Shown piece after piece: positions 1 to 64,000 of a DNA stretch of 64,000 nt. A program made the position numbers and the translations under genes. Every line of letters begins with the position of its first letter. Within the stretch, counting starts at the first letter, position 1. This stretch comes from a virus. The notes beneath the pieces were generated by a model. It was given only the letters and a program-made list of their open reading frames with translations. It searched no databases and had not been told where the DNA came from. The stretch lies in the IMG/VR virus record IMGVR_UViG_3300007516_000014, positions 5,987 to 69,986 of that record. One strand, given 5' to 3'.

Positions 1-1
1 C

Positions 2-313
2 ACGCACGGTATGTTCGTGTGCACGTCGCTGTTCGAGAGCTTCGGAATTTACTATCTGGAGCTGCTGGCCAGCGGCGTCGTGGGTGTCTTCGCGGACGCC
101 CCGTGGCACAAGTCGCTGCTTCCTGGCTATCGCTACACGGCAAAGTCGCAGCATCTGTCAGCCATGATGATGCACGTCCGGGAAAACTACGACGAGGCAC
201 GGCGATATTTGCTCGACGAGGTCCGTCCGGCTATCATCGAGAAGTATTCGATCAGCCGGTTCAACGCCGAGCTGCTTGCTCACGCCCAAGGAGGGGTATC
301 ATGGGTAGCCTAG
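2..313 (+). CDS. GT-B glycosyltransferase, C-terminal fragment (5' end outside window); possible DNA-modification enzyme
   Basis: Frame open from the window edge; FVCTSLFESFGIYYLELLASG carries the E-x7-E motif of GT4/GT-B enzymes. Confidence 0.7.
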   Translation, partial: THGMFVCTSLFESFGIYYLELLASGVVGVFADAPWHKSLLPGYRYTAKSQHLSAMMMHVRENYDEARRYLLDEVRPAIIEKYSISRFNAELLAHAQGGVSWVA

Positions 314-1146
314 ACAAGACTGAGAGCATTCGGCGCGAGAACGTGTCCATCGACCTGCTCGTCGTCAATTCGATGAACCCGAACAAGATGAAGGCGCGCG
401 AGTTCGATCTGCTCGTCGACAATATCCAGCGCACCGGGTTGACCGACCCGATCCTTGTCCGCCCCATCGAAGACGGCAAGTATCGCATCGTTGGAGGCCA
501 TCATCGGTTCGATGCCGCGAAGTATCTTGACTTCAAGGAGGTGCCTTGCACGATCATCACGGATGTTGAGTTCGACGACGACGCGGAGAAGTTCCAGCTC
601 GTTCGTATGAACGCCATCCACGGCAAGCTCGACCCGGAAGCGTTCTTCAAGCTCTACAACTCGATGGCCGGCAAGTACCAGGACGACGTCTTGCAGGAGA
701 GCTTCGGCTTCGCGGACGACAAGGAGTTCCAACGCCTGATCGCCCAGATGTCCAAGGACATGCCGGACGACATGAAGAAGAAGTTCAAGGCAGCGGCGAA
801 GGAAGTGAAGACCATCGACGGCCTCGCCAAGCTGATGAACGAGCTGTACACGAAGTACGGCGATACACTCCCGTATGGCTTCATGGTCATCGATTTTGGC
901 GGCAAGGAGTCGATCTGGCTCCAGGTGACCAAGCCGACCATGAAGGCCGCCCACGCTTTCGGCGAGGTCTGCCGGGCCAACAAGCGCAGCATGGACGACA
1001 TGATGGGCGCGCTTATGCAATCAATTGCACTGCCGGAAGCGGCGGAGTTGCTGGCCTCGCTGCTCGCCATGACCCCGGAGATGGTAATTCCGGATAACGT
1101 GGGTGACCCGACCAAGAACAACATTCACGAAGCCAACCAGTTCTAG
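301..1146 (+). CDS. ParB/Srx-like N-terminal domain protein
   Basis: NPNKM...LVDNIQRTGLTDPILVR...YRIVGGHHRFDAA has the ParB GxxRxxA motif. Start moved to ATG 301, after the SD hairpin. Confidence 0.85.
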   Translation: MGSLDKTESIRRENVSIDLLVVNSMNPNKMKAREFDLLVDNIQRTGLTDPILVRPIEDGKYRIVGGHHRFDAAKYLDFKEVPCTIITDVEFDDDAEKFQLVRMNAIHGKLDPEAFFKLYNSMAGKYQDDVLQESFGFADDKEFQRLIAQMSKDMPDDMKKKFKAAAKEVKTIDGLAKLMNELYTKYGDTLPYGFMVIDFGGKESIWLQVTKPTMKAAHAFGEVCRANKRSMDDMMGALMQSIALPEAAELLASLLAMTPEMVIPDNVGDPTKNNIHEANQF

Positions 1147-1221
1147 AACAGGGTAGTCAGCAGCCTTCACGACTGCATGACCATCAACTACCCACGGACT
1201 TGAAGCCCAAGGAGGGGCGGG

Positions 1222-1830
1222 ATGGCTAAGAAGAAGCCGGCAATGTGGACGACCTTGGTACCGGTAGAGACGGTAGAGGAAATCCATCGTCAGTTGTTTG
1301 CCGGTATCGGCCCAGGAGAATTGGCCACGAAAGTCCAGTCCATGAGCCCGCCCATGTTCGCGGACAGGACTGCCCACACCGTTACCCAGTGGTTCAACGA
1401 CTACAGGAAAAAATCGGTCCTGCACGAGCAGACCAAGGCGCTGCTGGAAGCGGCGAAGTTCCGGGGCACATCGGCGCTCCGCAAGCGCGTCGATGTCGTG
1501 GGCGAGATGGAAGAACTGGTCGCCATCAATCGCGCCAGGCTGGCCAAAGGCCTGAACACAGAGGCGGGATCTCCGATCCCCCTGGATGCGGTGTCCAAGC
1601 TGGCCCTGGCGCTGGGCGTCACGCTGGAGCGTCTGGCGCACTTGTATCTGGAGACAGGGCTCATCCATCGGGTGCCCAAGCAGGTGAACGCCACGCTGAC
1701 CACGCTCATGGGCGGACGCCCGGTCTTCGAGTTCACTGAGGAGGAGTCGCGTCGCTTCTCCGAAGCCAGGATGCTGGAGCACGTCGCCGAGGTCATCGAC
1801 ATCGAGGAAGGTAACGATGTCGGCATTTAA
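1222..1830 (+). CDS. Probable terminase small subunit
   Basis: 202-aa helical-looking protein overlapping the start of the large terminase; positional call. Confidence 0.5.
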   Translation: MAKKKPAMWTTLVPVETVEEIHRQLFAGIGPGELATKVQSMSPPMFADRTAHTVTQWFNDYRKKSVLHEQTKALLEAAKFRGTSALRKRVDVVGEMEELVAINRARLAKGLNTEAGSPIPLDAVSKLALALGVTLERLAHLYLETGLIHRVPKQVNATLTTLMGGRPVFEFTEEESRRFSEARMLEHVAEVIDIEEGNDVGI

Positions 1831-3787
1831 GGCGGCGCGTGCCCTGATCGCCAAGGTGCCGATTAGCGGTGAAATCGTGCTGTCCCACGCTACGGCGACG
1901 AAGAACGAAGCGGGCGTCATCTCCTCAATCATGACGCCACGCCAGACGTATGACTATGTCATGCGAGCCGCGACCCATTTTCAGGCGCTCGCGAAGGAGC
2001 CGTCCGACAAGTACATCGTGTTCCCGGTCGACATCCAGACGTTCATCGAGAGCGAGAAGTTCCTGAACCGGCGGGACATTATCTATCCGAAGATCGTCAC
2101 CGAGCTGATGGAGCTGAACTCGGGCCGGTACACGGAAGCGGTGTTCACCGGAGCCATCGGCACAGGCAAGACCACGGCAGCCCTGCTGACCATGGCCTAC
2201 CAGCTGTATCTGGTTTCGTGCCTCAAGAACCCGCACGCGACGTTCACACCGCCGCTCGATCCGGCGTCGGAAATCCTGTTCGTGTTCCAGTCGCTGAACG
2301 CCCGAGTGGCCAAGCAGAACGACTACACGCGTTTTAGATCGATGATCGCCAACTCGCTGTACTTTGCGGAGCACTTCCCGTTCGACCAGGGCCTGGAGTC
2401 GGAGATGATTTTCCCGAACCGGATAGTCGTCCGCCCGCTCTCGGGTGGCGTGAATGCCGCCATCGGATCGAACGTCTACTCGGCCCTGATTGACGAGATT
2501 AACTTCATGCAGCGTGTAGAAAACTCCAAGCACGCAACGGACGGTGGCGTCTTCGACCAGGCGATGGAGATGTACAACGGCCTGTCTCGTCGTCGCGAGT
2601 CCCGCTTCATGTCCAACTACGGGAAGATGGACGGTATGGTGTGCCTGGTATCGTCCAAGCGATACCCAGGTGAGTTCACGGAGCGCAAGGCCAAGGAGGC
2701 CGCTCGGCAGATCGAGAAGACAGGGCGCACCGGAATTTTCATCTATGACCGGCGCGTGTGGGAGGTAAAGCCGGATGGCTCGTTCCGCCCTGAGCGCTTC
2801 AACCTGTTCCTCGGAGACCTGTCGCGCAAGCCGCACATCATGGCAGAGGACGAGGTCGTCGATGCGCGAGACCAGCACCTCGTATTAGCGGTGCCCATGG
2901 AGTTCAGGCATCAGTTCGAGAACGACATGCTGTCGGCCATTCGTGACGTAGCCGGGTCGTCTACCTTCGCCATGAACCCGTATATCATCAACCCGGAGAA
3001 GATTGCGGAGGGCTTCGGGACGTACCAGTCGATCCTATCGATCTCCGAGACCGACTTCGTGACGTCACGCCCGTCGATCTATCCGAACCGTATCCTCAAG
3101 CCCAACGAGCCGCGCTACGCGCACGTTGACTTGTCGGTGTCCGGTGACAGCTCGGGAGTGGCCATAGGCTACGTGGATGGCTTCACGTCGGTGCCTCGCG
3201 GCGACAACACGGCGGAGATGATGCCCAAGATCAACTTCGACATGATCCTGCGCGTCAAGCCTCCCCGCAATGGCGAGATCGAATTCGAAAGCATCCGAAC
3301 CCTGTTCTACAAGCTCAAGGAGCTTGGCATGAACCTGAAGTGGGTCAGCTTCGATACGTACCAGTCTCGCGACAGCATGCAGTTGCTGCGGCAGAAGGGC
3401 TTCGTGACAGGCTCGGTGTCCATGGACACGGACTCGACCGCGTACGACGTCATGAAGTCTGCGTTCTACGACGGGCGCGTGAAGGCACCGGAGCACGACC
3501 TGGCCCGCGCTGAGATCGTTCGCCTTGAGCGCGATCCGTTGACTGGTCTCATCGATCATCCACCCGACTGGTCGAAGGACTGTTCGGACGCGATGGCCGG
3601 TGTAGTGTTTGGGCTGACGTATCGACGTGAACTGTGGGTCCGCCACGGAGTGTCGATGCGGGATATGCTGGTGAAGCTGGCCGACCGCGAAGCGAAGAAG
3701 GACGCGAAGTCCGAGATCGCAGCAAAAGCTGGACTTAACCGTCATGTAAGCTACGCAGATGTTGTTGGCCACGGAGGGCCGTCATGA
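1817..3787 (+). CDS. terL: Terminase large subunit
   Basis: Walker A GAIGTGKT, Walker B ALIDEINF, RNase H-like nuclease motifs AHVDLS, SFDTYQS and KDCSDAMAG. Confidence 0.9.
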   Translation: MSAFKAARALIAKVPISGEIVLSHATATKNEAGVISSIMTPRQTYDYVMRAATHFQALAKEPSDKYIVFPVDIQTFIESEKFLNRRDIIYPKIVTELMELNSGRYTEAVFTGAIGTGKTTAALLTMAYQLYLVSCLKNPHATFTPPLDPASEILFVFQSLNARVAKQNDYTRFRSMIANSLYFAEHFPFDQGLESEMIFPNRIVVRPLSGGVNAAIGSNVYSALIDEINFMQRVENSKHATDGGVFDQAMEMYNGLSRRRESRFMSNYGKMDGMVCLVSSKRYPGEFTERKAKEAARQIEKTGRTGIFIYDRRVWEVKPDGSFRPERFNLFLGDLSRKPHIMAEDEVVDARDQHLVLAVPMEFRHQFENDMLSAIRDVAGSSTFAMNPYIINPEKIAEGFGTYQSILSISETDFVTSRPSIYPNRILKPNEPRYAHVDLSVSGDSSGVAIGYVDGFTSVPRGDNTAEMMPKINFDMILRVKPPRNGEIEFESIRTLFYKLKELGMNLKWVSFDTYQSRDSMQLLRQKGFVTGSVSMDTDSTAYDVMKSAFYDGRVKAPEHDLARAEIVRLERDPLTGLIDHPPDWSKDCSDAMAGVVFGLTYRRELWVRHGVSMRDMLVKLADREAKKDAKSEIAAKAGLNRHVSYADVVGHGGPS

Positions 3788-3963
3788 AGTTCAAGTTCTG
3801 GTCAGATACCAACATGGTGAACTGCGCGGCCAGGATGGAGGACCAAGGTGTCCCGTTCAGATCCGACCTCCTGAAGAACGTCATCAGCGTAGACGATTAT
3901 GACGAAGCGGCGGGTGATATTGCCCGTGAAGAAGGCGGCGAGGAGTTGCGACATGGACAATAA
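3784..3963 (+). CDS. Small acidic hypothetical protein (59 aa, below ORF-track cutoff)
   Basis: ATG overlaps the terL stop (ATGA) and follows hairpin GGCC-ACGGAG-GGCC; MKFKFWSDTN...RHGQ*. Confidence 0.7.
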   Translation: MKFKFWSDTNMVNCAARMEDQGVPFRSDLLKNVISVDDYDEAAGDIAREEGGEELRHGQ

Positions 3964-4429
3964 GCATGAAGCCGCCATCATAGAGCGCATGGTCCCGGCC
4001 ATGTGCCAGCTAACGGCCATCAACGGCCTGGCGTCGGAGAACGTCCACGTTGACATGCAGACGGTCATGGCCCCTCTGGCTCTGTCTGTTCGCGCTTCGA
4101 TGAAGGGCTGTACGCCCATCGAGATGGAAGTGCTGCTGGTGAAGGCCCAGCGCGTGGCCAAGCTGCTGCTCAACGGAGAGCCCGGCAGTTACCGCCAGAT
4201 GCTTCTCGCCTCCTGTATGTTCGTGATGAAGCTGGTGGACGAGGGGGCGGGCCTCGATCCCAGGTCACAGCCCGTGCTGATCGGCCTGTCCATGATCGAG
4301 GACGCCAAACACGACGAGGACAATTCGTGGGGCTACGACAGGAAGAAGCTGAGTGAAGCAGGCTCTCGCATGCTGACGCGAGCGCGCCTTCTCGGGTTCT
4401 TTATGAACAAATCCCTTTACATACAGTAG
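3953..4429 (+). CDS. Hypothetical protein
   Basis: GAGGAG SD before ATG 3953; phage-like codon usage. Confidence 0.7.
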   Translation: MDNKHEAAIIERMVPAMCQLTAINGLASENVHVDMQTVMAPLALSVRASMKGCTPIEMEVLLVKAQRVAKLLLNGEPGSYRQMLLASCMFVMKLVDEGAGLDPRSQPVLIGLSMIEDAKHDEDNSWGYDRKKLSEAGSRMLTRARLLGFFMNKSLYIQ

Positions 4430-4472
4430 GGCCTAGCTAAGGTCCGCATCGGAACCAAGGAGGGTTTTTCCG

Positions 4473-4691
4473 ATGCGGGTTTTAGATCTCAAGCGTGAAC
4501 TTCGTCAGCCGCACATTCACGGCGTGAATGCTGTTGTGTCGATCCCGGCTGGTCCCGGCATGACACCGCAGCCCGTCGTGGTGGCGGTGACGAAGACTGC
4601 CATGAAGAGGGCCGTCGCCCATCTTCCTAGCAAGACGGAAATTTTCGTGACAGTCGAAGGCAATCAGCTTACGATTGGCGAAATCAAGTAG
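4473..4691 (+). CDS. Hypothetical protein
   Basis: SD hairpin plus ATG; 72 aa. Confidence 0.7.
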   Translation: MRVLDLKRELRQPHIHGVNAVVSIPAGPGMTPQPVVVAVTKTAMKRAVAHLPSKTEIFVTVEGNQLTIGEIK

Positions 4692-4707
4692 ACCAAGGAG
4701 GGTCGCA

Positions 4708-6780
4708 GTGAGCAAATTTCATTCTTTCGGACCGTTCATCCAGCCAGGCAATCTGGCGGTGGATGACAAGATGCACCTCGGTGGCAAGGGTGCTGGTCTG
4801 GTCCGCATGTCGTCCATGGGCATCCCGGTGCCTCCCGGCTTCACGATCCCCACTCCGTTCTGTGCGGCCTTCGAGAAGGCGGCGCTCGATAAGGGCGGCT
4901 TCATCGACAGCCTGATGAAGGATGTCCACGAGCACATGCAGGAAGTAGAGGCCGCGCTGGGCTATGCCCCGCTCGTCTCGGTCCGCTCGGGCGCACCGGT
5001 CTCGATGCCGGGCATGATGGACACGATCCTCAACGTCGGCCTGACGAACGCCACCATGGACGCCTGGAAGGCACGGATTGGCGAGCGAGCGGCGCTCGAC
5101 AGCTACCGCCGACTGATCCAGATGCTGGGCTGCACAGCCTACGGCGTCGACCACTCGCTGTTCGAAGCGGAGCTGGTTGCTGCTCGGACTGCCGCGAAAG
5201 TGGCCGCCGACAATCAGCTGAACCCCGTGCAACTGGTTGCACTGATCGCCAAGTACCTCACCATCTTCCACAAGCAGACCGGTTCGACGTTCCCCGACAC
5301 TGTCGAGGCGCAGCTTCACGCGTCCATCGGAGCGGTGTTCGCTTCGTGGCACAACGAGCGGGCCGTGATCTATCGCAAGATGAACGGGATCGATGCCTCG
5401 ATGGGCACTGCGGTGACCGTCCAGGCAATGGTGTTCGGCAACATGAATGACAACAGCGGGTCGGGCGTCCTGTTCTCCCGGAACCCGTCGACCGGCGTCA
5501 ACGAGCTGTACGGTGAGTTCCTGCCGAATGCTCAGGGCGAGGACGTGGTAGCCGGCATCCGGACGCCCCTCCAGCTGATCGACATGCAGCCGCTGTGGCC
5601 GGAAGTTCTCGACCAGCTGAACGATATCGCCTGCAAGCTCGAAGGCGAGTATGCGGATATGGTCGATCTGGAGTTCACGGTGCAGGACAAGGTTCTGTAT
5701 CTGCTCCAGTGCCGGCCCGGTAAGCGCGGTGCCATGGCCGCCTTCCGGATTGCGCGTGATCTGGAGCACGAGACGGTGATCGACAAGAAGACGGCGATCA
5801 GCCGCCTGTCCTCCAGGGAGTACAAACTGACCCGCCAGCCGGTGGTCGATCCCAAGTTCAAGGTTGCTCCCGTGGCGACCGGGCTGTTCGGTTCGACGGG
5901 TGTAGCGGTGGGCAAGCCGGTCTACACGGCAGCTGCTGCAATTGATTGCAAAGAACCCTGCATCCTGGTCACTCACGAGACCGACCCGGATGATGTCGGC
6001 GGAATGTACGCCGCCAAGGGTGTTCTGACCGCCACCGGTGGCCAGACCTCCCACGCTGCGGTGGTAGCGCGCGGAATGAACAAGCCCTGCGTGGTCGGCT
6101 GCATCGGGATCGTCGAGCTGATCAAGAAGTCTCAGGCGAAGATGGTGACCATCGACGGCGCGACGGGCCAGGTATGGCTCGACGTGGTTGTACCGGTTGT
6201 GGATAATTCGGCGGATGAAGCGGTGGCTGAAATCGTCAGCTGGATCGTCAAGTCCGACGTTAGCCCGGTCTGCAAAATACCTTCGAGCGGTCCGGCCATT
6301 GTGCAGGTCGCTGACTGGAAGATGGAGCAGCTCAACATAATGGCCCTTATGTCGCACCCGGACCCTTCGCAGCTCACCTTGGATTTCAGGGCGGCGACAC
6401 AAATCAGTTGCGAGGAAGACGAACCTCTGGCAAGCCTCTACGGAGACGTTGCGCCAATCGGTACACCTGATTTAAGGTGGCTGCTAAAGGCTATTGAGGG
6501 CCTGGGAAGTGCAATGTCTGGTCTCACCGTTATTGGCGCTCCGAGTTCCGAGAAGATGAAAAAGGCTGGCGTGATATTCCTGGCTCGTCCGGTATCGACT
6601 CTGGTCGATATGCTGGACGGGGGTGACATGGCTGTCAGCCCTGCCTTCTCGGCGGTGCTGGAGATGGCCGTGTATGACAAGATCGCTGGCCTGCTCAAGG
6701 ACGCGGGCAAGGAGATCAAAGCGACGGTGCCCGTCTATGGGTTGCCCGCTGAGTATCAGGTTTTCAAGGCATTGAGTTAG
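4708..6780 (+). CDS. PPDK-like dikinase (ATP-grasp plus phospho-His swivel domains, no PEP/pyruvate domain)
   Basis: LGGKGAGL, PVPPGFTI, VSVRSGAPVSMPGMMDTILNVG, QAMVFGN, NAQGEDVVAGIRTP, DLEFT, GGQTSHAAVVARG. The last ~190 aa do not resemble the PPDK TIM barrel. GTG 4708 follows the SD hairpin. Confidence 0.9.
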   Translation: MSKFHSFGPFIQPGNLAVDDKMHLGGKGAGLVRMSSMGIPVPPGFTIPTPFCAAFEKAALDKGGFIDSLMKDVHEHMQEVEAALGYAPLVSVRSGAPVSMPGMMDTILNVGLTNATMDAWKARIGERAALDSYRRLIQMLGCTAYGVDHSLFEAELVAARTAAKVAADNQLNPVQLVALIAKYLTIFHKQTGSTFPDTVEAQLHASIGAVFASWHNERAVIYRKMNGIDASMGTAVTVQAMVFGNMNDNSGSGVLFSRNPSTGVNELYGEFLPNAQGEDVVAGIRTPLQLIDMQPLWPEVLDQLNDIACKLEGEYADMVDLEFTVQDKVLYLLQCRPGKRGAMAAFRIARDLEHETVIDKKTAISRLSSREYKLTRQPVVDPKFKVAPVATGLFGSTGVAVGKPVYTAAAAIDCKEPCILVTHETDPDDVGGMYAAKGVLTATGGQTSHAAVVARGMNKPCVVGCIGIVELIKKSQAKMVTIDGATGQVWLDVVVPVVDNSADEAVAEIVSWIVKSDVSPVCKIPSSGPAIVQVADWKMEQLNIMALMSHPDPSQLTLDFRAATQISCEEDEPLASLYGDVAPIGTPDLRWLLKAIEGLGSAMSGLTVIGAPSSEKMKKAGVIFLARPVSTLVDMLDGGDMAVSPAFSAVLEMAVYDKIAGLLKDAGKEIKATVPVYGLPAEYQVFKALS

Positions 6781-6789
6781 GAGCTTCAG

Positions 6790-7068
6790 ATGGGTTTGGT
6801 TCTCACCATTCGACAGGGCGAAGACTTCTTCGTCGACAACGATCAGTTCTTTTTGGAGAAGATCATATCGGAAGACGAAGTCCGCATCTTCCGCCCCAAG
6901 GATGGGAAGAAGATCACGGCGTCGACCAAAGACATGACCGATATTCAAGACGACGTGAGCGTCCAAGTCGCGGATCGCATCACGAGCAAGGCAGCCCGTC
7001 TGGTTATCGAGGCACCACGGACGAAGCTGATACTGACTGGTGTTAAATTTCGTACACCGCGAACATAG
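6790..7068 (+). CDS. CsrA/RsmA-like RNA-binding protein (apparently two fused CsrA units)
   Basis: LVLTIRQGEDFFV resembles CsrA LILTRRVGETLMI; DDVSVQV...ARLVIEAPRTKLIL resembles DEVTVTV...VRIGVNAPKEVSVH. Confidence 0.65.
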   Translation: MGLVLTIRQGEDFFVDNDQFFLEKIISEDEVRIFRPKDGKKITASTKDMTDIQDDVSVQVADRITSKAARLVIEAPRTKLILTGVKFRTPRT

Positions 7069-7108
7069 GGAGACATCGCGGCTAACCCTGAAAGACTGGG
7101 ACTGATAC

Positions 7109-7408
7109 ATGGCTAGGACATACACGGTATCACCCGCAGTTTTGGAAAGGGCTGTGGAGCTGGGGCTTTATGGGGAGACTGCTGAAGCCCGCATCTTGGA
7201 GATGGCGCGGCGATCAGCCAGGTTCACTCACCCCGATGCCAATCGGCGCTTCAGGCAATACATCATGTTCCTGGAAGCCGATGGTATGGTGACCATGCTG
7301 GACATTATGTCCGGGGAGGAAGCCGACTATTACGACAACCGTTCGTACGCCGAACGCAAAGCCGAGGATGATCCCGGCGAGGCCGAGGTGATCAAGAAGA
7401 AGAGATAG
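7109..7408 (+). CDS. Hypothetical protein
   Basis: 99-aa ORF filling the gap; no motif recognised. Confidence 0.65.
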   Translation: MARTYTVSPAVLERAVELGLYGETAEARILEMARRSARFTHPDANRRFRQYIMFLEADGMVTMLDIMSGEEADYYDNRSYAERKAEDDPGEAEVIKKKR

Positions 7409-7465
7409 CCATTTGCAACAAGCCTGGCCTCAAGCCACAGTAGCTGCCTAACCAAGGAGGGTTTT

Positions 7466-7975
7466 GTGAACAAACACTATGTACCATCGCGTCCCCAGCC
7501 TGTCGGCTTCATGCCGATCCCGGTCGGCCATGGGCGAATGTTCGCCATCGAAGGTGGACCGTTCATCGCGTTCGACCGCAACACGGCGAAGGACGCGTTC
7601 GCCTTGTGCCTCGAAGCCCGGTCAGGAAACGTGGCGACGGCCAGCGTGGCGCTCGATGTGCCGGACTTCAGCACGCCCGATCCCAAGGGCCTCGACAGCG
7701 CGCTCTCCAAGATGGTCGACGCGCTCTACAAGGGCCGCCCGGCGTACATCGGCTGCATGGCAGGGCAGGGCCGAACAGGCCTTGCGATGGCCTGCCTCGC
7801 CCGCGAGTTCGGCGTCATCGAGCCGATCAAGCACGTCCGCCGTTACTACACGTCCCATGCGGTGGAGACGTCCAATCAGGCAGCCTTCGTCAAGGACACC
7901 CCGCTGCCCAAGACCAGGTGGCGCATCCGGATCAACCGTCTCCGCGCTTCTTTGCCCTGGCTCTGGATTTCTTAA
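7466..7975 (+). CDS. Protein-tyrosine/dual-specificity (CX5R) phosphatase
   Basis: VPDF general-acid loop, YIGCMAGQGRTG P-loop, AVETSNQ. Confidence 0.85.
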   Translation: MNKHYVPSRPQPVGFMPIPVGHGRMFAIEGGPFIAFDRNTAKDAFALCLEARSGNVATASVALDVPDFSTPDPKGLDSALSKMVDALYKGRPAYIGCMAGQGRTGLAMACLAREFGVIEPIKHVRRYYTSHAVETSNQAAFVKDTPLPKTRWRIRINRLRASLPWLWIS

Positions 7976-8034
7976 TTGACACTGGTTGGCTCCTAGCCAC
8001 AGTCGAAGACTGAAACGAGACCAAGGAGGGTCCC

Positions 8035-9102
8035 ATGCAACTCGCCCCGACCGACACGCTGGCCTATTTCAAAACGAGAGCGCTGACGGCAGCGCGCTCG
8101 ATGACCGGCGTGCCGTGTGCCACCGTAGCCCAGAAGATTAAATGGGCGACGGACAGTATGGGAGGAGTCCATCCCGAGACCGAGGCGCTGTGGTTCTACA
8201 TGATGAACCACGGCATGTCGGAGATTAGCAAGAATTACGCTGATCTGGAGCCGCTGCCCGACGACGTGCTCAAGTTCGTCAAACACTACTATGACGAGGG
8301 GGCGAAGAAGGCCCTGCGAGCGATGTCGTACCTGATGCTGATCTGCGTGCGCGAGGCTCGCCATCTGAAGAACAAGACGGAGATGAAGTCCGCCATCGTG
8401 GCGTCATCGTCCTTGGAGATGTGGCAGTATTTGGGCCTCGTCCCGGACGACGCCATGATGGCCCAGGAGATGTTCGCCAGCAGCCCTCCCAAGTGCGATG
8501 TGGCGACCTTCTGCAAGGGGCTGGCCTTCCAGTTCTACAACGGTTCGTATAGCAACAGCTACGGCGGCGCGAAGTGGGGTGTAGTCGCAGACTGCCTCAA
8601 GAAGTTCGTGACCGGCGAGGTGACTGCCGAGATTATGCTCGATACGATCTGGACTCTATGCCATAACGGAGGCCCTATATTCAACAAGGGCGTTTTGTAT
8701 CAGCACCACGATAAGGCTGCCCTGACGCGCATTCTCGACGTCCAGCGCGGTGGTCAGATACCGCAGATGATCGCCACGTACGACAAGGTCGAGCATTACC
8801 TGTTGCCCGACATGATCGTACGGAACAACTGGCTGCGGTCGAGGTTCCCGGCGACGACAACGGGTGATCTCGATTGGGAAATCATTCAGAAACTCGGCGC
8901 GGTCGGCGATTATAAGGCCGAGATCCATAACGCCAAGATGATGACGCCTGAGTACAAGGCGCAGCTGGCTGCGGAGAAGGTTGCTGCTCAGGCCGCTGCG
9001 ATCAAGCATGCGGCGGACCAGGCGAAGAAATTCGCCAACATGTATCAAGTCACCACGGACGTATGGGTGGACAAGTTCCAGCCAGAGCGGGAGGCAGTGT
9101 GA
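8035..9102 (+). CDS. Hypothetical protein
   Basis: 355 aa with SD hairpin; conserved-looking YGGAKW and LCHNGGPIFNKG segments. Confidence 0.8.
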   Translation: MQLAPTDTLAYFKTRALTAARSMTGVPCATVAQKIKWATDSMGGVHPETEALWFYMMNHGMSEISKNYADLEPLPDDVLKFVKHYYDEGAKKALRAMSYLMLICVREARHLKNKTEMKSAIVASSSLEMWQYLGLVPDDAMMAQEMFASSPPKCDVATFCKGLAFQFYNGSYSNSYGGAKWGVVADCLKKFVTGEVTAEIMLDTIWTLCHNGGPIFNKGVLYQHHDKAALTRILDVQRGGQIPQMIATYDKVEHYLLPDMIVRNNWLRSRFPATTTGDLDWEIIQKLGAVGDYKAEIHNAKMMTPEYKAQLAAEKVAAQAAAIKHAADQAKKFANMYQVTTDVWVDKFQPEREAV

Positions 9103-10040
9103 GCAAGTTTGAAATTCGGTACATGAACATGGCCGGGAAGGACTGGAGTCACTCGATGGTCAACGACAACAAGAAGGAGGCCAGTCCGCTTACCGCTGAG
9201 GAGTACGACGCGCTCAAGTCGAACGTGTCGGCCCGTCGTGATCGCTCATATACCCAGCCGAACCTCCCCGCTATCACCAGCTCGCACAAAGATGACGGCA
9301 TAGGCCAGTATGAGCCCTGGGACGATGATTTGATCGACACGGCCACTACCCCCCACGCAGGGGAGCCAAAGGCCAAGACCGAGGGAATTTCAGCCCCTTA
9401 CGTCCGTTGTTACGAAAGCCACACACCACTTCAACTCGGTGACGGTATGGTGGTGTACGGCGGCTCCTGCCACAGCCCGGTCGTCACGGATGCCAACATT
9501 TACGTGGCGCTCGACGGTGGCTTCAAGAATACGACCCGCCACTGGCCGTGGACGGAGTCTCCCGCCCTGGAGATCAGGTTCCCGATTGACGACATGCAGA
9601 TACCGAAGTCGAAGAAGGACTTCGTGCAATTGATTGCATGGCTGGCCGAGGGGATTAAGGCCGGGAAGAAAGTCCATGTCGGCTGCATCGGAGGCCATGG
9701 CCGGACCGGTATGGTCCTCACAGCCCTGCTAGCGGCGTTCAATCCGGAAATGAAGGATGTGATCCAGCAAGCTCGGGCTGGCTACTGCACCAAGATCGTC
9801 GAGTCTGACAAGCAGGTGAAGTTCCTGATGGAAGTCACCGGCTGTGATACGGCAGCCGCCGCCAAGTCATCGGACTCGACGTACGCAAGCTGGAGCAAAT
9901 CCGGCGCGGGCAAGCAAGGTTCGCTGTGGAGTGCCGGTGGTAAGTATCAGGGTGGCAGCACGAGCATAGGCTCGAAGGTTGCCTTCGCGGTGAACAGCGA
10001 CACCTGCGTGTGGGGAAATAACGCAATAAGCAAGAAATAA
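9099..10040 (+). CDS. Second CX5R phosphatase with long N-terminal extension
   Basis: FPIDD loop, VHVGCIGGHGRTG, IVESDKQ; GTG overlaps the upstream stop (GTGA). Confidence 0.85.
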   Translation: MSKFEIRYMNMAGKDWSHSMVNDNKKEASPLTAEEYDALKSNVSARRDRSYTQPNLPAITSSHKDDGIGQYEPWDDDLIDTATTPHAGEPKAKTEGISAPYVRCYESHTPLQLGDGMVVYGGSCHSPVVTDANIYVALDGGFKNTTRHWPWTESPALEIRFPIDDMQIPKSKKDFVQLIAWLAEGIKAGKKVHVGCIGGHGRTGMVLTALLAAFNPEMKDVIQQARAGYCTKIVESDKQVKFLMEVTGCDTAAAAKSSDSTYASWSKSGAGKQGSLWSAGGKYQGGSTSIGSKVAFAVNSDTCVWGNNAISKK

Positions 10041-10096
10041 CTCTTGCTTATGCTCGTCTAATAGCTAGGGTTCGGCGGAGACCAAGGAGGGTCCTG

Positions 10097-10939
10097 ATGG
10101 CAATCATCATAAATTCAATCAACGGTTACGCGCTACTTGAGAAAGCGGTGGCCGGACTCTCTACGAGTTCGTGCGTCGCAGACCTGAAGGCCGCGTCGGT
10201 GTCGATCCATATTACGCCGACGAAGGTCGTGTTCAGGCAGGGGCCGGAGACCTTGTCGGCCTTCATGTGCAAGTCGAGCGATCTTGAAAAGATCAGCAAG
10301 GGCGGCCCGATGTCACCCGGAGTGGCCGCTTCGTTCAAGAACGCTCTGAACCATGCCTGGAGCGCCTTGCAACACGAAAATAGCGGCGCTGAACCGCTCA
10401 CGCCGACCGGCACTGTGCAGGCCGGTCCGGCGCACAGTGTGAAGTCTCACGAGATTAAGACCGTGATCGACATGCTGCTCCAAAGTTCCCCGAAGAATAC
10501 GGCGTCGACCGACACTGTGCAGGTCGGTCCGGGACATACAGCTCCGCTGTCGGTTGGACTGTTCCCGGTCGCTCAGATGCAGACGGCTCCGCTGGTTCCC
10601 CTGGAGACTGCCGACAGGCTGTATCAGCCGGTCAATGGCAGCAGCGGTGGCAGCCGCTATTTCGTGGTCGCCCTGCGTAGCGATCTGAAGGTCGCTGCCC
10701 GCTATCGTGGCGACAAGCTGTCCATCCGGGTCGAGGGCAAAGCGCTCAAGGTGTTCTCCAAGGCTCTGGATGTCGCGGGCTTTGCCAGCAGCAACGGACC
10801 GTATCGGTCGCTCCATCTTGGGCCGCTCGGCGGACCGGTGATGGCAGGGCGCACTCTAGGCTCCGTCCTCTGCGGGATGAATATCGACTTCGTGTCGACT
10901 ACTCCGCAGATCGGGGTGATCGCCAACAAGGGTAACTGA
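10097..10939 (+). CDS. Hypothetical protein
   Basis: SD hairpin; 280 aa; internal 27-bp repeat. Confidence 0.75.
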   Translation: MAIIINSINGYALLEKAVAGLSTSSCVADLKAASVSIHITPTKVVFRQGPETLSAFMCKSSDLEKISKGGPMSPGVAASFKNALNHAWSALQHENSGAEPLTPTGTVQAGPAHSVKSHEIKTVIDMLLQSSPKNTASTDTVQVGPGHTAPLSVGLFPVAQMQTAPLVPLETADRLYQPVNGSSGGSRYFVVALRSDLKVAARYRGDKLSIRVEGKALKVFSKALDVAGFASSNGPYRSLHLGPLGGPVMAGRTLGSVLCGMNIDFVSTTPQIGVIANKGN

Positions 10940-10941
10940 TC

Positions 10942-11178
10942 GTGGTCAAGGCAATCAAGGACATGGAAGTTGGCGAGGCGATGGTAGGCAAGCCGCTGAT
11001 GGTCAACATGAGTAGCGAGCCTGTCGTCCTGACCCTCATCGAGAAACGCGCTGAGGGCGAGGCTAAATTCAAGGCCACGTACATGGGCATCGACATCGGT
11101 GACTTCGTCAGTGAGCCCAAGGGCAAGAAGACGTTGTGGCGGCGAACGACCAAGCCCAGAAAGGCGGTGGCGTCATGA
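10942..11178 (+). CDS. Hypothetical protein
   Basis: Tightly packed ORF, coupled to the next gene (ATGA). Confidence 0.65.
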   Translation: MVKAIKDMEVGEAMVGKPLMVNMSSEPVVLTLIEKRAEGEAKFKATYMGIDIGDFVSEPKGKKTLWRRTTKPRKAVAS

Positions 11179-11639
11179 GCCATACATCTGAGTTCTACCC
11201 GTTGGCCGACGCGCTAGCGATGCGGTTCAAGGTTGACCTGGAGGTCTTCCAGCTCGAAGGATCAGGCGATGTCACTGTCGACATCGGCCAGTTCAGCATC
11301 AAGCTGTCCCTCACCACGATCAGCTCAGTCATCGACAATGATGGTTCTGTCGCCATGCTGATCGAAACAAAATCTGGCAACCTTGGGTTGTTCGTGGTAT
11401 ATCGACCGTCCACCAAGAGGATCGAAGTGTCGCCCGTCGACCTTTCGATCTTGCCCAAGGAGGGGCAGGTCTTCTTCGAAGATTTAACCGTCATCTCGGT
11501 GGCTGTCGCCCGCGAACTGTCTCTGTCCATGATGCGAGCCTATCGGACGTTCGTCATGGACTACAAACAAGGATGGTCTGAAGTATGTCACGAACACTCG
11601 TCTTCTGGTACGCCCAGCACGGAACCGCCCACGCCCTGA
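11175..11639 (+). CDS. Hypothetical protein
   Basis: ATG 11175 overlaps the upstream stop. Confidence 0.65.
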   Translation: MSHTSEFYPLADALAMRFKVDLEVFQLEGSGDVTVDIGQFSIKLSLTTISSVIDNDGSVAMLIETKSGNLGLFVVYRPSTKRIEVSPVDLSILPKEGQVFFEDLTVISVAVARELSLSMMRAYRTFVMDYKQGWSEVCHEHSSSGTPSTEPPTP

Positions 11640-13954
11640 TCACGAAGGCGCTACAGGCGTACGAGACCAAGCCCGCGTACCGCTTGCACACATATAGCGG
11701 TGCCTTGTACGTCCCGGCCCCTGACGAAGTCGTCCTGGCCATGGGCAAAGACCTGCTCGACACGCTGGCCGCCGCCGGCATCACGCCAAAGAAGCGCACC
11801 GTAGACAGCGTGCGCGGCAAGGCGTTCAAGGCCTCCAGCGGCGGCGAGTATCTGGTGACGTACAGCCCCGCGATGACGGCCATCGACTCCGCCAAGACGG
11901 ATGAGATTGCCTGGGACATTCGCCTCGCGGAGCGGTTGGTTCGCACCGGGCAACTCAAGCCTGAGACAGGCACGTATCGCTGGGTGCAAGACTTCAGCGA
12001 GCTGGTCAGTGCAATTGAATGCACGTACGCGAAGACCGGCAAGCCCGTCACGGTGGGTGGTGACACGGAGACGCTCGGGCTTCAACCGTATGATGGAGCG
12101 CCGCTGGTAGCGGTGGGCTTCACGGATCGAGCCAGGTTCGCGGACTGCCTGCACCTGCACGACATCCAGACCGAGGCGCAGGCGATCAAGGTGATCGAGA
12201 CCTTGCAGTTCCTGCTGACGTCCCCGAAGGTCAAGATGGTCGGGGCCAACTTCAAGTTCGACATGATGTGGTTCGGTGTGCGGCTCCAGGTCGAATGCAC
12301 GAACTTCGCCTTCGACACCCTGTTGGCCGGCAGCCTGCTGGACGAGAACCGCAGCAACAGCCTGAACAACCACGCCAAGATTTACACGACCATGGGCGGA
12401 TACGACGACGCCTTCAATGACAAGTACGACAAGTCGCGGATGGACCTGGTGCCAAAGGCGGACATGCTCGAATATCTGGGCGGTGACGTAGACGCAGTCT
12501 TCCGGTCCGCAACCAAGATCAGGGAGGAACTGCTTGCCGTACCGGCGCTCGCCAATTTCTACATCAACCTGCTGCATCCAGCGGCGCTCACCTTCGGCCG
12601 CATGGAGCGGCGCGGCATCCTCGGGAGCCCGGAACGGTTCGAGGCGTTGCGCGTAGAGTTGGAAGGGCAGGACGGCAAGGGCGGCGCTCTCGGGGCGCTG
12701 GACGAGAAGGCCATCAGCCTGCTGCCTGCTCGTATCCGGATGAAGTATGCCGACGATCTGTCGATGAACCGGGGAGCCTTGTTGAAGGATTACTTCTTCA
12801 GCCCTCTAGGGCTCAATCTAAAGCCCCTGGTGGTGACACCAAAGACTGGTGAACCCTCGACATCAAAGACTCATCTTTCCATGTTCTACGACCGTCCCGA
12901 GGCCAAAATGATGGTCGAGACCATGGCGGCTCGCGGCAGCGCGTCGAAGGTGCTCACGACGTACGTCAAGGGCTTCCTGAAGCACCTGCGGTCCGATGGA
13001 TATTTCCATCCGTCGTACATGCTGTTCGCCGGCAAACTGTTCGACAACGACAACGACGATAGCGGCACGAACACCGGTCGGACGTCGGCCAAAGACCCGG
13101 CGATCCAGACCGTGCCCAAGCGGGGAGAGTGGGCCAAGAAGTTGCGGCAATGCTTCCCGGCCCCTCCCGGCATGGCCTACTGGTCAACAGACTGCATGCA
13201 GGGTGAATTGAAAATTGCAGCCTGTCTGTCGAACGAAGAGAACATGCTAGCGGCGTATCTCGCCGGTCTCGATCTCCACGCTGTCACCGGCGCATCGATG
13301 ATGGACATGGAGTACGAGGAGTTCATGCTTCTGTCGGATGACGTGAACAACAAGGAGCAGATGGGCATCTTCGAACTGGGTCGGTACAGGGCCAAGGCCG
13401 CCAACTTCGGTCTGCTGTACGAGATGCAAGCGGCGGGCTTTGTCCGGTACGCGTGGGCGACGTTCAAGATGATCCTGACCCTCGACCAGGCCCAGGACAT
13501 CATCGACAAGTTCTTCACCAAGTATCCTGGATTGCTCGACTGGCATGCGGCGTACAAGAGCATGGCCAAGCGGGACGGTTACATCTGCAATCCGTTTGGC
13601 CGGGTCCGTCATCTGCCGCTGATCCATAGCTCGGAGTGGCACGTCGCCGGCAAGGCCCAGCGTCAGGCGATCAACGCCCCGGTGCAGTCGTCCCTGTCCG
13701 AGATCACTTGCTGGGCGCTGACCAATATCGACAAGTACGTCGGACAGGCCCAGGCGGTAGCTATGATCCATGACGCCGGACTGGGCTACGCCCCGGAAGA
13801 TCAGATCGAGGAAGTCGGCCGGAGGATCGTCGAGGTCGCCAGCACCCTGCCGATCAAGGAGACGTTCGGCTGGGACCATCAACTCCAGTTCACGTTCGAT
13901 CTGGAGATCGGCCCGGACATGGGCAGCATGACGAAGGTCAAGATCGCCGCCTGA
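11585..13954 (+). CDS. polA: Family A DNA polymerase with 3'-5' exonuclease and N-terminal UDG-like remnant
   Basis: Exonuclease motifs DTET, ANFKFD, YLGGD; TGRTSAKDPAIQTVP; motif A DCMQGELK; motif B RYRAKAANFGLLY; motif C IHDA. Confidence 0.92.
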   Translation: MSRTLVFWYAQHGTAHALITKALQAYETKPAYRLHTYSGALYVPAPDEVVLAMGKDLLDTLAAAGITPKKRTVDSVRGKAFKASSGGEYLVTYSPAMTAIDSAKTDEIAWDIRLAERLVRTGQLKPETGTYRWVQDFSELVSAIECTYAKTGKPVTVGGDTETLGLQPYDGAPLVAVGFTDRARFADCLHLHDIQTEAQAIKVIETLQFLLTSPKVKMVGANFKFDMMWFGVRLQVECTNFAFDTLLAGSLLDENRSNSLNNHAKIYTTMGGYDDAFNDKYDKSRMDLVPKADMLEYLGGDVDAVFRSATKIREELLAVPALANFYINLLHPAALTFGRMERRGILGSPERFEALRVELEGQDGKGGALGALDEKAISLLPARIRMKYADDLSMNRGALLKDYFFSPLGLNLKPLVVTPKTGEPSTSKTHLSMFYDRPEAKMMVETMAARGSASKVLTTYVKGFLKHLRSDGYFHPSYMLFAGKLFDNDNDDSGTNTGRTSAKDPAIQTVPKRGEWAKKLRQCFPAPPGMAYWSTDCMQGELKIAACLSNEENMLAAYLAGLDLHAVTGASMMDMEYEEFMLLSDDVNNKEQMGIFELGRYRAKAANFGLLYEMQAAGFVRYAWATFKMILTLDQAQDIIDKFFTKYPGLLDWHAAYKSMAKRDGYICNPFGRVRHLPLIHSSEWHVAGKAQRQAINAPVQSSLSEITCWALTNIDKYVGQAQAVAMIHDAGLGYAPEDQIEEVGRRIVEVASTLPIKETFGWDHQLQFTFDLEIGPDMGSMTKVKIAA

Positions 13955-14114
13955 AGCTGCTACGTTGTCGCCCTTGGGTCGTAGCCTACCATTACCCAGG
14001 GGCCAAAGTAGGCGAAGCCAAAATCTCTTGTGCAATCAATTGCATTTTCTTTGACTTGGTCTGTTGGGGAGCTACGAAGAAGGTGCCCCAACGGGCCGAC
14101 CAAGGAGGGCTCAA

Positions 14115-14387
14115 ATGACAAACCAAATTCACTGGAGCAAGAAGACGCTGGTAGCCGAGAAGAAGTCGGCCTGGCACGATCACTCGTTCTTCGAAGTGCC
14201 GTTCACCGGAGAGTATGACTGGGCGAAGATTTCGAACGCCCTGTTCAGCCGCTTGACGAACAACTTCGTCAGCCGCTTCGGAGGCCAGACGGCCCTGGGT
14301 GAGGTCAGCCTGCTTCGACAATCCCCGACTTTCAGAAATGCTGCGCCTGGCTTAATCTCTGGCGCTTCTATCGGGCTGGTTCTATAA
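14115..14387 (+). CDS. Hypothetical protein
   Basis: SD hairpin before ATG 14115; promoter-like sequence and palindrome upstream. Confidence 0.65.
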   Translation: MTNQIHWSKKTLVAEKKSAWHDHSFFEVPFTGEYDWAKISNALFSRLTNNFVSRFGGQTALGEVSLLRQSPTFRNAAPGLISGASIGLVL

Positions 14388-14446
14388 AGCAACCAGCCCG
14401 GCTGGGGTAGGTCCAACTGGGGGCGATCATCGTCTAGCTTCGGCGT

Positions 14447-16357
14447 ATGGCCGCAAATAAAATCACGAAGACTCCTGTCTCCAAGGCGGAAGCCACCGTT
14501 TCGCTGATTGCGGCGGCGCTCCCTCCCGCAATGGCGTCGAACGCCTTGCAGGTCGAGGATGAGTTCAACCCGTTCTACATGACCGGCACGAACGCTACGA
14601 CCGGCCAAATCCTGCGCCCGCCCTACGATCCCCGCGTTCTGGAGCGCCTGACCCAGGAGAACAACACGCTCGGCAGCTGCGTCGAAGCCATGGTCGTCAA
14701 CGTAGACGGCACCGGCCACGTCATCGAGCTAGCGGTGAAGGACCCGGATGCCGATCCGGAAGAGGAAGACGACGAGGTCAAGAACAAGCTGGAGGCGTTC
14801 TTCAAGGAGCCGTTCCCCGGTGTGTCGTTCATGTCCATGCGCCGCGATCTGCGTCGGGATCTGGAGCGTGTTGGCTACGGTGCCCTGGAGGTGATGCGGA
14901 ATTCGAACGGGAAGATCGTCTTCCTTCGCAATGTGCCGGGCCGCACGATCCGCGTCGTCAAGCTGGATGCCCCGGTGTCGGTCAAGAAGACCGTGACCCG
15001 CGACGGCGTCGAAGTCTCGTACGACGTCATGATGCGCGAGCGGCGCTTCGTTCAGATGATGTCCGGCCAGATGCTGTTCTTCAAGGAGTTTGGAGCCACC
15101 CGAGACCTCCACAAGAGCGACGGCCTGTGGGCCTCACCCGGCCACCCGGTCACAGCGAAAAACCGGGCCACGGAGCTTATTTTCTTCCAGGTCGGTCAGG
15201 ACCCGAACAGCCCGTATGGCGTGCCGCGCTGGGAAGGTCAGATCCCGTCCGTGGTCGGTTCGCGGTCCGCCGAAGAGATGAACCTGACGTTCCTTGAGTC
15301 CGGCGGTCTGCCGCCTGCACTGATCATCGTTCAGGGCGGCACGATGGCCGGTGAGGCTCGCCAGGCTCTGGAGCGCCAGTTTGCTCCCGGCCATAAGGTA
15401 CGAGCGGCGATCCTGGAAGTCCCGTCCTCGGAAGGCACCATCGACAAGGCCGGTACGGTCAAGGTGTCGGTCGAGCGCTTCGGTGCCGAACGCGCCAACG
15501 ACTCGATGTTCGAAAAGTACGACGACAAGTGCTTCGAGCGCGTGCTGCGGGCGTTCCGCATCCCGTCCATGTTCCTCGGCAAGACGTCCGATTACAACTT
15601 CGCCACGGCGCAGACGTCGTATCTCGTCGCCGAAGCCCAGGTGTTCGGCCCGGAGCGGGCGCATTTCGACGAGATCATCACCCGCAAGCTGCTCCCGGCT
15701 CTCGGCGGGGCCGACTACGTCTTCAAGTCCAAACCGATCCAGATCAAGGACGTCACCCAGCAGATCGAAGGTCTGAAGCTGGCCGCGATGATGGCGGGTG
15801 CAGACCCGGAGAGCCTGATCGAGCAGGTCAATGAGATTGCGAAGGTCGATGTTGAGTTCTCGCAGGACGAGATCGACAAGGGAGACGCGCTGGCCCAGCA
15901 GCAGGCTGATGCCCAGTTGCAGGCCACGCTCATGGGTGCGCAGGCCAAGCTCGGCCCTGACGGCAAGCCCGTAGCAGGCCCGCCAGCCCCGTTTGGAGCC
16001 AAGCCCGGCGGTGCTGGGTTTGGTCAGAAGCCCGGTCAGGAGCCCGTAGCGAAGCCAGGAGCTGCTAAGGGTCAGGATGGCAAGCCCGCGATGCCCGGCA
16101 AGGCCAAGCTGACCGTCGTGAAGAATGAAGTCGTGCAATCAGTTGCACAGGATTTGGCCGACCGCGCGATGGTCGCTATGCGTCTGGCCAAGCTCGAAGA
16201 CCTGGCTGACGTCATGGGCCAGGCCGACCAGCTCAGTATCGAGGAACAGACCGCATTCCGCCGGGCCGTGGCGGTGCGTCAGTTCCTGTCCGTATCCGCA
16301 GACCCGGAAGGTCTTGGAGAACTTGCCGGCTGTACTGCCGAATTGATGAGAGGCTAA
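14447..16357 (+). CDS. Portal protein
   Basis: DLERVGYGALEVMRN, SPYGVPRW, FLESGGLP, AFRIPSMFLG, YNFATA; P/G/K-rich tail. Confidence 0.88.
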   Translation: MAANKITKTPVSKAEATVSLIAAALPPAMASNALQVEDEFNPFYMTGTNATTGQILRPPYDPRVLERLTQENNTLGSCVEAMVVNVDGTGHVIELAVKDPDADPEEEDDEVKNKLEAFFKEPFPGVSFMSMRRDLRRDLERVGYGALEVMRNSNGKIVFLRNVPGRTIRVVKLDAPVSVKKTVTRDGVEVSYDVMMRERRFVQMMSGQMLFFKEFGATRDLHKSDGLWASPGHPVTAKNRATELIFFQVGQDPNSPYGVPRWEGQIPSVVGSRSAEEMNLTFLESGGLPPALIIVQGGTMAGEARQALERQFAPGHKVRAAILEVPSSEGTIDKAGTVKVSVERFGAERANDSMFEKYDDKCFERVLRAFRIPSMFLGKTSDYNFATAQTSYLVAEAQVFGPERAHFDEIITRKLLPALGGADYVFKSKPIQIKDVTQQIEGLKLAAMMAGADPESLIEQVNEIAKVDVEFSQDEIDKGDALAQQQADAQLQATLMGAQAKLGPDGKPVAGPPAPFGAKPGGAGFGQKPGQEPVAKPGAAKGQDGKPAMPGKAKLTVVKNEVVQSVAQDLADRAMVAMRLAKLEDLADVMGQADQLSIEEQTAFRRAVAVRQFLSVSADPEGLGELAGCTAELMRG

Positions 16358-16361
16358 GACC

Positions 16362-16535
16362 ATGTCGTTTTTTACACGCCTGAAGCACGTAGCGGCGCAT
16401 GTCACGTTCGCCAAGCAGGACCGGCTGATGGCGAAGGCTCAGAAATTTAAGAACAAGGGCTTCTCGCGTGAGAAGGCTGGAGTAGAGTTCTCGGGCGGCC
16501 TAACCGACGCCGAGCTGGACTCTGTGTACAAGTAG
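16362..16535 (+). CDS. Small protein with MSFFTR leader (57 aa, missed by track)
   Basis: GAGG SD; MSFFTRLKHVAAHVTFAKQD...YK*. Confidence 0.65.
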   Translation: MSFFTRLKHVAAHVTFAKQDRLMAKAQKFKNKGFSREKAGVEFSGGLTDAELDSVYK

Positions 16536-16569
16536 GTTGGCGCAGAACGCCACAGACAGGAGCAAGCCC

Positions 16570-16854
16570 ATGAGCAATTTCACTCGCCTGCCCCGCGTCC
16601 AGAAGGCCGAGCAGCCTCGCGTAATGATCCGTAAGGGTCTGTACGAAGTGAGCCGCATCGCCAGTCTGACCCAGGAGCTGTCGTACCTGCGCGGCTGTTG
16701 CGGCGACAGCGACCCGGAGCTGTACAACCAGGTGGCCAATCTGTGCGACTTGCTGACCGACATGGTCGCAGAAGCCAAGGAGAACCTGGTCATGGGCGAT
16801 ATTCCGAGCGGGGCGTACGTGGCGGACACCGTCCCGGCCCCGCGCCCGTACTAG
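16570..16854 (+). CDS. Small protein with MSNFTR leader
   Basis: AGGAG SD before ATG 16570; MSNFTRLPRVQKAE... Confidence 0.7.
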   Translation: MSNFTRLPRVQKAEQPRVMIRKGLYEVSRIASLTQELSYLRGCCGDSDPELYNQVANLCDLLTDMVAEAKENLVMGDIPSGAYVADTVPAPRPY

Positions 16855-16856
16855 CC

Positions 16857-17081
16857 GTGTCGTTCTATACACGCCAGGCCCAGGTAGCTGCCGCCGTTCA
16901 TCGCGTGAAGGACGGTAAGTTCGCGTCGCCCGCTACGGGGCACGCGTTTGGTAGCGGCGGGAGCCACCACAAGAACATGACGCTCGCCGGTCGTGTAGTC
17001 GACGGCAAGCCAGAGACGATCCCGCCAATTGAAGACGGCCTGATCGACAGTCGGGTCGACGCGAGCATCGAACAGAGCTAG
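16857..17081 (+). CDS. Small protein with MSFYTR leader
   Basis: GTG lies 2 nt after the previous stop; (M)SFYTRQAQVAAAVHRVKDG... Confidence 0.6.
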   Translation: MSFYTRQAQVAAAVHRVKDGKFASPATGHAFGSGGSHHKNMTLAGRVVDGKPETIPPIEDGLIDSRVDASIEQS

Positions 17082-17107
17082 AAGTAGTCATGGCCAAGGA
17101 GGGCTTG

Positions 17108-17497
17108 ATGTACAAGAAATTGAAAATCCTCGTCATGTCGCTGCTCATGCTGTTCGCGTTCAGCATCACGCCGATTGCGGCGCAGCCCGCCCAGCCCAAG
17201 CCGTGCGCGGTCCCGATTGGCGCTGAGATCAAGAAGCTCCAGAGCAAGTTCGGAGACCTGATGGTCCTCATGTTCTCGGAGCATGAGGCCGTGTTCATGG
17301 TAGCGGCGTACAACGCCATGGACCCCAAGAGCACGTTCGAGGCCGACCAGGTGTTCATCATCACGGCACCCAGCCAGCCGGTCACCATTATCGCCTTGGC
17401 CAATGAAGGCTGTGTGGTCGATAGCAGCTCCGGTCCAGACCATTACGTTCGGGCGTTCATCAGTCTTGCCCGCCGCCGCGCTGGTCGCGAGACCTGA
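17108..17497 (+). CDS. Secreted/periplasmic hypothetical protein
   Basis: MYKKLKILVMSLLMLFAFSITPIAA looks like a Sec signal peptide; SD hairpin. Confidence 0.7.
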   Translation: MYKKLKILVMSLLMLFAFSITPIAAQPAQPKPCAVPIGAEIKKLQSKFGDLMVLMFSEHEAVFMVAAYNAMDPKSTFEADQVFIITAPSQPVTIIALANEGCVVDSSSGPDHYVRAFISLARRRAGRET

Positions 17498-17498
17498 A

Positions 17499-17753
17499 AT
17501 GTTCGTCACGCTGCAAGCCAAGATCATCGCGGGCCTGGTGGCCTTCGTGCTCGTCATGGGCCTCGCGGGCGGAGCCTATTTTTACGTCTATCACAAGGGT
17601 CAGACCGATGAGCGCAATAGCAATGCCGGGAGTGTTCTCCAGGAGTCGGAGTCGAGCCGCAAGCTTCGCGAAAGCAATGACGTTATCACTCGCAATCTTG
17701 ATGACGAGCGTGCTCTTGTCTGCCTGCGCAACCCCGCAGGTTGTTCAAAATAA
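17499..17753 (+). CDS. i-spanin (Rz-like)
   Basis: N-terminal TM helix, helical periplasmic part with C-terminal Cys residues; overlaps a lipoprotein gene. Confidence 0.75.
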   Translation: MFVTLQAKIIAGLVAFVLVMGLAGGAYFYVYHKGQTDERNSNAGSVLQESESSRKLRESNDVITRNLDDERALVCLRNPAGCSK

Positions 17754-17886
17754 CGGCTGCCAATGGGCGAAGCCCTTGGTCGTGTCCGAAGAACAGGTCG
17801 AAGTGTTCGCCGCGAACCTGCGCGTCATGCGTCCGCTGATGGATCAGATCAACAGCCAGAACACAACCCGCGCCGAGAAGTGCTGA
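17677..17886 (+). CDS. o-spanin (Rz1-like lipoprotein)
   Basis: Lipobox LLSAC; starts inside the i-spanin gene in another frame. Confidence 0.78.
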   Translation: MTLSLAILMTSVLLSACATPQVVQNNGCQWAKPLVVSEEQVEVFAANLRVMRPLMDQINSQNTTRAEKC

Positions 17887-17889
17887 GTC

Positions 17890-17970
17890 ATGAGTTGGTT
17901 TACCCGCATGTCGGCCAGCTTGCCACAGGCGAACCTTCCGACGTCGAGAAGATCGACAAGAAGTAGTTAG
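17890..17970 (+). CDS. 26-aa peptide with MSWFTR leader (possibly truncated)
   Basis: MSWFTRMSASLPQANLPTSRRSTRSS*; shares its leader with three nearby ORFs. Confidence 0.4.
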   Translation: MSWFTRMSASLPQANLPTSRRSTRSS

Positions 17971-17994
17971 CAGCTACCGGCCAAGGAGGGCCAA

Positions 17995-19161
17995 GTGAAC
18001 CGTCCACTGCACCAGGCGTACAACGCTATCGAGGACACGATGCAGGCCGCAGTGCGCGCCGCCGTGGACACGCGTGCCCAGAAATTGCTCGACGCCGTGC
18101 GCAAGGCCTTGGCCAGCGATGACTTCAAGGAGGCCCACGATCTCGTCAACCGGTTTACGTTGGGTCCGGCCGTAGAGGCCAGCAAGACCAAGTGGCGGCA
18201 GCTCGGTATCTCGGCCCTGTTGTTTGGAGCTTCCCGGCACAAGCCCGTAGCGGAGACCGGACCAGTCAAAGGCAAGAAGGTCCCGGCGATTGTCGACCTG
18301 GCGGTGACCCAGCTCGGCAACATGCTCAAGCACAACTGCGAGCTTCGTATTCGAGCGGCGGCCCTGTTGCTGATCGGCACGTGGGAAGACCAGCATACGA
18401 AGTTTGTCGCCCTGCACAAGCAGGACCGTGATCCAGCTACAGGAGAGTTTGTTAGTAGTGGAGCGTCTGACCAGGTCACTTCGGAGAAGTTTGCCTGGGG
18501 TTCGGGCGACCTGATCGTGACCAAGTCTGTGCAATCAATTGCAAAAGCTGATGACGACCTGACGGCCGACGAGATTGGTGCCGCACTCGCGGCGGCTGTC
18601 ATGGGTAACGCCAAGATGGTGTCCGACATTGGCGGCAACCTCATCACCAGCCGGCTGGCATCGTACGGCTTTCTGGCGGAAGCGCGGGCTGACGGCGTCA
18701 CGACGTACAGGATCAGCGCCGTGCTGGACGACCGGACCTGCCCAGTCTGTGAGAGCCTGGACGGTACGGAGTTCGAAGTCGACAAGGCGTTCGCCCGCGT
18801 GGAAGCGGCGCTGGGCATGGACGACCCGGACGATCTGAAGGTAGCAGCTCCGTGGCCCGACAAGGATGAAGACCTGGCTATTTCTCCGGAGGAGCTTCAG
18901 GCCGCTGGTTATGACGCCCCGCCGTTTCATCCCGGCTGCCGCTGCATTCTGGTCCCGGTCGAAGACAAGCCCGCCGAAAAGGAGTCGACCCCGACGACAG
19001 CACCAAAAGACGAGTTCACTGACGAAGCAGCCCCCGAGATTGCCCCAGTGTTGTCGACTGCCGATTTCATGACGCTGTCCTACGCCGAGAAGATCTCGGC
19101 CATAGCCGAAGGCATAGCCCCAGAAGGCTGGCAGGCGCTGCTGGCAGGCGCTGCTGGCTGA
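17995..19161 (+). CDS. Head morphogenesis protein (SPP1 gp7/MuF-like)
   Basis: SAVLDDRTCPVCESLDG...PPFHPGCRCILVP. Confidence 0.88.
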   Translation: MNRPLHQAYNAIEDTMQAAVRAAVDTRAQKLLDAVRKALASDDFKEAHDLVNRFTLGPAVEASKTKWRQLGISALLFGASRHKPVAETGPVKGKKVPAIVDLAVTQLGNMLKHNCELRIRAAALLLIGTWEDQHTKFVALHKQDRDPATGEFVSSGASDQVTSEKFAWGSGDLIVTKSVQSIAKADDDLTADEIGAALAAAVMGNAKMVSDIGGNLITSRLASYGFLAEARADGVTTYRISAVLDDRTCPVCESLDGTEFEVDKAFARVEAALGMDDPDDLKVAAPWPDKDEDLAISPEELQAAGYDAPPFHPGCRCILVPVEDKPAEKESTPTTAPKDEFTDEAAPEIAPVLSTADFMTLSYAEKISAIAEGIAPEGWQALLAGAAG

Positions 19162-19237
19162 CAAGTAGGTCGCATACTGCGTCCACTGCGGTGGAGCGTT
19201 GGTCCGCCAATGTTCGATGGCCGTTATGGTCGAACGC

Positions 19238-20332
19238 ATGATCACCGAACGTCAGATGGGCTTGGCCATGCCTGCCGCACTCGCGGCTGGGCGCATTTCA
19301 ACGTGGTACGGACCGCTGGTCGCCGCCATGGAGCGGTTCAAGATCACGACGCCGACCGACATACAGTTCTTTCTGGCGAACATTGCCGAGGAGACGGGCC
19401 AGCTCCAGGCCAGGTCCGAGAACCTGCATTATAGCGGCGACCGGCTGCTCCAGGTGTTCCCGTCGCTGTTCGACGGTAATCCGGCAGGCTCGGAGAAGGC
19501 TTACGAACTCGCCGCCGCTGGCCCCGAAGCCATCGCCAACTTCATCTACGCCGACGTCTATCGCCCCGCCGGCTACCGCATGGGCAATACGCAGCCTGGT
19601 GACGGCTGGAAGTATCGTGGTCGCGGCCCGATGCAGACCACCGGTGGTGACAATTATCGCCGGTTTTTCCGCTCCATCGGCCTGCCCGAGAACAGCGACC
19701 CCGATATGCTCCTGGAGCCGAAATGCGGTGCCATGGCCGCTGCCCAGTTCTGGTCGTCCAATGGATGCAGCCAATTCTCTGAAGCGGAGGACTTCCAGGG
19801 CGTCGTCCAGCGCGTCAATGGCGGGCTGAATGGCTTTGCTGCCCGCAAGACGTACCTCGGCCGCTTCGTAGCGGCGATGGCCAATCCCGATCCGACACCG
19901 AAGGTCGTGGCCGCGCAGGAAGCAGCCGCCCGTCCAATGGCGACGTTGGAGCCGCTGCCTCCCGTTCTGACAGAGAGCTTCAAGCCGCTTCCGCCGAAGC
20001 TAGAACCGGTTCCGCCGATGGCCCCGGTCCCGCCGCCGGGCTTCAGCGTCGCCCCGACCGGCAACGTGGTCCGTGACAACGTCGAAGAGAGTACCATCGT
20101 CAAGGCGTCGAAGATCGGCCAAGGTTTGGTCACCGCTGGAACCGGTATCGCTGCTGTGGGCACGGCTGCCGCCGCAGCTCGCGACTCGTTCAAGGGCCTG
20201 TTCGGCCACATCGATCCGCTCTGGTTCCTGTCCGTCACGGTCATCGGCATCCTGCTGACCTGCGTGGCCTGGTTCTATTTCCGCACAATCAAGAACGACC
20301 GCAAGAAGATGAACGCGGACGGCATCGCATAA
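19238..20332 (+). CDS. GH19-family endolysin with C-terminal hydrophobic helices
   Basis: FLANIAEETG, ENLHYS, GDGWKYRGRGPMQTTGGDNY, VNGGLNG; Pro-rich linker; C-terminal TM. Start uncertain. Confidence 0.88.
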   Translation: MITERQMGLAMPAALAAGRISTWYGPLVAAMERFKITTPTDIQFFLANIAEETGQLQARSENLHYSGDRLLQVFPSLFDGNPAGSEKAYELAAAGPEAIANFIYADVYRPAGYRMGNTQPGDGWKYRGRGPMQTTGGDNYRRFFRSIGLPENSDPDMLLEPKCGAMAAAQFWSSNGCSQFSEAEDFQGVVQRVNGGLNGFAARKTYLGRFVAAMANPDPTPKVVAAQEAAARPMATLEPLPPVLTESFKPLPPKLEPVPPMAPVPPPGFSVAPTGNVVRDNVEESTIVKASKIGQGLVTAGTGIAAVGTAAAAARDSFKGLFGHIDPLWFLSVTVIGILLTCVAWFYFRTIKNDRKKMNADGIA

Positions 20333-20345
20333 CCCCGAGGAAGAT

Positions 20346-20681
20346 ATGACGACTTTCAATGCCTACGGGCAGGACATGGGCGCTGTTGGCGCGATCTCCA
20401 ACAAGATCAACACGATTGTCGGCACGACTGCGACGTTGCTGACGCGGCCCGATGGCTTCGTCAGCACTCTCGTGATCGTGTCCGAGCTCCACAACTGGCG
20501 TTATGCGCTGGGTGATCGCACGGACAGCATGTCGGCCGCAGTCACCGGACCAGCCTACACGATCACTGACGATAGCGGCGATATGCTGCTTCGCGCGTAT
20601 GAAACGGCCCGTTTCCGCGTCAGCTCCGTGACGGTCAAAGGGTATCAGGCAAGTTCGAAGCTGACATATTTCTGGGTCTAG
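20346..20681 (+). CDS. Hypothetical protein, possibly virion-associated
   Basis: GAGG SD; beta-rich composition. Confidence 0.65.
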   Translation: MTTFNAYGQDMGAVGAISNKINTIVGTTATLLTRPDGFVSTLVIVSELHNWRYALGDRTDSMSAAVTGPAYTITDDSGDMLLRAYETARFRVSSVTVKGYQASSKLTYFWV

Positions 20682-20750
20682 CCGGATACTACTTGCACCT
20701 CTGACGTTGTGTGCTATCCATGTAAGCACACAAACCACGGAGGGTTTAGT

Positions 20751-21233
20751 ATGGAAAAGACTATCGTTACCGTTGCCCAGTTGCTCACGGCCGAACCTGT
20801 TGTCGCAGCGGTGGCCGAGAAGCCCGTCGCCGCCCGGCACGCTTATGCGCTCGCCCGCATCAACCGGTTCGTCAGCGAGGAGAAGGCGTTCTTCGGCGCG
20901 CTGCGAGACAGTCTGATCACGAAGTACGGCGAGCCGCTGCTCAGTGAGCAAGGTCTCGTGGTCAAAGGCAGCTTCCAGATTTTGCCGACCATGGAGAAGT
21001 TCCCGCTGTACATGGGGGCGATCAAGGAAATCCTGGACCAGGAGGTCGTCTTTCCGTTCAAGAAGCTCGATGTAGCGGCGTTCGGCGACGACACGCTGAC
21101 CGCCTCGCAGATGGGTTCGCTGGAGTTCATGCTGACCGGCTTCGACGCCGAGGGTGATGAAGCCCAGGATGCTTCGCTGGCCGACCGCGCCAGAGAGCGG
21201 CAGAAGGCTCTCGACAAGGTTCACGACGCCTAG
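20751..21233 (+). CDS. Hypothetical protein
   Basis: Hairpin AAACC-ACGGAG-GGTTT before ATG 20751; own promoter-like sequence and terminator. Confidence 0.75.
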   Translation: MEKTIVTVAQLLTAEPVVAAVAEKPVAARHAYALARINRFVSEEKAFFGALRDSLITKYGEPLLSEQGLVVKGSFQILPTMEKFPLYMGAIKEILDQEVVFPFKKLDVAAFGDDTLTASQMGSLEFMLTGFDAEGDEAQDASLADRARERQKALDKVHDA

Positions 21234-21259
21234 ACTATCCTGATAGACTGCCGCGAAGG

Positions 21260-21292
21260 AACCCGTCTTAACTTTGTTAAGGCGGGTTTTTT
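21260..21292 (+). terminator. Rho-independent terminator
   Basis: AACCCGTCTTAAC-TTT-GTTAAGGCGGGTT followed by TTTT. Confidence 0.85.
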
Positions 21293-21435
21293 CATGTCGC
21301 TACTAACGGCGTCGCGCGCAGCCGCAGAGGTGGCTCTAAAACAGAGCCAATATCGTGCAATCAATTGCACAGCCACTAGAAGCAGTCGTAGCGGCGGCTA
21401 CTGTCCCAGGTGTGGATGTACCATCGCGGGACGAA

Positions 21436-22032
21436 ATGACTTCTCCGGTCGAAATTCTTTTCAAGAAGCAGGACGCCGAGCAACAGGTCGTCTTCGGTGA
21501 GGTGTTTGCCCCCGGAGTGACTGACTCTCAGGGCGACCGCATGTCGGCTGAGGAAATTCAGAAGGCCGCTTACCATTTCATGGAGATGGGGCGGTTGACG
21601 AAGATCGATACCAACCATGATCTCAAGGTCAACGGTTCGTATGTGGTCGAGAACTTCATCGCCCGCGATGGTGACCCGGTGTTCATTCCCGGTTCATGGG
21701 TCGTCGGTATCAAAGTGCCGGACCCAAAAATCTGGTCGCTGATCAAGTCAGGTGAGCTGAACGGCTTCAGCTTCGGCGGGCGGGGCTACCGGGAAGAGAT
21801 CGTCGTGTCGATTGAAGTGCCGGACCATGTGTCTGGCCTGTCCGACAACGTCGCCGGTCACGCGCACCAGTTCGTCGTCAAGTTCGACGAGGACGGCAAC
21901 TTTCTGGGCGGCGAGACCGACACGGTCGCCGGCCACACGCACAAGATCACCAAAGGCACGCTGACCGATGAAGTTAACGGTCACGCGCACCGGTTCAGCT
22001 ACGTCGAGGGGTTTTTGAATGCGCGATATTAA
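21436..22032 (+). CDS. XkdF-like prohead serine protease
   Basis: QQVVFGEVFAP..DSQGD, IDTNH, GSWVVG, IKSGELNGFSFGG; three C-terminal GHxH repeats. Start may be further upstream. Confidence 0.85.
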   Translation: MTSPVEILFKKQDAEQQVVFGEVFAPGVTDSQGDRMSAEEIQKAAYHFMEMGRLTKIDTNHDLKVNGSYVVENFIARDGDPVFIPGSWVVGIKVPDPKIWSLIKSGELNGFSFGGRGYREEIVVSIEVPDHVSGLSDNVAGHAHQFVVKFDEDGNFLGGETDTVAGHTHKITKGTLTDEVNGHAHRFSYVEGFLNARY

Positions 22033-22933
22033 GGCGAACGCCCTCACCGACGTAAAGGTCGAACTCATTTCACTCGTCAAGCGGGGCGCAAACCGCATCC
22101 CGTTTCGTCTAACCAAAGAGGACACAGGTTCCATGCTCGATTTCACGAAGTTCTTCCAGAAGGCCGACGACGCAGGCGTCGTGGCTGCCAAGGCTGCTCT
22201 CAACGAGAAGCTCAAGAAGGAAGCGGCGGCTGCCGAGGCAGCGAAGACCGTTCCGACTGCATCCGACGCGGCTTCGGCCCTGGTCAATGCTCAGGAGATC
22301 CTGAGGGCGGCCGGTTACACGGTCATGCTGGCCGAGGCCCCGCAGAATTCGGACACCCCGGAAGCGAAGGCCGCAACTGCGTCCGACAAGGCTGCGGCGT
22401 CCGACAAGGCTGCGGCGTCCGACAAGGTCAAGAAGGACGAAGAGGCGGCTGCCCTCGTCGTCGAGATCGAGAAGGCCGAGGCCGTTCTGGCCGCGCTGAA
22501 GAAGTCGAGCCCGGTCGCCCTGGCGGACGGTGTCAACAAGTCCAAGAACAAGCAGACGGTCATCGGTGACGGCGTCGCGGCTGCGGACGGTTCCGAAGAG
22601 GGCGGAGACGGTGATGAAGAGATCGCTGACAAGCCGGTCGTCGGCGACAAGGACAGCACTGCCGCGACCCGCAAGGTCGTAGCGAAGATCGAAGAGGGCC
22701 AGCTTGCCCTCGCCAAGTCGATTGGTGAGCTGACGGCGTTCGTCAAGGCGACGTCGGCGGCCACGGACAAGCGCATGGGCGTCGTCGAGTCCGCGATGAA
22801 GAAGGCCGAAGAGGCCGTCAACGGCACCGTCCACGGCGCTGCCAATGACGACGACACCACGATCCGCGTGCGCAAGTCCGCTGGCGTGGTGCCGCCCCTG
22901 CTCGATACCGCGTTCGCTCACGGCCGCGTCTAA
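22019..22933 (+). CDS. Capsid scaffold-like protein (probable second start at 22133)
   Basis: Ala/Lys/Glu-rich coiled coil between protease and capsid genes; N-terminal ELISLVKRGAN; GAGG SD before MLDFTK. Confidence 0.7.
   Translation: MRDIKANALTDVKVELISLVKRGANRIPFRLTKEDTGSMLDFTKFFQKADDAGVVAAKAALNEKLKKEAAAAEAAKTVPTASDAASALVNAQEILRAAGYTVMLAEAPQNSDTPEAKAATASDKAAASDKAAASDKVKKDEEAAALVVEIEKAEAVLAALKKSSPVALADGVNKSKNKQTVIGDGVAAADGSEEGGDGDEEIADKPVVGDKDSTAATRKVVAKIEEGQLALAKSIGELTAFVKATSAATDKRMGVVESAMKKAEEAVNGTVHGAANDDDTTIRVRKSAGVVPPLLDTAFAHGRV
22379..22427 (+). repeat. 18-bp tandem repeat, about 2.7 copies (ASDKAA)
   Basis: GCGTCCGACAAGGCTGCG repeated in frame. Confidence 0.9.
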
Positions 22934-23027
22934 CCCAGAACCTACCTCACTTCCGCAACCTCAAGAACTTTACTGACGTCTCCTAACCCCGTTTAAGAAC
23001 GGACCAGCCCAAGGAGGGGCTCGAAAA

Positions 23028-24029
23028 ATGACCGCCAATGCAACTCTACTCCAGAAGGCCGATCTGGCCCTGGCCGATCTCAGCGCGAACGGCGGCTTGA
23101 TGCAGCCGGAGCAGGGCGCAGCTTTCATCCGGAAGCTGATCCTTGAGCCGACCCTGATCAAGCAGGCGCGTATCGTCGAGATGACGTCGCCCCAGCGCAA
23201 GATCAACAAGATCGGCTTCTCCAAGCGCATCCTGCGCAAGGGCACGCAGGGCACCGCCCTGAGCGCGCCGAGCGCCTCGGGCCTCGGTGGCCGCGCCAAG
23301 CCCGCGACCGAGCAGATCACGATGACGACTTCGGAAGTCATCGCGGAAGTCCGGCTGCCGTATGACGTCCTCGAAGACAACATCGAGCGCACGACCGTTG
23401 CCGACAACGCGGCTTCCAACAGCCCGTGGTCGAGCGGCCTCCAGGAGACCCTGGTCACCCTGATCGCCGAGCGCGGTGCTCTCGATCTGGAGGAGCTGGC
23501 GCTCCTCGCCGACACGTCCTACACGAACGGCGCGGACGCGGACGACGAGGCCTACCTGTCCATGTTCGACGGCTGGCTGACGCTCGCGGGCGACACCGGC
23601 AGCAACATCGTCGATGTGGCGGACGCGACCATCTCCAAGGAGATGTTCAAGGCCGGCATGAAGGCGATGCCGAAGCAGTACCTCCGCAACATGAACTCGA
23701 TGCGGACGTACACCTCGGTGAACCAGCGCATCGAGTACCGCGATGGCATTGCCAACCGCGTCGGCGCGATGGGCGACGCTGCGGTGAACGGTAACGGCGA
23801 GCTTGCCCCGCACGGCGTGCCGCTCGAAGCCGCTCAGCTGATGCCGGAAGACATCGGCCTGATGACGAACCCGATGAACCTGATCTTCGGCATCCAGCGC
23901 CAGGTCAGCCTTGAGTTCGACAAGGACATCACGGCTCGCGTGTACATCGTCGTCCTCACTGCCCGCGTTGCGGTGCAGATCGAGGAGGTCGGTGCGACCG
24001 TGAAGTACACGAACATCGGCACGGTCTAG
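23028..24029 (+). CDS. Major capsid protein
   Basis: GGLMQPEQGAAFI, LPYDVLEDNIE, DLEELAL, TNPMNLIFGIQR; highly biased codons; terminator follows. Confidence 0.9.
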   Translation: MTANATLLQKADLALADLSANGGLMQPEQGAAFIRKLILEPTLIKQARIVEMTSPQRKINKIGFSKRILRKGTQGTALSAPSASGLGGRAKPATEQITMTTSEVIAEVRLPYDVLEDNIERTTVADNAASNSPWSSGLQETLVTLIAERGALDLEELALLADTSYTNGADADDEAYLSMFDGWLTLAGDTGSNIVDVADATISKEMFKAGMKAMPKQYLRNMNSMRTYTSVNQRIEYRDGIANRVGAMGDAAVNGNGELAPHGVPLEAAQLMPEDIGLMTNPMNLIFGIQRQVSLEFDKDITARVYIVVLTARVAVQIEEVGATVKYTNIGTV

Positions 24030-24060
24030 TTGCACTAAGCGGCAACACCAGCTATCTGTA

Positions 24061-24089
24061 GAGGGCGAGGAGAAATCCTCGCCCTTTTC
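24061..24089 (+). terminator. Rho-independent terminator after capsid gene
   Basis: AGGGCGAGGA-GAAA-TCCTCGCCCT-TTT. Confidence 0.85.
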
Positions 24090-24112
24090 ATTGTCGGCCA
24101 AGGAGGGCTGTT

Positions 24113-24361
24113 ATGGCTACTGTCACATTGCAAATCGCTTCCACGCTGCATTCGCACGGTCACAAGTTCGAACTGGGCAAGCCCCAGGTGGTATCCGATG
24201 ACACCGCCAAGGCGCTGGAGGAGTACTTCGAGAAGTACTTCAAGGTGAAGTACGACGGCACCATCCCCGCTCCTGTGCAATCAGTTGCACAGGAAAAGAA
24301 GAAAGGTGGCGTGATCATCAAGACGGCGGCACCAGCTGTCGAACCCGAAGTAAAGGTCTAG
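24113..24361 (+). CDS. Small head-associated hypothetical protein
   Basis: SD hairpin; position after the capsid gene. Confidence 0.7.
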   Translation: MATVTLQIASTLHSHGHKFELGKPQVVSDDTAKALEEYFEKYFKVKYDGTIPAPVQSVAQEKKKGGVIIKTAAPAVEPEVKV

Positions 24362-24365
24362 TCCC

Positions 24366-25022
24366 ATGCTCCTAGCGACCGTGACGTCGGTCCGGGAAGC
24401 CATGGGTATGGACTCCGGGCAGGACACCGAGAACGCCATCTCCGACGCGCTGGAAGCCGCCACCGATGATTTGGCGGCCCAGATCAGTAACTCGTTCGAA
24501 CCTGGTAGTCGTCAGGATGACTTCGTTGTGTCGTTCAAAGAAATCCCGGAGACCAGTCCGATCATCAAGCTCGGTCTGAGGCGGGGTTTCCTGTCGGCCA
24601 GTCCGACAGTAGTGGCGGCTCGCGGTCCTGACGAGTTCGGCACCAGCACGGAGGTCTCCGTCACCTCCTTCGACGTGGACGTCGAGAATGGTGTCGTGTC
24701 GTTCTGGAAGAGTGTCGATCTAGGGGATGGCGCTTACGTCTCCAGTAGGAACCAGCCTAACCGTTCGACCTGGTGGTTCCGGGTCAGCTACGATCACGGC
24801 TTCGCGTCTGGTGACGGCCTGACATACGACGACGTACCGGGCTGGTTGACGCGCGCCGCCCAGCTACAGGCCCGCATCAGCCTGAACGCTCATCCGTCGT
24901 TCGTGCAGGCCCAGGCGGTTACTGACGTCAAGTCACTGCTCAGCCAGCTGTCCCGTATCGTTGCCAGCAAGACCCGCTATCTGCCGTGGGCGATGCTTCC
25001 GGCGAACAGTCGGGCAGTCTAG
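24366..25022 (+). CDS. Head-tail adaptor
   Basis: MLLATV..VR start, DVENGVV, VSYDHGF...VPGWL pattern; synteny. Confidence 0.7.
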   Translation: MLLATVTSVREAMGMDSGQDTENAISDALEAATDDLAAQISNSFEPGSRQDDFVVSFKEIPETSPIIKLGLRRGFLSASPTVVAARGPDEFGTSTEVSVTSFDVDVENGVVSFWKSVDLGDGAYVSSRNQPNRSTWWFRVSYDHGFASGDGLTYDDVPGWLTRAAQLQARISLNAHPSFVQAQAVTDVKSLLSQLSRIVASKTRYLPWAMLPANSRAV

Positions 25023-25663
25023 TGGCGTCGGACTATGTTCTGGAGTTCGAGTTCAGGTCGCAGCGTTACAAGGATGCTGCGGCTGGACTGGGCGCGTTTG
25101 CTCGCGCGATCAAGGACGATTGGGAGCGGGTTACGCCCGTGCTCAAGCGAGAGCTGGAGACGTTCCTGAAGGGCGTGTCGGCCAGCATGGTGGCTCGTCA
25201 TAGCGGCTCATGGCCCGGCGGCACGACCGCCAAGACGCTCAGCAGCCGCTCCGGGAGGGCGCTCCGGTCCATCGAAGAGAGCATCAAAGTCACTGGCGAC
25301 ACCATGGACACAGTCCAGGGCCAGATCGGTGGCGTCCATTATCTTCGCATCCAGGAGTTCGGCGGCACCATTGTCCCGAAGACGGCCAAGTACCTGACGG
25401 TGCCACTGCCCGCAGCGCTCGACGGCGCAGGCGTGCCGATCCACAAATCCGCCCGTGACTGGGACAACACGTTCGTTGCCCGGTCGAAGGCTGGGAACCT
25501 GCTGATCTTCCAGAAGAGAGGCAAGGACGTCGTCCCGCTCTACGTCCTGGTGAAGTCGGTGACCATTCCGCCCCGGCTGGGTATGCGCGACACCCTGAAC
25601 GAGGGCCGCAGCTACTTCGTCGAGCGTGCCATGAAGAACATGCTCAAGGAGATGCGCGGATGA
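25022..25663 (+). CDS. Tail completion/neck protein
   Basis: RSGRALRSI, YLRIQEFGGTIVPK, SVTIPPRLG. Confidence 0.7.
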   Translation: MASDYVLEFEFRSQRYKDAAAGLGAFARAIKDDWERVTPVLKRELETFLKGVSASMVARHSGSWPGGTTAKTLSSRSGRALRSIEESIKVTGDTMDTVQGQIGGVHYLRIQEFGGTIVPKTAKYLTVPLPAALDGAGVPIHKSARDWDNTFVARSKAGNLLIFQKRGKDVVPLYVLVKSVTIPPRLGMRDTLNEGRSYFVERAMKNMLKEMRG

Positions 25664-26145
25664 CCGCCTTCGTAGCCAATCAGTACACCGTCCGCGAACG
25701 CGCCATGGTGGCCCTGAAGACGATCTTCGATACCCAGACTGCTGTGGAGCCCAGCGTCGACCCCTACGGCTTTGCCTGGGATCTTGTACTGCGCTCGCCG
25801 CTCAAGGACTGGGCGTTCAAGAAGCAGCGGTCCCTCGGCATCTTCGACATGCACGAGTCAAAGGTGGACCGCACGTCGCTCAAGGAGTGCACGCTCCGGA
25901 TCGCCCTGGAAATTCATCTGGTTATTCAGAGTGACGAAAATCCGTCCGTCGAGATGAATGCCTTGTTCGGCTCAATCCAGCGGCGTATCCAGGAGGATTA
26001 TTCGTTGGGTGGCCTGGTGATCGACATCCAGGAAGTCAGCAACGACTTGCAGCTGGACGACGTGAACAACAAGTACGTCGTCGGCGTGATGTTCCTGAAC
26101 ATGAAGTACCGGCATTCTCTCCGAGACCCTCGCCAGCTGGTGTAA
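25660..26145 (+). CDS. Tail terminator-like protein
   Basis: DYSLGGLV..., KYRH; synteny. Confidence 0.6.
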   Translation: MTAFVANQYTVRERAMVALKTIFDTQTAVEPSVDPYGFAWDLVLRSPLKDWAFKKQRSLGIFDMHESKVDRTSLKECTLRIALEIHLVIQSDENPSVEMNALFGSIQRRIQEDYSLGGLVIDIQEVSNDLQLDDVNNKYVVGVMFLNMKYRHSLRDPRQLV

Positions 26146-26253
26146 TCCAGCAACCACGGCGGCTGGAGGCTATAACAGTCAAAGCTAGGGGCACGTAAAT
26201 CTAGTGGGCATGGAGGGTTAATTTTGACCCGCATCCTAACTCTAGGTGCTCCA

Positions 26254-27360
26254 ATGACTGTCAAGATCACGCCGACCCATTTCAAGGGCGGCAGCGAAAT
26301 CTACCGAGTCGACCAGAATGGTCTGACCCCCGTTATTCGCGCCCTGCTCCAGGACGTTTCCAAGATCGCTGCGGCGGCTGTCACGGGCCTGACCGACAAC
26401 AGCGCCGGAGCTGCTGCCGATGGCGTCATTGGGGTGATCCCCGCCGTCACGCCGGCCCAGGTCAATCAGGGCGACTACGCCACTGGCTCGATCACGGTCG
26501 CCATCAACCCGGCTGCTGACGAGACGTTCACGCTGAACGGCACCGTCTTCACCATGAAGGCTTCGGGCGCTGCGGGCGCGCAGGTCAACATCGGGGGCAC
26601 GGCGGCTCTGACCGCCGCTGCTATCGTCACGGTGCTGAACGCCTCGGTGAACGCCGAAGTGGCGAAGGCCACGTACGCCAATCCGTCCGGCGCTCTCATC
26701 ACCATCGTGTCCGACACGTACGGCACGGCGATGAACGCGTGGACGGTCGCCACGAACGCTCCGACCAAGTTCACTGTGTCGGGCGCTACGCTCAGCGGCG
26801 GTGTCGCTGAAGTCGGCGTGCAGGCGGCTGCGACGGACTCGGCCCTCGTGACCGTTCGTTCGGCCATTGGCGAGCTGATCGCCCAGTGCTCGGCCATCGC
26901 TGCCAAGGTCCCGGTGTTCAGCGCGCTGACCGACAGCACGGGTTCGGTTGCTGCGGACGGCACCATCGGTGCGGTCACGAAGACCTTCACCGCCGTTGAC
27001 ACGTCGTTCGCGAACGCGACGACCCTCAACACGGTTCTCACGGCCTACAAGAGCCGCATCGCCCAGCTGGCTGTCCACGTCAACCAGCTTTGCGTCGCCT
27101 GCGGCGTCGAGGGTGCGGAAGACAACAGCGGCGGTGAGCCCGTCTATTCGAACACGTACGCCGCACTCGCCGTCACGGTGGGCGCTGTTGTTACCGGTGT
27201 CAGCTCTGCGGCTGCCTACGGTGGTTGCTCCAAGACGGAAGGCGACGCGTCGTTCGCCGCAATGGCCGCAGCGGTCAAGGAGCTGGCGACGGCTCTCAAT
27301 CGCTGCACGCTCGCGACCACGGGTTATCTCGTGCCGCACGCCGTGGCTGTCTCCGCCTAA
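26254..27360 (+). CDS. Ala/Thr-rich structural protein
   Basis: ATGSIT..NPAADETFTLNG...GATLSGG beta-rich domain; biased codons. Confidence 0.65.
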   Translation: MTVKITPTHFKGGSEIYRVDQNGLTPVIRALLQDVSKIAAAAVTGLTDNSAGAAADGVIGVIPAVTPAQVNQGDYATGSITVAINPAADETFTLNGTVFTMKASGAAGAQVNIGGTAALTAAAIVTVLNASVNAEVAKATYANPSGALITIVSDTYGTAMNAWTVATNAPTKFTVSGATLSGGVAEVGVQAAATDSALVTVRSAIGELIAQCSAIAAKVPVFSALTDSTGSVAADGTIGAVTKTFTAVDTSFANATTLNTVLTAYKSRIAQLAVHVNQLCVACGVEGAEDNSGGEPVYSNTYAALAVTVGAVVTGVSSAAAYGGCSKTEGDASFAAMAAAVKELATALNRCTLATTGYLVPHAVAVSA

Positions 27361-27400
27361 GCCCCAACTCAACCGCTCAAGATATTAGGAAGGTTTTCCA

Positions 27401-28675
27401 GTGCCCATTCTCACTCGTAAGACGATGGTCTACGCCGAGACCGAGTCCACGTACGGCACGGCTGCGGTGATGGCCGACGCCACCAGCCCGATGCTCGTCG
27501 AAGACGCGAGCTTCATGCTCGACATCAACAAGATCGAGCGCAATCCGTACCGCAGCGATCTCGGCAACCTCGCCAGCATCGTCGGTCGCAAGGTCGGCAA
27601 GATGAAGTTCTCGCACGAACTTCGCAACAACGGTGTTGCTGCCACCGAGTGCCGTATCATGCGCCTGATGCGCGGTTGCACGTTGGTCGCCACCAACAAG
27701 GTCGCCGGCTGGGTGGGTGCCTTCATCAGCGCCAACTCGGCTCCGACGACCCCGGTCGTGACCTGGACCAACGGTGGTTCGATCACGATCACCGAGCCCA
27801 AGACGGCGCTCATCAACGTGACGACCGGTGGTGCCACGACCGTGGCCCGCTTCAGCGTCACGTGGGACGACGGCACGGCGACCCAGACCGGCTTGGGTGC
27901 CTCGGGCACTGGCGTCAGCTTGGGCCCTCTGACCCCGACCGGTCTGACGGCCTGCACGTTCATTCCGACCTGGTCCGGCGCGCTCCTGGTGACCCAGGCC
28001 TGGGTGGTCACTGTCTGGCCCATCGGCATCCAGTATCTGCCGTCGAGCATCGCCACGAACTACGCGTCGCTGACGATCAACATGTACAAGGACGGCCTGC
28101 TGCACCAGCTCACCGGTGCGTACGGTACGTTCAAGATCAATGCGCAGGCTGGTCAGCGTGCCATGGTGGAGTTCGAGTTCACGGGCTTCTACACCACGCC
28201 CACGGACGTAGCCTTCCCGGCGAGCCCCATCTTCGAGAGCACGCTGCCTGTCCAGGTCGAACTCGGCCGCCTGCACATGGACAACTTCGGTGTCATGACT
28301 CCGGTCGCGAACACCTGCGCCGTCGATGCCTTCAGCTTCGACATCGGCAACAAGATCGAGCCCCGCTCGTCCATCAACGCCGCGAACGGCTGGACCGGCC
28401 TGGTCGTCTCGGACCGTAACGCCTCTGGTGGTATCGATCCGGAAGCGACCCTGGTTGCTACCCAGGACTTCTGGACCAAGCTGTCGGCTGCCAACCAGAT
28501 GCACTTCGGCATGAAGGTCGGCGTCACGACGGGCAACATCCTCGCCTTCCATGCGCCAGCAGCCCAGTACACCGGGCTGACCTACAAGGACCGTACTGGT
28601 ATTGTGGCGCTCGACGCGGCCATCCAGTTCAATCGCGTGTCGGGCGACGATGAGTTCTTCATCTACTCTTGCTAG
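27401..28675 (+). CDS. Major tail tube protein
   Basis: ESTYGT, IERNPYR, FSFDIGN, GNIL...P..QY, GDDE; precedes chaperones and tape measure. Confidence 0.8.
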   Translation: MPILTRKTMVYAETESTYGTAAVMADATSPMLVEDASFMLDINKIERNPYRSDLGNLASIVGRKVGKMKFSHELRNNGVAATECRIMRLMRGCTLVATNKVAGWVGAFISANSAPTTPVVTWTNGGSITITEPKTALINVTTGGATTVARFSVTWDDGTATQTGLGASGTGVSLGPLTPTGLTACTFIPTWSGALLVTQAWVVTVWPIGIQYLPSSIATNYASLTINMYKDGLLHQLTGAYGTFKINAQAGQRAMVEFEFTGFYTTPTDVAFPASPIFESTLPVQVELGRLHMDNFGVMTPVANTCAVDAFSFDIGNKIEPRSSINAANGWTGLVVSDRNASGGIDPEATLVATQDFWTKLSAANQMHFGMKVGVTTGNILAFHAPAAQYTGLTYKDRTGIVALDAAIQFNRVSGDDEFFIYSC

Positions 28676-28736
28676 AAGTGTCTAGCCGGCCCCTTAGAAG
28701 GTTAGGTACTGGGTTCCTGACAAGGAGCTAAAACTT

Positions 28737-28771
28737 GGGGCTGTGCAATCAATTGCACAGCCTCTCTTTTT
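28737..28771 (+). terminator. Terminator-like hairpin built on the 16-bp palindrome
   Basis: GGGGCTGTGCAAT-CA-ATTGCACAGCCTC followed by TCTTTTT. Confidence 0.55.
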
Positions 28772-28781
28772 GGGGGACGCC

Positions 28782-28958
28782 ATGAGTTTCGAGGTCAAAA
28801 TCTACGTCGTTCAGGCGGAAGATGGTCGGCTCTTGAGTGCCAAATTGACCCGCGAAGCTGCCCAGACCATCGCCCGGCTGAATGCTCCGGCTCGCGTGAC
28901 GGTGATGCTGGCCGACAAAGTGGTGGCAGCGGAGAACCAGAGCCGCCGGACGGCGTAG
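28782..28958 (+). CDS. Small hypothetical protein
   Basis: GGGGGA SD before ATG 28782. Confidence 0.55.
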   Translation: MSFEVKIYVVQAEDGRLLSAKLTREAAQTIARLNAPARVTVMLADKVVAAENQSRRTA

Positions 28959-29022
28959 TTCCACGGGCAGGGCCGGTTATGTTGAGTATACCGTAACAGC
29001 ATCTCTGAAGGAGAAGCAGATC

Positions 29023-29460
29023 ATGGCCATCGCAGCCCTCACAATGTCCGCCGTGAAGACCATCGAGTCCGTCCTCGATCCGGCCAAGGGCACGCCCGAC
29101 GCGACGAAGTTCACCATCGGCGCTATCGACACGTTCGTCTGGACTTACGTCCACGACCGGACCCTGGTGTTCGGCGAGAACGAAGAGACCGGCAAGCAGA
29201 CCGCCCAGGTCAAGCTCAACGAAGTCAATCTGGAGCTGGTCCGTTTCGGTCTCAAGGACTGGGCCAATTTCAAGGACGAGAAGGGCAACGACGTCGAGTT
29301 CAAGACGGTCGAGCGCTTCGTCATGGGCAAGAAGTACCAGGTGGTTGCCGACGACTGCTTGCTCCGGTTCGACGTCATGCTGGTCCGCGAGATCGCCAAC
29401 GCCATCCGCGACATCAACGAGGTCAAGGAGATCGACGCGGGGAAATCCGAGGCGGCGTAA
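29023..29460 (+). CDS. Tail assembly chaperone (G-like)
   Basis: LVRFGLKDWANFKD; position between tail tube and tape measure. Confidence 0.75.
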   Translation: MAIAALTMSAVKTIESVLDPAKGTPDATKFTIGAIDTFVWTYVHDRTLVFGENEETGKQTAQVKLNEVNLELVRFGLKDWANFKDEKGNDVEFKTVERFVMGKKYQVVADDCLLRFDVMLVREIANAIRDINEVKEIDAGKSEAA

Positions 29461-29471
29461 TCGCGCTCGTC

Positions 29472-29804
29472 ATGTATCCGGAGCGGGTTTGTTCGACCTG
29501 CACCGACCGGAACAAGAAGGAGTGGGGTTGCGACGCTAAGCAAGACGAGAACGGTGTGTGGACCAACAGGTCCATGATGCCTGAACGCATTGACGACGTA
29601 GACACCTGGGTGTGTCCGCGTCGTCCGATCAAAGACGAACCGTTTATGTTCGGCGAGATCATGAGTTTGTACAGCCTCTACAAAGAAGGCGTGTTGGCCA
29701 ATGAGGGCTCGATCACTTCGCAAGCCCTTAGATACGTAACGACGATGCGGCTGGTAGCCGGGACTGTTTCCGAATGCCAGGCGGTTAAGATGGAAGACAC
29801 CTAA
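29472..29804 (+). CDS. Second tail chaperone segment (T-like), possibly reached by -1 frameshift
   Basis: Cys-rich, CPRR, GVL..EG...Q; the -1 frame is open back through GGGGAAAT at 29439. Confidence 0.65.
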   Translation: MYPERVCSTCTDRNKKEWGCDAKQDENGVWTNRSMMPERIDDVDTWVCPRRPIKDEPFMFGEIMSLYSLYKEGVLANEGSITSQALRYVTTMRLVAGTVSECQAVKMEDT

Positions 29805-32800
29805 ATGGCCGACAGCGACCAGCTGCTATTCATCCTCAAAATGAGGGACGAGGCTTCTTCAGTACTGAAGCAGGCCACAGCAGCGGTGAAAGACCACGGT
29901 AAGGCGCACGAAGAAAGCGCAAGGCACGTTGGTACTTGGCGCGGCCTGATTTCCCATGCCACGGGAAATGCCGGCACGTTTGGCGGAGCGGTCCGGAACG
30001 TCGCCAGCAGCATGATCTCGCTGGGTGCCCCTATCGCTGGTGGTATCCTGGCCGCTCACTCGTTGGAAGCGGCGTATGCTGGTGTCGTACGTGTATTCAA
30101 GGAGATGATCAGCAACACGGTTGATTACGAGAAGTCGCAAAAGGCCCTTGGTATGGCCATGCGGGTGACCGGAAATGCCGTAGGTATGACGAAGTCTGAA
30201 GTTAACGAAGTCGTTGACAAGCAGTCGCAGGGCACACTGACCGACGACACGGATGTTCGTAACGCTGCGGCGAAGCTCATGATTATGGGCCGAGTCACGA
30301 ACGAGACGTTCAAGCCCGCTATGGACATGTCCGTCCAGCTGTCCAAGGTCATGGGTGGCGATCTGGTTTCCGCCTCCCGCATGCTGGCCCGAGCCCTGGC
30401 TGATCCAGAGCGCGGCATGAGTATGCTGCGTCGTGCGGGCATCATGCTCAACGAGGCGGAGAAAGAACGCATCAAGCTGATGGGCATCAGCGGTGGGCGT
30501 TCCGCCGCTCAGGCCGAAGCCTTGCGCATCCTGGCTGAGCGCCTTGGAACTTCGGACAATTCCGCCGTGGGCAAGGGGCTGAGTGGTGCTCTAAAGCAGG
30601 CCGCCTTTGCCTGGGACGAGTTTCTCGACCAGTTCAACGACAGCATTCTGTCAAAGGCCACTGAGCAATTGATCAAGCTGACGGCCGAAGGCGTCAACAT
30701 GATCACGTTCTTCAACAAGTCACCTACCGCTCCCGACACGGAGACGGACCTGGACGAGAAGATCGCCAAGCAGCGTAAGTACGTGGAGCAGCTCAAGGCG
30801 ATACAGAACCCGAATGCACAGGTACGCAATGTCGCCATACCCGGCGCGATAGCAGCGCTGGTCAGTCTCGAAGAACGCCTGAACAAGGTAGCGGAGGCGA
30901 GCAAGAAAGCCTTCGATGTGGGCGAAGCGACTGCGTTCAAAAACATGATGGACGAGTTGTCCAACGGAGTGACCAAACTCGGTGTCGCGTATGACGACAC
31001 GACCGGTAAAATGGTGGAGAGTGCTGCTAAACAGGCGGACGGTGCCGTCGACCGGGCCAAGGCAATCTACGCAGCAGCTTCTAAGAGACTGACTGAGGTT
31101 AGCAACGACAGTACTGGGTTTTATTCCCGCGCTGATCTCAACAAGGCCAGGCAAAGTATTGAGGAGGCGAACAACCTGCTTACTGGGGCCGAAGAGGCCG
31201 CCAAAAAAGCGGGTGCGACTCGCGCCGCTACCGCCAAAGATGAAGACGCTTTGGAGATCGCGCGCACGGCGCAGAGCCAGAGGCGTATTAAAGCGGCCGA
31301 GCAAGAAGCTAAGGCGCGGATGGGAGCCCTTGGCTTCAAGGCGGGTGACGCGGCTTACGATACCGAGGTTTTGAGGGCCAAAGGCGACGCTGCCAAAAAG
31401 ATAGCCTTGGAATTTGCCGACGTGAATGCGGCGACGTCACGTGAAGTCCAGTATCAGATGGACCTGGCGAAGGCCTATGGTGTGTCCACACAGGCCGCCA
31501 ATAATCTCATCAATGTGCAGAAGTCTAAGGAGGCCCAGGCCACCGGAAAGGGCAATCCGGACGCCGACGATGCTCAAACGCTAGAGTTCATGAAGAACTA
31601 CGTGAAGCTGTCGGCCGATCTCCGCAAAGAGCAGGAGGCCATGCCAGACCTGGCGGCGGCTGCCGCAGCGGCGAAGGACCCGGTTGAGGCGTTTTGGAAC
31701 GGCATCGTTGCCACTGTGACGGCCAAGCAGCGTGAACTCGCCGCCCTCGCGGTGACGGGTGACGAGGGCCAGCAGGAGATGGCCAAGAAGAAGGGTGAGG
31801 AGCTTTTACAGTCTGCCAGACAGGCCGCCGCTTTGAAGTTGCAGCAGTCCTCGAACGAGGCTGCCGCGTCGTTGCGCACCGACATTGAACTCAATGAACG
31901 CAAGATCAGCGTAGCCGGGCAGAGCCAGGTACAGCAGGACATCGCCGTTGGCCTGCTTGCGGTGGAGATAGACCGCCGCCGTATGCTAAAAGTAGCCATA
32001 GACGGGCAGCTGTCGTCTCAGGAGGAGTTGGACCTTTCGAAGCGCCGAGAAGCGGTGACCGCCAAGGCCAATTCAGACGAGGACGCCCGTCGAGCCAATG
32101 GTCCGATGGCTCAGTACATTCAGAGCAGCAAAGACCAGTTTGCCGACTATGAGAATGCCGGGGTCAAGGCATTCCACGGCGTCGAAGAAGCCATGGCCGA
32201 TGCACTGGACGGCACCAAGAGCATTGGCGAGTCCATGCACGGTGTCATCAAGGCGATGATCCACGACCTGGAGGTCTTGGCCATCCGTCGTATGGTGATA
32301 GGCCCTATAGCTGACAGTCTGTTTGGCGGTGGCGGCGGTAGCGGGGGTGGAGGCGGCGGGGGCGGCATGCTGGGCGGCATCCTGGCCAAGGGCGCTGGCA
32401 TGTTCATGGGTATGTTCGCCGATGGTGGCGTCATGACCAAGGATGGTCCGATCCCGCTGCGCAAGTACTCCACTGGTGGTATCGCGAACAGCCCGCAGAT
32501 GGCCATGTTCGGAGAAGGCTCGGTTCCGGAGGCGTATGTCCCGGTTCCCAGCGGACGTATCCCGGTCGAACTGCGCATGCAGGCCGGGCCGTCGATGAAC
32601 GACCACAGCGTGGAGACCGTCAAGAACGTCGTGCAGTCGGCGGTCGATCACCTGACCAACGTCTTCCAGACGAGCAACGTGTCGAATTCCTCGGTGTCCA
32701 ACAGCGTCTCGAACGTGAGTGCGCCGGCTGGAGCGGTGACGGCCAACGTCGAGATCGACGGCCTGGATGCCCTGTTTTCGTGGGTGCAGAAGACCGTTAC

Positions 32801-33569
32801 TTCGGCCGCCCCGCAGGCGATCCTCACGCAGGTCCTGCCGCAGGCAGATCCCGTGCAATCAGTTGCACAGCAGCGCGCGGCTGACGTCACGACCACGAAC
32901 AACGCTGTGTCGGTCCTGAAGGAAGTCCGCGACCTTCGACAGTCCACCCTGAACAAGACCGGTTACAACACGTCGGTCGTCACGAACATCGAGGGAGACC
33001 GCGACAACAGCACGTCGCTGCGCAAGCTGGTAGACGAACGCCGCTCGGATCGCTCGACCCAGTCGGACAAGTCTTCGTCCAGCACCAGCCGCGCATCTCT
33101 GACGTCTGTAGCCCGCAGCACGTTTAGTGACATGGCCCAGTCGATTGTCGACCAGACCATCAGCAACAAGTCGACGGTCAAGGAGACGATCCGCGACCGC
33201 GAGAACGTCTCCGTCAAGAACAAGGGGTCGGATCGAGATGTACCGAGGGGTGTCACGCCGACGTTCTCAGCGGTGCCTGATCCGCAATTGACGCCATACG
33301 TCCCGTCTATGCAGGCCGGGCGTATCCCGGTTGGCTTGCGTGGCGGCGGTGCCAGCAACGCGTCGATCACGACCAACGTGACTGTGAACATGCCTGTATC
33401 CAGCGGCGGTGGCAGCTCAGGCGGCAACAAGAATGGCGGCTTCGATAGCCGCGCGCAGTCCCAGGAGCTGGGCGCACTGGTTACCGCGATGGTCAACAAG
33501 AACCTGACGGACCAGATGCGACCAGGCGGCATCCTGAACCCGAACGGCTCTAATCGCGGCGGTATGTAA
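29805..33569 (+). CDS. Tape measure protein
   Basis: 1254 aa Ala-rich helical; LARALADP..G; C-terminal FADGG, GEG..PEA and QMRPGGIL as in lambda-type TMPs. Confidence 0.92.
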   Translation: MADSDQLLFILKMRDEASSVLKQATAAVKDHGKAHEESARHVGTWRGLISHATGNAGTFGGAVRNVASSMISLGAPIAGGILAAHSLEAAYAGVVRVFKEMISNTVDYEKSQKALGMAMRVTGNAVGMTKSEVNEVVDKQSQGTLTDDTDVRNAAAKLMIMGRVTNETFKPAMDMSVQLSKVMGGDLVSASRMLARALADPERGMSMLRRAGIMLNEAEKERIKLMGISGGRSAAQAEALRILAERLGTSDNSAVGKGLSGALKQAAFAWDEFLDQFNDSILSKATEQLIKLTAEGVNMITFFNKSPTAPDTETDLDEKIAKQRKYVEQLKAIQNPNAQVRNVAIPGAIAALVSLEERLNKVAEASKKAFDVGEATAFKNMMDELSNGVTKLGVAYDDTTGKMVESAAKQADGAVDRAKAIYAAASKRLTEVSNDSTGFYSRADLNKARQSIEEANNLLTGAEEAAKKAGATRAATAKDEDALEIARTAQSQRRIKAAEQEAKARMGALGFKAGDAAYDTEVLRAKGDAAKKIALEFADVNAATSREVQYQMDLAKAYGVSTQAANNLINVQKSKEAQATGKGNPDADDAQTLEFMKNYVKLSADLRKEQEAMPDLAAAAAAAKDPVEAFWNGIVATVTAKQRELAALAVTGDEGQQEMAKKKGEELLQSARQAAALKLQQSSNEAAASLRTDIELNERKISVAGQSQVQQDIAVGLLAVEIDRRRMLKVAIDGQLSSQEELDLSKRREAVTAKANSDEDARRANGPMAQYIQSSKDQFADYENAGVKAFHGVEEAMADALDGTKSIGESMHGVIKAMIHDLEVLAIRRMVIGPIADSLFGGGGGSGGGGGGGGMLGGILAKGAGMFMGMFADGGVMTKDGPIPLRKYSTGGIANSPQMAMFGEGSVPEAYVPVPSGRIPVELRMQAGPSMNDHSVETVKNVVQSAVDHLTNVFQTSNVSNSSVSNSVSNVSAPAGAVTANVEIDGLDALFSWVQKTVTSAAPQAILTQVLPQADPVQSVAQQRAADVTTTNNAVSVLKEVRDLRQSTLNKTGYNTSVVTNIEGDRDNSTSLRKLVDERRSDRSTQSDKSSSSTSRASLTSVARSTFSDMAQSIVDQTISNKSTVKETIRDRENVSVKNKGSDRDVPRGVTPTFSAVPDPQLTPYVPSMQAGRIPVGLRGGGASNASITTNVTVNMPVSSGGGSSGGNKNGGFDSRAQSQELGALVTAMVNKNLTDQMRPGGILNPNGSNRGGM

Positions 33570-34429
33570 TGACAACTCTCAACTTCCCTGCAATTGATTG
33601 CACTTTCGGTACGCCGGTCAACATCAAGCCGCGTACCATCGACAATGAATACGGTAACGGATACCGCCAGTCTGTAGGCGACGGCTTCAATACGATGCCC
33701 GAGACCTGGTCAGTGTCGTGGGATAACGTGACGTGGAATGACGCCCAGGCCGTCAACACGTTCCTGAAGAACTGCGGTGGCACGTTGGCCTTCAACTGGG
33801 TGCCGCCCGACTGTGGCCTGAACCAGCTTCTGTACACGCAGCAGATAGACCTGTGGACGCTGAACGCGGCGACCATCACCGCCGACGCAGTAGACGGACC
33901 TCTCGGCACGATCCTCGACGCCGACAAGCTGTGCGAGACTACCGCAACCGCCGAGCATTATGCCAAGCAGGCCATTCCGGGTGCCCTGACCATCGGCAAC
34001 AAATGGTATGTCTCGGCATACGCCAAGCAAGCGGAGCGCTCGAAGCTGTTCATCACCATGACAGGGGAAGGTTACTCAGTATTCGACCTGTCGGCTGGCA
34101 CGATCACGCAGGCGGGTGGCAACACCTGTTTGATCCAGAACATGGGTGGCGGTTGGTTCTGGTGCGCCGCACGTATCACCAAGACGAACACCAGCTCAGA
34201 TGTGTTCATCGGAAATTGGACGACGGTCAGCAGTTATCTGGGAGTGCTCGGCAGTGGTTTGTACCTTTGGGGTGCCCAGGCCGACCTGTCCGACACTTTG
34301 CGGGCGTACAAAAAGAACACGACGGCTCTAAATAACAACCAGTTTGTCTGTAAGAACTGGTCCGTAGAGAAAATGTCAGCGGCGACTGGTACTGTACGGG
34401 CAGAATTCAAACAGGTGTTCGACCTCTAG
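33569..34429 (+). CDS. Minor tail protein M-like (distal tail) with inserted beta-sandwich domain
   Basis: EYGNGYRQ..DGFN, FLK..GG..AFNWVPP, AEFKQVFD, split by an insert of about 170 aa. Confidence 0.85.
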   Translation: MTTLNFPAIDCTFGTPVNIKPRTIDNEYGNGYRQSVGDGFNTMPETWSVSWDNVTWNDAQAVNTFLKNCGGTLAFNWVPPDCGLNQLLYTQQIDLWTLNAATITADAVDGPLGTILDADKLCETTATAEHYAKQAIPGALTIGNKWYVSAYAKQAERSKLFITMTGEGYSVFDLSAGTITQAGGNTCLIQNMGGGWFWCAARITKTNTSSDVFIGNWTTVSSYLGVLGSGLYLWGAQADLSDTLRAYKKNTTALNNNQFVCKNWSVEKMSAATGTVRAEFKQVFDL

Positions 34430-34456
34430 TCGGGCTGCCTGACCCAAGGAGGGGTT

Positions 34457-36196
34457 ATGGCTTTCATCAACAAGGCGCGCGTCAAGGACACAACGTCGAC
34501 CACGGGCAACGGCCCGTACACGATGATCGGCACGTCCGTGACGAATTTCCAGAACATCGTCACCGCGATGGCCATCGGCGACACGGCCTATGTCATGATG
34601 GTGAACCGGAGCGCCGGCGAGTGGATGGGCGCGTACATGACCCGTACCGACTCTACGCTGGTCTACAACTCACTCGTCGAAAGTTCGACCGGCGCACGCA
34701 TCACCTTCGGCGCGGGGATCAAAGACTGCTACATTTACGATCCTGCGGCCATATCGGGCAGTCTCAAGACGATTGTCGGCTTGACGGTCGACAGCACCGA
34801 CTTCACGACCAGCCAGCTCACATTGCGAGGCGCGCGTGCCGCAGTTGGTGCAGGCATAACCGTCGCCATGCTAGGTGGCATCAACTTCGACAGCAATGAC
34901 ACTTCCATCGTCTCCATTCTGGGTGCCACGGTTGCCTCCATCCGTGCCATCGCAACGGGCAACCACAACGTAAGCAGCCTCCCGACCGTGCTTGTGTTCT
35001 ACGCCACTGCGGCGGCCCTGATTGTTCCGGAGGAGGTACTGCGCCTCGCCACCCCCAGCAGCACGTTCAGCTCGAATGTGATTGTGGCATCCGGCGAACG
35101 CGTCGTGTTGGGGCCAACGATCAGCGCATCCACCCTGTTGTATATATCCAGCCCCATCGTGGGGGCCACTACCTCGTACGGTATGTATGTAAACTCTGTC
35201 GTGCAGGACACGGTCGCGACCGCATACGCCCACCGCACATTACTGGCCACTTTGGCCGCAGCCTTCACACTGGCCAATATGCACCATTATTCGACGGCCC
35301 AAGGAACGATTGGTGTGGGGTCGGTGGTCACCCACCAAACCGGGTTCTACGTAGACCCCTCTTTGGTTGGCGCGACCAATAATTATGGCTTTTTTAGCAA
35401 CATCCCCACGGCGACCAATCGCTGGAATGTTTATGCGGCCGGCACCGCGTGGAACTACTTCGCCGGCAGCGTGGGCATCGGCAGCACCGCTCTCACGCAG
35501 TTCAGCTTGCGCGTCACCCAGAGCATCGTCGGCTCGACCACGGCGTACGGTATCGCTGTGGATGCTACCGTGGCCAGTACCGTGACTTTGGCGGCCTACG
35601 CGCACCACTCGTCGGTCACCACGTCAGCAGCGGCCTTCACGCTCACGACTCTGGCGCACTACGTCGTGGTGTCTCCGGCGAAGGGTGCGGGATCGACGAT
35701 CACCAACCAGTACGGCTTCCACGTCACTGCGGCCATGACGACGGGAACGAACAACTACGCCTTCTCAAGTCTTCTTGCCGCTGCTACCGGCGTCTGGAAT
35801 ATCTACGCTAGCGGTACTGCACAGAACGCGCTCGCCGGCCTGACTCGATTTGGTGGTGTTACGGTCCCCGTCAATACGGTGGACATCACCGGCAGCTTTG
35901 GTCGTGGCGCACCGGTTACAAAAGCGGCCGACTTCACGCTGGCCGTTACTGAAAACTGGATCATCAATAACAAGGCAGCGGCGACCTGTACCGCCACCCT
36001 GCCTGCCGCCTCGACATGTCTTGGTAGAGAAATCGCCATCCTGAATTACGTGGCTTTCACCGTGGTATCGGCGTCCGCGAATGTAGTGCCTTTGGGTGGC
36101 GGCGCTGCTGCTACGGCTATCTTGGCGGGTACTGTTGGCAAATGGGCCATACTTGTTTCTGACGGCACCAATTGGGTGATTATGGCTGCTGGCTAA
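34457..36196 (+). CDS. Tail fibre protein
   Basis: RVKDTTSTTG N-terminus, internal repeat, C-terminal LVSDGTNW. Confidence 0.75.
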   Translation: MAFINKARVKDTTSTTGNGPYTMIGTSVTNFQNIVTAMAIGDTAYVMMVNRSAGEWMGAYMTRTDSTLVYNSLVESSTGARITFGAGIKDCYIYDPAAISGSLKTIVGLTVDSTDFTTSQLTLRGARAAVGAGITVAMLGGINFDSNDTSIVSILGATVASIRAIATGNHNVSSLPTVLVFYATAAALIVPEEVLRLATPSSTFSSNVIVASGERVVLGPTISASTLLYISSPIVGATTSYGMYVNSVVQDTVATAYAHRTLLATLAAAFTLANMHHYSTAQGTIGVGSVVTHQTGFYVDPSLVGATNNYGFFSNIPTATNRWNVYAAGTAWNYFAGSVGIGSTALTQFSLRVTQSIVGSTTAYGIAVDATVASTVTLAAYAHHSSVTTSAAAFTLTTLAHYVVVSPAKGAGSTITNQYGFHVTAAMTTGTNNYAFSSLLAAATGVWNIYASGTAQNALAGLTRFGGVTVPVNTVDITGSFGRGAPVTKAADFTLAVTENWIINNKAAATCTATLPAASTCLGREIAILNYVAFTVVSASANVVPLGGGAAATAILAGTVGKWAILVSDGTNWVIMAAG

Positions 36197-36229
36197 TCTT
36201 TCAACGAATTCGATCAAGGAGGATCGATT

Positions 36230-36556
36230 ATGGCTACCGTCTACAAGTGGAACTTCTACGAGTTCGATTGCGACCCTCTCGTCGGCAACATGGTGAACGT
36301 GGTTCGCGCCATTCACTGGCGTTATTCGGCCATCGAGGGCAACGCCACGGTCGATATTGCCGGATGCACGGGGCTGGCTCTGCCCACGACCGAGGACGGT
36401 TTCGTGGCGTACGAGAACATCACGGAAGCGTGGTGCCAGAACATCGTGGAGGGCGATGCGGACAAGCTGGCCATCGTGCGTGCCGACCTGGACGCGCAGC
36501 TGGCCACTCTCCTGGTGCCTGCATCCGTGCCAATGGCACCTCCGTTCGGCGAGTAA
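36230..36556 (+). CDS. Tail fibre-associated small protein
   Basis: NVV..IHWRY, FVAYENITE..C pattern; position after the fibre gene. Confidence 0.6.
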   Translation: MATVYKWNFYEFDCDPLVGNMVNVVRAIHWRYSAIEGNATVDIAGCTGLALPTTEDGFVAYENITEAWCQNIVEGDADKLAIVRADLDAQLATLLVPASVPMAPPFGE

Positions 36557-36561
36557 CTTAG

Positions 36562-37314
36562 ATGTACGGCGTAGCAGCTATTGGAACGCTTGCTATCGGT
36601 GACTTCATCAGCACCGCTAGCTCACTTGCGTCCGACGCCCAGTCGTTTGCGCCGGGTGATATTGTTACGCTGTATGACATCGACACGACGCCCATCGGCG
36701 GCACCGACATCTGGTATTTCTGCTCTGGCCTGATCGATGGCGTTGCGCCGCAATGGAAGGGGAACACGTACGTACCGTTCCCGATTGAGGCTTCGGGCTT
36801 CGAGTGGACTGGTCGCGGCGCGCTGCCTCGTCCGAAGATCACCGTAGCGAATGCCGGCACAAACCTGCTTAGCTCAGTCATCCAGTATCACGATCTGCTG
36901 GGCGTGAAGGTTACGCGCTGGAAGACCCTGGCCAAGTACCTGGACGGCCAGCCGAACGCCGATCCTGAAGCCTACTTCGTTCCCGACATTTATTTCGTCG
37001 ACCGAAAGTCCGGCCACACGAAGACGATGATCGAGTTCGAGCTAGCGGCGTCCCTGGATCAGCAGGGCGTCATGCTGCCTTCCCGCCAGGTCATCCGCGA
37101 CAGCTGCACCTGGACGTATCGCCAGTATGTGAACGGGGAGTTCGTCTACGGCAGCTGCCCGTACGCTGGGACGACCTACCTGACCGTGGCGGGGTACGCC
37201 ACCACAGAGAGTGGTGACGTGTGCCCGAAGTCGGTCGTAGGATGCAAGGCGCGCTTCGGTGACGACGCTGATCTGCCCTATGGCGGCTTTCCCTCAGTTT
37301 CACGGGTGCGGTGA
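36562..37314 (+). CDS. Minor tail protein L-like
   Basis: PFPIEASGFE, PRPKITVAN, YLD..NADP, CTWTYR, C...C..RFG, YGGFP. Confidence 0.92.
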   Translation: MYGVAAIGTLAIGDFISTASSLASDAQSFAPGDIVTLYDIDTTPIGGTDIWYFCSGLIDGVAPQWKGNTYVPFPIEASGFEWTGRGALPRPKITVANAGTNLLSSVIQYHDLLGVKVTRWKTLAKYLDGQPNADPEAYFVPDIYFVDRKSGHTKTMIEFELAASLDQQGVMLPSRQVIRDSCTWTYRQYVNGEFVYGSCPYAGTTYLTVAGYATTESGDVCPKSVVGCKARFGDDADLPYGGFPSVSRVR

Positions 37315-38045
37315 TGCTTGTCAGTCCCGCCGTCGAAGCCGAGATCATCGCGCACGCCAGGGAAGAAGCGCCAAAGGAGGCGTGTGGCCTTGTGATTGCC
37401 AGCGCTTACGTGCGCTGCATCAACGTGGCGGAAGACCCGCTGACCGAGTTCCGGATCGACGACCACGTCATGGCGGCAGCCTACGCCAGTGGCCAGCTCG
37501 TAGCGGTGATCCATTCCCATCCGGACGGCCCGAACTCTCCGACCAAGGTCGACATGCAGCAGCAGCAGATTGGCGAGGTGCCTTGGGGCATCTGCTACAT
37601 CAACGATGAACGAGGCCACCGCCCCGAGCTGTTCTTCTGGGGCGATAACCTGCCCATCGCGCCGTACGAAGGCCGCGTATTCCGGCATGGCATTGCCGAC
37701 TGCTTCGCTCTGGTTCGTGACTGGAAGCGCAAGGAGGAGGGCCTGATCCTGCCCTTCACGCCGCGCGACGACGAGTGGTGGTCCAAGGGCCAGAACGTGG
37801 TCGAAGAGGGCATTCTGGCCATGCCGTGCGAGGTCGTGGATGACGCGCCGCGCATTGGCGACGTGCTGATCGCCAAGATCGGTTCGCAGGTGGTCAATCA
37901 CACCGGGGTCTACGTCGGCAACGGCCTGGTGTTGCACCATCTGAGTTACCGCCTGTCCAGGATCGACGTCCTTGGCCCCTGGTCCAGGTTCGTCATCAAG
38001 CGGGTACGGACGTTTCCCGTGCAATCAGTTGCACAGGTGGCCTGA
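37311..38045 (+). CDS. Tail assembly protein K-like (JAB + NlpC/P60)
   Basis: PKEACG, HSHP...D, DCFALVRDW, NHTGVYVG...LHH. Confidence 0.92.
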   Translation: MMLVSPAVEAEIIAHAREEAPKEACGLVIASAYVRCINVAEDPLTEFRIDDHVMAAAYASGQLVAVIHSHPDGPNSPTKVDMQQQQIGEVPWGICYINDERGHRPELFFWGDNLPIAPYEGRVFRHGIADCFALVRDWKRKEEGLILPFTPRDDEWWSKGQNVVEEGILAMPCEVVDDAPRIGDVLIAKIGSQVVNHTGVYVGNGLVLHHLSYRLSRIDVLGPWSRFVIKRVRTFPVQSVAQVA

Positions 38046-38827
38046 TGCTCCGCACCGTATATCTCCACGGCGATCTAGGCCGGAAGTTCGGCTGGAAGCA
38101 TCGGTTCGATGTCGAGACGCTGCCCGAAGCCGTGTTCGCCTTGTCGGCAAATTACCCGAAGTTCAAGCCGTACTTCATGCGCGGCCCAGGCTACAGCTTC
38201 GTCAAGGGTACAACTCGCCGCGAAGGTCAGTATCTGGATCTTGCCGAACTGACCATGCGGCTGGGACAGAACGACATCCACATCATTCCGGCCGCCTACG
38301 GTAACGGTGGTGGTGATAGCGGCAAGTCTATCGGTAAGATCATCCTCGGCGTTGTGATGATCGCGGGTGCCTTCCTCACCGCCGGAGCCTCGCTGGCGGC
38401 TTCCAGCGCCTTGCTGGCCGCTGACATCGGTGTTGGTGTGGCTGGTCTGGGTGCCTCGGCTGCGGCAGCGACCGGAATGGGAGCCGCTGCGTTCTCACTT
38501 CCGTTAATCGGCGCGATCTCCTACGGGCAGATCGCCGCGACTGGCTTCATGATGGCCCTGGGCGGTGTGTCGAGCTTGCTGAGCGCTACGCCGCAGGCTT
38601 CGGGTAGCAACTACTCGCAGATGGAACGCCCGGAAGCCCGCGCTTCGTTTATCTATGCCGGTCCGGCCAATACAACGGAGCAGGGCGGCCCGGTGCCTGT
38701 TCTATACGGGCAAATGCGTGTGGGCTCGCTGCTGGTCAGCGGTTCGGTAACGTCTGAAGATATTACCGAAGTGGCCACTTCGGGCGCTACGGCCGGCGTG
38801 ACGTCGGAGGTGAGCAATGGTTACTAA
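38045..38827 (+). CDS. Tail assembly protein I-like
   Basis: VYLHGDLGRKFG, IHIIP, NTTEQGGPVPVLYG...VGS. Confidence 0.9.
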   Translation: MLRTVYLHGDLGRKFGWKHRFDVETLPEAVFALSANYPKFKPYFMRGPGYSFVKGTTRREGQYLDLAELTMRLGQNDIHIIPAAYGNGGGDSGKSIGKIILGVVMIAGAFLTAGASLAASSALLAADIGVGVAGLGASAAAATGMGAAAFSLPLIGAISYGQIAATGFMMALGGVSSLLSATPQASGSNYSQMERPEARASFIYAGPANTTEQGGPVPVLYGQMRVGSLLVSGSVTSEDITEVATSGATAGVTSEVSNGY

Positions 38828-41800
38828 GACAGTTTACCGGCCCATCTTCGGCAGAGGCGGCGGCGGCAAGCAACCGGAACCGTCTGCTGGCCGTGGAGGG
38901 CAAGCGCCCGTCGAAGACGCCAACACGCTTCAGTCACGCTCGATGGCGCGGTTCCTGGACTTGTGGTGCGAAGGCCCCATCGAGGGCTTGGTGGACGCCG
39001 ACAAGTCGATCTATTTCGACGATACGCCGCTGTTGAACAGCGACGGGTCGTACAATTACCAGGGTGTGTCTTGGAGTAAGCGCCTCGGCCTGCCGTATCC
39101 GAGCCAAACCTATATGCCTGGCTTTCCGTCCTCGGAGAACGTCGTCTCCTTGGGCGGTAGCGGTGTAAAGGTCACTGTTGTCAGTGGCGGCATCGTTAGG
39201 ACGGTCACCAATCCTGAAGCCAATGCCGTCATCATCAAGCTGGCGGTGCCCTCGCTCACCCAGCAAGACACACAGAACGGCAACCTGCACGGTGCGACAG
39301 TGGACTTTACTGTTTACGTCGCGACTGACGGCGGGGCCTACGTCGATGTGATTACCAGTTCGTTCTCAGGTAAGTGCACGTCGTCTTATCAGCGCGACTA
39401 CCGCATCAAGCTGCCTACCAGTGCGACCAGCAACTGGCAGATCAAGGTCGTCCGTGAGACCGCCGACAACGTCGATCTGAGCATCCACAACGATCTCTAT
39501 TGGTACTCATACACGGAAGTCGTCGACAGCAAGTTCTCGCATCCGAACAGCACGTACATCGGTATGCAGATCGACACGTCGCAGTTCAGCGGCGGCTCGC
39601 CCACACGCTCGTACGAGCTGAAGGGCATGCAAATCCGCATCCCGAGCAATTACGACCCGGTGACCCGAAACTACACCAGCGCTTGGGATGGTTCGTTTAC
39701 GACCGCCTACAGCAATAACCCGGCCTGGTGCTACTACGATATGCTGACGAGCACGCGCTACGGCCTGGGCCTGCCCGAAAGTGCGGTTAACCCATGGAAG
39801 TGGGATCTGTACACCATCGGGCAGTATTGCGACGGTGTGGATGCGGACGGCTTCTTTGTCGGCGTGCCCGATGGCCTCGGCGGCGGCGGTATGGAACCTC
39901 GCTACCAGTGCAACATGCTGCTCAATTCACGTCAGGAAGCCTACGCCGTCATCAACACGATGTCGGCCATCTTCCGGGGTATGTCGTTCTGGAGTTCTGG
40001 TGCTATCCGCGCGACTGCGGACATGCCCAAGTCGCCGACGAAGCTGTTCACGAACAGCAATGTCATCACTGGCGAGTTCAAGTATGAGGGTTCGGCGCTC
40101 AAGGCCCGCCACACCGTCTGCAAGGTCATCTGGAACGATCCTAACGACGGCTACCGCCCTTCGGTCGAGTACGTGGACGACCAGGAGAGCATCAACCGTT
40201 ATGGTGTCAGGCAGACCGACGTGGTGGCCTACGGTGCCACGTCACGTAGCCAGGCTATACGCGCCGGCAAGTGGCTGCTTGACACCGAAAAGACCCAGAC
40301 CGAGACGGTGCATTTCCGTAGCGGTCTGGAGCTGGCCGACGTATTCCCTGGAGATGTCGTCAATATCGCGGACGAGAACTACGCTCAGGCGGGCTTTAGC
40401 GGACGCGCAACCTCGGCCACGCTCACGAGTATTGTCACCGATAATCCGTTCACCGTCCTCGCGGCGACAACTTACACGCTCAACATCATGATCCCGACTG
40501 GCACGCTGGAGACACGCGTGCTGACCAATGCCGAAGGTGTGACCAGCCAGCTTACATGGGCGGAAGATCTGCCGGATGTACCGCTCAGCGGTGCCGTTTA
40601 CATCATATCATCGGCTACGGTGGTGCCCCGCCAATTTGTCATCCTGTCGAACATCGAGATTAACCCCGCTACGTTCGAGGCCATGGCCTTGTTCTACGAT
40701 CCGGCCAAGTTCGACCGCGTCGAGCAGGGGATCACGGTCCCGGCTCCGCCCTACAACGCGACTCCGACTGGGATTATCTCGGCACCCAGCTCCATGACGG
40801 CCGATCCGCGTCTGTATATCAGTGGTTCGTCCATTCGTGCGGCGGCGATCATTTCTTGGGAGCCCGCTGCTGACGCTCGCGTGTATATGTACCAGATACA
40901 GGCGAAGAATTCGGACGACTCTCAGTACAACGACGTCGGCGAGACGTCCCTGACCAGCATCGAGTACCGCGACAATATCGAAGGCTTGCACAGTTTCCGG
41001 GTGCGCTCCAAGGCATTGACCGGCAAGTACAGCGGCTGGCTGGAGCTTGTCGATGTGGATATGACCACAGCGGTGGCCCCGTCTGACATATCGGGGCTCA
41101 TCGAGGTGTATGATCCGCAGGGCCTGGCGTTCAAGTGGACGCCCAACACGGACTTGAACCTGGATCACTACGAAGTGCGCCAGGGTGCTTCGTGGAACGC
41201 CGGGACGATGGTGTCAGAGGCGAACGAGAGCAGCTACTACCAGAAGAATGCCATCGCAGGTGTCCAGATTTACTGGGTAGCGGCGGTGTCGGCCCCACAA
41301 GGCATTTACAGCGTCACGCCTACCTCCATCGCGCTGACTGTCACGGCTGCCCCAGCCCCGTCCCCAGCGGCGGCATTCGCAGGCACAGACTACGCCCTGA
41401 CGTGGACCGCCGTGAACGGCAGCTTCGCGACAGATCACTACGAAATCCGCTATGGGGCTTCGTGGGCGGCCGGCACGGTTATTGGCACGACGAAGTCCAC
41501 GATCTGGCAGGCTCCAGTGAATTGGGGTGGCCTTCGCACGTTCTATGTCGCCGCGATTGACGGGGCAGGCAACGTAGGTGATGCGGGTGAGGTCGGATTG
41601 TTTGTCGTCAGTCCCGCCGTCGCCACGGGTTTGACGGCCCAGGTGATCGACAACAACGTGCTGCTGAGATGGACAGCGCCGGCGGCTGGCAGCGTGCCTA
41701 TCGACCACTTTCTGGTCAAGAAGGGTGCCACATACGGCTCCGCTGTGTCGATTGGCGAGAAGGCCGGTACGTTCACTTTTGTCTTCGAGATGCTTGCAGG

Positions 41801-43043
41801 TACGTACGTCTACTGGGTCGTAGCGGTGGACTCGGCTGGAAACGAAGGTACGCCGACGAGTGTGGTCGCCATCGTGGCCCAGCCGCCGGACTACCTGCTT
41901 AATCAGTCGTGGACCAGCAGCTTTGGCGTGACCATGACGGGAGATAAGCTGACACGCACGGGAGCGGGCTCCAGCTGGGCCGGCTTCTTGACACCTGTTG
42001 CCTCACCCGTTGGCCGCACGTTCAAGTGGGGTATCTGGATGAAGTCCGGCACGGAAACCGGCAATGTAACCCTGCGTCTTCGCAACGGCGCTGGTACGGA
42101 GTATGCGGCGACCTCGTTCGCCCTGACCGGTTCATGGGCGTACTACTCGGTGAGTGGCACGATCCTGGCAGGCACCGACCTGCTCACCTATGTCGATCCG
42201 GACAACAACGCGGGTACGATAGGCGCGACAATCTTCGTTGCGGCTCCGGAGATTACCGAAGGCGGCGGCGCTAACATGCTGATCGCAGCCAATAACTTCG
42301 CTGACGTCACGTACGGCATCCTCGCGCTGCTGACCTACGCGGCTGATGCGGTGGCTGGTCCGTTTGATGCTGTGCTGACCAACCTCACCGTCTCAGGTGG
42401 TGTTATGTCTGGTCCGGCCAACGCGACGGAGACGTGGCAGGCCCACTTCACGAGTAATGGTTGGTCCACGCCCCAGGATCAGATCACGGCCGGGTACCCG
42501 ATTTATCTGGAGCCCTCGCCCGCGACCGCTTCGTACGTGGAGATTTTTGACTACGGCATCAACCTGGACCAGACGCTGATCAGCGTCACCATGACGAAGA
42601 CCGACGTGGCCGGTACCGTGGGCAGCACGATCACGACCTACACGAGCAGCAACGGTAGCACGTGGAGCCTCCTCGGTACCGGCACGTCCCAGTTCGCTGC
42701 CAACTTTCGGTTCCTGAAGGTCACTGTGGATCTGACCAGCTCGGGTGGAGACGACATATGCAATATATCGTCGCTCAATGTTCTGCTATCTTCGAAGCTG
42801 CGTGCCGACAGCGGAACTTGTGCGGCAGTTGCGGGTGATGTGGGAGGGACGACGGCGACCTTCTCGATCCCGTTCATCTCAGTCTCGTCCATCACGCTTA
42901 CCCCGGCTGGCACTACGTCGTCGCAGGCCGTCTATGACTTCGCGGGCGGGGCTAATCCGACCACGTTCAAAGTTCTTCTGTTCGACAGCGCGGGAGACCG
43001 CAAGACCGGTACCGTAAGCTGGTCTGCTCGCGGCTTCTCGTAA
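38817..43043 (+). CDS. Tail tip/host specificity protein J-like
   Basis: EGPIEGL, IRIPSNYDP, NNPAWCYYD..RYGLG, EPRYQCN; several FN3-like repeats. Confidence 0.93.
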   Translation: MVTKTVYRPIFGRGGGGKQPEPSAGRGGQAPVEDANTLQSRSMARFLDLWCEGPIEGLVDADKSIYFDDTPLLNSDGSYNYQGVSWSKRLGLPYPSQTYMPGFPSSENVVSLGGSGVKVTVVSGGIVRTVTNPEANAVIIKLAVPSLTQQDTQNGNLHGATVDFTVYVATDGGAYVDVITSSFSGKCTSSYQRDYRIKLPTSATSNWQIKVVRETADNVDLSIHNDLYWYSYTEVVDSKFSHPNSTYIGMQIDTSQFSGGSPTRSYELKGMQIRIPSNYDPVTRNYTSAWDGSFTTAYSNNPAWCYYDMLTSTRYGLGLPESAVNPWKWDLYTIGQYCDGVDADGFFVGVPDGLGGGGMEPRYQCNMLLNSRQEAYAVINTMSAIFRGMSFWSSGAIRATADMPKSPTKLFTNSNVITGEFKYEGSALKARHTVCKVIWNDPNDGYRPSVEYVDDQESINRYGVRQTDVVAYGATSRSQAIRAGKWLLDTEKTQTETVHFRSGLELADVFPGDVVNIADENYAQAGFSGRATSATLTSIVTDNPFTVLAATTYTLNIMIPTGTLETRVLTNAEGVTSQLTWAEDLPDVPLSGAVYIISSATVVPRQFVILSNIEINPATFEAMALFYDPAKFDRVEQGITVPAPPYNATPTGIISAPSSMTADPRLYISGSSIRAAAIISWEPAADARVYMYQIQAKNSDDSQYNDVGETSLTSIEYRDNIEGLHSFRVRSKALTGKYSGWLELVDVDMTTAVAPSDISGLIEVYDPQGLAFKWTPNTDLNLDHYEVRQGASWNAGTMVSEANESSYYQKNAIAGVQIYWVAAVSAPQGIYSVTPTSIALTVTAAPAPSPAAAFAGTDYALTWTAVNGSFATDHYEIRYGASWAAGTVIGTTKSTIWQAPVNWGGLRTFYVAAIDGAGNVGDAGEVGLFVVSPAVATGLTAQVIDNNVLLRWTAPAAGSVPIDHFLVKKGATYGSAVSIGEKAGTFTFVFEMLAGTYVYWVVAVDSAGNEGTPTSVVAIVAQPPDYLLNQSWTSSFGVTMTGDKLTRTGAGSSWAGFLTPVASPVGRTFKWGIWMKSGTETGNVTLRLRNGAGTEYAATSFALTGSWAYYSVSGTILAGTDLLTYVDPDNNAGTIGATIFVAAPEITEGGGANMLIAANNFADVTYGILALLTYAADAVAGPFDAVLTNLTVSGGVMSGPANATETWQAHFTSNGWSTPQDQITAGYPIYLEPSPATASYVEIFDYGINLDQTLISVTMTKTDVAGTVGSTITTYTSSNGSTWSLLGTGTSQFAANFRFLKVTVDLTSSGGDDICNISSLNVLLSSKLRADSGTCAAVAGDVGGTTATFSIPFISVSSITLTPAGTTSSQAVYDFAGGANPTTFKVLLFDSAGDRKTGTVSWSARGFS

Positions 43044-43074
43044 TTCTCAAAGTGCCCAAGGAGGGGCATCGACC

Positions 43075-43767
43075 ATGGCTGATTGGAACACCCCGACCGT
43101 TACCTCGACGTATGCAAACGTCATCTCGTATCTGAATGATCGTGATCTCGACGCCACGACGATGCACGGTGCTGGCACGGCGACGAATATCCCGACCGGT
43201 GCCATGAAGTGGAACACGTCAACCAACCTGCTCGCACGCTACAGCGGCGGTTCGTTCGGTACGGTGCTCCTGTCGCAGGCAGGCGGTGGGACCGGCTATG
43301 CCACGCTCAATGCCGCGCTCGATGGTGTGTTCGGTTCGACACGCGGCCAGTTTCTGCTGCGCGGCGCTGCGGTGTGGGCGGTCTACGCACTGGGCACATC
43401 AGAGTACGTACTGAAGTCGAACGGTACCGATCTGGTCTACGGCCAGGTCAACTTGGCCGGAGTTGGTGTCACAGGAACTTTGCCAGTCACTCTGGGTGGC
43501 ACAGGCGGCGCAACTCAGGCCACTGCGCGCACGGGCTTGGGCCTGGGTGGCCTGGCCATCCTGAACGCCGTCACGTCCGCCGAAATCGGGACCAACGCCG
43601 TGGTGACGGCTGGTATCTCAAACGACGCGGTGACCACGGCGAAGATTTTGGACGCCAACGTGACCGACGCCAAACTGGCGTCAGGCATCAACGGAAAGGG
43701 CGTTCGCACGGTATCGGCGTCCGCACCCAGCGGCGGGGCTAACGGCGACATCTGGTACCAGGTGTAG
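43075..43767 (+). CDS. Tail fibre-like protein
   Basis: GGTG repeats, AVTTAKI..NVT.AKL, APSGG..GDIWYQ. Confidence 0.7.
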   Translation: MADWNTPTVTSTYANVISYLNDRDLDATTMHGAGTATNIPTGAMKWNTSTNLLARYSGGSFGTVLLSQAGGGTGYATLNAALDGVFGSTRGQFLLRGAAVWAVYALGTSEYVLKSNGTDLVYGQVNLAGVGVTGTLPVTLGGTGGATQATARTGLGLGGLAILNAVTSAEIGTNAVVTAGISNDAVTTAKILDANVTDAKLASGINGKGVRTVSASAPSGGANGDIWYQV

Positions 43768-43770
43768 GTC

Positions 43771-44667
43771 ATGCCCACGACCCTCACATTCGTTAAAGAC
43801 GCTGGCGTCTGGAAGCAGACCGCGACACTCTCCGTCAAGGATGCCGGCACATGGAAGACCGTGCAGTCGACATGGGTGAAGGATGCTGGTGTTTGGAAGC
43901 AGGTTTACCAGTACGCTTACAGGTACACTGCGAACATCGGTGGCGCTAACGTCAACGTCAACACGCTGGCCCTGGCCGCCGGGTGGAATGGCATCGTTCC
44001 GCTGATTGCCACGCTGACGGTGACTTCGAACATCACATCTAGCAGCACCGCGACGCCCGCCTTCACGTCCGATACGCTTCCGGCGCTATCAACTATTGCC
44101 CTATCCGTTGGCAGTGGTTTGTATATCGCCGGCAAGGGCGGCGCTGGTGGTTCAAGCGCAGGTAGCGGTTACGTGGGTGGCACAGGTCTGTATACCCGCA
44201 CGGCAATCAGGATCACGAACGCCGGCACCATCGGTGGTGGTGGTGGTGGCGGCGGCAGCGGACAAAACGTCGAAGTCCCGGGCTCCCATGGTGGTGGTGG
44301 TGGTGGTGGTGCTGGCTCCGGAGCGGGGGGTGCGCCTTACAGCTATGACCACGGCGCTACTAACGGCGTTGCTGGCACGATCAGTGCCGGCGGAGCTGGT
44401 GGTGCTGGTGGTTATGCGATTGAAGAGTATCCATACCTGTCGTACCAGTTCATCGAGGCGTATTCTGGCGGTGGCGGGGCCGGTGGTGGTTTGGGTGCTG
44501 CCGGCACGGCGGGCAGCGCGTGGGTGCCTGTGTCCGACCCCGACCTAGGTGGTATGGGTACGGGTACAGGCCCCGGCGGCGGCGGTGCGGCAGGCTGGGC
44601 GGTCGATGGCGAGTCATATGTGACGTGGGCCGCGTCAGGCACGCGCCTTGGCACACGAGGCAATTAA
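43771..44667 (+). CDS. Gly-rich tail fibre/receptor-binding protein
   Basis: Three VKDAGxWK repeats followed by poly-Gly segments. Confidence 0.7.
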   Translation: MPTTLTFVKDAGVWKQTATLSVKDAGTWKTVQSTWVKDAGVWKQVYQYAYRYTANIGGANVNVNTLALAAGWNGIVPLIATLTVTSNITSSSTATPAFTSDTLPALSTIALSVGSGLYIAGKGGAGGSSAGSGYVGGTGLYTRTAIRITNAGTIGGGGGGGGSGQNVEVPGSHGGGGGGGAGSGAGGAPYSYDHGATNGVAGTISAGGAGGAGGYAIEEYPYLSYQFIEAYSGGGGAGGGLGAAGTAGSAWVPVSDPDLGGMGTGTGPGGGGAAGWAVDGESYVTWAASGTRLGTRGN

Positions 44668-44790
44668 TCGTGCAATCAGTTGTACAGTTCTTCCGCTGGT
44701 AGCAGCACCGAACAACCAGCGGTGGGCGGGCGTAGTATAATCCCGACAATCCGATACTCAGGTGACTAGGTCCATTTGAACCGAGGTCAC

Positions 44791-46080
44791 ATGCCCAGTC
44801 CTGCGATCCCCGCCGCGACCGTTAAGAAGTATGTGACGGTCGTCGAGAAATGCCTGGCGGAGGGTTACGGCTCACCAGGCCTCAAGTCGCCGTTAGGTTC
44901 AGCTGTTGTTGAGGCAGCAAAACGGCTGGGTGTCACCGAGAGCAAGCTAAAGCACCAGCTCAGGACCAGCAAGCCCAACTGGAAACTGTTCAAGCCCGCT
45001 ACGATAGTCGTAGGCGGGGCATCGGCCGACAAGACCAAGATCGAGAACAAGGAGCTGCACAAGGCTCTGAAGAAAAAGGCCGCCGAGCACCAGGCTTCGG
45101 AGACCGCGCTTGCAGCCTTGATGGGTCTGAAAGACCGGCTGCCGAGCGAGCCCAGCTGGACGCTGCCGCCGCGCAAGGCCAGCGCCCAAGAGTCGATGGT
45201 GCCCACGACGATCTGGTCCGATTGGCAGATCGGCGAAGTCATCCATCCCGAGGAGGTCGGAGGCCTGAATTCGTTCGACCAGGAAATCGCCTTGGCTCGC
45301 GTCAAGCTCCTGGTCGAGAACACGCTCAAGCTCTGCTTCGACTACATGACCCACCCCACGTATCCCGGCCTCTGCCTGATGCTTGGCGGTGACATGATCT
45401 CCGGACAGCTTCACCCGGAACTCGCGGAGACGGATTGGGGTACGGCCCTCGATCAGATGCACTGGTGCTACGACAACATCGGCACCGCCATCACCGAGCT
45501 GCGCAAGCATTTCCCGAAAATCCTGATCCCCTGTGTGTTCGGCAATCACGGTCGCAACACGCACAAGCCGCACTTCAAGAATGCGGCGGGGCACAATCAC
45601 GAGCACACGCTCTACAAGTTCCTGGCGGAGAAGTTCGCCGGAGACCCGAACATCCGCTTCCTGCGCTCGCGGGATGTGGATTGTTACTTCCGTCTGTACG
45701 GGCATCGTTACCGGCTGACCCACGGTGACAATCTCGGAACGGCTGGTGGTGATGGTATCATCGGCATCTATGGTAAGGTGAAGCGCGGCGACGTTAAAAT
45801 TCGCAACGCAGAAGCCCCCATGGGGCGGGACCATGACACGCTTGTCATCGGTCACTTCCACCAGTGCTTCATCACGCCGCCCATGGTCGTGAACGGTTCG
45901 CTTCCCGGCTACAGCGAGTACGCCAAGCTGAAGCTACGTGTCACGCCCGAGCCGCCAGCCCAGGCGATGTGGTTCACGCATCCCGAACTTGGCCTGGTGT
46001 TCCCGAACCGCGTGTTCGTCGACAAGCCGCTACTGCACCGCGCCCCGATTGACTGGGCGAGTTGGCCGGAGGTCGCGTGA
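44791..46080 (+). CDS. Calcineurin-like metallophosphoesterase with N-terminal HTH/coiled coil
   Basis: SDWQIG, GGDMISG, GNHGR, THGD, GHFH. Confidence 0.85.
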   Translation: MPSPAIPAATVKKYVTVVEKCLAEGYGSPGLKSPLGSAVVEAAKRLGVTESKLKHQLRTSKPNWKLFKPATIVVGGASADKTKIENKELHKALKKKAAEHQASETALAALMGLKDRLPSEPSWTLPPRKASAQESMVPTTIWSDWQIGEVIHPEEVGGLNSFDQEIALARVKLLVENTLKLCFDYMTHPTYPGLCLMLGGDMISGQLHPELAETDWGTALDQMHWCYDNIGTAITELRKHFPKILIPCVFGNHGRNTHKPHFKNAAGHNHEHTLYKFLAEKFAGDPNIRFLRSRDVDCYFRLYGHRYRLTHGDNLGTAGGDGIIGIYGKVKRGDVKIRNAEAPMGRDHDTLVIGHFHQCFITPPMVVNGSLPGYSEYAKLKLRVTPEPPAQAMWFTHPELGLVFPNRVFVDKPLLHRAPIDWASWPEVA

Positions 46081-46535
46081 GCAAGCCATCGCCCTATCGC
46101 ATCTATCAGGTCGATCCGTCGCACACGGATGTCCAGACGCAGTTGGCGTTTATGCACCTGACGTGCTTCCCCGACGTCGAGCAGGTGACACAGGTGGGCG
46201 ACTGGTGGTTCGCGTACGCGATTGGCACCACGGAGCCGGTAGCGTTCGCCGGGTTATGGAAGTCGCAGCGCGAGGAGAGTGCCGGTTATCTGGCTCGTGC
46301 CGGCGTCATGCCGAGCGCACGAGGCCACGGCCTACAGAAGCGATTGATCAAATCGCGCGAGGTCGCCGCCAGGAAGAAGGGGTGGCATCTGCTGTTCTCC
46401 GACACGTTCCCCGGCAACGCCCACAGTCTCAACAATCTGTTCGCGGCGGGTTTCCGCTGCTTCGTCCCGAAGACGCCATGGAGCGGTGACGAATGGATCT
46501 ACATGAAGAAGATCATCAGCGACGGTGTCGGCTGA
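46077..46535 (+). CDS. GNAT acetyltransferase
   Basis: GVMPSARGHGLQKRLI acetyl-CoA motif; N..S...L...GF. Confidence 0.85.
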   Translation: MSKPSPYRIYQVDPSHTDVQTQLAFMHLTCFPDVEQVTQVGDWWFAYAIGTTEPVAFAGLWKSQREESAGYLARAGVMPSARGHGLQKRLIKSREVAARKKGWHLLFSDTFPGNAHSLNNLFAAGFRCFVPKTPWSGDEWIYMKKIISDGVG

Positions 46536-46656
46536 TTTCGTGCAATCAGTTGCACGACGAAATCCTGGTCGCAGACTCATTTACACCTAGCCTTAGACTC
46601 AAAGTATTGTATCTTCGGTTGTGCAATCAGTTGCACAGCACACCAAGGAGGGTGGC

Positions 46657-47010
46657 ATGAAGGTCTATCTAGCAGGTCCGATGCGGGGCATTGCCCAGTT
46701 CAACGCCCCGGCATTTCACGAAGCGGCGGCACGCCTTCGGGCAGAAGGGCACGAAGTCTTCAGCCCTGCGGAGCAAGGTATCAAATTGTTCGGAGAAGAA
46801 GTGCGGGATAGCGCGGGCGGAGATGAAGGCAAGATGGCTGGCGATGAGATGACCATCGCCCGTACGGTGTTCCATGTCGACCTCGCCTACATATGCCTGC
46901 AAGCCGAAACGGTGGTCCTGCTGCCAGGGTGGGAGCGTAGTAGGGGCGCTAAGGCAGAGCGAGCGGTAGCTTACGCGCTGGGCCTCGAAGTTCGTGAGTA
47001 CGTGGCATGA
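46657..47010 (+). CDS. DUF4406/nucleoside deoxyribosyltransferase-like protein
   Basis: VYLAGPMRG, FN..AF, SPAE, LPGWERSRGA.AE. Confidence 0.85.
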   Translation: MKVYLAGPMRGIAQFNAPAFHEAAARLRAEGHEVFSPAEQGIKLFGEEVRDSAGGDEGKMAGDEMTIARTVFHVDLAYICLQAETVVLLPGWERSRGAKAERAVAYALGLEVREYVA

Positions 47011-47588
47011 GCCTCGTAATCGCCCTGTGTGGCACTATCGGGTCAGGCAAGACCACAGTCGCCGACCATCTCGTCCTTCGCCATGGCTTCCAGCGCGTGA
47101 AGTTCGCTGACGGTCTGAAGAACATGCTCGCGGCGTTCCTGCGGATGCAGGGCTGTACCGACGAGTACATCAAGCGGTGCATCGAGGGAGATCTCAAGAC
47201 CAAGCCGATCCCCGAGCTGGGCGGACGCACACCACGGCACGCCATGGTGACTCTCGGCACCGAATGGGGCCGTAACTGCATGAACACGGATCTGTGGGTG
47301 ATAGCCTGGCGCGGTGCCACTCAGGGGGTTCTGGCCAATCGCACGCCCGTGGTGGTCGACGACTGCCGGTTCCTGAACGAGTACGACGCGATCCGCAGCA
47401 TGAACGGCCTGGTGTGGCGAGTAGCTCGCGAAGGCGGTGAAAAAAGCAATCACGTCAGCGAGACCGAGCAGTTGCTATTTGACGTCGATGCCAACAAGCT
47501 GAACAACGCCTCGATCAATCAGCTACTGCTGTGGGTCGACCAGCAGCTCCGGGCGTACCAGAAGAAGGTCTACGCTGCGGCGGTGTAA
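47007..47588 (+). CDS. Deoxynucleoside monophosphate kinase
   Basis: GTIGSGKTT, FADGLK, TPR...LGTEWGR, DDCRFLNE, HVSE. Confidence 0.9.
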   Translation: MSLVIALCGTIGSGKTTVADHLVLRHGFQRVKFADGLKNMLAAFLRMQGCTDEYIKRCIEGDLKTKPIPELGGRTPRHAMVTLGTEWGRNCMNTDLWVIAWRGATQGVLANRTPVVVDDCRFLNEYDAIRSMNGLVWRVAREGGEKSNHVSETEQLLFDVDANKLNNASINQLLLWVDQQLRAYQKKVYAAAV

Positions 47589-47645
47589 TTCCTATTGCCC
47601 CAGGTACGGACATGACTATGCTCTCCGAACTGCCAAGGAGGGCAC

Positions 47646-48830
47646 ATGGACGGATCACTCGTAGCACTGGCAATCAAGGCGAACATGCCGATGATTGCGG
47701 TGACAACTGACGACCGGCTCAATCTCGAAGCCGTGCTGAAGCATATCACCGGCAGGGAGGTCGAGAAGACGATCACGCCGGGCGCAGGGAAGATGCCTAA
47801 TGGCAGCCTGTTCGTCGGCCCCGACAACCTGCCGATGCCTGCGGCCATGTATGGCGACATGGTGAAGAACGAGTGCGTGTACGTAGCGGTGAACCTGAAG
47901 AAGGTACCGACGCACTTCTTCGACGCTGGCGAGGTGCCGGTCCCGAAGGACATGCTGGAGCAGCTTCTACTGTCTGGCCTCAAGTCCAAGAAGATCGTCG
48001 ACAGCGTGATGCCGGTGCTGGGTGGCCTGACCATCGCCCGAGCCGTCGAGGTGGTCCGGCTGACCATGAGCCGCGACGGTTCGCTGACCAGCTCCGGGAT
48101 CGCCAAGACACGGCGCGACATCACGCGAGACGCTCGCGGCGTCACCCTGATCGACACCAAGGATGATGCGTACATGCCGCCCAGCGAGCTGGCCGGTTAC
48201 ATGAAAGCCGAGAAGGATTACTTCCTGACCGGAACCGACCCGCGTCTGATGCCTCGCGGCCTGTTGTTCGACGGCCCTCCCGGTACAGGCAAGACAGCGG
48301 CGGCCAAGCACATAGCCCACGAGTTCGGTATCCCGCTGTATCGCGTGGACTTCGGCACCGTCCAGGAGAAGTGGGTGGGGTCGAGCGAGGAGCATATGAC
48401 CCGCGCCCTGTCGCAGCTCGATGCGGCGGAGCCGTGTGTCGCCCTGTTCGACGAGATCGAGAAGATGGTCTCGGGCTCTGACTCGACCGGGATCGGCGGC
48501 AAGATGATGGCCCAGGTTCTGTGGTGGATGCAGGAGCGGGACAGCCGGGTGTTCGTCGTCATGACGACCAACAAGATCAAGAACATTCCGCCCGAGCTGT
48601 TCAGGCCCGGACGCATCGACGATGTCATGGTGTTCAATGGCCTCAAGAGCGCCGCCGAGGTGAATGCGTTCATTGGGCATGTTTTGAAGCAGTTCCCGGC
48701 CGATCTCCAAATGCCGGTGAAAGACGTGAAGTACTCGAAGCCCGCCAGCCAACTCTTCGCCACGCAGGCCGACGTCACGGTAGCCGTCTACAAGGCTATA
48801 AAAATGAAAGCCGCAGCAAATAAAAATTGA
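47646..48830 (+). CDS. AAA+ ATPase
   Basis: GPPGTGKT, KWVGSSE, LFDEIEK, PPELFRPGRID. Confidence 0.9.
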   Translation: MDGSLVALAIKANMPMIAVTTDDRLNLEAVLKHITGREVEKTITPGAGKMPNGSLFVGPDNLPMPAAMYGDMVKNECVYVAVNLKKVPTHFFDAGEVPVPKDMLEQLLLSGLKSKKIVDSVMPVLGGLTIARAVEVVRLTMSRDGSLTSSGIAKTRRDITRDARGVTLIDTKDDAYMPPSELAGYMKAEKDYFLTGTDPRLMPRGLLFDGPPGTGKTAAAKHIAHEFGIPLYRVDFGTVQEKWVGSSEEHMTRALSQLDAAEPCVALFDEIEKMVSGSDSTGIGGKMMAQVLWWMQERDSRVFVVMTTNKIKNIPPELFRPGRIDDVMVFNGLKSAAEVNAFIGHVLKQFPADLQMPVKDVKYSKPASQLFATQADVTVAVYKAIKMKAAANKN

Positions 48831-48895
48831 TCTTTGTCAATACCAGCCCTATCGTCCGTCCCGCTTCCAACAACTCATGGCCAAGGAGGGCCACT

Positions 48896-49444
48896 ATGGA
48901 AAAAGTATTTATCGAGGGCACCGGCAAGAAGCCCGACTATCTCGTCATCGCCAGTAAGGGCCACATCGTTCTCGGCCTGAAGCCTGTGCTGGAGAACCTC
49001 GTGGGCAAGGACTACGAGCATCTGTCGGTGATCGGCTTCCGGCTGCGCTCCGTGTCGAAGGTCAAGGTCATCGACACGGGCGTGCTGATCGCCCCGTGGC
49101 CCAAGATCACTTTCAACGCCCGTGACACAACCCGCGCGTCGTGCACGGTGGGTGCCGGCGTCGAGCGTGTCCACGTCTCGACTGTCGAGATGCTTGGCCA
49201 GTTCCTGGCGGAGCACAATGCGGCGACCAAGCTGGCCCAGCAGGTCATCGACATGGTCGGAGACGACTGCCTGTATTCGGTCGTCGAGTTGTCTGACTTC
49301 ATCGCGGCGACCTACGCCGAAGTCATCGACAAGAACAAGCCCGAGGAAGACTTCGACAAGGCAGCGGTGGTCGCCGGTGCCAACGTGATCGACCTTCAGG
49401 CCGCTGCGCTCAGCAAGGCCATCGACAAGTACAAGTTCAACTGA
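48896..49444 (+). CDS. Hypothetical protein
   Basis: Hairpin TGGCC-AAGGAG-GGCCA places the start at 48896. Confidence 0.75.
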   Translation: MEKVFIEGTGKKPDYLVIASKGHIVLGLKPVLENLVGKDYEHLSVIGFRLRSVSKVKVIDTGVLIAPWPKITFNARDTTRASCTVGAGVERVHVSTVEMLGQFLAEHNAATKLAQQVIDMVGDDCLYSVVELSDFIAATYAEVIDKNKPEEDFDKAAVVAGANVIDLQAAALSKAIDKYKFN

Positions 49445-49445
49445 G

Positions 49446-50444
49446 TTGGCTCTTACCGCTCACCTCGACCGTTGTGTCGAGGTAGCGGGGAGCGACCGTG
49501 TCGGTCATTTCCTGCACCGTCTCGTGCGGTGGCAACCGCATACCAACGTAATACGTAGCGGCCGTGCCTGGGTAGGCTGGCCACGCTCAAGATGGCAGAA
49601 GGAGCTGAAGCTCTCGGCCGACCAGTTCCGACTGGTCTTGTTGAAGGCCGCCGCTGCCGGCCTGATCTACCGGTGCCAGATGCTTCGCGGTGGACTGAAT
49701 GTGCTGCACATAGCACTCACCGACGAGTGCATCCTGAAGCTAGTAAACGGCGTCGAACCCCTCACTCCAGTGAGGGAAAAACCCCTCACTCCAGTGAGGG
49801 GAAAACCCCTCACTCTATATAAGAACCCTAAGAAAGAACCCGGAGAAAGTACCAAGATAGCGACCGACTTCGCGGTCGCGAGTTCGGAGTCCGAGAAAAC
49901 CATCGAGAAGAGTTCCGGGAACGTAGTCCTGTTCCCAGGTCAAGGAGGACCGATGAACAAGCTCAGCGCTGATATTGGAAAGAAGTTTGCGGACGCTTCG
50001 TCGTACGCCCAGAAAATCGACACGCTCAAGCCGGACAGGACCGCGTCCTTGGTTCAGGCGTGGAGGGGGTCCACCAAGGCCACGGTTACCGACAAGATGG
50101 CCGGGCAGTTGAAGTACCTGCTCAAGACCCGGCCCAACGCTCTGAAGATCGTCCGGTTCGCCCTGAAGAATTGGGGCGATCTGACGTACCGGGCCGAGAA
50201 GCATCACGGTGCGTTCAAGTCTCCCAGCGCTCCGAACCTCGGCTATCTGGTAAAGTTCGCCCATGTAGCGGTGGAGCTGATGAACCAGGCCGCCAGCAAG
50301 CCGGTCGTGGTTGTGGCCCCGCCAGTGCAATCAATTGCACAGACAGCCCCGGTCAAGGTCAAGGTCAAGCCCGCGACCTTCGCCGAGATCCTCGCCATAG
50401 AGGCAGAACTGGAAGCCCTCGAAGCATTGAAGGCCGCATCGTGA
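49446..50444 (+). CDS. Replication initiator-like protein (internal start at 49953)
   Basis: N-terminal wHTH-like segment, central iteron-encoded repeats, position upstream of loader and DnaB. Confidence 0.65.
   Translation: MALTAHLDRCVEVAGSDRVGHFLHRLVRWQPHTNVIRSGRAWVGWPRSRWQKELKLSADQFRLVLLKAAAAGLIYRCQMLRGGLNVLHIALTDECILKLVNGVEPLTPVREKPLTPVRGKPLTLYKNPKKEPGESTKIATDFAVASSESEKTIEKSSGNVVLFPGQGGPMNKLSADIGKKFADASSYAQKIDTLKPDRTASLVQAWRGSTKATVTDKMAGQLKYLLKTRPNALKIVRFALKNWGDLTYRAEKHHGAFKSPSAPNLGYLVKFAHVAVELMNQAASKPVVVVAPPVQSIAQTAPVKVKVKPATFAEILAIEAELEALEALKAAS
49756..49815. repeat. 24-bp iteron-like tandem repeat, 2.5 copies; putative replication origin
   Basis: AACCCCTCACTCCAGTGAGGGRAA; each unit is itself palindromic; an A/T-rich run follows. 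Confidence 0.8.
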
Positions 50445-51010
50445 CCTCCCCTTGGTATACGATGCCGCACGGCGTCTTGACGGAAGAGAAGCACCACATG
50501 TTGGTGGCCAGCCGTGAGGCTATCGCCAAGGACGCAGGCATACCCCAGGAGCTGCTGTGGAGGCCGCTACCGGCCATTACCGCCGGCGAGCGCACTTGGA
50601 TAGCCAAATTCAAGCAACATCGCTCAGCGGGCTTCTGTGGCCTTCTGCTGACGGGTGAAAAGCCGTCTCCTGATCCGCTCTCCCGGATCGGGGCAATCGC
50701 CGGGTGTTTGTCCCGTAATTTCGTCCGGGCACGGGTGTTCTCGTTGCTCGAAGTGCTGGCCGCCACGAACGACAACAATCCTGTCGAGGCGACCTGCCTG
50801 CTGATCCCGGACTTCATTCCGGACAAAAAGACCGCTTCGGCGACGCCGAGTTGGAAAGTGCAGCAGATCACGGCCCTACTGACTGAGCGCTGGAGCGCGA
50901 GCAACATGCAGACCGTCTTGTACGCCCCGAGCATGGCGGACATTCAGTCCGAATATGGTTCCTACGTCGGAAGTCTCATTCAGAACCATTATCAGCCGGT
51001 AGCCATCTGA
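50441..51010 (+). CDS. Degenerate DnaC/IstB-like helicase loader
   Basis: AGIP, GLLLTG, LLIPD, LLTERW...TV, YGS.V.SLI; no intact Walker A. Confidence 0.55.
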   Translation: MTSPWYTMPHGVLTEEKHHMLVASREAIAKDAGIPQELLWRPLPAITAGERTWIAKFKQHRSAGFCGLLLTGEKPSPDPLSRIGAIAGCLSRNFVRARVFSLLEVLAATNDNNPVEATCLLIPDFIPDKKTASATPSWKVQQITALLTERWSASNMQTVLYAPSMADIQSEYGSYVGSLIQNHYQPVAI

Positions 51011-53298
51011 TGCTCAGTTCAGCACAGCGCTACGTCGCGTCGATCATCCAGATCGGCAAAGTCGAGGCGATGCTCAAGCATGGCCCGGTCAAGCACCTGT
51101 TCAAAGGAGAAGAAGCGAAGCTCTGGAGCTATTTCGACGCGCACATCAAGAAGTACGGCACGACGCCCGACTTCGCTCTGGTCAAGGCGGACACCGGCTT
51201 CGATCTGGCGGCTCAGTTGCAGCCCGCCGAGTTCTACCTGGATCGAGCCCGCGCCAACTACACGCAGCAAGAGCTGATCTCGACGATGGGCCAGGTTCAG
51301 CAGAAGTACCTGACGGGCGCATCCGCCGTGCCCGCCGAAGGCCTCGTCGCCCTTGGCAACGCGGTGATGGCCCTGTCGGTCCAGAACATGGGCCAGCAGG
51401 TCATGGACTACCGGCAGGCCGAAGACATCATCATGCAGGCATACAAGGCCAAGTCGACCGAAGGCAATAACATAGGCTTGCAGCTTGGCTGGCCCACGCT
51501 CGATGCGGCGACCGGCGGCCTGAGCATCGGCGATCTGGTCTCGCTCGTCGCAAGACCCGCAATGGGCAAAGCTCAGCCTCTGACGGCTAAGATCTTGATG
51601 GCTGATGGGTTGTTCAGAGCCATGGGCGATCTGCAAGTCGGAGACGACTTGGCGTCGATCGATGGCCACCCATCGAAAGTCGGCGCGATCCATCCGCAGG
51701 GTAGCAGGCCTGTTTATCGGGTGACTTTTGGAGACGGACGAGCCACCGAGGCCGACGAAGAGCATTTGTGGAAAGTCGGGTGTAAGTATTGGGACGAGCC
51801 ACGCCTCATGACAACCAAGGAAATCATGGCGCTTCGTGCCCGAGCAACGAGATACGCGCGCACTCTGTACGTGACCACGTTCTCGGGCGAGTTCGGGGGG
51901 CTGAAGCCCAAGCTTGATCCTTACTTGTTGGGGGCACTGCTCGGGGACGGTGGTTTGACCAAGAACGTCGTGCTGACTTCGATGGACAAAGACATAGTCG
52001 CGCGTGTGCGCGACGCATTGCCAAAGTGGCATTATTTAGTGCCCGCGACCGCCACCGCGTCTAAATCCACGGACTACCACATAACGTCTGTGCGTCGGAC
52101 GGTAGACAACGAAGTTTTGCGACAGCTTCGTGAATGGGGATTGATGGGCAGCAAATCGGAACAGAAGTTTGTGCCCGTGGAGTGCTTCCAGTGGTCGTCC
52201 AAAGATCGTTGGGCACTCCTACAAGGCTTGATGGACACAGACGGGACTATCGACAAGCGTAAATGCTCGGCCACGTTTAGTTCGTCCAGTAAGCACCTGA
52301 TCGACGGTGTCCGACGACTTGTGCATTCGTTGGGCGGCAAGGCATCGGCTGCGGCCGAGAAGCAAACTTCTTGCCTGCTACATTATCGCCTGACGATCAC
52401 GATCCGCAGTCGAGAGCAGTTGTTCTTTGTCGAGCGTAAAAGAGCACGAGCCAAGCCGTACACCACACACAATCCAGAAAATTTGCGGTTTGTGTCTATC
52501 GACTATGTGGGCGACAAGCCCTGCCAGTGTATATCGGTGACGCACCCCACGAAGATGTACGTCACAGACGACTACATACCGACGCATAACACCTGGTTTG
52601 TCTTGTGGATGGCAATGCACGCCTGGGCCAATCAAGGCAAGGTACCGCTGTTTGTCTCGATGGAAATCAAGCCGTTGCAGATCGCGCAGCGCCTGCTCGC
52701 CATTCAGGCACAGTTGCCGGCCAAGGAATTGCGCGATGCCAAGCTGACAAGCCCTCAGCTCAAGCACATGAAGTCGTTGCTCATGAAGACGGCCAAGGGC
52801 GAAGTGCCGTTTCATATTGTTGACGGCAACCTGACCGCCAACGTGGGTGACATCTACGCCTTGACACGCCAACTCAAGCCCGACCTGGTGATCATTGACG
52901 GCGCGTATCTGCTCCAGCATCCGACCGAGCGCGACCGGTTCAAGCGGGTGGCCGAGAACGCCGATCTGTTGAAGAAGCAGATTGCCGATCTTGCCCCGAC
53001 CATCACGTCATGGCAGTTCGCGCGTCCGCCCAAGTTGCAGAAGGGTCAGAAGAAGACCCCGCAGACGCTCGACGACATCGGCTACTCGGACGCCATCGGC
53101 CAGCATTCCTCGCTGGCTCTGGCCTTACAGCAGCCCGAGAGCGCCGAGACCATGAAGCAGCGCGTCGTGTCGATCATCAAGGGTCGTAACGGCGAGGAAG
53201 GCAGCTTCAACGTAAACTGGAATTTCGAGTGGACGACCGACTTCTCGGAAGTCATGCCCGATCACCCGGACAACAACGAAGAACTGTACGTCGATTAA
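51010..53298 (+). CDS. dnaB: DnaB-like replicative helicase (intein-containing)
   Basis: ARPAMGK|T split by an intein; FVSME, VIIDG, IGYSDAIGQ, IIKGRNG. Confidence 0.9.
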   Translation: MLSSAQRYVASIIQIGKVEAMLKHGPVKHLFKGEEAKLWSYFDAHIKKYGTTPDFALVKADTGFDLAAQLQPAEFYLDRARANYTQQELISTMGQVQQKYLTGASAVPAEGLVALGNAVMALSVQNMGQQVMDYRQAEDIIMQAYKAKSTEGNNIGLQLGWPTLDAATGGLSIGDLVSLVARPAMGKAQPLTAKILMADGLFRAMGDLQVGDDLASIDGHPSKVGAIHPQGSRPVYRVTFGDGRATEADEEHLWKVGCKYWDEPRLMTTKEIMALRARATRYARTLYVTTFSGEFGGLKPKLDPYLLGALLGDGGLTKNVVLTSMDKDIVARVRDALPKWHYLVPATATASKSTDYHITSVRRTVDNEVLRQLREWGLMGSKSEQKFVPVECFQWSSKDRWALLQGLMDTDGTIDKRKCSATFSSSSKHLIDGVRRLVHSLGGKASAAAEKQTSCLLHYRLTITIRSREQLFFVERKRARAKPYTTHNPENLRFVSIDYVGDKPCQCISVTHPTKMYVTDDYIPTHNTWFVLWMAMHAWANQGKVPLFVSMEIKPLQIAQRLLAIQAQLPAKELRDAKLTSPQLKHMKSLLMKTAKGEVPFHIVDGNLTANVGDIYALTRQLKPDLVIIDGAYLLQHPTERDRFKRVAENADLLKKQIADLAPTITSWQFARPPKLQKGQKKTPQTLDDIGYSDAIGQHSSLALALQQPESAETMKQRVVSIIKGRNGEEGSFNVNWNFEWTTDFSEVMPDHPDNNEELYVD
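51571..52590 (+). mobile_element. Ala1 (class 3-like) intein with LAGLIDADG endonuclease, 340 aa
   Basis: AQPLTAKILMADG...EHLW...LGALLGDG...LQGLMDTDG...PCQCISV...PTHN|T; codon usage differs from the host gene. Confidence 0.92.
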
Positions 53299-53355
53299 TC
53301 TCTTGCATCATGCCTGTCCAAGCGTAGAACACGTTACCAATCAAGGAGGATTGCG

Positions 53356-53880
53356 GTGGCCGTTGTAATCAAGAAACCCATTGCGCCAAAGGTCGATCCC
53401 GCCAACGAGAATGTGGGCCTTACCGCCATGCAGCAGTCGATGGCGAGCCTGTCGCTCCTGGTGGACCCCGACAACGACGACCTGGATGAAGAGGTTGCCG
53501 TAGAACCGGACGAACTGGACGAGTTGGCCCAGGAGATCGATGACCTCGGAGCCATGGAGTCCGTGATCGCCGGAATGAAGAAGCAGATCGCGGAGCATGG
53601 CAAGCGGTTGTCCGTCGTGCGTGACAAGCTCGTGGACATGCAGATGCTGGTCAAGACCGGCGATCACTACTACGCGCAGGTCAAAGAGACCGGCAATCAG
53701 GTGCGAACGGTGAAGGACATGCCGCTTGCCATCAAACATCTGGGCGTCGAGACGTTCCTTCAGGTTGCCAAAGTCAGCCTGTCGGACATCGACAAATATC
53801 TGAACGATGCCCAGAAGGCGGAGGTTATCGAGACCTCGGAGAGTACGACCCGCTCGATGAAGATTATGAAACGGGTTTAG
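53356..53880 (+). CDS. Hypothetical protein
   Basis: Hairpin CAATC-AAGGAG-GATTG; acidic coiled coil. Confidence 0.75.
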   Translation: MAVVIKKPIAPKVDPANENVGLTAMQQSMASLSLLVDPDNDDLDEEVAVEPDELDELAQEIDDLGAMESVIAGMKKQIAEHGKRLSVVRDKLVDMQMLVKTGDHYYAQVKETGNQVRTVKDMPLAIKHLGVETFLQVAKVSLSDIDKYLNDAQKAEVIETSESTTRSMKIMKRV

Positions 53881-53900
53881 TTACTGCAATCAATTGCACA

Positions 53901-54392
53901 ATGATCAACGAGGATCGAGAAATGTTGAACCGCTATCGGATCACGCTCGCCAGCATTTACAGCGACGACCAGCTCGCCCTGATGCTGACCCGCGCCGGCT
54001 TTGCCGTCACCGGAGTCGAGACGGTGGGCACCGAAGCCCCTGCGGAAAAGATCGCGGAAAAAACTGCGGCCCAGCCCAAGAGCATGGTGAAGGCCGCACT
54101 GGCGCTGGCAGAAGATCGCCGCCGCAAGTACACCGCCTCGCAGATGCACACGCCGGAAGCCAAGGCCAAGGCTGTCGTCAGTCGTATGAAGGCAAGCGCT
54201 CGACGGTCGAACATAGTGATCCGTCGTATCGCGGAAATCCTGGTCGAGAAGCAAGACCTGGATATGCCGGCCACGCACGTCACGTCCATGATCAACTCGC
54301 GTCGCGCGGACAACAAGCGCCTGTCTGTCGTGAGAGTCCGTGGCTTCATGGATGCCGCTCGCAGCTTGGTGACGCAGCCCTCCATGATCTAA
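53901..54392 (+). CDS. Basic hypothetical protein
   Basis: ATG 1 nt after a palindrome copy; coupled to primase (TAATG). Confidence 0.6.
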   Translation: MINEDREMLNRYRITLASIYSDDQLALMLTRAGFAVTGVETVGTEAPAEKIAEKTAAQPKSMVKAALALAEDRRRKYTASQMHTPEAKAKAVVSRMKASARRSNIVIRRIAEILVEKQDLDMPATHVTSMINSRRADNKRLSVVRVRGFMDAARSLVTQPSMI

Positions 54393-55399
54393 TGGACCTG
54401 CAAACCAGCAAGTCCTTTCTTCGTTGCCTGGGAGTGGCGGGTTACGATGATCGACGCAACGGGTGGGTGACGTGCGCCTGCCCGTTGGCCCCGTGGCGTC
54501 ATCCGGACGGCTCGGGCAAGAGCGCATTTGGACTGAAGCTCGGTGCAGGGCGCGTGTTCGTGAAGTGCTTCTCGTGCGACTATCATGGCACGCCCCTGGA
54601 CCTGTTGTATGAGCTGCGCGACACGAACAAGGCGTCGCCCAGCGGCAAGGTCTACGACTTCGGCAAGGCCATGGGCATCCTGAATGCAAATCCGGCCGAT
54701 CTGGTTGAGAAGGTCGACTCGCTCGACGAGCTGGCCTTCAACGCCAAGCCCACGTTCGTGTACCCCGAAGACTGGTTGGCCGAGTTCGAACCGGCCTACA
54801 GCGGCGATCAGGTTCATCCGTATCTGGTTAGTCGGCAGATGCCGTACGAAGTCGCTCGTGATCTGGACATCAGATACGACAACGTCGCGAGCCGTGTGTG
54901 CTTCCCCATCCGGGACTACAACGGCCAGCTTCGAGGTCTTCATGGCAGGTCAGTCTGGCCGCATGTCGAGTTGAAGTACCTCATGTACACGATTGCCGAT
55001 CCCGAAAGACCGGGCCAGAAGCACTGCAATCCCGACGTGTGGTTGGGCGAGGCGTGGGTAGACCCGGAGCAGCCCGTGGTGATAGCCGAGTCGGTATTCG
55101 ACCTGGCTCGCGTGTACCAGGTCTACCGCAACGTCATGTGTCCGCTGATGGCATCGCTCAACGAGGCCAAGATGAAGCGGCTGCTCGGTATCAGCCGGCT
55201 CGTGACCATGTTCGACGCAGATAACGCGGGCAAGATAGCCCGTGATAAACTCAGGAATAGGTTTCCCGCGATAGAGATGCACAATGTAGTACTGCCCGCA
55301 GGCTTCAAAGACCCAGGGAGCATGGCGGTGGAAGACGTGGCTGCATTACTCGACCAGTACGTCATTTTAGACCCTATTTTATTGCACAACGCGGGGTAG
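54392..55399 (+). CDS. DNA primase (Zn finger + TOPRIM)
   Basis: CPL...H...CFSC, FPIRD, IAESVFD, FDADNAG, KDPG. Confidence 0.88.
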   Translation: MDLQTSKSFLRCLGVAGYDDRRNGWVTCACPLAPWRHPDGSGKSAFGLKLGAGRVFVKCFSCDYHGTPLDLLYELRDTNKASPSGKVYDFGKAMGILNANPADLVEKVDSLDELAFNAKPTFVYPEDWLAEFEPAYSGDQVHPYLVSRQMPYEVARDLDIRYDNVASRVCFPIRDYNGQLRGLHGRSVWPHVELKYLMYTIADPERPGQKHCNPDVWLGEAWVDPEQPVVIAESVFDLARVYQVYRNVMCPLMASLNEAKMKRLLGISRLVTMFDADNAGKIARDKLRNRFPAIEMHNVVLPAGFKDPGSMAVEDVAALLDQYVILDPILLHNAG

Positions 55400-55473
55400 C
55401 GGAGTATAAAGGATATGTTCTGCGCACCCTAGTTCACCGCGCTGTCCACGGAAGGTCATGGAGGACCATCACA

Positions 55474-56307
55474 ATGGCTATCGTCGTCAAGAAGCCCATC
55501 GCTGCCAAGCTCGAAGCTCCGGCAGTCGCCACGCCACCCGCTGCAAATGGGGACGTCAAATCGTCTACGCCCAGCTGGATGATGCAGGGCAAGGCCACCG
55601 TAGCGGCGTACGCGGCCGAGAAGGCCAAGTCCGAGGTCGCCTACGAAAACTCCAAGAAGCTGCACCGTTTCCGGCTGAAGGTCGGTGAGGCGCGCACGAT
55701 CACTTTCATCGACGGCTTTCTGGATGACGACGGCATGCTCGCCGCTCGCTCGTACTACGAGCACACTGTCCCGCTCGGAGCGCGGTACGAAAACTTCGTC
55801 TGCCTGGCAGCCAACCACGTTCCCGGTCAGCCCCAGGAGCCGTGTCCCATCTGCGAGGCGTCGAGCGATAACAGACCCTCGCTCGTGACGGTCCTGACCG
55901 TGCTCGATCACACGCCCTACACGATCCAGAAGGGTCCGAAGCAGGGCCAGGTCATCCCGTTCCAGCGCAAGCTGTTCGTGGCCAAGGGTGGCACGATGGA
56001 GAAGCTGCGTTACAAGGCCAACAAGATGGGCGGCCTCGCAGGTTGGACGTTCTCGGCCGCTCGCATCGGTGACAACAAGTCGCCGGCTGCCGGTAACGAG
56101 TTCGACCGTGACGAGGAGCAGGCCCGCGCGTCCACGGAGGAGCTGATCGCTCAGTTCGCCGAGGACGGGAAGGTCGCCGACTACGAGGCCGAGATCGTCA
56201 TGCTGTCCGCCGCCAAGCTGATCGAGCTGGGCGCGGGCAAGGCTCCTGCCGGTCCCGGTTACGGCGGCAGCAAGTTCGACTCGAACAAGATGGGCGAACA
56301 GATCTAG
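55474..56307 (+). CDS. Probable single-stranded DNA-binding protein
   Basis: RFRLKVGEARTITFID, YEH, C...CPIC, RKLFVAK; replication context. Confidence 0.65.
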   Translation: MAIVVKKPIAAKLEAPAVATPPAANGDVKSSTPSWMMQGKATVAAYAAEKAKSEVAYENSKKLHRFRLKVGEARTITFIDGFLDDDGMLAARSYYEHTVPLGARYENFVCLAANHVPGQPQEPCPICEASSDNRPSLVTVLTVLDHTPYTIQKGPKQGQVIPFQRKLFVAKGGTMEKLRYKANKMGGLAGWTFSAARIGDNKSPAAGNEFDRDEEQARASTEELIAQFAEDGKVADYEAEIVMLSAAKLIELGAGKAPAGPGYGGSKFDSNKMGEQI

Positions 56308-56397
56308 TTCGCTTGCAGGGCGCGGCTGTGCAGTTGTGCAATTGATTGCACAGCCGTCCTCACCAAGGAGGGTGATCTGGTTAGTATAAATTCGCTG

Positions 56398-58782
56398 ATG
56401 ATGAGTGATGCCCCGGACAGCTACGGGGCGACCGCGTCGTACAAATACTCCAACGCGCTGGCCAAGAAGTTCTCGGCCCTGTCGCGCTACGGCGACCCCT
56501 ACATGCTCTATCGCAAGACGGGCGACGTCATTCATCTGCCGCGTGCCGTATGCCCGGTCGGGGTTAACGACAATCGCAGCGCAGGACAGGACGTAAAGTT
56601 CGACTGCAAGTTCACACCGCGCACCGCAGACCAGACGCAGTGGGTGCATAATTCCTCGGGCTTCCTGCTGGCCGGTCTGTCCGGTATCAGCCAAGCCTAT
56701 ACCGGCTTCGGCAAATGTTTAGCAAAAGGCACGCAGGTGCTTATGCACGATGGCCGCCGCGTAAATGTAGAGAATGTCGAAGTAGGAGACTATCTGATGG
56801 GGCCTGACGGAGAGCGCCGTACTGTCCTGTCCACAACTACGGGCGTAGGTCCCATGTACCGCGTCAGCCCGACGATGGGCGAGGATTTCGTGTGTAACGA
56901 CGTGCACGTATTGTCGCTCAAAAAAACTAATGTGGGCGACAATCCAACGCTTCAACGCTGCTCCGATATGGTTAACGTTCCATTGGACGAGTACCTGGGA
57001 TGGCCGTCTTGGAAGAAGCACATATACAAATTGTGGCGCACCGGAGTGGAGTGGGAGCCTAGAAATCTAGCGCCTATGATCGACCCGTACTTCATGGGGG
57101 TCCTGCTCGGCGATGGCAGCACGAAAGGTTCGATTGCCGTAACGACGGCTGACGACGAGATCGTTGCCGAGGTGCATAGGCAGGCGGCCCTGTGGGGTTT
57201 GAAGGTTCGCAAAGAGGATCAGGAAGACAGCAAGTCCAGCACTTACTATCTGTCTCAGTTGGAGGGCCACGCTGTAGGCGGTAACCGATTGCGTACCGCC
57301 GTACAGTCTCTAGGACTTGGAGCCGCCGCATGTGGCGACAAATTCATACCGTACAGGTATTTGACGGGCTCTCGCGAAGAACGCTTGCAGTTGTTAGCAG
57401 GACTGATCGACACGGATGGCACACATATCCGTACTTGTTTTGACTTCACAGTTAAGTCGAGGCGCCTGGCCGATGACGTAGCGTTCCTGGCCCGTAGTCT
57501 GGGTATGGCAGCTACCAGACAGACCAGGACCGGAGGCAAAGTTGCTCCGAACACCACATACCACCGCGTCGTCATATCCGGCAGCACTCACCAGGTGCCA
57601 ACTCGGCTAGTGCATAAGAAGGCACCAGTGCGCGTGCAGAAGAAAGACGTGCTGCGAACGGGGTTCAAAGTAGAGGCGTTAGGCGCCGGTGATTATTATG
57701 GCTTCGCGCTGGACGGCGACCACCTGTTTCTATTGGGCGACTTCACGGTGACGCACAACACCGCGTGCTCGATGCCCGTCATCGCGGCGGTCGCCAAGAA
57801 GACCCTGATCGTCTGCACCAAGGAAGACTTGATGCTGGATGACAAGCAGTGGCTTGGCTCGCTCAAGACCTTCCTGAACCTGACCGACAAGGACATCGGC
57901 GTCGTTCGCCAGGATCGCTGCGATGTGGCGGGTAAGAAGGTGGTCATCGGCCTCGTTCATTCGCTCTCCATCGAAGGCCGTTATCCGCCCGGTACGTTTG
58001 ACGATTTCGGCCTGATCGTGTGGGATGAAGTCCATCGTGTAGCGGCGGACACGTTCAGCAACACGGCATTTCTGTTCCGGGCCAAGCTGCGATGGGGCCT
58101 GTCCGCCACCGTGGAGCGGTCGGACGGTAAGGAGATCATCCTCCACGCCAACATAGGGCCGACTCGCGTCAAGTCGCAGCCGCTCGTCATCAAGCCGAAG
58201 GTGCTGCACTTCACGTCCAACTGGCACTGTCCGCGCGTGTTGCGGGTCGATCCCAACACCGGGGAGCAGAAGGTGGTGCGCCTGCCGCATTCGCCGGGGC
58301 GCGTGACGCATATCATCCAGTCGTTGGCCAAGGACATTTCCCGCAACGACCTGATCTGCAAGGCGACGATGATGGCGTACCAGAAGAAGCGCAGCATCGT
58401 GGTGTTCACCGAGCTGCTCGATCACATCGAGACGCTCCGGATGGCCTTGAAGAACATGGGCGTGCCATGGGGAGACATGGGTGTCTATGTCGGGGGTATG
58501 AAGGCCAAGGCCAGGGACGAGGCAACGGTCAAGCCTATCACCCTGACCACCTACCGCATGACATCAGAAGGGACGAACTGTCCTTGGTGGTCATGCGCGG
58601 TCTTCGCCACGCCACGAGGAGACGTCGTGCAGATCGCCGGTCGTGTCCTGCGTGAATACCCCGACAAGCCGCAGCCTATCCTCATCGACATAACGGACCT
58701 GGATAGCCCGGTGTTTGCCGGTTACTCGAAGTCTCGACGCAACTGGTATCGCTCAGTCGGAGCTGACCAGGTTCAGCTTTGA
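56398..58782 (+). CDS. Superfamily 2 helicase (intein-containing); start possibly CTG 56377
   Basis: TGFGK|T, DEVH, GLSAT, SEG, QIAGRVLR. Confidence 0.9.
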   Translation: MMSDAPDSYGATASYKYSNALAKKFSALSRYGDPYMLYRKTGDVIHLPRAVCPVGVNDNRSAGQDVKFDCKFTPRTADQTQWVHNSSGFLLAGLSGISQAYTGFGKCLAKGTQVLMHDGRRVNVENVEVGDYLMGPDGERRTVLSTTTGVGPMYRVSPTMGEDFVCNDVHVLSLKKTNVGDNPTLQRCSDMVNVPLDEYLGWPSWKKHIYKLWRTGVEWEPRNLAPMIDPYFMGVLLGDGSTKGSIAVTTADDEIVAEVHRQAALWGLKVRKEDQEDSKSSTYYLSQLEGHAVGGNRLRTAVQSLGLGAAACGDKFIPYRYLTGSREERLQLLAGLIDTDGTHIRTCFDFTVKSRRLADDVAFLARSLGMAATRQTRTGGKVAPNTTYHRVVISGSTHQVPTRLVHKKAPVRVQKKDVLRTGFKVEALGAGDYYGFALDGDHLFLLGDFTVTHNTACSMPVIAAVAKKTLIVCTKEDLMLDDKQWLGSLKTFLNLTDKDIGVVRQDRCDVAGKKVVIGLVHSLSIEGRYPPGTFDDFGLIVWDEVHRVAADTFSNTAFLFRAKLRWGLSATVERSDGKEIILHANIGPTRVKSQPLVIKPKVLHFTSNWHCPRVLRVDPNTGEQKVVRLPHSPGRVTHIIQSLAKDISRNDLICKATMMAYQKKRSIVVFTELLDHIETLRMALKNMGVPWGDMGVYVGGMKAKARDEATVKPITLTTYRMTSEGTNCPWWSCAVFATPRGDVVQIAGRVLREYPDKPQPILIDITDLDSPVFAGYSKSRRNWYRSVGADQVQL
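56716..57759 (+). mobile_element. Class 1 intein with LAGLIDADG endonuclease, 348 aa
   Basis: CLAKGTQVLMHDG...GVLLGDG...LAGLIDTDG...YYGF...VTHN|T. Confidence 0.95.
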
Positions 58783-58843
58783 ATTCAAATTGCCTTCTGC
58801 TCGCAACCGAGTAGAAGGAACTGTTCGCATCAAGGAGGATGGC

Positions 58844-59251
58844 ATGGAACCCGATGGTATCGATCAGCTGAAAGAGTATCTGACCAAGCCCGAAGTCGAT
58901 GTCGACTTCGTGCATGCCACGGCGACCCACGCGGCCAAGAAGAAGCCCGTCAGCATCGTCAAGAAGCAGGCAACCGCCAAGCTCACGGTCAAGAAGATCG
59001 ACGGCACCGAGGAGACGGTGGAGGAAGCCGTGGGTAAGCCGCAGTTCTTCGACTCGCCGCCCTGCACCGTGTCCATCGGCGCTCGTCTGAAGATCGGCAT
59101 GCCCAACTACAGCAGCGCCGAGTGCAGCGTGTCCTTGTCCGTGCCGTGCTCCGCCACCGAGATCGATGACGTGGCCGACTTCGCCGGGAACTGGGTCGAC
59201 AAGCGCATGGCAGACGCCGCCGAGAAGCTCAACGCAGCGAAGGGAAGCTGA
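58844..59251 (+). CDS. Hypothetical protein
   Basis: Hairpin CATC-AAGGAG-GATG places the start at 58844. Confidence 0.75.
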   Translation: MEPDGIDQLKEYLTKPEVDVDFVHATATHAAKKKPVSIVKKQATAKLTVKKIDGTEETVEEAVGKPQFFDSPPCTVSIGARLKIGMPNYSSAECSVSLSVPCSATEIDDVADFAGNWVDKRMADAAEKLNAAKGS

Positions 59252-60309
59252 TGGCTACGGTCCAGGCCGTCCTCAACGCCTTCAAGAAGAACCTTGGCGC
59301 TTCGATTGGCGACTACGGGACGAAGTTGCACGAGACCGAACGTATTCCGACAGGCATCTTCGCCTTCGATCTGGCATCGGGTGGCGGATTTCCGCGTGGG
59401 AAAGTGGTCGAGGTGTTTGGTCCGGAGTCGTCTGGCAAGACCAACCTGATGCTCAAGACCGTCGCGGCGCATCAGATGCTGTACCCCGATGAGACCTGCG
59501 TGTTCATCGATCTGGAGCACGCACTCGACGGCCAGTGGGCCAAACTCCTGGGCGTCGACACCGACAGACTGCTCTGGATGAAGCCCGAGTACGTCGAACA
59601 GACCATCGACATGGTTGAGGCGTTCCTGGCTACGTCGGATTGTGGCTTGATCGTGCTGGACAGTCTGGCCGCCATGATCACGTTCAACGAGGCCAATTCA
59701 GAGGCCTCCAAAGCGGCGGTAGGCCTGGTGTCAGGTCCGGTCGGCAAGCTGGTTCGCAAGATCACGCTCCGTCTGAACCAGGCACAGAAGGAGGGCCGCT
59801 TCCCGACCGTCCTGATGGTCAATCAGGTCCGGTTCGCCATCGGTGGCCCGCTCCATGCTGATCCCGAGAAGACGCCCGGAGGCAACGCGCCAAAGTTCGC
59901 AGCGGCGATGCGTGTCCGGACCTACGGCAAGAACATCATGGAGTCGAAGATTTCGACGACCATGCCGGTTCTGAAGGAGACGCAGTTCATCATCCGCAAA
60001 TGGAAGGTGCCCATTCTGTCGGCCAACGGCATGTACCAGATGGCCGCGATCCCACACGCCGGTCTGAACGTGGGCGAATGCTCCGACGTCAACACGGTGA
60101 TCGGCTACATGAAGAAGTGTGGCGTCCTGATCAAAGGCGACAAGCCAGGCGTGTGGAACTGTCTCGGAGATACGTACAAGACGCTGGAGCCGATCAAGGA
60201 GAAGCTCGTGGTCGACAAGGTATGGGGCCTCGCCGTCCGGGCCAACGTCATCAAGACCATGCTCGCAGGTGGTGAGATCGCGCCGCAGGACGAGGGAGAA
60301 GCCGATTGA
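59251..60309 (+). CDS. recA: RecA-like recombinase
   Basis: IPTG, EVFGPESSGKT, FIDLEHALD, VLDSLAA, NQVR, TPGGNA.KF. Confidence 0.93.
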   Translation: MATVQAVLNAFKKNLGASIGDYGTKLHETERIPTGIFAFDLASGGGFPRGKVVEVFGPESSGKTNLMLKTVAAHQMLYPDETCVFIDLEHALDGQWAKLLGVDTDRLLWMKPEYVEQTIDMVEAFLATSDCGLIVLDSLAAMITFNEANSEASKAAVGLVSGPVGKLVRKITLRLNQAQKEGRFPTVLMVNQVRFAIGGPLHADPEKTPGGNAPKFAAAMRVRTYGKNIMESKISTTMPVLKETQFIIRKWKVPILSANGMYQMAAIPHAGLNVGECSDVNTVIGYMKKCGVLIKGDKPGVWNCLGDTYKTLEPIKEKLVVDKVWGLAVRANVIKTMLAGGEIAPQDEGEAD

Positions 60310-60662
60310 GCAACCCATACCTGGATAGAAAGCCGCGCATCGGCGATCACGGTCGCAAAAGCGAGAAGCGGGTGGCGAAGAAGTTCGGAGCCTCGATGGT
60401 TTCGGCCTCCGGTGCCACCCGCGCCAAAGGAGACATGACGCTCGGTCAATTCCTGATCGAGAGCAAGTCCACGAGCCACAACAGCATGAGTGTGCAATTC
60501 GCATGGTTAGCAAAGATCGAAAAAGAGGCGCTGGCCGTGGGGAAGACACCGGCGCTGACCGTATCGTTCCTTCTGCCGGGAGGATCGGACGTTCCCGGCG
60601 GGCGCTGGGTGATGATGCCGGAGGACACGTTCCAAGAACTGGTAAATTCCGAGGGCGAGTAG
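60306..60662 (+). CDS. PD-(D/E)xK Holliday junction resolvase-like nuclease
   Basis: E..VAK, SGA...KGD, LIESKST. Confidence 0.75.
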   Translation: MSNPYLDRKPRIGDHGRKSEKRVAKKFGASMVSASGATRAKGDMTLGQFLIESKSTSHNSMSVQFAWLAKIEKEALAVGKTPALTVSFLLPGGSDVPGGRWVMMPEDTFQELVNSEGE

Positions 60663-60883
60663 AAGGCCGCGCCCTCGATCCGCTCGTCCGAGCCATTCTG
60701 ATCGAGATCGATGACGCCGGCATGTCCATGGAGTCGGTCTGTCACAAGGCAGGCCTGGGCAAAGGCACGATAGGAATGTGGGCCAGGGCCAAGCGGGTGC
60801 CAAACATCGGCAACATGCGAGCGGTGCTCGGGGCGCTGGGCTTCATGCTCGTTGCCATAAAGCCAGCGAAGGAGATTGGTTGA
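60659..60883 (+). CDS. XRE/Cro-like HTH protein (start not resolved)
   Basis: GMSMESVCHKAGLGKGTIGMW...PNIGNMRAVLGALG; no canonical start codon near the apparent N-terminus. Confidence 0.65.
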   Translation, partial: VEGRALDPLVRAILIEIDDAGMSMESVCHKAGLGKGTIGMWARAKRVPNIGNMRAVLGALGFMLVAIKPAKEIG

Positions 60884-61791
60884 TGGCCGGGTTCCAGTTC
60901 ATCACGAACCAGATGAAGAAGCATCAAGCCAAGGGCACGAAGTACGCTCTACACAAGATGCTGCGCGGTTGGCGGCCTGGTCGCGCGCACAAAAGCGTCC
61001 ACGCTTCAGCGGTGACCAAAGGCGGCACTGGCGAGTTCTGCGCCCGCGAGTACGCGATCAGGGACAAGGAGCCGCACAAGGTCCCCGACGAGTTCCTGGA
61101 TACGTCACATAGGCTCACGTTTGCCATCGGTCACTACGTACAGGACCAGGTGATCAACTGGCTGTCAGATGGCAATTACGCCATCACCAACTGGGTGTGC
61201 CAGTCGTGCAAGACGTTGCATGAGCGGTGCAAGCGCCCGTCAAAATGCCACGCGTGTGGCTGCGGAGCGTTCAAGGCCGACGAGATCAGGCTGATAAGCG
61301 CGGTGTCCGGTATTGGCGGTGGCATCGACGTGTTTGCCCAGCTGGGCGAGCCGAAGCTCCGTATCGTCGAAATCAAGACGATGGCGCCCGATGAGTTCAA
61401 GAAGCTGGTAGCGCCGCTAGCGGAGCACCGTCTCCGGACCAATCTGTACATGAGGATAGCCGCCGAGAGTGATGATCCGTGGAAGACGCGTATCAACGTC
61501 GATCAGGCGTACGTCCTGTACTGTTCGAAGGGTGGCTTCGGGACGCTCGATACGAACCTCAAGGAGATGGGGATCGACGACAAGTTCTCGCCCTTCAAGG
61601 AGTTCCTGATCGACCGCGACGACACGCAGACCGAGATGCTTCACCAGCGGGCGGTACGGCTGAAGGAATTCCGGGAGAAGTCGAAAGGTATGCCTGCGGG
61701 GCTTTGCCCGACCGCGTTTACCAAGCGGGCACAAAGCTGTATCGTCACGAGTGCTTGTTTCTCAGGGAAGTATCCAGCCAAGGAGGACTGA
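60883..61791 (+). CDS. Cas4/RecB-like exonuclease with Zn-ribbon insert
   Basis: HAS...CAR, GGID, VEIKT, LYM, C-terminal C...C...C; CQSC..C..CHAC insert. Confidence 0.8.
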   Translation: MAGFQFITNQMKKHQAKGTKYALHKMLRGWRPGRAHKSVHASAVTKGGTGEFCAREYAIRDKEPHKVPDEFLDTSHRLTFAIGHYVQDQVINWLSDGNYAITNWVCQSCKTLHERCKRPSKCHACGCGAFKADEIRLISAVSGIGGGIDVFAQLGEPKLRIVEIKTMAPDEFKKLVAPLAEHRLRTNLYMRIAAESDDPWKTRINVDQAYVLYCSKGGFGTLDTNLKEMGIDDKFSPFKEFLIDRDDTQTEMLHQRAVRLKEFREKSKGMPAGLCPTAFTKRAQSCIVTSACFSGKYPAKED

Positions 61792-61792
61792 C

Positions 61793-62050
61793 ATGAAGAT
61801 TATTACGTTCCATACCGAGAACGGTAAGCGTATCGCCACCGAGTCATAAGTTCCGGACGATTACTTCGCTAATCACGCGTATTTCGACGATGAGACGCGC
61901 GAGTACGTGTTCGAAGACGGCACTCGCATGAAGGGGATTAGGATGCGGTACGCAGCAGATTTGAGTTTTCGATGTTCGTTGTTCATTGTGTCGGTGGGGT
62001 CCAGCCTGATCTTCGTCGCGTGGTTGGTGAAGGCGCTCCTCGTAAACTAG
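61793..62050 (+). pseudogene. Small ORF interrupted by one in-frame TAA (61847)
   Basis: SD hairpin and ATG; MKIITFHTENGKRIATES*VPDDYF... continues in frame to TAG 62050. Confidence 0.4.
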
Positions 62051-62092
62051 TTTTTGTGCAATCAGTTGCACAGCCTGTCCAAGGAGGGACGC

Positions 62093-62356
62093 ATGGCCAT
62101 CACGACAATACCGGACCAATTCGACATCGACGACGGCCACCGCTCTAGCACTCGGAGCACCTCGTCCCATGGAGCGGCGTTCAAACGCCAGGGTGCGTCG
62201 GTTCTCAAGGCCAGGGCCGCCCAAAGACGGTTGATGCAGGTGCCGCTCCTGTCCAGAGACGAAGAACTGGACGCCATCGAGAAGTACAAAGCCAAGCACG
62301 GCGTCGTGCGGTGCCCCACGGCGTTCGTTCTGCCTTCGCAGATGAGCAGCAAGTGA
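62093..62356 (+). CDS. Hypothetical protein
   Basis: Hairpin GTCC-AAGGAG-GGAC before ATG 62093. Confidence 0.65.
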   Translation: MAITTIPDQFDIDDGHRSSTRSTSSHGAAFKRQGASVLKARAAQRRLMQVPLLSRDEELDAIEKYKAKHGVVRCPTAFVLPSQMSSK

Positions 62357-62883
62357 GGTGCCTTGGCCTCGACATCAGCGTCACCCGCACCGGCTTGGCA
62401 GTATGCTCCGTCGAGGATGACAAGCTGACGCTGGAGCACAACGACAGCATCAAGGTCCCGGAGAAGAAGGGTATCAACAGGGCGCACAAGATAGCCGCGA
62501 GGGTAGCCGATGCGATCATCCGATATGAACCCAACATCGTCTCGATTGAAGGTTACGCGTTCGGCAATCGCTTCAGCCTTGCCACGCTCGTCGAGGTGGG
62601 TACGTTGGTGCGTTGGGCAGTATTTTCGTCGGGCCTGTTCTACATCGACCCGTCGCCCAAAAGTTTGAAGAAGTTCGTCACGACCAGTGGCAACGCCGAC
62701 AAGAAGATGATGATGGCACACGTTCTGAAGAACTGGGGCATCAAAGCCAGCAACCATGATGAGGCAGACGCGATTGGTCTGGCAGCCATGGGACTCGCTT
62801 ACACTCGCGCGCTGAAGGTTGCCGGGTGGAGGCGGGATATATTAATGAGCTGCAAGAAACATTCTCTTGCAACACGAGATTAA
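62353..62883 (+). CDS. ruvC: RuvC-like Holliday junction resolvase
   Basis: LGLDIS..TG, IEGY, P..LKKFVT.SGNADK, HDEADA. Confidence 0.88.
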   Translation: MRCLGLDISVTRTGLAVCSVEDDKLTLEHNDSIKVPEKKGINRAHKIAARVADAIIRYEPNIVSIEGYAFGNRFSLATLVEVGTLVRWAVFSSGLFYIDPSPKSLKKFVTTSGNADKKMMMAHVLKNWGIKASNHDEADAIGLAAMGLAYTRALKVAGWRRDILMSCKKHSLATRD

Positions 62884-62930
62884 CAGCGTAGAACAGTTGC
62901 ACAGATTTAACGGTCAAGGAGGACCACTCG

Positions 62931-63932
62931 ATGTCTGGATCACCGACGCTAGCCCTGCTCAAGGGTTCCATTCCAAACCAGTCTGCCATCGTCCATGATG
63001 CCGAGGGCAACGCCGCAGAGGACATGTTGCCGCCGATGGGCGACCTCGGCGAGTGGTCAATGCCGGCCGCCAAGAAGGCCAAGAAGATCACCAAGGACAA
63101 GAACAGCCTGATCGTCCCGACGACGACGTCGAGCGGTGAAGTTCTCGGTCCTGATTTGCTGGCCACGACGGCCCACGAGATCGAGAACCTGACCGAGACC
63201 GAAGCTAACGCCATGATCGGCGATCTCACCGACACGTCGGACTTCAATGCCTTCAAGCTGGGCGGCGTGCTCGCCCGCGTGAACGCGAACAACTGGTTCG
63301 GCGAGTTCGAAGACTTCAAGTCCTACGTCCAGGGCAAGCATGGCTTCGCGCTCCGCAAGGCGTTCTATCTCGTCTCGATCTACGAGAGCGTCATCGAGCT
63401 GGGTCTGACTTGGGCAGACCTCAAGCCTGTCGGCTGGTCGAAGCTCAAGGAGCTGGTCGGCGTGATCAATCAGGAGAACGCGCAGGACTGGCTGACCAAG
63501 GCCGCGCAGGACGGCATGACCGTCATGAAGCTCCACGCTCTGGTGCAGGCGGCCAAGGGCGAGGCCCAGCCGCAGATCGAAGGTGAGTCGACCAAGACCA
63601 TCAACAAAACCTTCAAGCTCCACCAGGACCAGAACGAGACGATCACTGCGGCGCTCGACAAGGCGATGAAGGTCGCCAACACCGATGTCCCGTCTGTCGC
63701 GCTGGAGTACATGGCGCTCGATTATCTCGGCAACTCCGAGGTAGTCGCCAGTGCGGAAGGCCAGATCGACCAGCATCCGAAGGTCGATCTGAACATGGAC
63801 GTCACAGTGAACGACGCCAGCACGGAATGGTTCAAGGCGTACATGGTCAAGCTCGGTTGGGAGGGGACGCTGGGCGTCTTCGAGGAGAATTTCCCGAACC
63901 TCAACCTGACGGTAGAAGCACCTGCTGCTTAG
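62931..63932 (+). CDS. Hypothetical protein, possibly DNA-binding
   Basis: SD hairpin; FKLGG.L, F..F..Y, GWSKL pattern; biased codons. Confidence 0.75.
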   Translation: MSGSPTLALLKGSIPNQSAIVHDAEGNAAEDMLPPMGDLGEWSMPAAKKAKKITKDKNSLIVPTTTSSGEVLGPDLLATTAHEIENLTETEANAMIGDLTDTSDFNAFKLGGVLARVNANNWFGEFEDFKSYVQGKHGFALRKAFYLVSIYESVIELGLTWADLKPVGWSKLKELVGVINQENAQDWLTKAAQDGMTVMKLHALVQAAKGEAQPQIEGESTKTINKTFKLHQDQNETITAALDKAMKVANTDVPSVALEYMALDYLGNSEVVASAEGQIDQHPKVDLNMDVTVNDASTEWFKAYMVKLGWEGTLGVFEENFPNLNLTVEAPAA

Positions 63933-64000
63933 GCGTCAGCGTGGTCTTGCATCCCGTAAGGGGCGCGTTCGCCACGAAATCCCGTACACCAAAGGCAGGA

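What the first reader, a model, noticed from the sequence alone, without database searches (positions are those of the whole stretch)
284..62925. Genome-wide CsrA/Rsm-type hairpins at ribosome binding sites: a candidate phage translational regulon
Seen: about 29 sites share the loop ANGGAG (AAGGAG, with ACGGAG at 3771 and 20737 and ATGGAG at 55458), closed by C-G. The stems differ in sequence but remain complementary: GCCC/GGGC 1205, AACC/GGTT 7450, GACC/GGTC 4691, GGCC/GGCC 17979, AGCCC/GGGCT 23006, TCGATC/GATCGA 36210, CACC/GGTG 46641, TGCC/GGCA 47631, GGTC/GACC 49938, CAATC/GATTG 53338, CATC/GATG 58828, GTCC/GGAC 62077. This covariation points to selection on RNA structure, which plain SD pairing does not need. 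28 sites precede start codons in packaging, head, tail and replication genes; two (14098, 61775) have a stem mismatch. Known: CsrA/RsmE proteins bind CANGGANG with ANGGAN as a hexaloop over the SD. Inference: one CsrA-fold protein, phage- or host-encoded, controls translation of a large share of the genome, either as a global brake or as a required activator of occluded RBSs.
Basis: partly seen in the sequence, partly recalled or inferred. Interest (0 to 1): 0.93.

Follow-up and report, generated by a model that had tools for sequence, protein, structure and literature searches.

The report
Loop-displayed ribosome sites across a phage
About thirty genes of this uncultured 70-kb phage carry their ribosome-binding site in the six-base loop of a tiny co-varying RNA hairpin shaped like the textbook docking site of the regulator CsrA, and the phage encodes a divergent CsrA-like protein that may read them, but no binding has been tested.

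Summary
On the + strand of the window, 24 of 116 ANGGAG hexamers are flanked by at least 4 Watson-Crick pairs (28 by at least 3). Dinucleotide shuffles of the whole genome give a mean of 0.4. The genome's minus strand has 0 of 28. Stem pairs 2-4 co-vary and pairs 5-6 do not, so the unit is a 4-bp stem with an A-N-G-G-A-G hexaloop, 3-11 nt before start codons.

Orthologous genes in relatives (Rhodobacter phage RcZahn, Rhizobium phages, IMG/VR contigs) keep the hairpin with compensatory stem changes.

Gene 6790-7068 belongs to a mostly viral, about 90-aa family related to CsrA and RsmN. It is a syntenic core gene of this clade.

In hairpin-first scans of IMG/VR, 11 of 23 hairpin-rich records carried this family, against 2 of 95 hairpin-poor ones. 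An unrelated 235-kb phage combines the same hairpins with a canonical CsrA. There are counter-examples in both directions, and this window's protein lacks the Arg44 equivalent.

RNA-structure selection is shown. A phage CsrA-type regulon is the best but unproven reading (about 0.5). The main rival is a cis-only hairpin that displays the ribosome site (about 0.33).

This scan noted the same pattern earlier on at least 16 other genomes (AI notes).

The parts
285..296 (+). SD hairpin CCC-AAGGAG-GGG before ATG 301 (ParB-like nuclease)
1205..1218 (+). SD hairpin GCCC-AAGGAG-GGGC before ATG 1222
3767..3780 (+). SD hairpin GGCC-ACGGAG-GGCC before ATG 3784
4437..4485 (+). Long hairpin whose apex is the SD hairpin AACC-AAGGAG-GGTT (4453-4466). 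The long stem also buries ATG 4473.
   Evidence: -27 kcal/mol, z -6.1, 0 of 200 shuffles fold as well
4691..4704 (+). SD hairpin GACC-AAGGAG-GGTC before GTG 4708 (PPDK-like kinase)
   Evidence: the hairpin is conserved with other stems in orthologues
6790..7068 (+). Gene for the 92-aa CsrA/RsmN-like protein (P0001), the candidate reader. Its own ribosome site (TAGGAG) has no stem.
7450..7463 (+). SD hairpin AACC-AAGGAG-GGTT before GTG 7466 (Tyr-phosphatase-like)
8019..8032 (+). SD hairpin GACC-AAGGAG-GGTC before ATG 8035
10080..10093 (+). SD hairpin GACC-AAGGAG-GGTC before ATG 10097
11452..11467 (+). Hairpin TGCCC-AAGGAG-GGGCA inside ORF 11136-11639. No canonical start follows at normal spacing.
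14098..14111 (+). Imperfect SD hairpin GACC-AAGGAG-GGCT (2 inner pairs only) before ATG 14115
17093..17104 (+). SD hairpin GCC-AAGGAG-GGC before TTG 17105 / ATG 17108
17979..17992 (+). SD hairpin GGCC-AAGGAG-GGCC before GTG 17995 (head morphogenesis-like)
20732..20747 (+). SD hairpin AAACC-ACGGAG-GGTTT before ATG 20751
23006..23021 (+). SD hairpin AGCCC-AAGGAG-GGGCT before ATG 23028 (major capsid protein)
24097..24108 (+). SD hairpin GCC-AAGGAG-GGC before ATG 24113
34442..34455 (+). SD hairpin ACCC-AAGGAG-GGGT before ATG 34457
36210..36227 (+). SD hairpin TCGATC-AAGGAG-GATCGA before ATG 36230
43053..43068 (+). SD hairpin TGCCC-AAGGAG-GGGCA before ATG 43075 (tail-fibre-like)
46641..46654 (+). 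SD hairpin CACC-AAGGAG-GGTG before ATG 46657 (nucleoside 2-deoxyribosyltransferase-like)
47631..47644 (+). SD hairpin TGCC-AAGGAG-GGCA before ATG 47646 (ATPase)
48878..48893 (+). SD hairpin TGGCC-AAGGAG-GGCCA before ATG 48896
49938..49951 (+). SD hairpin GGTC-AAGGAG-GACC before ATG 49953
53338..53353 (+). SD hairpin CAATC-AAGGAG-GATTG before GTG 53356
55454..55467 (+). SD hairpin GGTC-ATGGAG-GACC before ATG 55474
56360..56375 (+). Hairpin TCACC-AAGGAG-GGTGA, 27 nt before ATG 56398. An in-frame CTG lies at 56377.
58828..58841 (+). SD hairpin CATC-AAGGAG-GATG before ATG 58844
61775..61790 (+). Imperfect SD hairpin CAGCC-AAGGAG-GACTG (one internal mismatch) before ATG 61793
62077..62090 (+). SD hairpin GTCC-AAGGAG-GGAC before ATG 62093
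62912..62925 (+). SD hairpin GGTC-AAGGAG-GACC before ATG 62931

Best explanation
Each element is an RNA hairpin on the phage mRNA: a 4-bp (3-6 bp) stem of free sequence that presents the Shine-Dalgarno core A-N-G-G-A-G as a hexaloop, 3-11 nt before the start codon. It is the standard ribosome site of about a third of the genes, mainly those with a free intergenic leader. Shown: the hairpins exist, are far above chance, are strand-specific, co-vary, and are kept by compensatory change in relatives. Shown: the phage encodes a divergent CsrA/RsmN-fold protein that is a syntenic core gene of the hairpin-bearing clade. Inferred: that protein (6790-7068) binds the loops in the way RsmA, RsmE and RsmN bind ANGGAN hexaloops, probably one hairpin per molecule through one site built from its N-terminal strand 1 and its C-terminal strands 4-5. 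By competing with the 30S subunit it would tune, and most likely repress or time, translation of the hairpin genes as it accumulates. The direction of the effect and its timing are not known.
For: Motif match: a G/C stem with an AAGGAG, ACGGAG or ATGGAG hexaloop equals the ANGGAN hexaloop of the RsmZ-2 hairpin that RsmA and RsmN bind, with the N base looped out (PMC3791407). Loop position 1 is A in 107 of 113 hairpins from 7 phages. Position 2 is free (A 60, C 38, T 8, G 7). A C at position 2 breaks pairing with the anti-SD, yet the A at position 1 stays. Protein: Pfam CsrA E 2e-4. 50 of 71 family members hit Pfam CsrA at E<=0.01. The family profile's nine best PDB matches are all CsrA, RsmE, RsmF or RsmN chains. 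The AF2 model has pLDDT 95. The Foldseek top hit is RsmF with probability 0.98. VIA-align gives RsmN Z 4.7, rmsd 2.2 over 50 aa at 32% identity, and CsrA Z 4.5, rmsd 2.2 over 55 of 57 aa. Synteny kinase / CsrA-like / small ORF / phosphatase holds in RcZahn, Y1_11 and TM16. Co-occurrence: hairpins and gene occur together in this phage, RcZahn, Y1_11, TM16, G116 and 6 of 7 IMG/VR loci. Two other Rhodobacter capsulatus phages lack both. In hairpin-first scans the family is in 11 of 23 hairpin-rich records against 2 of 95 hairpin-poor ones, Fisher p 9e-8. Independent lineage: the 235-kb phage G001 is unrelated (2 of 54 proteins give weak hits). It has 35 of 372 hairpins on the + strand against 2 of 75 on the minus strand, 27 of them before starts. 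It encodes a canonical CsrA at 89.8 bits. Canonical CsrA is found in only 83 of 50,697 phage records and in 0 of 46 control records.
Against: No binding or expression data exist. P0001 scores below Pfam's cut-off (21.6 against 27 bits), and a six-frame PF02599 search of the genome finds nothing at E<=0.001. P0001 has Thr at the Arg44/Arg62 position, which is essential for RsmA and RsmN binding (PMC3791407). 51 of 71 family members have Arg there. Gene without hairpins: Stenotrophomonas phage DLP_5 (homologue at E 8e-9; 4 of 162 sites, about chance), locus L019, Pseudomonas F116 (two CsrA-like genes, no ribosome-site hairpins) and Vibrio 1.232.O. Hairpins without gene: the complete 46-kb G002 has 5 of 35 hairpins and neither the family nor Pfam CsrA. 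Most of the co-occurrence comes from one super-clade, so it is largely one evolutionary event. Hairpins sit on genes of every class (nuclease, kinase, phosphatase, capsid, tail, ATPase), so no obvious regulatory logic appears. Canonical CsrA dimers usually bridge two sites, whereas here there is one per ribosome site.
Confidence: 0.5

Rival explanations
1. Cis-only display hairpin. The short local stem keeps the Shine-Dalgarno core single-stranded in a loop and insulates it from long-range pairing in 60%-GC mRNA, giving context-independent, efficient initiation. No dedicated protein is needed, and the CsrA-like gene does something else.
For: In 86-nt contexts the loop's mean unpaired probability is 0.78 at 24 hairpin sites against 0.49 at 15 other ANGGAG start sites. 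The hairpins are weak, -1.6 to -7.6 kcal/mol, so a ribosome can open them. They favour genes with intergenic leaders: median gap 65 nt against 13 nt with rough gene calls. They occur on all gene classes. G002 has them without any CsrA-like gene. DLP_5, L019, F116 and Vibrio 1.232.O have the gene without them. P0001 lacks the Arg44 equivalent.
Against: Two other phages of the same host (RcSimone-Hastad: 0 of 127 sites; RcTiptonus: 1 of 39) do not use such hairpins, so this is not a host-imposed style. Position 1 of the loop is A in 107 of 113 hairpins even when position 2 is C (38 cases), which breaks anti-SD pairing. The strict hexaloop register and the excess of CsrA-type genes, including canonical CsrA in the unrelated G001, are unexplained.
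Confidence: 0.33
2. The hairpins are read by a host factor, either the host's own CsrA/Rsm protein or another RNA-binding protein. They would either couple phage translation to host physiology or soak up host CsrA, as the RsmZ and CsrB sponge RNAs do.
For: The loops equal the canonical CsrA/Rsm site. About 30 copies sit on presumably abundant mRNAs. G002 has hairpins but no CsrA-type gene of its own.
Against: The host is unknown and host CsrA was not tested. The cultured relatives infect Rhodobacter and Rhizobium. From recall only, many Alphaproteobacteria lack CsrA. Other phages of R. capsulatus lack the hairpins.
Confidence: 0.08
3. The hairpins are mRNA processing or stability elements: 5' protective stem-loops after cleavage, or targets or shields for an SD-directed endoribonuclease of the T4 RegB kind (recalled).
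For: They lie at cistron starts in long polycistronic + strand transcripts. Three sit where no canonical start follows at normal spacing: window 11457, window 56365 and genome position 3122.
Against: No RNase gene was linked to them. The stems are only 3-6 bp. The position relative to starts is as tight as for ordinary SD sequences, 3-11 nt. No transcript-end data were examined.
Confidence: 0.05
4. There is no structure. The motif is only a long conserved SD-like word (CCAAGGAGGG), or a chance palindrome, or a DNA-level site.
For: In this phage the two inner pairs are mostly C-G, so part of the 'stem' is a fixed word.
Against: Outer pairs co-vary. T-A replaces C-G at pair 2 in 7 sites. Relatives use G-C, A-U and U-A closing pairs and AU-rich stems. 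Orthologous sites show compensatory changes. The base after AAGGAGG does not follow the anti-SD complement. There are 0 of 28 on the minus strand.
Confidence: 0.01

Closest known systems
CsrA/RsmA/RsmE/RsmN binding to ANGGAN hexaloop hairpins (RsmZ-2 hairpin, hcnA ribosome site; Morris et al. 2013, PMC3791407, passages read)
   Same: A G/C-rich short stem carries an A-N-GGA-N hexaloop. The N base is free. The site overlaps the Shine-Dalgarno sequence. A small beta-rich CsrA-fold protein is encoded by the same genome.
   Different: Here about 30 near-ideal single sites sit on a phage's own genes rather than in a host regulon with sponge RNAs. The candidate reader is a 92-aa divergent form with about 32 extra residues, predicted as a compact monomer. 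In this phage it lacks the Arg44 equivalent. Binding is untested.
RsmN/RsmF (Pseudomonas aeruginosa), CsrA relatives with an insertion between strands 2 and 3
   Same: It is the best structural match: Foldseek top hit at probability 0.98, and VIA Z 4.7 at 32% identity over 50 aa. An insertion follows strand 2, and strands 1 and 3-5 are conserved.
   Different: The insert here is predicted as three extra beta strands, not a helix. Single-sequence phmmer finds no PDB CsrA. The family is mostly viral.
Start-Associated Sequences (SAS) of Cluster K mycobacteriophages (Pope et al. 2011, PMC3203893, passages read)
   Same: A repeated element containing AGGAG lies 3-7 bp before start codons of many phage genes, in one orientation. 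Its outer parts are symmetric (GGG...CCC). Its function is unknown, and the authors raised a host- or phage-encoded binding partner.
   Different: SAS is a fixed 13-mer restricted to non-structural genes of the right arm. Here the stems vary freely and co-vary, the loop is a hexaloop, structural genes are included, and a candidate reader gene is present.
Phage translational operators: MS2 coat protein with the replicase hairpin, and T4 RegA
   Same: A phage protein binds RNA at ribosome sites of phage genes to repress their translation.
   Different: MS2 has one operator hairpin. RegA recognises loosely defined unstructured sites. Neither uses a CsrA fold or a genome-wide co-varying hairpin.

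Membership tests
CsrA protein family (Pfam PF02599), for protein 6790-7068 | Score at or above Pfam's gathering cut-off (27 bits) | tested here: not met
   21.6 bits, E 2e-4, residues 51-81 on profile positions 13-42. A six-frame search of the genome finds nothing at E<=0.001. At family level, 50 of 71 relatives hit at E<=0.01, best 8e-8.
CsrA protein family (Pfam PF02599), for protein 6790-7068 | CsrA fold: strands 1-5 with an edge-strand RNA site | tested here: inconclusive
   AF2 pLDDT 95.1. RsmF is the Foldseek top hit but at E 0.07. VIA gives RsmN Z 4.7 and CsrA Z 4.5, each with rmsd 2.2, while generic beta sandwiches score Z 7. The profile's nine best PDB sequence matches are all CsrA or Rsm chains, E 0.003-0.06.
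CsrA protein family (Pfam PF02599), for protein 6790-7068 | Arg44 (RsmN Arg62), essential for RNA binding | tested here: not met
   The aligned residue is Thr83 in P0001. In the family it is Arg in 51, Lys in 3 and Thr in 6 of 71. The role of Arg44/Arg62 is from PMC3791407.
CsrA protein family (Pfam PF02599), for protein 6790-7068 | Strand-1 motif (L-x-L-T-R-R-x-G-E) with a basic residue at position 7 | tested here: met
   P0001 reads LVLTIRQGE. Column 8 is R in 32 and K in 21 of 71. L3 and L5 are nearly invariant.
CsrA protein family (Pfam PF02599), for protein 6790-7068 | Intertwined homodimer with two RNA sites | not tested
   Only a monomer was modelled. The model is compact, and a CsrA chain superposes on residues 37-92, which fits a one-chain form. 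No complex job was run.
CsrA/Rsm RNA target site, for the hairpins | GGA in the loop of a short hairpin, with the ANGGAN hexaloop as consensus | tested here: met
   The consensus is from PMC3791407.
CsrA/Rsm RNA target site, for the hairpins | Overlap with the Shine-Dalgarno sequence or start region of the regulated gene | tested here: met
   25 of 28 window sites lie 3-11 nt before a canonical start.
CsrA/Rsm RNA target site, for the hairpins | Demonstrated binding by a CsrA-family protein | not testable with these tools
   Needs EMSA, ITC or CLIP.
Mycobacteriophage SAS | Conserved 13-mer 5'-GGGATAGGAGCCC with at most 2 deviations | tested here: not met
   Stems differ from site to site and the loop is AAGGAG. 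The definition is from PMC3203893.
Mycobacteriophage SAS | Sits a few nt upstream of start codons, in one orientation | tested here: met
Rfam families | Any curated RNA family at its gathering score | tested here: not met
   0 matches in the window.

The most novel reading that the evidence does not exclude
Tailed phages have evolved private CsrA-type translational regulons more than once. In this 70-180-kb super-clade, a one-chain, one-site CsrA derivative reads about 15-45 co-varying Shine-Dalgarno hexaloop operators spread over the genome. An unrelated jumbo phage does the same with a canonical CsrA.
Probability: 0.4. Interest if true: 0.9.

Novelty: new variant of a known kind. Interest (0 to 1): 0.78.

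Why it matters
If the link holds, this is a virus-encoded, genome-wide post-transcriptional circuit built from the best-understood bacterial RNA-binding fold. It has dozens of natural operator variants, which amount to a ready-made compensatory-mutation series, and cultured models to test it in: Rhodobacter phage RcZahn and Rhizobium phages RHph_TM16 and Y1_11. It would add translational control by a CsrA-type protein to phage gene-expression programmes. It could also explain the unexplained start-associated repeats of other phages, and offer compact orthogonal protein/hairpin pairs for synthetic biology. If instead the hairpins act in cis only, they are a natural example of ribosome-site insulation by loop display in GC-rich genomes, which is also of practical use. 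My text searches found no paper describing these hairpins or this protein family: (the RcZahn paper has 0 mentions of Shine-Dalgarno, hairpin, stem-loop or CsrA).

Tried and rejected
Single-sequence searches for relatives of P0001 gave nothing useful. The word-index search found only the protein itself. phmmer against PDB found no CsrA. NCBIfam and PHROGs gave only weak rows.

The search for related loci failed with alignment A1. With A2 it found no confirmed relative in viral contigs. A3 worked.

The genome-contig scan with the tail protein 38817-43040 returned four MAG or genome loci (Thermomonas, a betaproteobacterium, Geobacter, Teredinibacter). None was from Rhodobacterales or Rhizobiales, so I could not test whether the hosts of the cultured relatives have CsrA. 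A literature search for the taxonomic range of CsrA gave nothing usable.

The megablast of the first 20 kb found only two short kinase matches.

Gene-first tests with canonical-CsrA phages were negative for hairpins: F116 and Vibrio 1.232.O.

I rejected 'plain extended SD' and 'DNA palindrome' (see the last rival). I rejected 'occluded RBS' because the SD core is in the loop. The one exception is the long hairpin 4437-4485, which also buries the start codon.

The AAGGAT-loop hairpin inside the CsrA-like gene (6898) is not distinguishable from chance (z -0.9).

I ran no complex prediction, no covariance model, and no sequencing-run or read look-up. Supplementary files of the papers were not requested. 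Figures S3 and S4 of PMC3203893, which list further SAS sites, were therefore not seen.

The gap analysis rests on rough gene calls of my own, which misflag a few hairpin genes (for example 7466). In the hairpin-first scans, loci were classed from only 1-15 kb of each record. Scans 1 and 2 used 'at least 3 hairpins'. Scan 3 used 'at least 3 hairpins followed by a start codon'. L022 and L021, L037, L039, L047, L185, L192, L203, L363 and L373 were not held and so were not searched. Of the 11 loci given records were listed and L252 was not among them.

Full report
WHAT THE WINDOW IS. The window is bases 5987-69986 of a 69,986-bp IMG/VR virus record, estimated 74% complete. GC is about 0.60 and almost all genes are on the + strand.

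PHROG and Pfam hits give a ParB-like nuclease (301-1146), a terminase-like protein (1817-3787) and a PPDK-like kinase (4708-6780). They also give a Tyr-phosphatase-like protein (7466-7975), a family-A DNA polymerase (11585-13954), a portal (14447-16357), a head morphogenesis protein (17995-19161) and a major capsid protein (23028-24029).

By capsid protein the nearest cultured relatives are Rhodobacter phage RcZahn (63%) and Rhizobium phages RHph_TM16 and RHph_Y1_11 (55% and 54%). Next come Stenotrophomonas phages of the DLP_5 group (51%) and Vibrio SIO-2-like phages (about 47%). Gene order around the kinase is the same in RcZahn, Y1_11 and TM16.

- In the window, 24 of 116 + strand ANGGAG hexamers have at least 4 contiguous Watson-Crick flanking pairs, and 28 have at least 3.
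- In the whole record the counts are 27 and 31 of 131. The minus strand has 0 and 2 of 28.
- 200 dinucleotide shuffles give means of 0.44 and 1.53, with maxima of 3 and 7.
- AAGGAG is by far the commonest hexaloop on any stem of at least 4 bp in the genome: 22 of 439.
- Start-proximal sites are bimodal. Of 58 ANGGA[GT] sites followed by a start, 28 have stems of 3-6 bp and 27 have stems of 0-1 bp. Of the 108 other sites, only 8 reach 3 bp.

CO-VARIATION. With the closing C-G fixed, pairs 2-4 are complementary far more often than their column composition predicts: 38, 44 and 39 of 57 against 22.6, 17.4 and 19.2 (p<=5e-5). Pairs 5-6 are at chance. The selected unit is therefore a 4-bp stem.

The pair-counting tool was run on 39 start-proximal sites chosen without regard to stems. 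It gives 63.7% paired cells against 48.3 +/- 2.5 in shuffles, and a co-variation score of 0.449 against 0.204 (0 of 500 shuffles). All slid registers are lower.

COMPARATIVE EVIDENCE FOR STRUCTURE. RcZahn (100 kb read) has 28 of 193 ANGGAG with stems of at least 3 bp. Y1_11 (50 kb read) has 14 of 85. In TM16 (50 kb read), 10 NNGGAG sites have such stems. Their closing pairs include G-C, A-U and U-A.

At orthologous ribosome sites the hairpin persists while the stem changes on both sides:
- Kinase gene: GACC/GGTC in this phage, AACC/GGTT in L013, GGCC/GGCC in L016, and GCC/GGC in RcZahn and L015.
- Phosphatase gene: AACC/GGTT, TGCC/GGCA or GCC/GGC.
- Gene 8035: GACC/GGTC, AACC/GGTT or CACC/GGTG. 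Y1_11 has TTCA/TGAA. TM16 has a CTTTCA-AGGAG-TGAAAG pentaloop form.

A distant 178-kb relative is G116 (GC 0.48; capsid 49%, kinase 44%). It has 22 of 111 hairpins, 21 before starts, with AU-rich stems such as AATCA-ACGGAG-TGATT. Selection therefore acts on the fold and on the loop, not on the stem sequence.

WHAT THE HAIRPIN DOES TO THE SD. Isolated hairpins are weak, at -1.6 to -7.6 kcal/mol. In 86-nt contexts the stem has probability above 0.4 at 18 of 24 sites. The loop bases are on average 0.78 unpaired, against 0.49 at 15 other ANGGAG start sites. The SD core is displayed, not occluded. Only the seventh base (G) of AAGGAGG is in the stem.

One site differs. At 4437-4485 the SD hairpin caps a -27 kcal/mol helix (z -6.1) that also buries ATG 4473.

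Hairpins sit mainly on genes with an intergenic leader: median gap 65 nt against 13 nt (rough gene calls). They occur on genes of all classes.

THE LOOP LOOKS LIKE A CsrA SITE. In 113 hairpins from seven phages, loop position 1 is A in 107. Position 2 is A 60, C 38, T 8 and G 7. C at position 2 breaks anti-SD pairing, yet position 1 stays A.

This is the A-N-GGA-N pattern that RsmA, RsmE and RsmN recognise, with N looped out. The RsmZ-2 hairpin is a G-C stem with an AAGGAU hexaloop (PMC3791407, passages read). A structural reason, such as a position 1 to position 6 A-G contact, cannot be excluded.

THE CANDIDATE READER. The 92-aa product of 6790-7068 hits Pfam CsrA below threshold (E 2e-4; 21.6 against 27 bits).

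An exhaustive HMMER search finds 89 cluster representatives of about 90-100 aa that align end to end. 50 of 71 of them hit Pfam CsrA, the best at 8e-8. The family profile's nine best PDB matches are all CsrA, RsmE, RsmF or RsmN chains (E 0.003-0.06). The alignment is in two pieces: strands 1-2, then strands 3-5.

The AF2 model is confident (pLDDT 95.1) and almost all beta. Foldseek's top hit is RsmF (probability 0.98, E 0.07). VIA-align gives RsmN Z 4.7 (rmsd 2.2, 50 aa, 32% identity) and CsrA Z 4.5 (rmsd 2.2, 55 of 57 residues, on model residues 37-92). Generic beta sandwiches score higher, at Z about 7. ESM Atlas neighbours are mostly viral clusters, some carrying PF02599.

The fit of a whole CsrA chain onto residues 37-92, with residues 1-36 adding four strands, is compatible with a one-chain form that has a single RNA site. 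That is inference only.

Against canonical binding, the Arg44/Arg62 position is Thr83 here. Arg occupies it in 51 of 71 family members.

CO-OCCURRENCE. The family HMM finds the gene in RcZahn (3e-32), Y1_11 (2e-30) and TM16 (1e-30), always after the kinase. It finds a partial, weaker match in DLP_5 (8e-9). Six of seven IMG/VR loci that carry the gene have 3-6 ribosome-site hairpins in 13-20 kb. L019 (GC 0.46) has none.

DLP_5 has no excess (4 of 162). SIO-2 has neither an HMM match (E<=0.1) nor hairpins (0 of 35). Two other R. capsulatus phages, RcSimone-Hastad and RcTiptonus, lack the gene and the hairpins (0 of 127 and 1 of 39 sites in the 50 kb read of each). So the hairpins are not a general habit of phages on that host.

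HAIRPIN-FIRST TEST. I scanned IMG/VR for three hairpin 14-mers and classed the returned loci by hairpin count. Most loci had only the seeded copy.
- Hairpin-rich loci: the family was found in the records of 0 of 4, 5 of 10 and 6 of 9, in total 11 of 23.
- Hairpin-poor loci: 0 of 47 and 2 of 48. Both positives are RcZahn-like genomes of 95-100 kb, and one of them has hairpins elsewhere on the contig.
- Fisher p is 9e-8.
- Among records at least 90% complete, 4 of 6 hairpin-rich ones carry the family, against 2 of 31 hairpin-poor ones.
- Two of the hairpin-rich negatives (G054, G055) are tail-region fragments of RcZahn-like phages.

Caveat: the positives belong to one super-clade, so this is mostly one evolutionary event.

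INDEPENDENT LINEAGES. The most hairpin-rich locus of scan 1 lies in G001, a complete 235-kb phage unrelated to this one (2 of 54 proteins give weak hits). It has 35 of 372 hairpins on the + strand against 2 of 75 on the minus strand, and 27 of the 35 precede starts. It encodes a canonical 67-aa CsrA (PF02599, 89.8 bits).

Canonical CsrA is rare in phages: 83 of 50,697 records by tblastn and 0 of 46 control records.

Against this, G002 is a complete, unrelated 46-kb phage. It has 5 of 35 hairpins with 4-7-bp stems and no detectable CsrA-type gene. The fragment G060 has a canonical CsrA (52.7 bits), but its hairpin evidence is weak.

Cultured phages with canonical CsrA (F116, Vibrio 1.232.O) show no hairpin excess. 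So hairpin-rich genomes tend to carry a CsrA-type gene, but the gene does not predict hairpins.

READING. RNA-level selection is established. The best single explanation is that the loops are operators for the phage's CsrA-type protein (0.5). The steps from motif and co-occurrence to binding and repression are inferred. A cis-only display or insulation role (0.33) explains the exposure of the loop, the weak stems and the counter-examples. It does not explain the A-N-GGA loop rule, the lineage restriction on a shared host, or CsrA in G001. Both could be true together.

A host reader or sponge role (0.08) and an RNA-processing role (0.05) remain possible. Plain SD or chance is excluded.

KNOWN AND NEW. 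The closest described phage element is the Start-Associated Sequence of Cluster K mycobacteriophages. It is a fixed GGGATAGGAGCCC 13-mer before starts of non-structural genes, of unknown function (PMC3203893, passages read).

The RcZahn genome paper mentions neither hairpins nor CsrA (PMC8601537, term search). Searches for phage CsrA with SD hairpins found nothing relevant. No Rfam family matches in the window.

This scan's own notebook holds at least 16 similar notes on other genomes, including a jumbo phage with canonical CsrA. These are AI notes, not independent evidence, but they agree with what I found in IMG/VR.

Noticed in passing
window 1015, 14030, 16133, 18529, 21355, 24275, 28743, 32853, 38019, 44670, 46540, 46621, 50325, 53884, 56336, 62056: 16 copies of the 16-bp palindrome GTGCAATCA(A/G)TTGCAC, both intergenic and intragenic. 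The same ATCAAT, ATCAGT or ATCAAC core on stems of at least 4 bp is enriched in RcZahn (ATCAAC 6, ATCAAT 5) and DLP_5 (ATCAAT 17, ATTGAT 8). It is probably a DNA-level site conserved across the super-clade. Several copies lie just upstream of SD hairpins (46621, 56336, 62056).
   Followed up: partly
window 4437-4485: A -27 kcal/mol hairpin (z -6.1) buries ATG 4473 and carries the SD hexaloop at its apex. It stands at the head of the small-ORF / kinase / CsrA-like block, and is a candidate switch.
   Followed up: partly
window 11452-11467, window 56360-56375, and genome position 3122 (left of the window): Three good hairpins are not followed by ATG, GTG or TTG at normal spacing. The one at 56365 has an in-frame CTG 6 nt after the loop, 21 nt before ATG 56398. 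The one at 11457 lies inside ORF 11136-11639, upstream of the DNA polymerase. These may be non-canonical starts or another use of the hairpin.
   Followed up: no
genome 1-5986 (left of the window): Further ribosome-site hairpins with AGGGAG loops (GACC/GGTC before an ATG, AACC/GGTT before a TTG) and an AAGGAT loop (TACC/GGTA).
   Followed up: no
window 6898 and 32439: AAGGAT-loop hairpins inside coding regions: CCC/GGG inside the CsrA-like gene itself, and GACC/GGTC inside the 1254-aa gene. The first is not better than shuffles.
   Followed up: partly
L408 (Vibrio phage 1.232.O) 42488-44753, and window 4708-7068: In the unrelated Vibrio phage, a canonical CsrA gene lies two genes from a 'PEP-utilizing enzyme' gene. 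Here the CsrA-like gene directly follows a PPDK-like kinase, and two Tyr-phosphatase-like genes follow it in relatives. This may be a recurring kinase/CsrA linkage.
   Followed up: no
L004/L005 (Stenotrophomonas phage DLP_5): DLP_5 ribosome sites of orthologous genes share A(A/T)TGGAG-TGA with only 2 complementary pairs, a different fixed word instead of the hairpin. Its CsrA-like homologue gp082 has a longer insert.
   Followed up: no
L407 (Vibrio phage SIO-2) 5741-6223, minus strand: By eye, the gene after the kinase (VPEG_00064) looks like a very remote positional homologue of the CsrA-like protein: it starts MALRLNV and has AHD in place of APR. The family HMM does not detect it.
   Followed up: no
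L141-L143 (G002, 46-kb complete IMG/VR phage): Five ANGGAG-hexaloop ribosome-site hairpins with 4-7-bp stems, and no detectable CsrA-type gene. This is a lineage in which to look for another reader, or a cis-only case.
   Followed up: partly

Follow-up and report, generated by a model that had tools for sequence, protein, structure and literature searches.

A dispersed palindrome along a viral contig

The window analysed here is a 64,000-nt stretch of viral DNA, comprising bases 5987-69986 of a 69,986-bp contig that is 74% complete. Its genes all lie on one strand, and the whole genome is transcribed in a single direction. A search with GTGCAATCARTTGCAC, allowing at most two mismatches, returned 25 rows that correspond to 21 distinct places in the window (24 sites in the parent contig), and the first and last sites of the array are marked by positions 1015 and 62071. 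In 100 dinucleotide-preserving shuffles of the window, the mean number of sites was 0.04 and the maximum was 1. The motif scan and the shuffles thus confirmed the array of 21 copies of a 16-bp palindrome that a sequence-only reading of this DNA had described. Density is about one site per 3 kb, genes included, and the count of 12 coding and 9 intergenic copies in that reading was reproduced, as was the lack of copies in the 38.0-44.6 kb block, which corresponds to the largest site-free gap in the window (38034-44670). The sites are listed below, together with two open reading frames considered as sources of a protein that reads them.

301..1146, plus strand: ParB/Srx-fold protein P0001, 281 aa, best candidate reader
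1015..1030, plus strand: site 1, ATGCAATCAATTGCAC; inside the ParB-like gene, read MQSIA
5227..5242, minus strand: site 2, within a PPDK-like dikinase, read VQLVA
5936..5951, minus strand: site 3, within the dikinase, read AAIDCK; 14-bp core intact, mismatches in the outer bases
9624..9639, minus strand: site 4, within phosphatase-like gene 9099-10040, read VQLIA
12009..12024, minus strand: site 5, within DNA polymerase I, read AIEC; one mismatch
14030..14045, plus strand: site 6, intergenic, precedes the portal operon
16133..16148, plus strand: site 7, non-conserved C-terminal tail of the portal, read VQSVAQ
18529..18544, plus strand: site 8, within the MuF-like gene, read VQSIAK
21355..21370, plus strand: site 9, intergenic, 5' of the prohead protease gene
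24275..24290, plus strand: site 10, within ORF 24113-24361, read VQSVAQ
28743..28758, plus strand: site 11, intergenic, about 23 nt ahead of ATG 28782
32853..32868, plus strand: site 12, within the tape measure gene, read VQSVAQ
33588..33603, minus strand: site 13, 5' end of the distal tail gene, read PAIDCT
38019..38034, plus strand: site 14, last codons of gene 37311-38045
44670..44685, plus strand: site 15, intergenic, adjoins the stop of gene 43771-44667; one mismatch
46540..46555, plus strand: site 16, intergenic, paired with site 17, which lies 81 bp further on
46621..46636, plus strand: site 17, intergenic, 20 nt ahead of ATG 46657
50325..50340, plus strand: site 18, within gene 49446-50444, read VQSIAQ
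53884..53899, plus strand: site 19, junction of gene 53356-53880 and the primase gene; one mismatch
56336..56351, minus strand: site 20, intergenic, flanked by gene 55474-56307 and the helicase gene
60503..60883, plus strand: ORF with a weak HTH_3 (XRE-like) match
62056..62071, plus strand: site 21, intergenic, 21 nt ahead of ATG 62093

The conserved core of the motif is TGCAA-N4-TTGCA. The 16-bp consensus is palindromic, as proposed, but its conserved part reduces to two arms of 5-6 bp, (G)TGCAA and TTGCA(C), flanking a 4-bp centre that is YCAR in this phage and varies among relatives. Directly 3' of site 14 lies a Shine-Dalgarno sequence (AGGTGG) and then ATG 38045 of the next gene; the genes behind ATG 46657 are those of DUF4406, a dNMP kinase and an AAA ATPase block. 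Copies read as VQS[VI]A occur in the portal, the MuF-like protein, the 24113 ORF, the tape measure protein, tail K and the 49446 gene, copies read as AI[DE]C occur in the dikinase, PolA and the distal tail protein, and three further coding copies read MQSIA (ParB-like), VQLVA (dikinase) and VQLIA (9099-10040). The common peptide that had been claimed for unrelated proteins is therefore present, but as a bias of reading frame and not as a rule: in the related phage Summit, 15 of the 22 coding copies are in the V-Q-[SL]-I-A frame and 7 are in other frames.

Conservation, spacing and selection in related phages

A scan of relatives found the array conserved across the family, with genome-specific variants. 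The core occurs in 9-38 copies each in 14 related phages of about 100 kb. Among the carriers are five cultured phages whose hosts (Stenotrophomonas, Rhizobium and Rhodobacter) belong to two classes. Summit, DLP5 and DLP3 have 31 copies each, RHph_TM16 has 17 and RcZahn has 9, with no hits for reversed-pattern controls in these five. Uncultured relatives carry 15-38 copies each, and the array spans phages at 23-58% capsid identity. Because it recurs in 14 relatives, the protein that reads it is probably encoded by the phage family. Spacing was more even than random in 9 of 10 genomes (P <= 0.03), with coefficients of variation of the gaps of 0.47-0.65 versus about 0.95 under random placement in a null that respects gene junctions. 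Intergenic DNA is enriched in sites by a factor of 4-5; of the 31 sites in Summit, 9 are intergenic, where non-coding DNA makes up 6.3% of the genome (P = 9e-5). The array exists, is conserved in the family and is evenly spaced.

Sites inside genes arose by substitution, with no insertion, make use of rare codons, and are kept at the same codons across distant relatives. Site 4, for example, arose by substitution within a conserved helix. The sites in the ParB-like and dikinase genes have identical codons here and in Summit, while flanking synonymous positions differ; this includes the place of site 3, where relative G004 also has a site, with its centre flipped and read AVNC. The MuF-like orthologue of Summit has ALQSIAR at the aligned place, with the Summit site at 2213, and the Summit protease gene likewise has a site directly upstream. 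At the site in the ParB-like gene, the same codons carry the (relaxed) motif in 23 of 29 orthologues; over the 29, CAA is used at 17 of 26 positions versus 12% elsewhere in the same genes, ATT at 23 of 25 versus 18%, and GCA at 24 of 30 versus 9%. Conserved in-gene copies also occur in the dikinase and MuF-like genes, so the ParB-like gene is not unique in this respect. At synonymous positions it is the DNA sequence that is under selection. Such conservation of the coding copies was the point on which the sequence-only reading had placed its idea of genome-wide protein sites at risk, and the idea survives.

The same sequence stands at gene junctions in many mosaic relatives, and these phages encode RecA, an exonuclease and RuvC, which might suggest that the shared 14-16-mer serves as short homology for module swapping. 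Two indels flanked by the repeats of Cluster O mycobacteriophages are described in a report on those phages (PMC4351075). However, 14-16 bp is short for homologous exchange, and such a linker would leave the even spacing, the in-gene copies kept at synonymous sites and the genome-specific variants unexplained; we consider it highly unlikely.

Outside coding sequence, the 10 genomes contain 155 sites, 35 of which have a start codon 6-16 nt past the 16-mer, with the Shine-Dalgarno sequence starting 0-3 nt past it. Since all genes are on one strand, every copy of the palindrome is transcribed. Both observations would suit an RNA or single-stranded DNA hairpin by ribosome binding sites, serving to regulate translation as an operator, to stabilise the mRNA or to direct its processing. 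An upstream stop codon lies within 8 nt in 19 of the 35, however, so the adjacency is explained by the squeezing of 16 bp into a compact junction, and more than half of all sites are inside genes, far from any start. Half-site variants also argue against pairing of the arms. The arms are TGCAG/CTGCA in G006, TGAAA/TTGCA in G007 and TGCAA/CTGCA in G004, and the centre is [CT]AAA in G008 and G009. Variant classes number 22/38/7 in G004, where sites are mostly hetero, and 6/22/4 in G007, where a TGCAA half mostly stands with a TGAAA half, a mid-stem mismatch. In these two genomes the variants assort independently or with an excess of hetero sites, complementary pairs are not in excess, and no covariation or compensatory pairing between the arms was found. 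A true RNA element in G001, a hairpin with the Shine-Dalgarno sequence in its loop, does keep strictly complementary arms in its 10 copies. A hairpin is hardly credible as the function of the palindrome. As complementary pairs are not in excess, each half-site appears to be read on its own. The independent assortment points to double-stranded DNA read half-site by half-site, not to an RNA hairpin, and it is highly likely that a protein reads the sites in this duplex form.

Candidate readers of the sites

The ParB-like protein encoded at 301-1146 was named in the sequence-only reading as one candidate. It matches Pfam ParB_N (PF02195) above cut-off (E 5.8e-12) and phrog_26387, and has 430 homologues at E <= 1e-5, with identities of 49-75% among the 120 listed. 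Its predicted layout runs from a ParB-type domain at the N-terminus through a helical middle to a dimerisation domain at the C-terminus. The N-domain fold (residues 5-108) matches PadC (Z 14.1) and KorB (Z 12.3), and also pNOB8 ParB; the best Foldseek matches are KorB, ParB and Noc, and the best sequence match is the Noc structure 7nfu (E 4.8e-10). The C-terminal residues 186-281 were predicted as a homodimer with a score of 0.58 versus 0.00 for the best control; among solved structures, 20 of 30 homodimers and 1 of 23 monomers attained that mark. Contact agreement among the runs was at least 87% and pLDDT at least 73.

Other features of the protein depart from a canonical ParB. Box II reads GHHRFDA, aligned to GERRWRA of Noc; residues G66, H67, H68 and R69 are invariant in 42 aligned homologues, and among these the CTP-binding arginine box of the GERRxRA type is not conserved. 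Because the fold also matches sulfiredoxin and serine kinases, the protein may be an enzyme instead of a CTP clamp. The profile alignment with Noc reaches residue 170 without matching residues beyond the N-domain in the helix-turn-helix (HTH) region. At the position of the ParB HTH the protein is acidic and poorly modelled (pLDDT about 50-65), and fold and profile searches recognised no DNA-binding fold or HTH in residues 110-281.

Comparison among genomes is mixed. In G007, G008 and G009 the site in the ParB-like gene matches the genome's own variant throughout, and in G006 it does so in one arm. ParB_N proteins occur upstream of the terminase gene in 4 of 4 near-complete relatives tested. 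G010 has a 40% identical orthologue, yet the motif is absent there; G002 and G005 have the motif, with ParB_N proteins that have neither BLAST orthology to P0001 nor an in-gene copy; and G001, a genome only 66% complete, has no ParB_N match. ParB_N genes are common in large phages, so their co-occurrence with the motif is weak evidence. From the sequence comparisons, the ParB-like protein is a tentative assignment as the reader: the in-gene copy and the predicted C-terminal dimer speak for the earlier candidate, and the box II sequence and the unrecognised HTH speak against it.

Its position also raises the possibility of a role in packaging, in which the small terminase, or the ParB-like protein together with terminase, would recognise the sites as marks of phage DNA and begin headful packaging at many points. 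The ParB-like gene is directly 5' of putative small and large terminase genes here and in Summit, G002, G004 and G005, its conserved copy is about 200 bp 5' of the putative small-terminase gene, and RcZahn is reported as circularly permuted (PMC8601537). But headful phages need one pac site, and about 30 evenly spaced ones are not predicted; the putative small terminase (1222-1830) is also without a family match. Packaging is an improbable explanation.

The second candidate of the sequence-only reading, the XRE-like ORF near 60700, was rejected, as its Pfam score of 21.9 bits is below the cut-off of 23 and an orthologue was found in 0 of 10 relatives. The palindrome presumably resembles a LacI/GalR-type operator, and none of 5 genomes gave a match to a LacI-type HTH (PF00356) at E <= 1. 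With 10 small ORFs without a family, the searches found no conserved HTH protein. The true reader could lie in the missing quarter of this genome. A search of 5 relatives (Summit, G002, G004, G005 and G007) with the single model PF13614 yielded no ParA-type ATPase, while controls were found in 14 of 14 genomes. This gives no support to partition of the ParABS kind, one of the functions suggested earlier. Genome-wide sites for a dimeric protein are favoured by the family conservation, the even spacing, the synonymous-site conservation and the lack of covariation.

The same double-stranded array could be read by another small dimeric DNA-binding protein, a global roadblock or repressor or a timing regulator, encoded in the missing part of the genome or too divergent to trace, by analogy with the stoperator-binding immunity repressor of Cluster A mycobacteriophages. 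Enrichment of sites at gene junctions and operon heads would fit, as would the lack of a recognisable HTH in the ParB-like protein. Relatives are temperate, with an integrase in G004 and G007, and DLP5 is stated in the DLP3 paper to have been isolated as a phagemid (PMC7326821). The authors of the Cluster O report made a similar guess for their 17-bp repeats (PMC4351075). The orientation of the centre along transcription is biased 17:7 in this contig and, for TCAA:TTGA at exact-arm sites, 21:1 in G001, but G002 shows no bias (11:11) and G005 a weak one (18:13). Immunity specificities usually diverge quickly, whereas the arms are kept across phages at 23-41% capsid identity and across two host classes, promoter-by-promoter control needs no even spacing, and a conserved HTH protein was missing from the searches of relatives. 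A different reader is somewhat unlikely.

A possible coating system and its known counterparts

We propose that a protein with two-fold symmetry, very probably encoded within the phage family, lands on the palindromes in double-stranded DNA, and that selection would keep about one site per 3 kb over the entire genome. Sites would be placed at least cost, many fitted into the gap that separates a stop codon from the following Shine-Dalgarno sequence and others written into tolerant codons, mostly V-Q-[S/L]-I-A. The ParB/Srx-fold protein would bind each site and from there spread or slide across the intervening few kb until it coated the chromosome from end to end. Such a coat would serve in transcriptional control, or in organising or protecting the DNA, like KorB on RK2, Noc on the Bacillus chromosome and BisD on ICEclc. 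Taken as a whole, a ParB-like protein that lands on the sites and coats the chromosome is the best explanation, and is put forward tentatively. Spreading with silencing or organisation as the outcome is suggested by analogy and is a little more doubtful; that a non-canonical ParB/Srx protein with an invariant GHHR box, and without a ParA or KorA partner, loads at about 30 regularly spaced sites and coats an entire 100-kb one-direction phage chromosome is rather unlikely as a specific claim. If true, a coating system would have been kept across Stenotrophomonas, Rhizobium and Rhodobacter phages, changing together with its site, and the coat would decide between expression of the genome and a silent state, as a plasmid or an integrated prophage, or would protect it against host systems whose target is DNA.

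Cluster O mycobacteriophages such as Corndog are described as carrying a 17-bp inverted repeat in about 34 copies in 70 kb, located between genes, near gene starts and inside genes, for which the authors predict a dimeric DNA-binding protein and doubt control of transcription initiation; their genomes further encode a protein with a ParB-like domain, an AAA ATPase and glycosyltransferases (PMC4351075). Both arrays have invariant inverted arms, a variable spacer, a central asymmetry without clear orientation and tens of copies between and inside genes. They differ in sequence (TGTTCGG-N3-CCGAACA in Cluster O), host phylum and phage lineage, and the resemblance is a likeness of kind, not homology. 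Cluster O as described comprises five near-identical genomes, whereas the array here spans 23-58% capsid identity, two host classes and several variants; even spacing and tests of synonymous sites are not reported for Cluster O (PMC4351075). Cluster A stoperators are described as tens of repressor sites over the phage genome, many in short intergenic gaps, that silence the prophage (PMC9283540). They are said there to be asymmetric, read by a monomer and oriented with transcription (PMC9283540; PMC4351075), unlike the dyad-symmetric arms here, where orientation bias is absent in some genomes.

On plasmid RK2, the OB operator is reported to be a 16-bp palindrome read by the dimeric ParB-family protein KorB (PMC11790492; PMC13768133). 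Many dispersed 16-bp palindromes on one replicon are common to RK2 and to this phage (21 in the window, 24 in the contig), and both proteins have a ParB-type N-domain and a dimerising C-terminus, predicted in the phage protein. KorB is described as sliding up to 1.5 kb from its operator and silencing genes (PMC11790492); this is half of the site spacing here, a scale that counts for the proposed coating. Unlike in KorB, the CTP-binding box II is not conserved (GHHRFDA) and no HTH was recognised. No KorA- or TrbA-like partner is known for the phage protein, and the search of five relatives gave no ParA-type ATPase. The array also departs from RK2 in its carrier, a phage instead of a plasmid, in having two to three times as many sites, in their regular spacing and in their frequent location within genes. 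BisD is reported to spread about 50 kb on ICEclc, in the direction of transcription (PMC13768133). On the Bacillus chromosome, the ParB-family protein Noc binds many dispersed palindromes without a ParA partner, as is proposed for the candidate; the nucleotide box of both Noc and BisD differs from that of the phage protein. Noc acts in membrane tethering and division, and to our knowledge neither a Noc nor a BisD system is known in a phage. If the proposed coating occurs, the array and its reader would rank beside KorB, Noc and BisD as a system of that sort acting over a whole phage genome.

The array in the contig and in its relatives

The palindrome array is real, under selection and family-wide. 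A scan of the window for GTGCAATCARTTGCAC at up to two mismatches returned 21 distinct places, from 1015 to 62071, against a mean of 0.04 places for the same scan of shuffled sequence. The window comes from a viral contig of 69,986 bp (bases 5987-69986), rated 74% complete. The full contig holds 24 sites; a single strand carries all of its genes, and the central CA of the site lies on that strand in 17 cases and on the opposite strand in seven. When checked against the genes, the division of the window's sites into 12 coding and nine intergenic copies made in the sequence-only reading proved correct, as did its list of the peptides encoded by the coding copies.

The motif was compared in the contig, the cultured phage Summit and nine uncultured relatives (G001-G008 and G010), with G009 covered by pattern scan only. 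The part that is kept consists of the arms TGCAA and TTGCA, separated by four bases, often with an outer G and C added. The centre is YCAR in the window phage and TCGA or TTAA in relatives; the variant of G008 and G009 has a different centre, [CT]AAA. Genome-specific variants of the arms were found in G006 (TGCAG/CTGCA, 14 exact copies) and G007 (TGAAA/TTGCA, 22). Exact-arm copies number 19-32 per genome, where about 0.1 is expected under a first-order Markov model. In cultured phages the core occurs 31 times each in Summit, DLP5 and DLP3, 17 times in RHph_TM16 (Rhizobium) and nine times in RcZahn (Rhodobacter), and a reversed-pattern control gave no copies. Pattern scanning found no motif in G010, and a de novo 5+N+5 dyad search there gave one tandem coding repeat only; either this genome is without an array or the array was overlooked by that search. 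A long tandem coding repeat of hexanucleotide type, with ACGGTG/ACGGTT units, was observed in G010 (L227, about 38.9-39.1 kb of the contig; 40% GC).

Relatives were found through protein comparison, not DNA near-identity; a near-identity search of the window's first 20 kb against cultured phages returned two short dikinase matches only. By protein comparison the contig belongs to this group of phages, with G004 nearest and Summit and G001 next, and identity to the contig is only 41% for the capsid and 30% for the polymerase in G002 and G005, and 23% and 22% in G003. Since the motif is kept over such distance and across hosts of two proteobacterial classes, the sequences suggest that its reader, the protein that would bind the palindromes, is probably encoded by the phages themselves. 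The core 14-mer string had no match in the article texts searched. Both 'palindrom' and 'promoter' are absent from the text of the DLP3 paper and 'palindrom' from that of the RcZahn paper, and the accessible part of the Summit announcement does not mention the palindrome.

Placement, spacing and codon choice

In the published annotation of Summit, nine of 31 sites are intergenic in a genome that is 6.3% non-coding (P = 9e-5), and under crude gene calls in seven genomes 31-67% of the sites fall within the 8-19% of the DNA that is intergenic. The sites are also evenly spaced. The coefficient of variation of the gaps was 0.47-0.65 in nine genomes, against about 0.95 for random placement, and P for even spacing ranged from <0.001 to 0.03, with a null that included a version taking intergenic sites from gene junctions. 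The corresponding value was 0.07 in G004, in which the motif is looser and 67 sites were counted. Median gaps were 2.8-5.6 kb, and 1.3 kb in G004.

Both the ParB-like gene (301-1146, plus strand; protein P0001, ParB/Srx fold, 281 aa) and the PPDK-like dikinase gene have a site that occupies the same codons in the window phage as in Summit, with identical rare codons at these sites while neighbouring synonymous positions differ. The dikinase site of G004 stands in the same place; its flipped centre turns the peptide AIDC into AVNC, and its arms are retained bar one base. Among 29 ParB-like orthologues (at least 45% identical, a few of them near-duplicates) the motif occupies the same place in 23. 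Codon use at that site was CAA in 17 of 26, ATT in 23 of 25 and GCA in 24 of 30, compared with 12%, 18% and 9% for the same codons elsewhere in these orthologues. Conservation of coding copies at synonymous positions, to which the sequence-only reading had looked, was thereby found in the 29-orthologue sample. Orthologue alignments showed that the in-gene copies arose via substitution; a mobile 18-bp insertion as their source was rejected on the gapless substitutions at the ParB-like, dikinase, phosphatase and PolA sites. The coding copies of Summit use the V-Q-[S/L]-I-A frame in 15 of 22 cases and other frames in seven, a bias best read as the least damaging way of encoding the site.

Four contig sets aligned to 44001-64000 showed 14 variant places per 20 kb and none in the seven sites, numbers too few for an inference of conservation. 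Contig joints from several runs were observed at 48464/59332 and 61254/63294, skipping 10,867 and 2,039 bases. With 22 letters only on the shorter side, the joints probably reflect short shared repeats or cross-matches and not true deletions.

The form in which the site is read and its candidate reader

At many intergenic copies the upstream stop codon abuts the first base and the Shine-Dalgarno sequence begins 0-3 nt past the last. Among the 155 non-coding sites, 35 have a start codon 6-16 nt downstream, and 19 of these also have a stop at most 8 nt upstream, the gap being the motif plus the ribosome site. A role in translation would fit this adjacency, and the squeezing of 16 bp into compact junctions explains it equally well. 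Variation within the half-sites is what decides the choice. In G004 each half carries either A or G as its inner base, and the three classes (22/38/7) occur in the proportions that independent halves would give; G007 varies at the third base, C or A, with classes of 6/22/4, so that most sites would have a mid-stem mismatch if folded as a hairpin. A second palindrome of G001, TTCAAAGGATTGAA, occurs in 10 copies that end 0-4 nt 5' of ATG and hold a Shine-Dalgarno sequence (AGGA) in the loop.

G001, e.g. 54, 16351, 30513 and 42428 (flipped coordinates; L119-L124, reverse-complemented): copies of the second palindrome

Its arms are perfectly complementary in 10 of 10 copies, unlike those of the main motif; it is a true RNA element. 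Set against that element, half-site variants without pairing argue that the main palindrome is read as duplex DNA, each half-site separately, and very probably by a symmetric protein. Short hairpins were also observed after three intergenic palindromes, at 46637-46656, 56352-56380 and 62072-62092, where AGC is followed by a hairpin with AAGGAGG in its loop and then by the start codon; a separate remark on Shine-Dalgarno hairpins in the sequence-only reading agrees with them. A sigma-70 scan of 44-64 kb gave one match against 5.6 expected and none beside any site, and the surroundings of the window's sites showed no consistent promoter geometry.

Two candidate readers had been proposed earlier. 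The XRE-like ORF (60503-60883, plus strand) was rejected, its Pfam score being under the cut-off and orthologues being absent from 10 relatives. No LacI-type HTH was found in five genomes, and none of ten further small ORFs belonged to a DNA-binding family. Likenesses to sigma-54, IHF and LacI operators were considered and dropped for wrong spacing or want of a reader.

The other candidate, the ParB-like protein, belongs to a well-conserved family of 430 homologues (49-75% identical among the 120 matches listed). Its ParB/Srx N-domain gave Z of 14.1 to PadC, 12.3 to KorB and 11.7 to pNOB8 ParB, and the top Foldseek matches of its model were KorB, ParB and Noc. The C-terminal domain was predicted to be a homodimer with a score of 0.58 (best control 0.00), the mark used being attained by 20 of 30 solved homodimers and one of 23 monomers; contact agreement between runs was at least 87% and pLDDT at least 73. 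In G007, G008 and G009 the copy within the ParB-like gene matches its own genome's variant completely; in G006 the match is confined to one arm. G002, G003, G004 and G005 have ParB_N genes on the upstream side of the terminase. The N-domain fold, predicted dimer and in-gene copy make it the best candidate reader; five observations count against it. The arginine box reads GHHRFDA, as opposed to GERRWRA in Noc; matches to the fold include sulfiredoxin and serine kinases as well; no HTH was recognisable by profile alignment, model or fold searches; G010 has an orthologue though the motif was not found there; and BLAST found no clear ParB-like orthologue in G002 and G005. We hold the assignment tentatively, at somewhat below even chances. 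A fold search with residues 110-281 of the full-length model gave no convincing fold. G-H-H-R (residues 66-69) was observed to be invariant in 42 homologues, at the position of the arginine-rich CTP box of ParB, Noc and KorB. The protein may have a different nucleotide as its ligand, or may act as an enzyme of sulfiredoxin or serine-kinase type. With a ParA-type ATPase in none of five relatives and a tyrosine integrase in two of five, lifestyle varies and classical partition is unlikely.

Neighbouring genes and comparison with known systems

Several further genes were noted.

Immediately upstream of the window: glycosyltransferase-like gene (29-33% identity to the glycosyltransferase of Summit)
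4708-10040: dikinase-like gene and two phosphatase-like genes
6790-7068: 92-aa ORF with a weak CsrA match (21.6 bits, cut-off 27) and weak orthologues in G004, G006 and G008
46657-47588: DUF4406/deoxyribosyltransferase-like gene and dNMP kinase gene
62931-63932: conserved 333-aa protein, phrog_17202, without Pfam match

The set of dikinase, phosphatase, DUF4406, dNMP kinase and glycosyltransferase genes hints at modified DNA bases. The positional counterpart of the 333-aa protein in RHph_TM16 has been annotated as a putative member of the RNase E/G family, and a palindrome lies just upstream of its gene's orthologue in four of seven genomes.

The dispersed palindromes of Cluster O mycobacteriophages have been described since 2015 without a function, and the present phage family poses the same puzzle. 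Its cultured carriers have tractable hosts (Stenotrophomonas maltophilia for DLP3, DLP5 and Summit, Rhodobacter capsulatus for RcZahn and Rhizobium for RHph_TM16), so the question is open to direct testing; the 14-bp core, the natural variants, the recodable in-gene copies and a named candidate reader offer handles. If the ParB-like protein is the reader, gene control by a sliding clamp of the RK2 type would extend to whole phage chromosomes, which could account for the commonness of partner-less ParB genes in large phages. Therapeutic use has been proposed for DLP3, and a genome-wide silencing or maintenance system, if that is what the array provides, would bear on persistence in hosts.

In layout, the nearest published picture is the Cluster O repeat of 17 bp, with 34 copies between and inside genes, and with a dimeric binder predicted and a role in initiation doubted by its authors (PMC4351075). 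In mechanism the nearest known system is KorB on RK2, a ParB-family clamp that loads on 16-bp palindromes, slides up to 1.5 kb and silences promoters (PMC11790492). We infer the function of the array by analogy: a KorB-like clamp loaded every 3 kb would have most bases within its sliding reach. Noc and BisD are further related ParB-family cases, with spreading reported for BisD along 50 kb of ICEclc (PMC13768133).

What the first reader, a model, noticed from the sequence alone, without database searches (positions are those of the whole stretch)
6790..7068. Apparent single-chain tandem CsrA pseudo-dimer
Seen: the 92-aa protein aligns by eye to CsrA twice. Residues 1-40 (LVLTIRQGEDFFVDND...EVRIFRPK) match strands 1-4; residues 41-85 (KITASTKDMTDIQDDVSVQV...ARLVIEAPRTKLIL) match strands 1-5. 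Known: CsrA is a dimer whose RNA site is formed by strand 1 of one subunit and strands 4-5 of the other. Those are the best-conserved parts here, which predicts a monomer with one RNA site, consistent with mostly one hairpin per gene. Caveat: the position equivalent to CsrA Arg44 appears to be Thr, so specificity may differ or the protein may be a decoy.
Basis: partly seen in the sequence, partly recalled or inferred. Interest (0 to 1): 0.85.

Follow-up and report, generated by a model that had tools for sequence, protein, structure and literature searches.

The report
Single-chain CsrA-like phage protein
A small phage protein appears to pack both halves of the normally two-chain RNA regulator CsrA into one chain, leaving a single likely RNA-binding face, and it is paired, and in some phages fused, with a toxin-like neighbour.

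Summary
ORF 6790-7068 encodes the 92-aa protein as quoted. It belongs to a phage family of at least 89 clusters at 50% identity. 58 of 81 aligned members match Pfam CsrA at E<=0.01, but this member scores below the curated cut-off.

Residues 37-92 superpose on a whole RsmA chain. Strands from both ends superpose on one RsmN chain. Together these fit the CsrA dimer sandwich made by one chain. The best-conserved parts are strand 1 of the N-half and strands 4-5 of the C-half.

New here:
- The gene sits in a fixed module: PPDK-like, this gene, small ORF, phosphatase.
- The small ORF is fused to the CsrA-like domain in 8 of 89 relatives and models with a RelE/ParE-like fold.
- The window's protein lies in a clade of 16 that all lack the key Arg44 equivalent.

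RNA binding, monomer state and any link to the CsrA-type ribosome-site hairpins remain untested. The same scan noted those hairpins on this window only.

The parts
6779..6783 (+). Plain Shine-Dalgarno AGGAG of the CsrA-like gene. It is not embedded in a CsrA-type hairpin.
   Evidence: Read directly from the sequence. No stem>=4 CANGGANG site lies before 6790.
6790..7068 (+). CsrA-like single-chain protein, 92 aa plus stop (P0001).
   Evidence: ORF and translation. Pfam CsrA E 2.1e-4. 89 HMMER relatives. AF2 pLDDT 95.1, pTM 0.83.
6790..6897 (+). N-half, residues 1-36. It holds strands equivalent to CsrA beta1-beta4 and lacks beta5 and the helix.
   Evidence: Strands 2-8, 12-15, 18-27 and 30-35. 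hhalign 2-35 to CsrA 1-34, E 0.0012. PDB profile positions 3-20 to CsrA 2-19.
6898..7065 (+). C-half, residues 37-92. A full CsrA-subunit equivalent: beta1-beta5 plus helix.
   Evidence: Strands 40-45, 50-53, 56-64, 68-74, 81-83 and helix 84-88. 1vpz_A aligned over model 37..92, 55 of 57 residues, rmsd 2.2. hhalign 47-92 to CsrA 9-53, E 2.9e-5.
7036..7038 (+). Codon ACT for Thr83, at the position of CsrA Arg44.
   Evidence: Sequence. This column is Arg in 59 of 81 aligned members. All 16 rows of the window's clade lack Arg or Lys here.
7109..7408 (+). Conserved downstream partner ORF (99 aa). It is fused to the CsrA-like domain in some relatives and models with a RelE/ParE-like fold.
   Evidence: blastp against 8 fused relatives, E 3e-27 to 2.5e-8. 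An ORF at this place in every related locus read. Fold matches. No Pfam or PHROG family.
4691..4704 (+). CsrA-type hairpin GACC-AAGGAG-GGTC before GTG 4708, the likely true start of the PPDK-like gene. A candidate target; this is inferred.
   Evidence: Stem of 4 pairs around CAAGGAGG, followed by a 690-aa ORF.
7450..7463 (+). CsrA-type hairpin AACC-AAGGAG-GGTT before the phosphatase gene that starts at 7466. A candidate target; this is inferred.
   Evidence: Stem of 4 pairs, followed by a 169-aa ORF.
8019..8032 (+). CsrA-type hairpin GACC-AAGGAG-GGTC before the 355-aa gene that starts at 8035. A candidate target; this is inferred.
   Evidence: Stem of 4 pairs.

Best explanation
The ORF encodes a member of a phage family that descends from CsrA. 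One chain builds nine of the ten strands of the CsrA dimer sandwich. The N-half gives strands 1-4. The C-half gives strands 1-5 and the helix. A short hairpin joins strand 4 of the first half to strand 1 of the second.

A single chain therefore rebuilds one CsrA-type RNA face, made of N-terminal strand 1 with C-terminal strand 5 and the helix. The second face is lost because the first half has no strand 5. The likeliest origin is a tandem duplication and fusion, followed by loss of the first copy's strand 5 and helix (inferred).

The protein works with the small RelE/ParE-fold protein encoded just downstream, inside a fixed module of PPDK-like enzyme and phosphatases. The most likely activity is one-to-one binding of single GGA-type RNA loops, such as the hairpins at this phage's ribosome sites. 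It would act either as a translational regulator or as the RNA-recognition part for its partner (inferred).

In the window's clade the key arginine is replaced (Thr83). Binding strength or specificity must differ there, and the partner may carry more of the function.

Shown by computation: homology, predicted fold, conservation pattern, synteny and fusions. Inferred: monomer state, RNA binding, targets.

The confidence of 0.55 is for the whole statement. Taken alone, the single-chain CsrA-like architecture is about 0.85 and RNA binding by this member about 0.45.
For: Homology to CsrA:
- Pfam CsrA matches 58 of 81 members at E<=0.01.
- The nine best PDB profile hits are all CsrA-family chains.

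Fold:
- AF2 pLDDT 95.1, pTM 0.83, nine strands plus a helix.
- The same nine strands appear in an independent model of a fused relative.
- RsmA chain 1vpz_A fits model 37..92 (55 of 57 residues, rmsd 2.2). In the second model it fits 37..94 (57 of 57 residues, rmsd 1.8).
- RsmN chains fit model 1..87 with 50 residues at 32% identity, rmsd 1.9.
- The published strand orders make these two fits jointly diagnostic of the dimer-like sandwich.
- Ten BFVD viral proteins share the whole-chain fold at E<=0.001. One is named carbon storage regulator.

Conservation, in bits:
- High: strand 1 of the N-half 2.92, strand 2 of the N-half 3.26, strand 5 of the C-half 2.86, the AP loop 2.55.
- Low: strand 1 of the C-half 1.57, strand 4 of the N-half 1.67.
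- The CsrA RNA face is made of strand 1 and strand 5 of opposing subunits (review passage).

Partner:
- 8 of 89 relatives are fusions with it.
- Gene order holds in 23 of 23 loci for the PPDK and phosphatase hits.

Candidate targets:
- CAAGGAGG occurs 30 times on the + strand and 0 on the - strand, against 2.24 expected.
- 31 CANGGANG sites have stems of 4 pairs or more, and 25 of them precede ORFs of 40 aa or more.
- Six-base GGA loops on short stems match the SELEX picture of CsrA sites.
Against: - This member scores below Pfam's cut-off: 21.6 against 27 bits.
- Thr83 replaces the arginine. Its loss in RsmN lowers hairpin affinity more than 1000-fold (paper passage).
- The window's whole clade of 16 lacks this arginine, and 7 of 8 fused forms lack it. 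RNA binding by the classic mode is therefore doubtful here.
- Hairpins with stems of 4 pairs or more are absent from the module region in 11 of 23 related loci, some of which carry Arg-bearing proteins. Protein and hairpins are not strictly coupled.
- The gene itself and its partner have no such hairpin.
- The halves show no similarity to each other, and N-half support beyond strand 2 is weak (probability 19%). Duplication is inferred, not shown.
- No coordinates were available, so the model was never superposed on a CsrA dimer.
- Structural Z-scores to CsrA chains are modest (4.6-4.9). Generic beta-sandwich domains score higher, up to 8.8.
Confidence: 0.55

Rival explanations
1. Toxin-antitoxin-like or inhibitor pair. 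The CsrA-derived sandwich has been re-used as a protein binder that holds the RelE/ParE-fold neighbour in check or delivers it. It no longer binds RNA, at least in the Arg-less clade.
For: - The gene order and sizes resemble type II pairs: a small upstream gene, then a 67-102 aa RelE/ParE-fold gene. The two are often overlapping or abutting.
- The partner's fold matches colicin D, MqsR, ParE, RelE, BrnT and CdiA-CT chains at Z 4-7.1 over 57-72 residues. It also matches a ParE_toxin cluster in the Atlas.
- The Arg-less clade holds 6 of the 8 fusions.
Against: - The pair sits at one fixed place in a conserved six-gene module in all loci read, unlike mobile toxin-antitoxin cassettes.
- Fusing a toxin to its antitoxin is unusual.
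- The conserved residues of the CsrA-like part map to the RNA face of CsrA.
- The partner has no sequence match to any toxin family, and its fold Z-scores are below 8.
Confidence: 0.2
2. A CsrA with a long insert that still pairs up. Two chains associate, for example through the exposed edge strand left by the missing strand 5, giving a particle with two RNA faces like ordinary CsrA.
For: - Profile alignments read the family as CsrA 2-19, then a 33-37 residue insert, then CsrA 17-56. This is formally like RsmN, which has an insert between strands 2 and 3 and is a dimer.
- One sheet has only four strands, leaving a free edge.
Against: - The insert itself folds into four strands that fill the partner subunit's places.
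- The monomer model is compact and confident (pTM 0.83).
- No evidence for pairing was obtained.
Confidence: 0.1
3. A decoy or competitor of the host Csr/Rsm system. The protein mimics CsrA to soak up host sponge RNAs or host CsrA partners, or it shields phage hairpins from host CsrA, rather than regulating phage genes itself.
For: - Phage CsrA homologues have been proposed to manipulate hosts (paper passages).
- The phage's own ribosome-site hairpins fit host CsrA sites too.
Against: - The host is unknown, and no host Csr system was examined.
- Canonical phage CsrAs are described as highly similar to bacterial ones, and this one is not.
- The fixed pairing with a partner protein is not explained.
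Confidence: 0.08
4. Not CsrA-related. A generic small beta-sandwich whose likeness to CsrA is a modelling and profile artefact.
For: - Foldseek found no PDB match at E<=0.001.
- Higher VIA Z-scores go to unrelated sandwich domains: CcsBA 8.8, class II fusion proteins about 7.
- phmmer with the single sequence finds no CsrA in the PDB.
Against: - The sequence evidence is independent of the fold: 58 of 81 members hit Pfam CsrA, best 8.1e-8.
- The nine top PDB profile hits are all CsrA family.
- Identity to RsmN over the aligned strands is 32%.
- Atlas neighbour clusters carry PF02599.
Confidence: 0.03

Closest known systems
CsrA / RsmA / RsmE (Pfam PF02599), the strand-swapped homodimeric RNA regulators
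   Same: - The sequence motifs of strand 1 (LVLT.R.GE) and of strands 4-5 (R..I.AP....I) are shared.
- The subunit fold of the C-half is the same.
- The five-strand sheet order is reproduced.
- The conserved face equals the RNA face, formed by strand 1 and strand 5 of opposing subunits.
   Different: - One chain of 92 aa replaces two chains of about 61 aa.
- The first copy lacks strand 5 and the helix, so only one RNA face can exist.
- This member has Thr at the Arg44 position and scores below Pfam's cut-off.
RsmN / RsmF of Pseudomonas aeruginosa, a rearranged CsrA with an insert between strands 2 and 3
   Same: - Both carry an insert at the same point of the CsrA sequence.
- In both, strand 1 and strand 5 of one chain serve one RNA face, and each RsmN monomer contacts one hairpin.
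- It is the best structural and sequence match among solved chains: 50 residues, 32% identity, rmsd 1.9.
   Different: - The RsmN insert is a 16-residue helix, and the protein is still a dimer of docked monomers.
- Here the insert is four beta strands that replace the second subunit.
Engineered CsrA heterodimers with one face disabled (R44A in one subunit; Mercante et al. 2009, as described in a review)
   Same: Both are CsrA particles with a single working RNA face, unable to bridge two sites (review passage).
   Different: Those are laboratory constructs of two chains. This is a natural single chain found across phages.
Canonical phage-encoded CsrA/RsmA homologues (Campa et al. 2021; phage PTXU04 gp28)
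   Same: Both are phage-borne proteins of the CsrA lineage.
   Different: - Those are described as highly similar to bacterial CsrA.
- This family is about 1.5 times longer, single-chain, tied to a PPDK-phosphatase module and paired with a RelE/ParE-fold protein.
- The syntenic 160-aa gene of Vibrio phage J26 is labelled CsrA in its record and paper, without any note of this architecture.

Membership tests
CsrA family (Pfam PF02599) | Score at or above Pfam's curated cut-off of 27 bits | tested here: not met
   This protein scores 21.6 bits, E 2.1e-4. Across the family, 58 of 81 members match at E<=0.01, best 8.1e-8. How many pass 27 bits was not listed.
CsrA family (Pfam PF02599) | Subunit fold of five strands followed by a short helix | tested here: met
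   For the C-half, 1vpz_A aligns 55 of 57 residues to model 37..92 at rmsd 2.2, Z 4.6. In the second model it aligns 57 of 57 residues at rmsd 1.8. These are predicted models, not solved structures.
CsrA family (Pfam PF02599) | Strand-swapped homodimer of two identical chains with two RNA faces | tested here: inconclusive
   The model places N-half strands where the second chain would be. The oligomeric state was not determined.
CsrA family (Pfam PF02599) | Conserved arginine equivalent to Arg44, needed for RNA binding | tested here: not met
   Thr83 in this protein. Arg in 59 of 81 aligned members. None of the 16 rows in the window's clade has Arg or Lys.
CsrA family (Pfam PF02599) | Binding of GGA motifs in RNA loops | not testable with these tools
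Candidate sites exist in the window.
RsmN/RsmF subfamily | Alpha-helical insert between strands 2 and 3, with no C-terminal helix | tested here: not met
   Residues 18-53 are modelled as four strands, and a C-terminal helix at 84-88 is present. The RsmN features are taken from the paper.
RelE/ParE toxin superfamily (for the downstream partner, 7109-7408) | Two N-terminal helices followed by a small antiparallel sheet, with sequence membership in a toxin family | tested here: inconclusive
   Fold matches at Z 4-7.1 to colicin D, MqsR, ParE, RelE, BrnT and CdiA-CT chains. Atlas match to a ParE_toxin cluster at TM 0.49/0.55. No Pfam, PHROG or PDB sequence match.

The most novel reading that the evidence does not exclude
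The CsrA-derived single chain is a one-site RNA-recognition module that brings its RelE/ParE-fold partner to GGA hairpins at ribosome-binding sites. In some phages the partner is fused to it in one protein. Together they would form a two-part, hairpin-targeted mRNA nuclease or translation switch. Phages of the PPDK group would use it on their own or on host messages.
Probability: 0.17. Interest if true: 0.9.

Novelty: new variant of a known kind. Interest (0 to 1): 0.7.

Why it matters
CsrA is a textbook obligate homodimer, and its two RNA faces explain how it bridges sites on a message. A natural single-chain form with one face would be a ready-made tool for asking what one-site binding does. 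It would also show how a swapped dimer can become a monomer by duplication and fusion.

Its fixed pairing and occasional fusion with a toxin-fold protein, inside a conserved phage module, points to an unstudied layer of post-transcriptional control in a group of roughly 80-100 kb phages. These infect Vibrio, Stenotrophomonas, Rhizobium and Rhodobacter. Isolated relatives such as RcZahn make it testable.

Tried and rejected
- **Word-index search.** With the protein as query it found only itself.
- **phmmer against PDB.** The single sequence gave no CsrA chain.
- **Foldseek against PDB.** It gave no match at E<=0.001. The best was RsmF at E 0.068. The second model behaved likewise.
- **Higher-scoring VIA rows.** I set these aside as generic sandwiches: CcsBA 7s9y at Z 8.8, CcmF, and domain I of class II fusion proteins at about Z 7. 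They are parts of large unrelated proteins, have no sequence support, and mostly fall under the tool's own caution line of Z 8.
- **N-half against C-half.** Direct comparison gave nothing in global or local mode.
- **CsrA reference alignments.** Both are shallow: all listed hits were 88% identical to E. coli CsrA or more, and the genome loci were 77% or more. The half-versus-CsrA probabilities are therefore probably underestimates.
- **Homodimer test.** Complex prediction with two copies returned 'no answer', score 0.00 against a mark of 0.42. It counts neither for nor against pairing.
- **Partner protein.** No Pfam or PHROG family and no PDB sequence match with a 13-row profile.
- **Compensating lysine.** I considered a lysine two residues upstream (Lys79) making up for the lost arginine. 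By eye from the listing, Lys79 occurs in 5 Arg-less rows and 4 Arg-bearing rows. This is too weak and was not tested formally.
- **Tree.** The tree is the quick version, because the careful search did not finish. Many forks are open. I use only the clade of 16, which has SH-aLRT 93.
- **Redundant loci.** Several IMG/VR loci are near-copies of each other (L011/L012; L016/L017/L024; L019/L020/L025). The 23 loci therefore stand for roughly 16 independent ones.
- **Papers.** Searches for a single-chain, tandem or pseudo-dimeric CsrA found nothing relevant (search listings; word finds). Supplements were not seen and could hold such forms.
- **Not attempted.** Expression was not examined: the look-up of sequencing runs and read laying were not used. 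No model coordinates are given by the tools, so no superposition on a CsrA dimer and no electrostatics were possible.

Full report
**What is there.** The window is 60% G+C. It is most of a 69,986-base virus record that CheckV rates 74% complete. It lies directly after a PPDK-like gene. The only near matches by DNA are the PPDK genes of Rhizobium phage RHph_TM16 and Stenotrophomonas phage Summit.

**A real family.**
- A word-index search found only the protein itself.
- An exhaustive HMMER search of 1.84 billion cluster representatives found 89 proteins at E<=0.001, 8 of them at E<=1e-10. Nearly all match from residue 1 to about residue 90, and most are 77-118 aa long.
- tblastn finds relatives in the isolated phages RcZahn (gp7) and RHph_Y1_11, and the syntenic TM16 gene aligns too. 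All three are annotated as hypothetical.
- A family profile also detects a divergent copy in Summit.
- I aligned the query with 80 of the 89 hits to give A2. I left out eight long proteins and P0013.

**CsrA descent.**
- Pfam CsrA matches this protein at E 2.1e-4, 21.6 bits, below the 27-bit cut-off.
- It matches 58 of the 81 aligned members at E<=0.01, best 8.1e-8.
- The A2 profile searched against all PDB sequences returns nine CsrA-family chains as its best hits: CsrA, RsmE, RsmF and RsmN. Two aligned pieces appear, profile 3-20 to CsrA 2-19 and profile 53-93 to CsrA 17-56.
- Atlas neighbours are clusters of 88-100 aa. Some carry PF02599 or automatic 'carbon storage regulator' names.

**The fold.** AlphaFold2 with A2 gives mean pLDDT 95.1 and pTM 0.83 for the monomer. 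Its strands are 2-8, 12-15, 18-27, 30-35, 40-45, 50-53, 56-64, 68-74 and 81-83, followed by helix 84-88. A second, independent model of the natural fusion protein P0011 shows the same nine strands.

No coordinates are returned, so I tested the topology through chain superpositions.
- The RsmA chain 1vpz_A aligns 55 of its 57 residues to model 37..92 at rmsd 2.2, Z 4.6. In the second model it aligns 57 of 57 residues to 37..94 at rmsd 1.8.
- RsmN/RsmF chains align 50 residues at 32% identity and rmsd 1.9-2.1 across model 1..87.
- The RsmN paper gives the sheet orders. RsmA has b5A-b2B-b3B-b4B-b1A. RsmN has b5A-b2A-b3B-b4B-b1B (passages read).
- A chain in which the C-half has the RsmA-chain shape, while N-terminal strands 1-2 together with C-terminal strands 3-5 have the RsmN-chain arrangement, must place N-half strands 1-2 in the 'other subunit' positions of a CsrA dimer. 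This is inference from two fits, not a direct superposition on a dimer.

The Z-scores are modest, because a lone CsrA chain is not globular. Generic sandwich domains score higher, up to Z 8.8. Foldseek finds ten viral proteins in BFVD that share the whole-chain fold at E<=0.001, with TM by query 0.64-0.92. One is named carbon storage regulator.

**Duplication or insertion.**
- In profile-profile comparison the N-half aligns ungapped to CsrA 1-34 (E 0.0012, probability 19%).
- The C-half, residues 47-92, aligns to CsrA 9-53 (E 2.9e-5, probability 74%).
- The two halves show no similarity to each other.
- The CsrA reference alignments were shallow.

I favour tandem duplication and fusion with loss of the first copy's strand 5 and helix. 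Four inserted strands that happen to copy a partner subunit are otherwise hard to explain. This remains an inference.

**One face.** The CsrA RNA surface is built from strand 1 and strand 5 of opposing subunits (review passage). The family's most conserved elements are strand 1 of the N-half (2.92 bits), strand 2 of the N-half (3.26), the AP loop (2.55) and strand 5 of the C-half (2.86). The least conserved are strand 1 of the C-half (1.57) and strand 4 of the N-half (1.67). One face is therefore kept. The other cannot form, because the first half has no strand 5.

**The arginine.** The Arg44 equivalent is Thr83 here. Across A2 this column is Arg in 59 of 81 rows, Lys in 3, Thr in 6, Ser in 4, Pro in 3 and Ile in 2. 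In a quick tree of all 90 rows, the window's protein sits in a clade of 16 (SH-aLRT 93) in which no row has Arg or Lys. The loss is old and stable, not decay. In RsmN the same change lowers hairpin affinity more than 1000-fold, while the GGA bases are read largely by backbone groups of strand 5 (paper passages).

**A partner.**
- Eight of the 89 relatives (181-227 aa) carry, after the CsrA-like domain, a homologue of the next ORF in the window, 7109-7408. blastp E-values run from 3e-27 to 2.5e-8.
- Seven of these eight fusions lack the arginine, and six lie in the window's clade.
- In 23 related loci the order PPDK-like, CsrA-like, small ORF, phosphatase, 355-aa gene, phosphatase recurs.
- The PPDK and first-phosphatase hits are present in 23 of 23 loci.
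- The small ORF is found by tblastn in 19 of 23. In three of the other four (L005, L014, L018), reading the ORFs shows it at the same place.
- The remaining locus is L009, Vibrio phage J26. There the gene at that place is a 160-aa protein labelled 'sRNA-binding carbon storage regulator CsrA'. Its only family hints are PHROG 23332 of unknown function and a weak CsrA-like PHROG at E 0.008.
- Several loci are near-copies, so roughly 16 are independent.

The partner has no Pfam, PHROG or PDB sequence match. In the fusion model (pLDDT 90, pTM 0.60) its residues 103-178 match RelE/ParE-superfamily chains: colicin D at Z 5.6, MqsR 4.8, ParE 4.8, and RelE, BrnT and CdiA-CT at about 4. An uncharacterised archaeal protein scores Z 7.1. 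The Atlas's own model of the window's partner is matched by ParE_toxin and DUF4258 clusters, at TM 0.49-0.55. These are leads, not proof.

**Possible targets.**
- CAAGGAGG occurs 30 times on the + strand and never on the - strand, against 2.24 expected.
- Of 78 CANGGANG sites on the + strand, 31 have flanks that pair for four or more base pairs, and 25 of those sit before ORFs of 40 aa or more. On the - strand only 1 of 18 pairs so.
- Six-base GGA loops on short stems fit the SELEX description of strong CsrA sites (review passage).
- The motif is also strand-biased in relatives: 64 to 0 in the contig of L005, 35 to 0 in RcZahn, 10 to 1 in TM16, 9 to 1 in Y1_11 and 4 to 0 in Summit.
- Against a strict link, 11 of 23 related loci have no such hairpin in the module region.
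- The CsrA-like gene and its partner lack one themselves.
- The window has many hairpins despite Thr83.

**What is known.** Papers describe phage CsrA homologues as highly similar to bacterial ones (passages). One phage csrA knockdown reduced plaque size (passage). Word searches for pseudo-dimer, single-chain, tandem, fused or monomeric CsrA found no description of this architecture. Supplements were closed.

**Verdict.** Function is open. I rate one-site RNA binding together with the partner as most likely, a toxin-antitoxin-like protein pair as the main rival, and a homodimer as a lesser rival.

Noticed in passing
window 7109-7408 (+): The 99-aa ORF after the CsrA-like gene is conserved at this place in all related loci read. 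It carries invariant G19, A33, A37, T40, N45 and R47 across 13 homologues, and it models as a RelE/ParE-like fold. The window's copy has a C-terminal tail that is shared with the fused forms.
   Followed up: partly
window 4675-4708: The PPDK-like gene probably starts at GTG 4708 (690 aa), just after a CsrA-type hairpin at 4691-4704, not at the TTG 4675 given by the longest-ORF rule.
   Followed up: partly
window 6897-6904: A CAAGGATG motif with a 3-bp flanking stem lies inside the CsrA-like gene's own coding sequence (codons 36-39). It is probably chance.
   Followed up: no
L002 7756-8516 (Summit) and L010 4942-5701 (DLP5): In the Stenotrophomonas phages an extra 138-aa gene with CxxC pairs sits between the PPDK gene and a divergent 113-aa family member that has a longer middle insert.
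   Followed up: partly
L024 2113-2414: The family gene is split into two overlapping frames in this IMG/VR contig. This is a frameshift or a sequencing error. The near-identical loci L016 and L017 are intact.
   Followed up: no
model of window 6790-7068: The best structural match of the whole chain is the periplasmic beta-sandwich of the haem lyases CcsBA and CcmF (Z 8.8 and 6.8, 76-77 residues). I took it as a shared generic sandwich.
   Followed up: no
window 4451-4468: The hairpin before ATG 4473 has the longest simple stem among those at the module head: 6 pairs by my count.
   Followed up: partly
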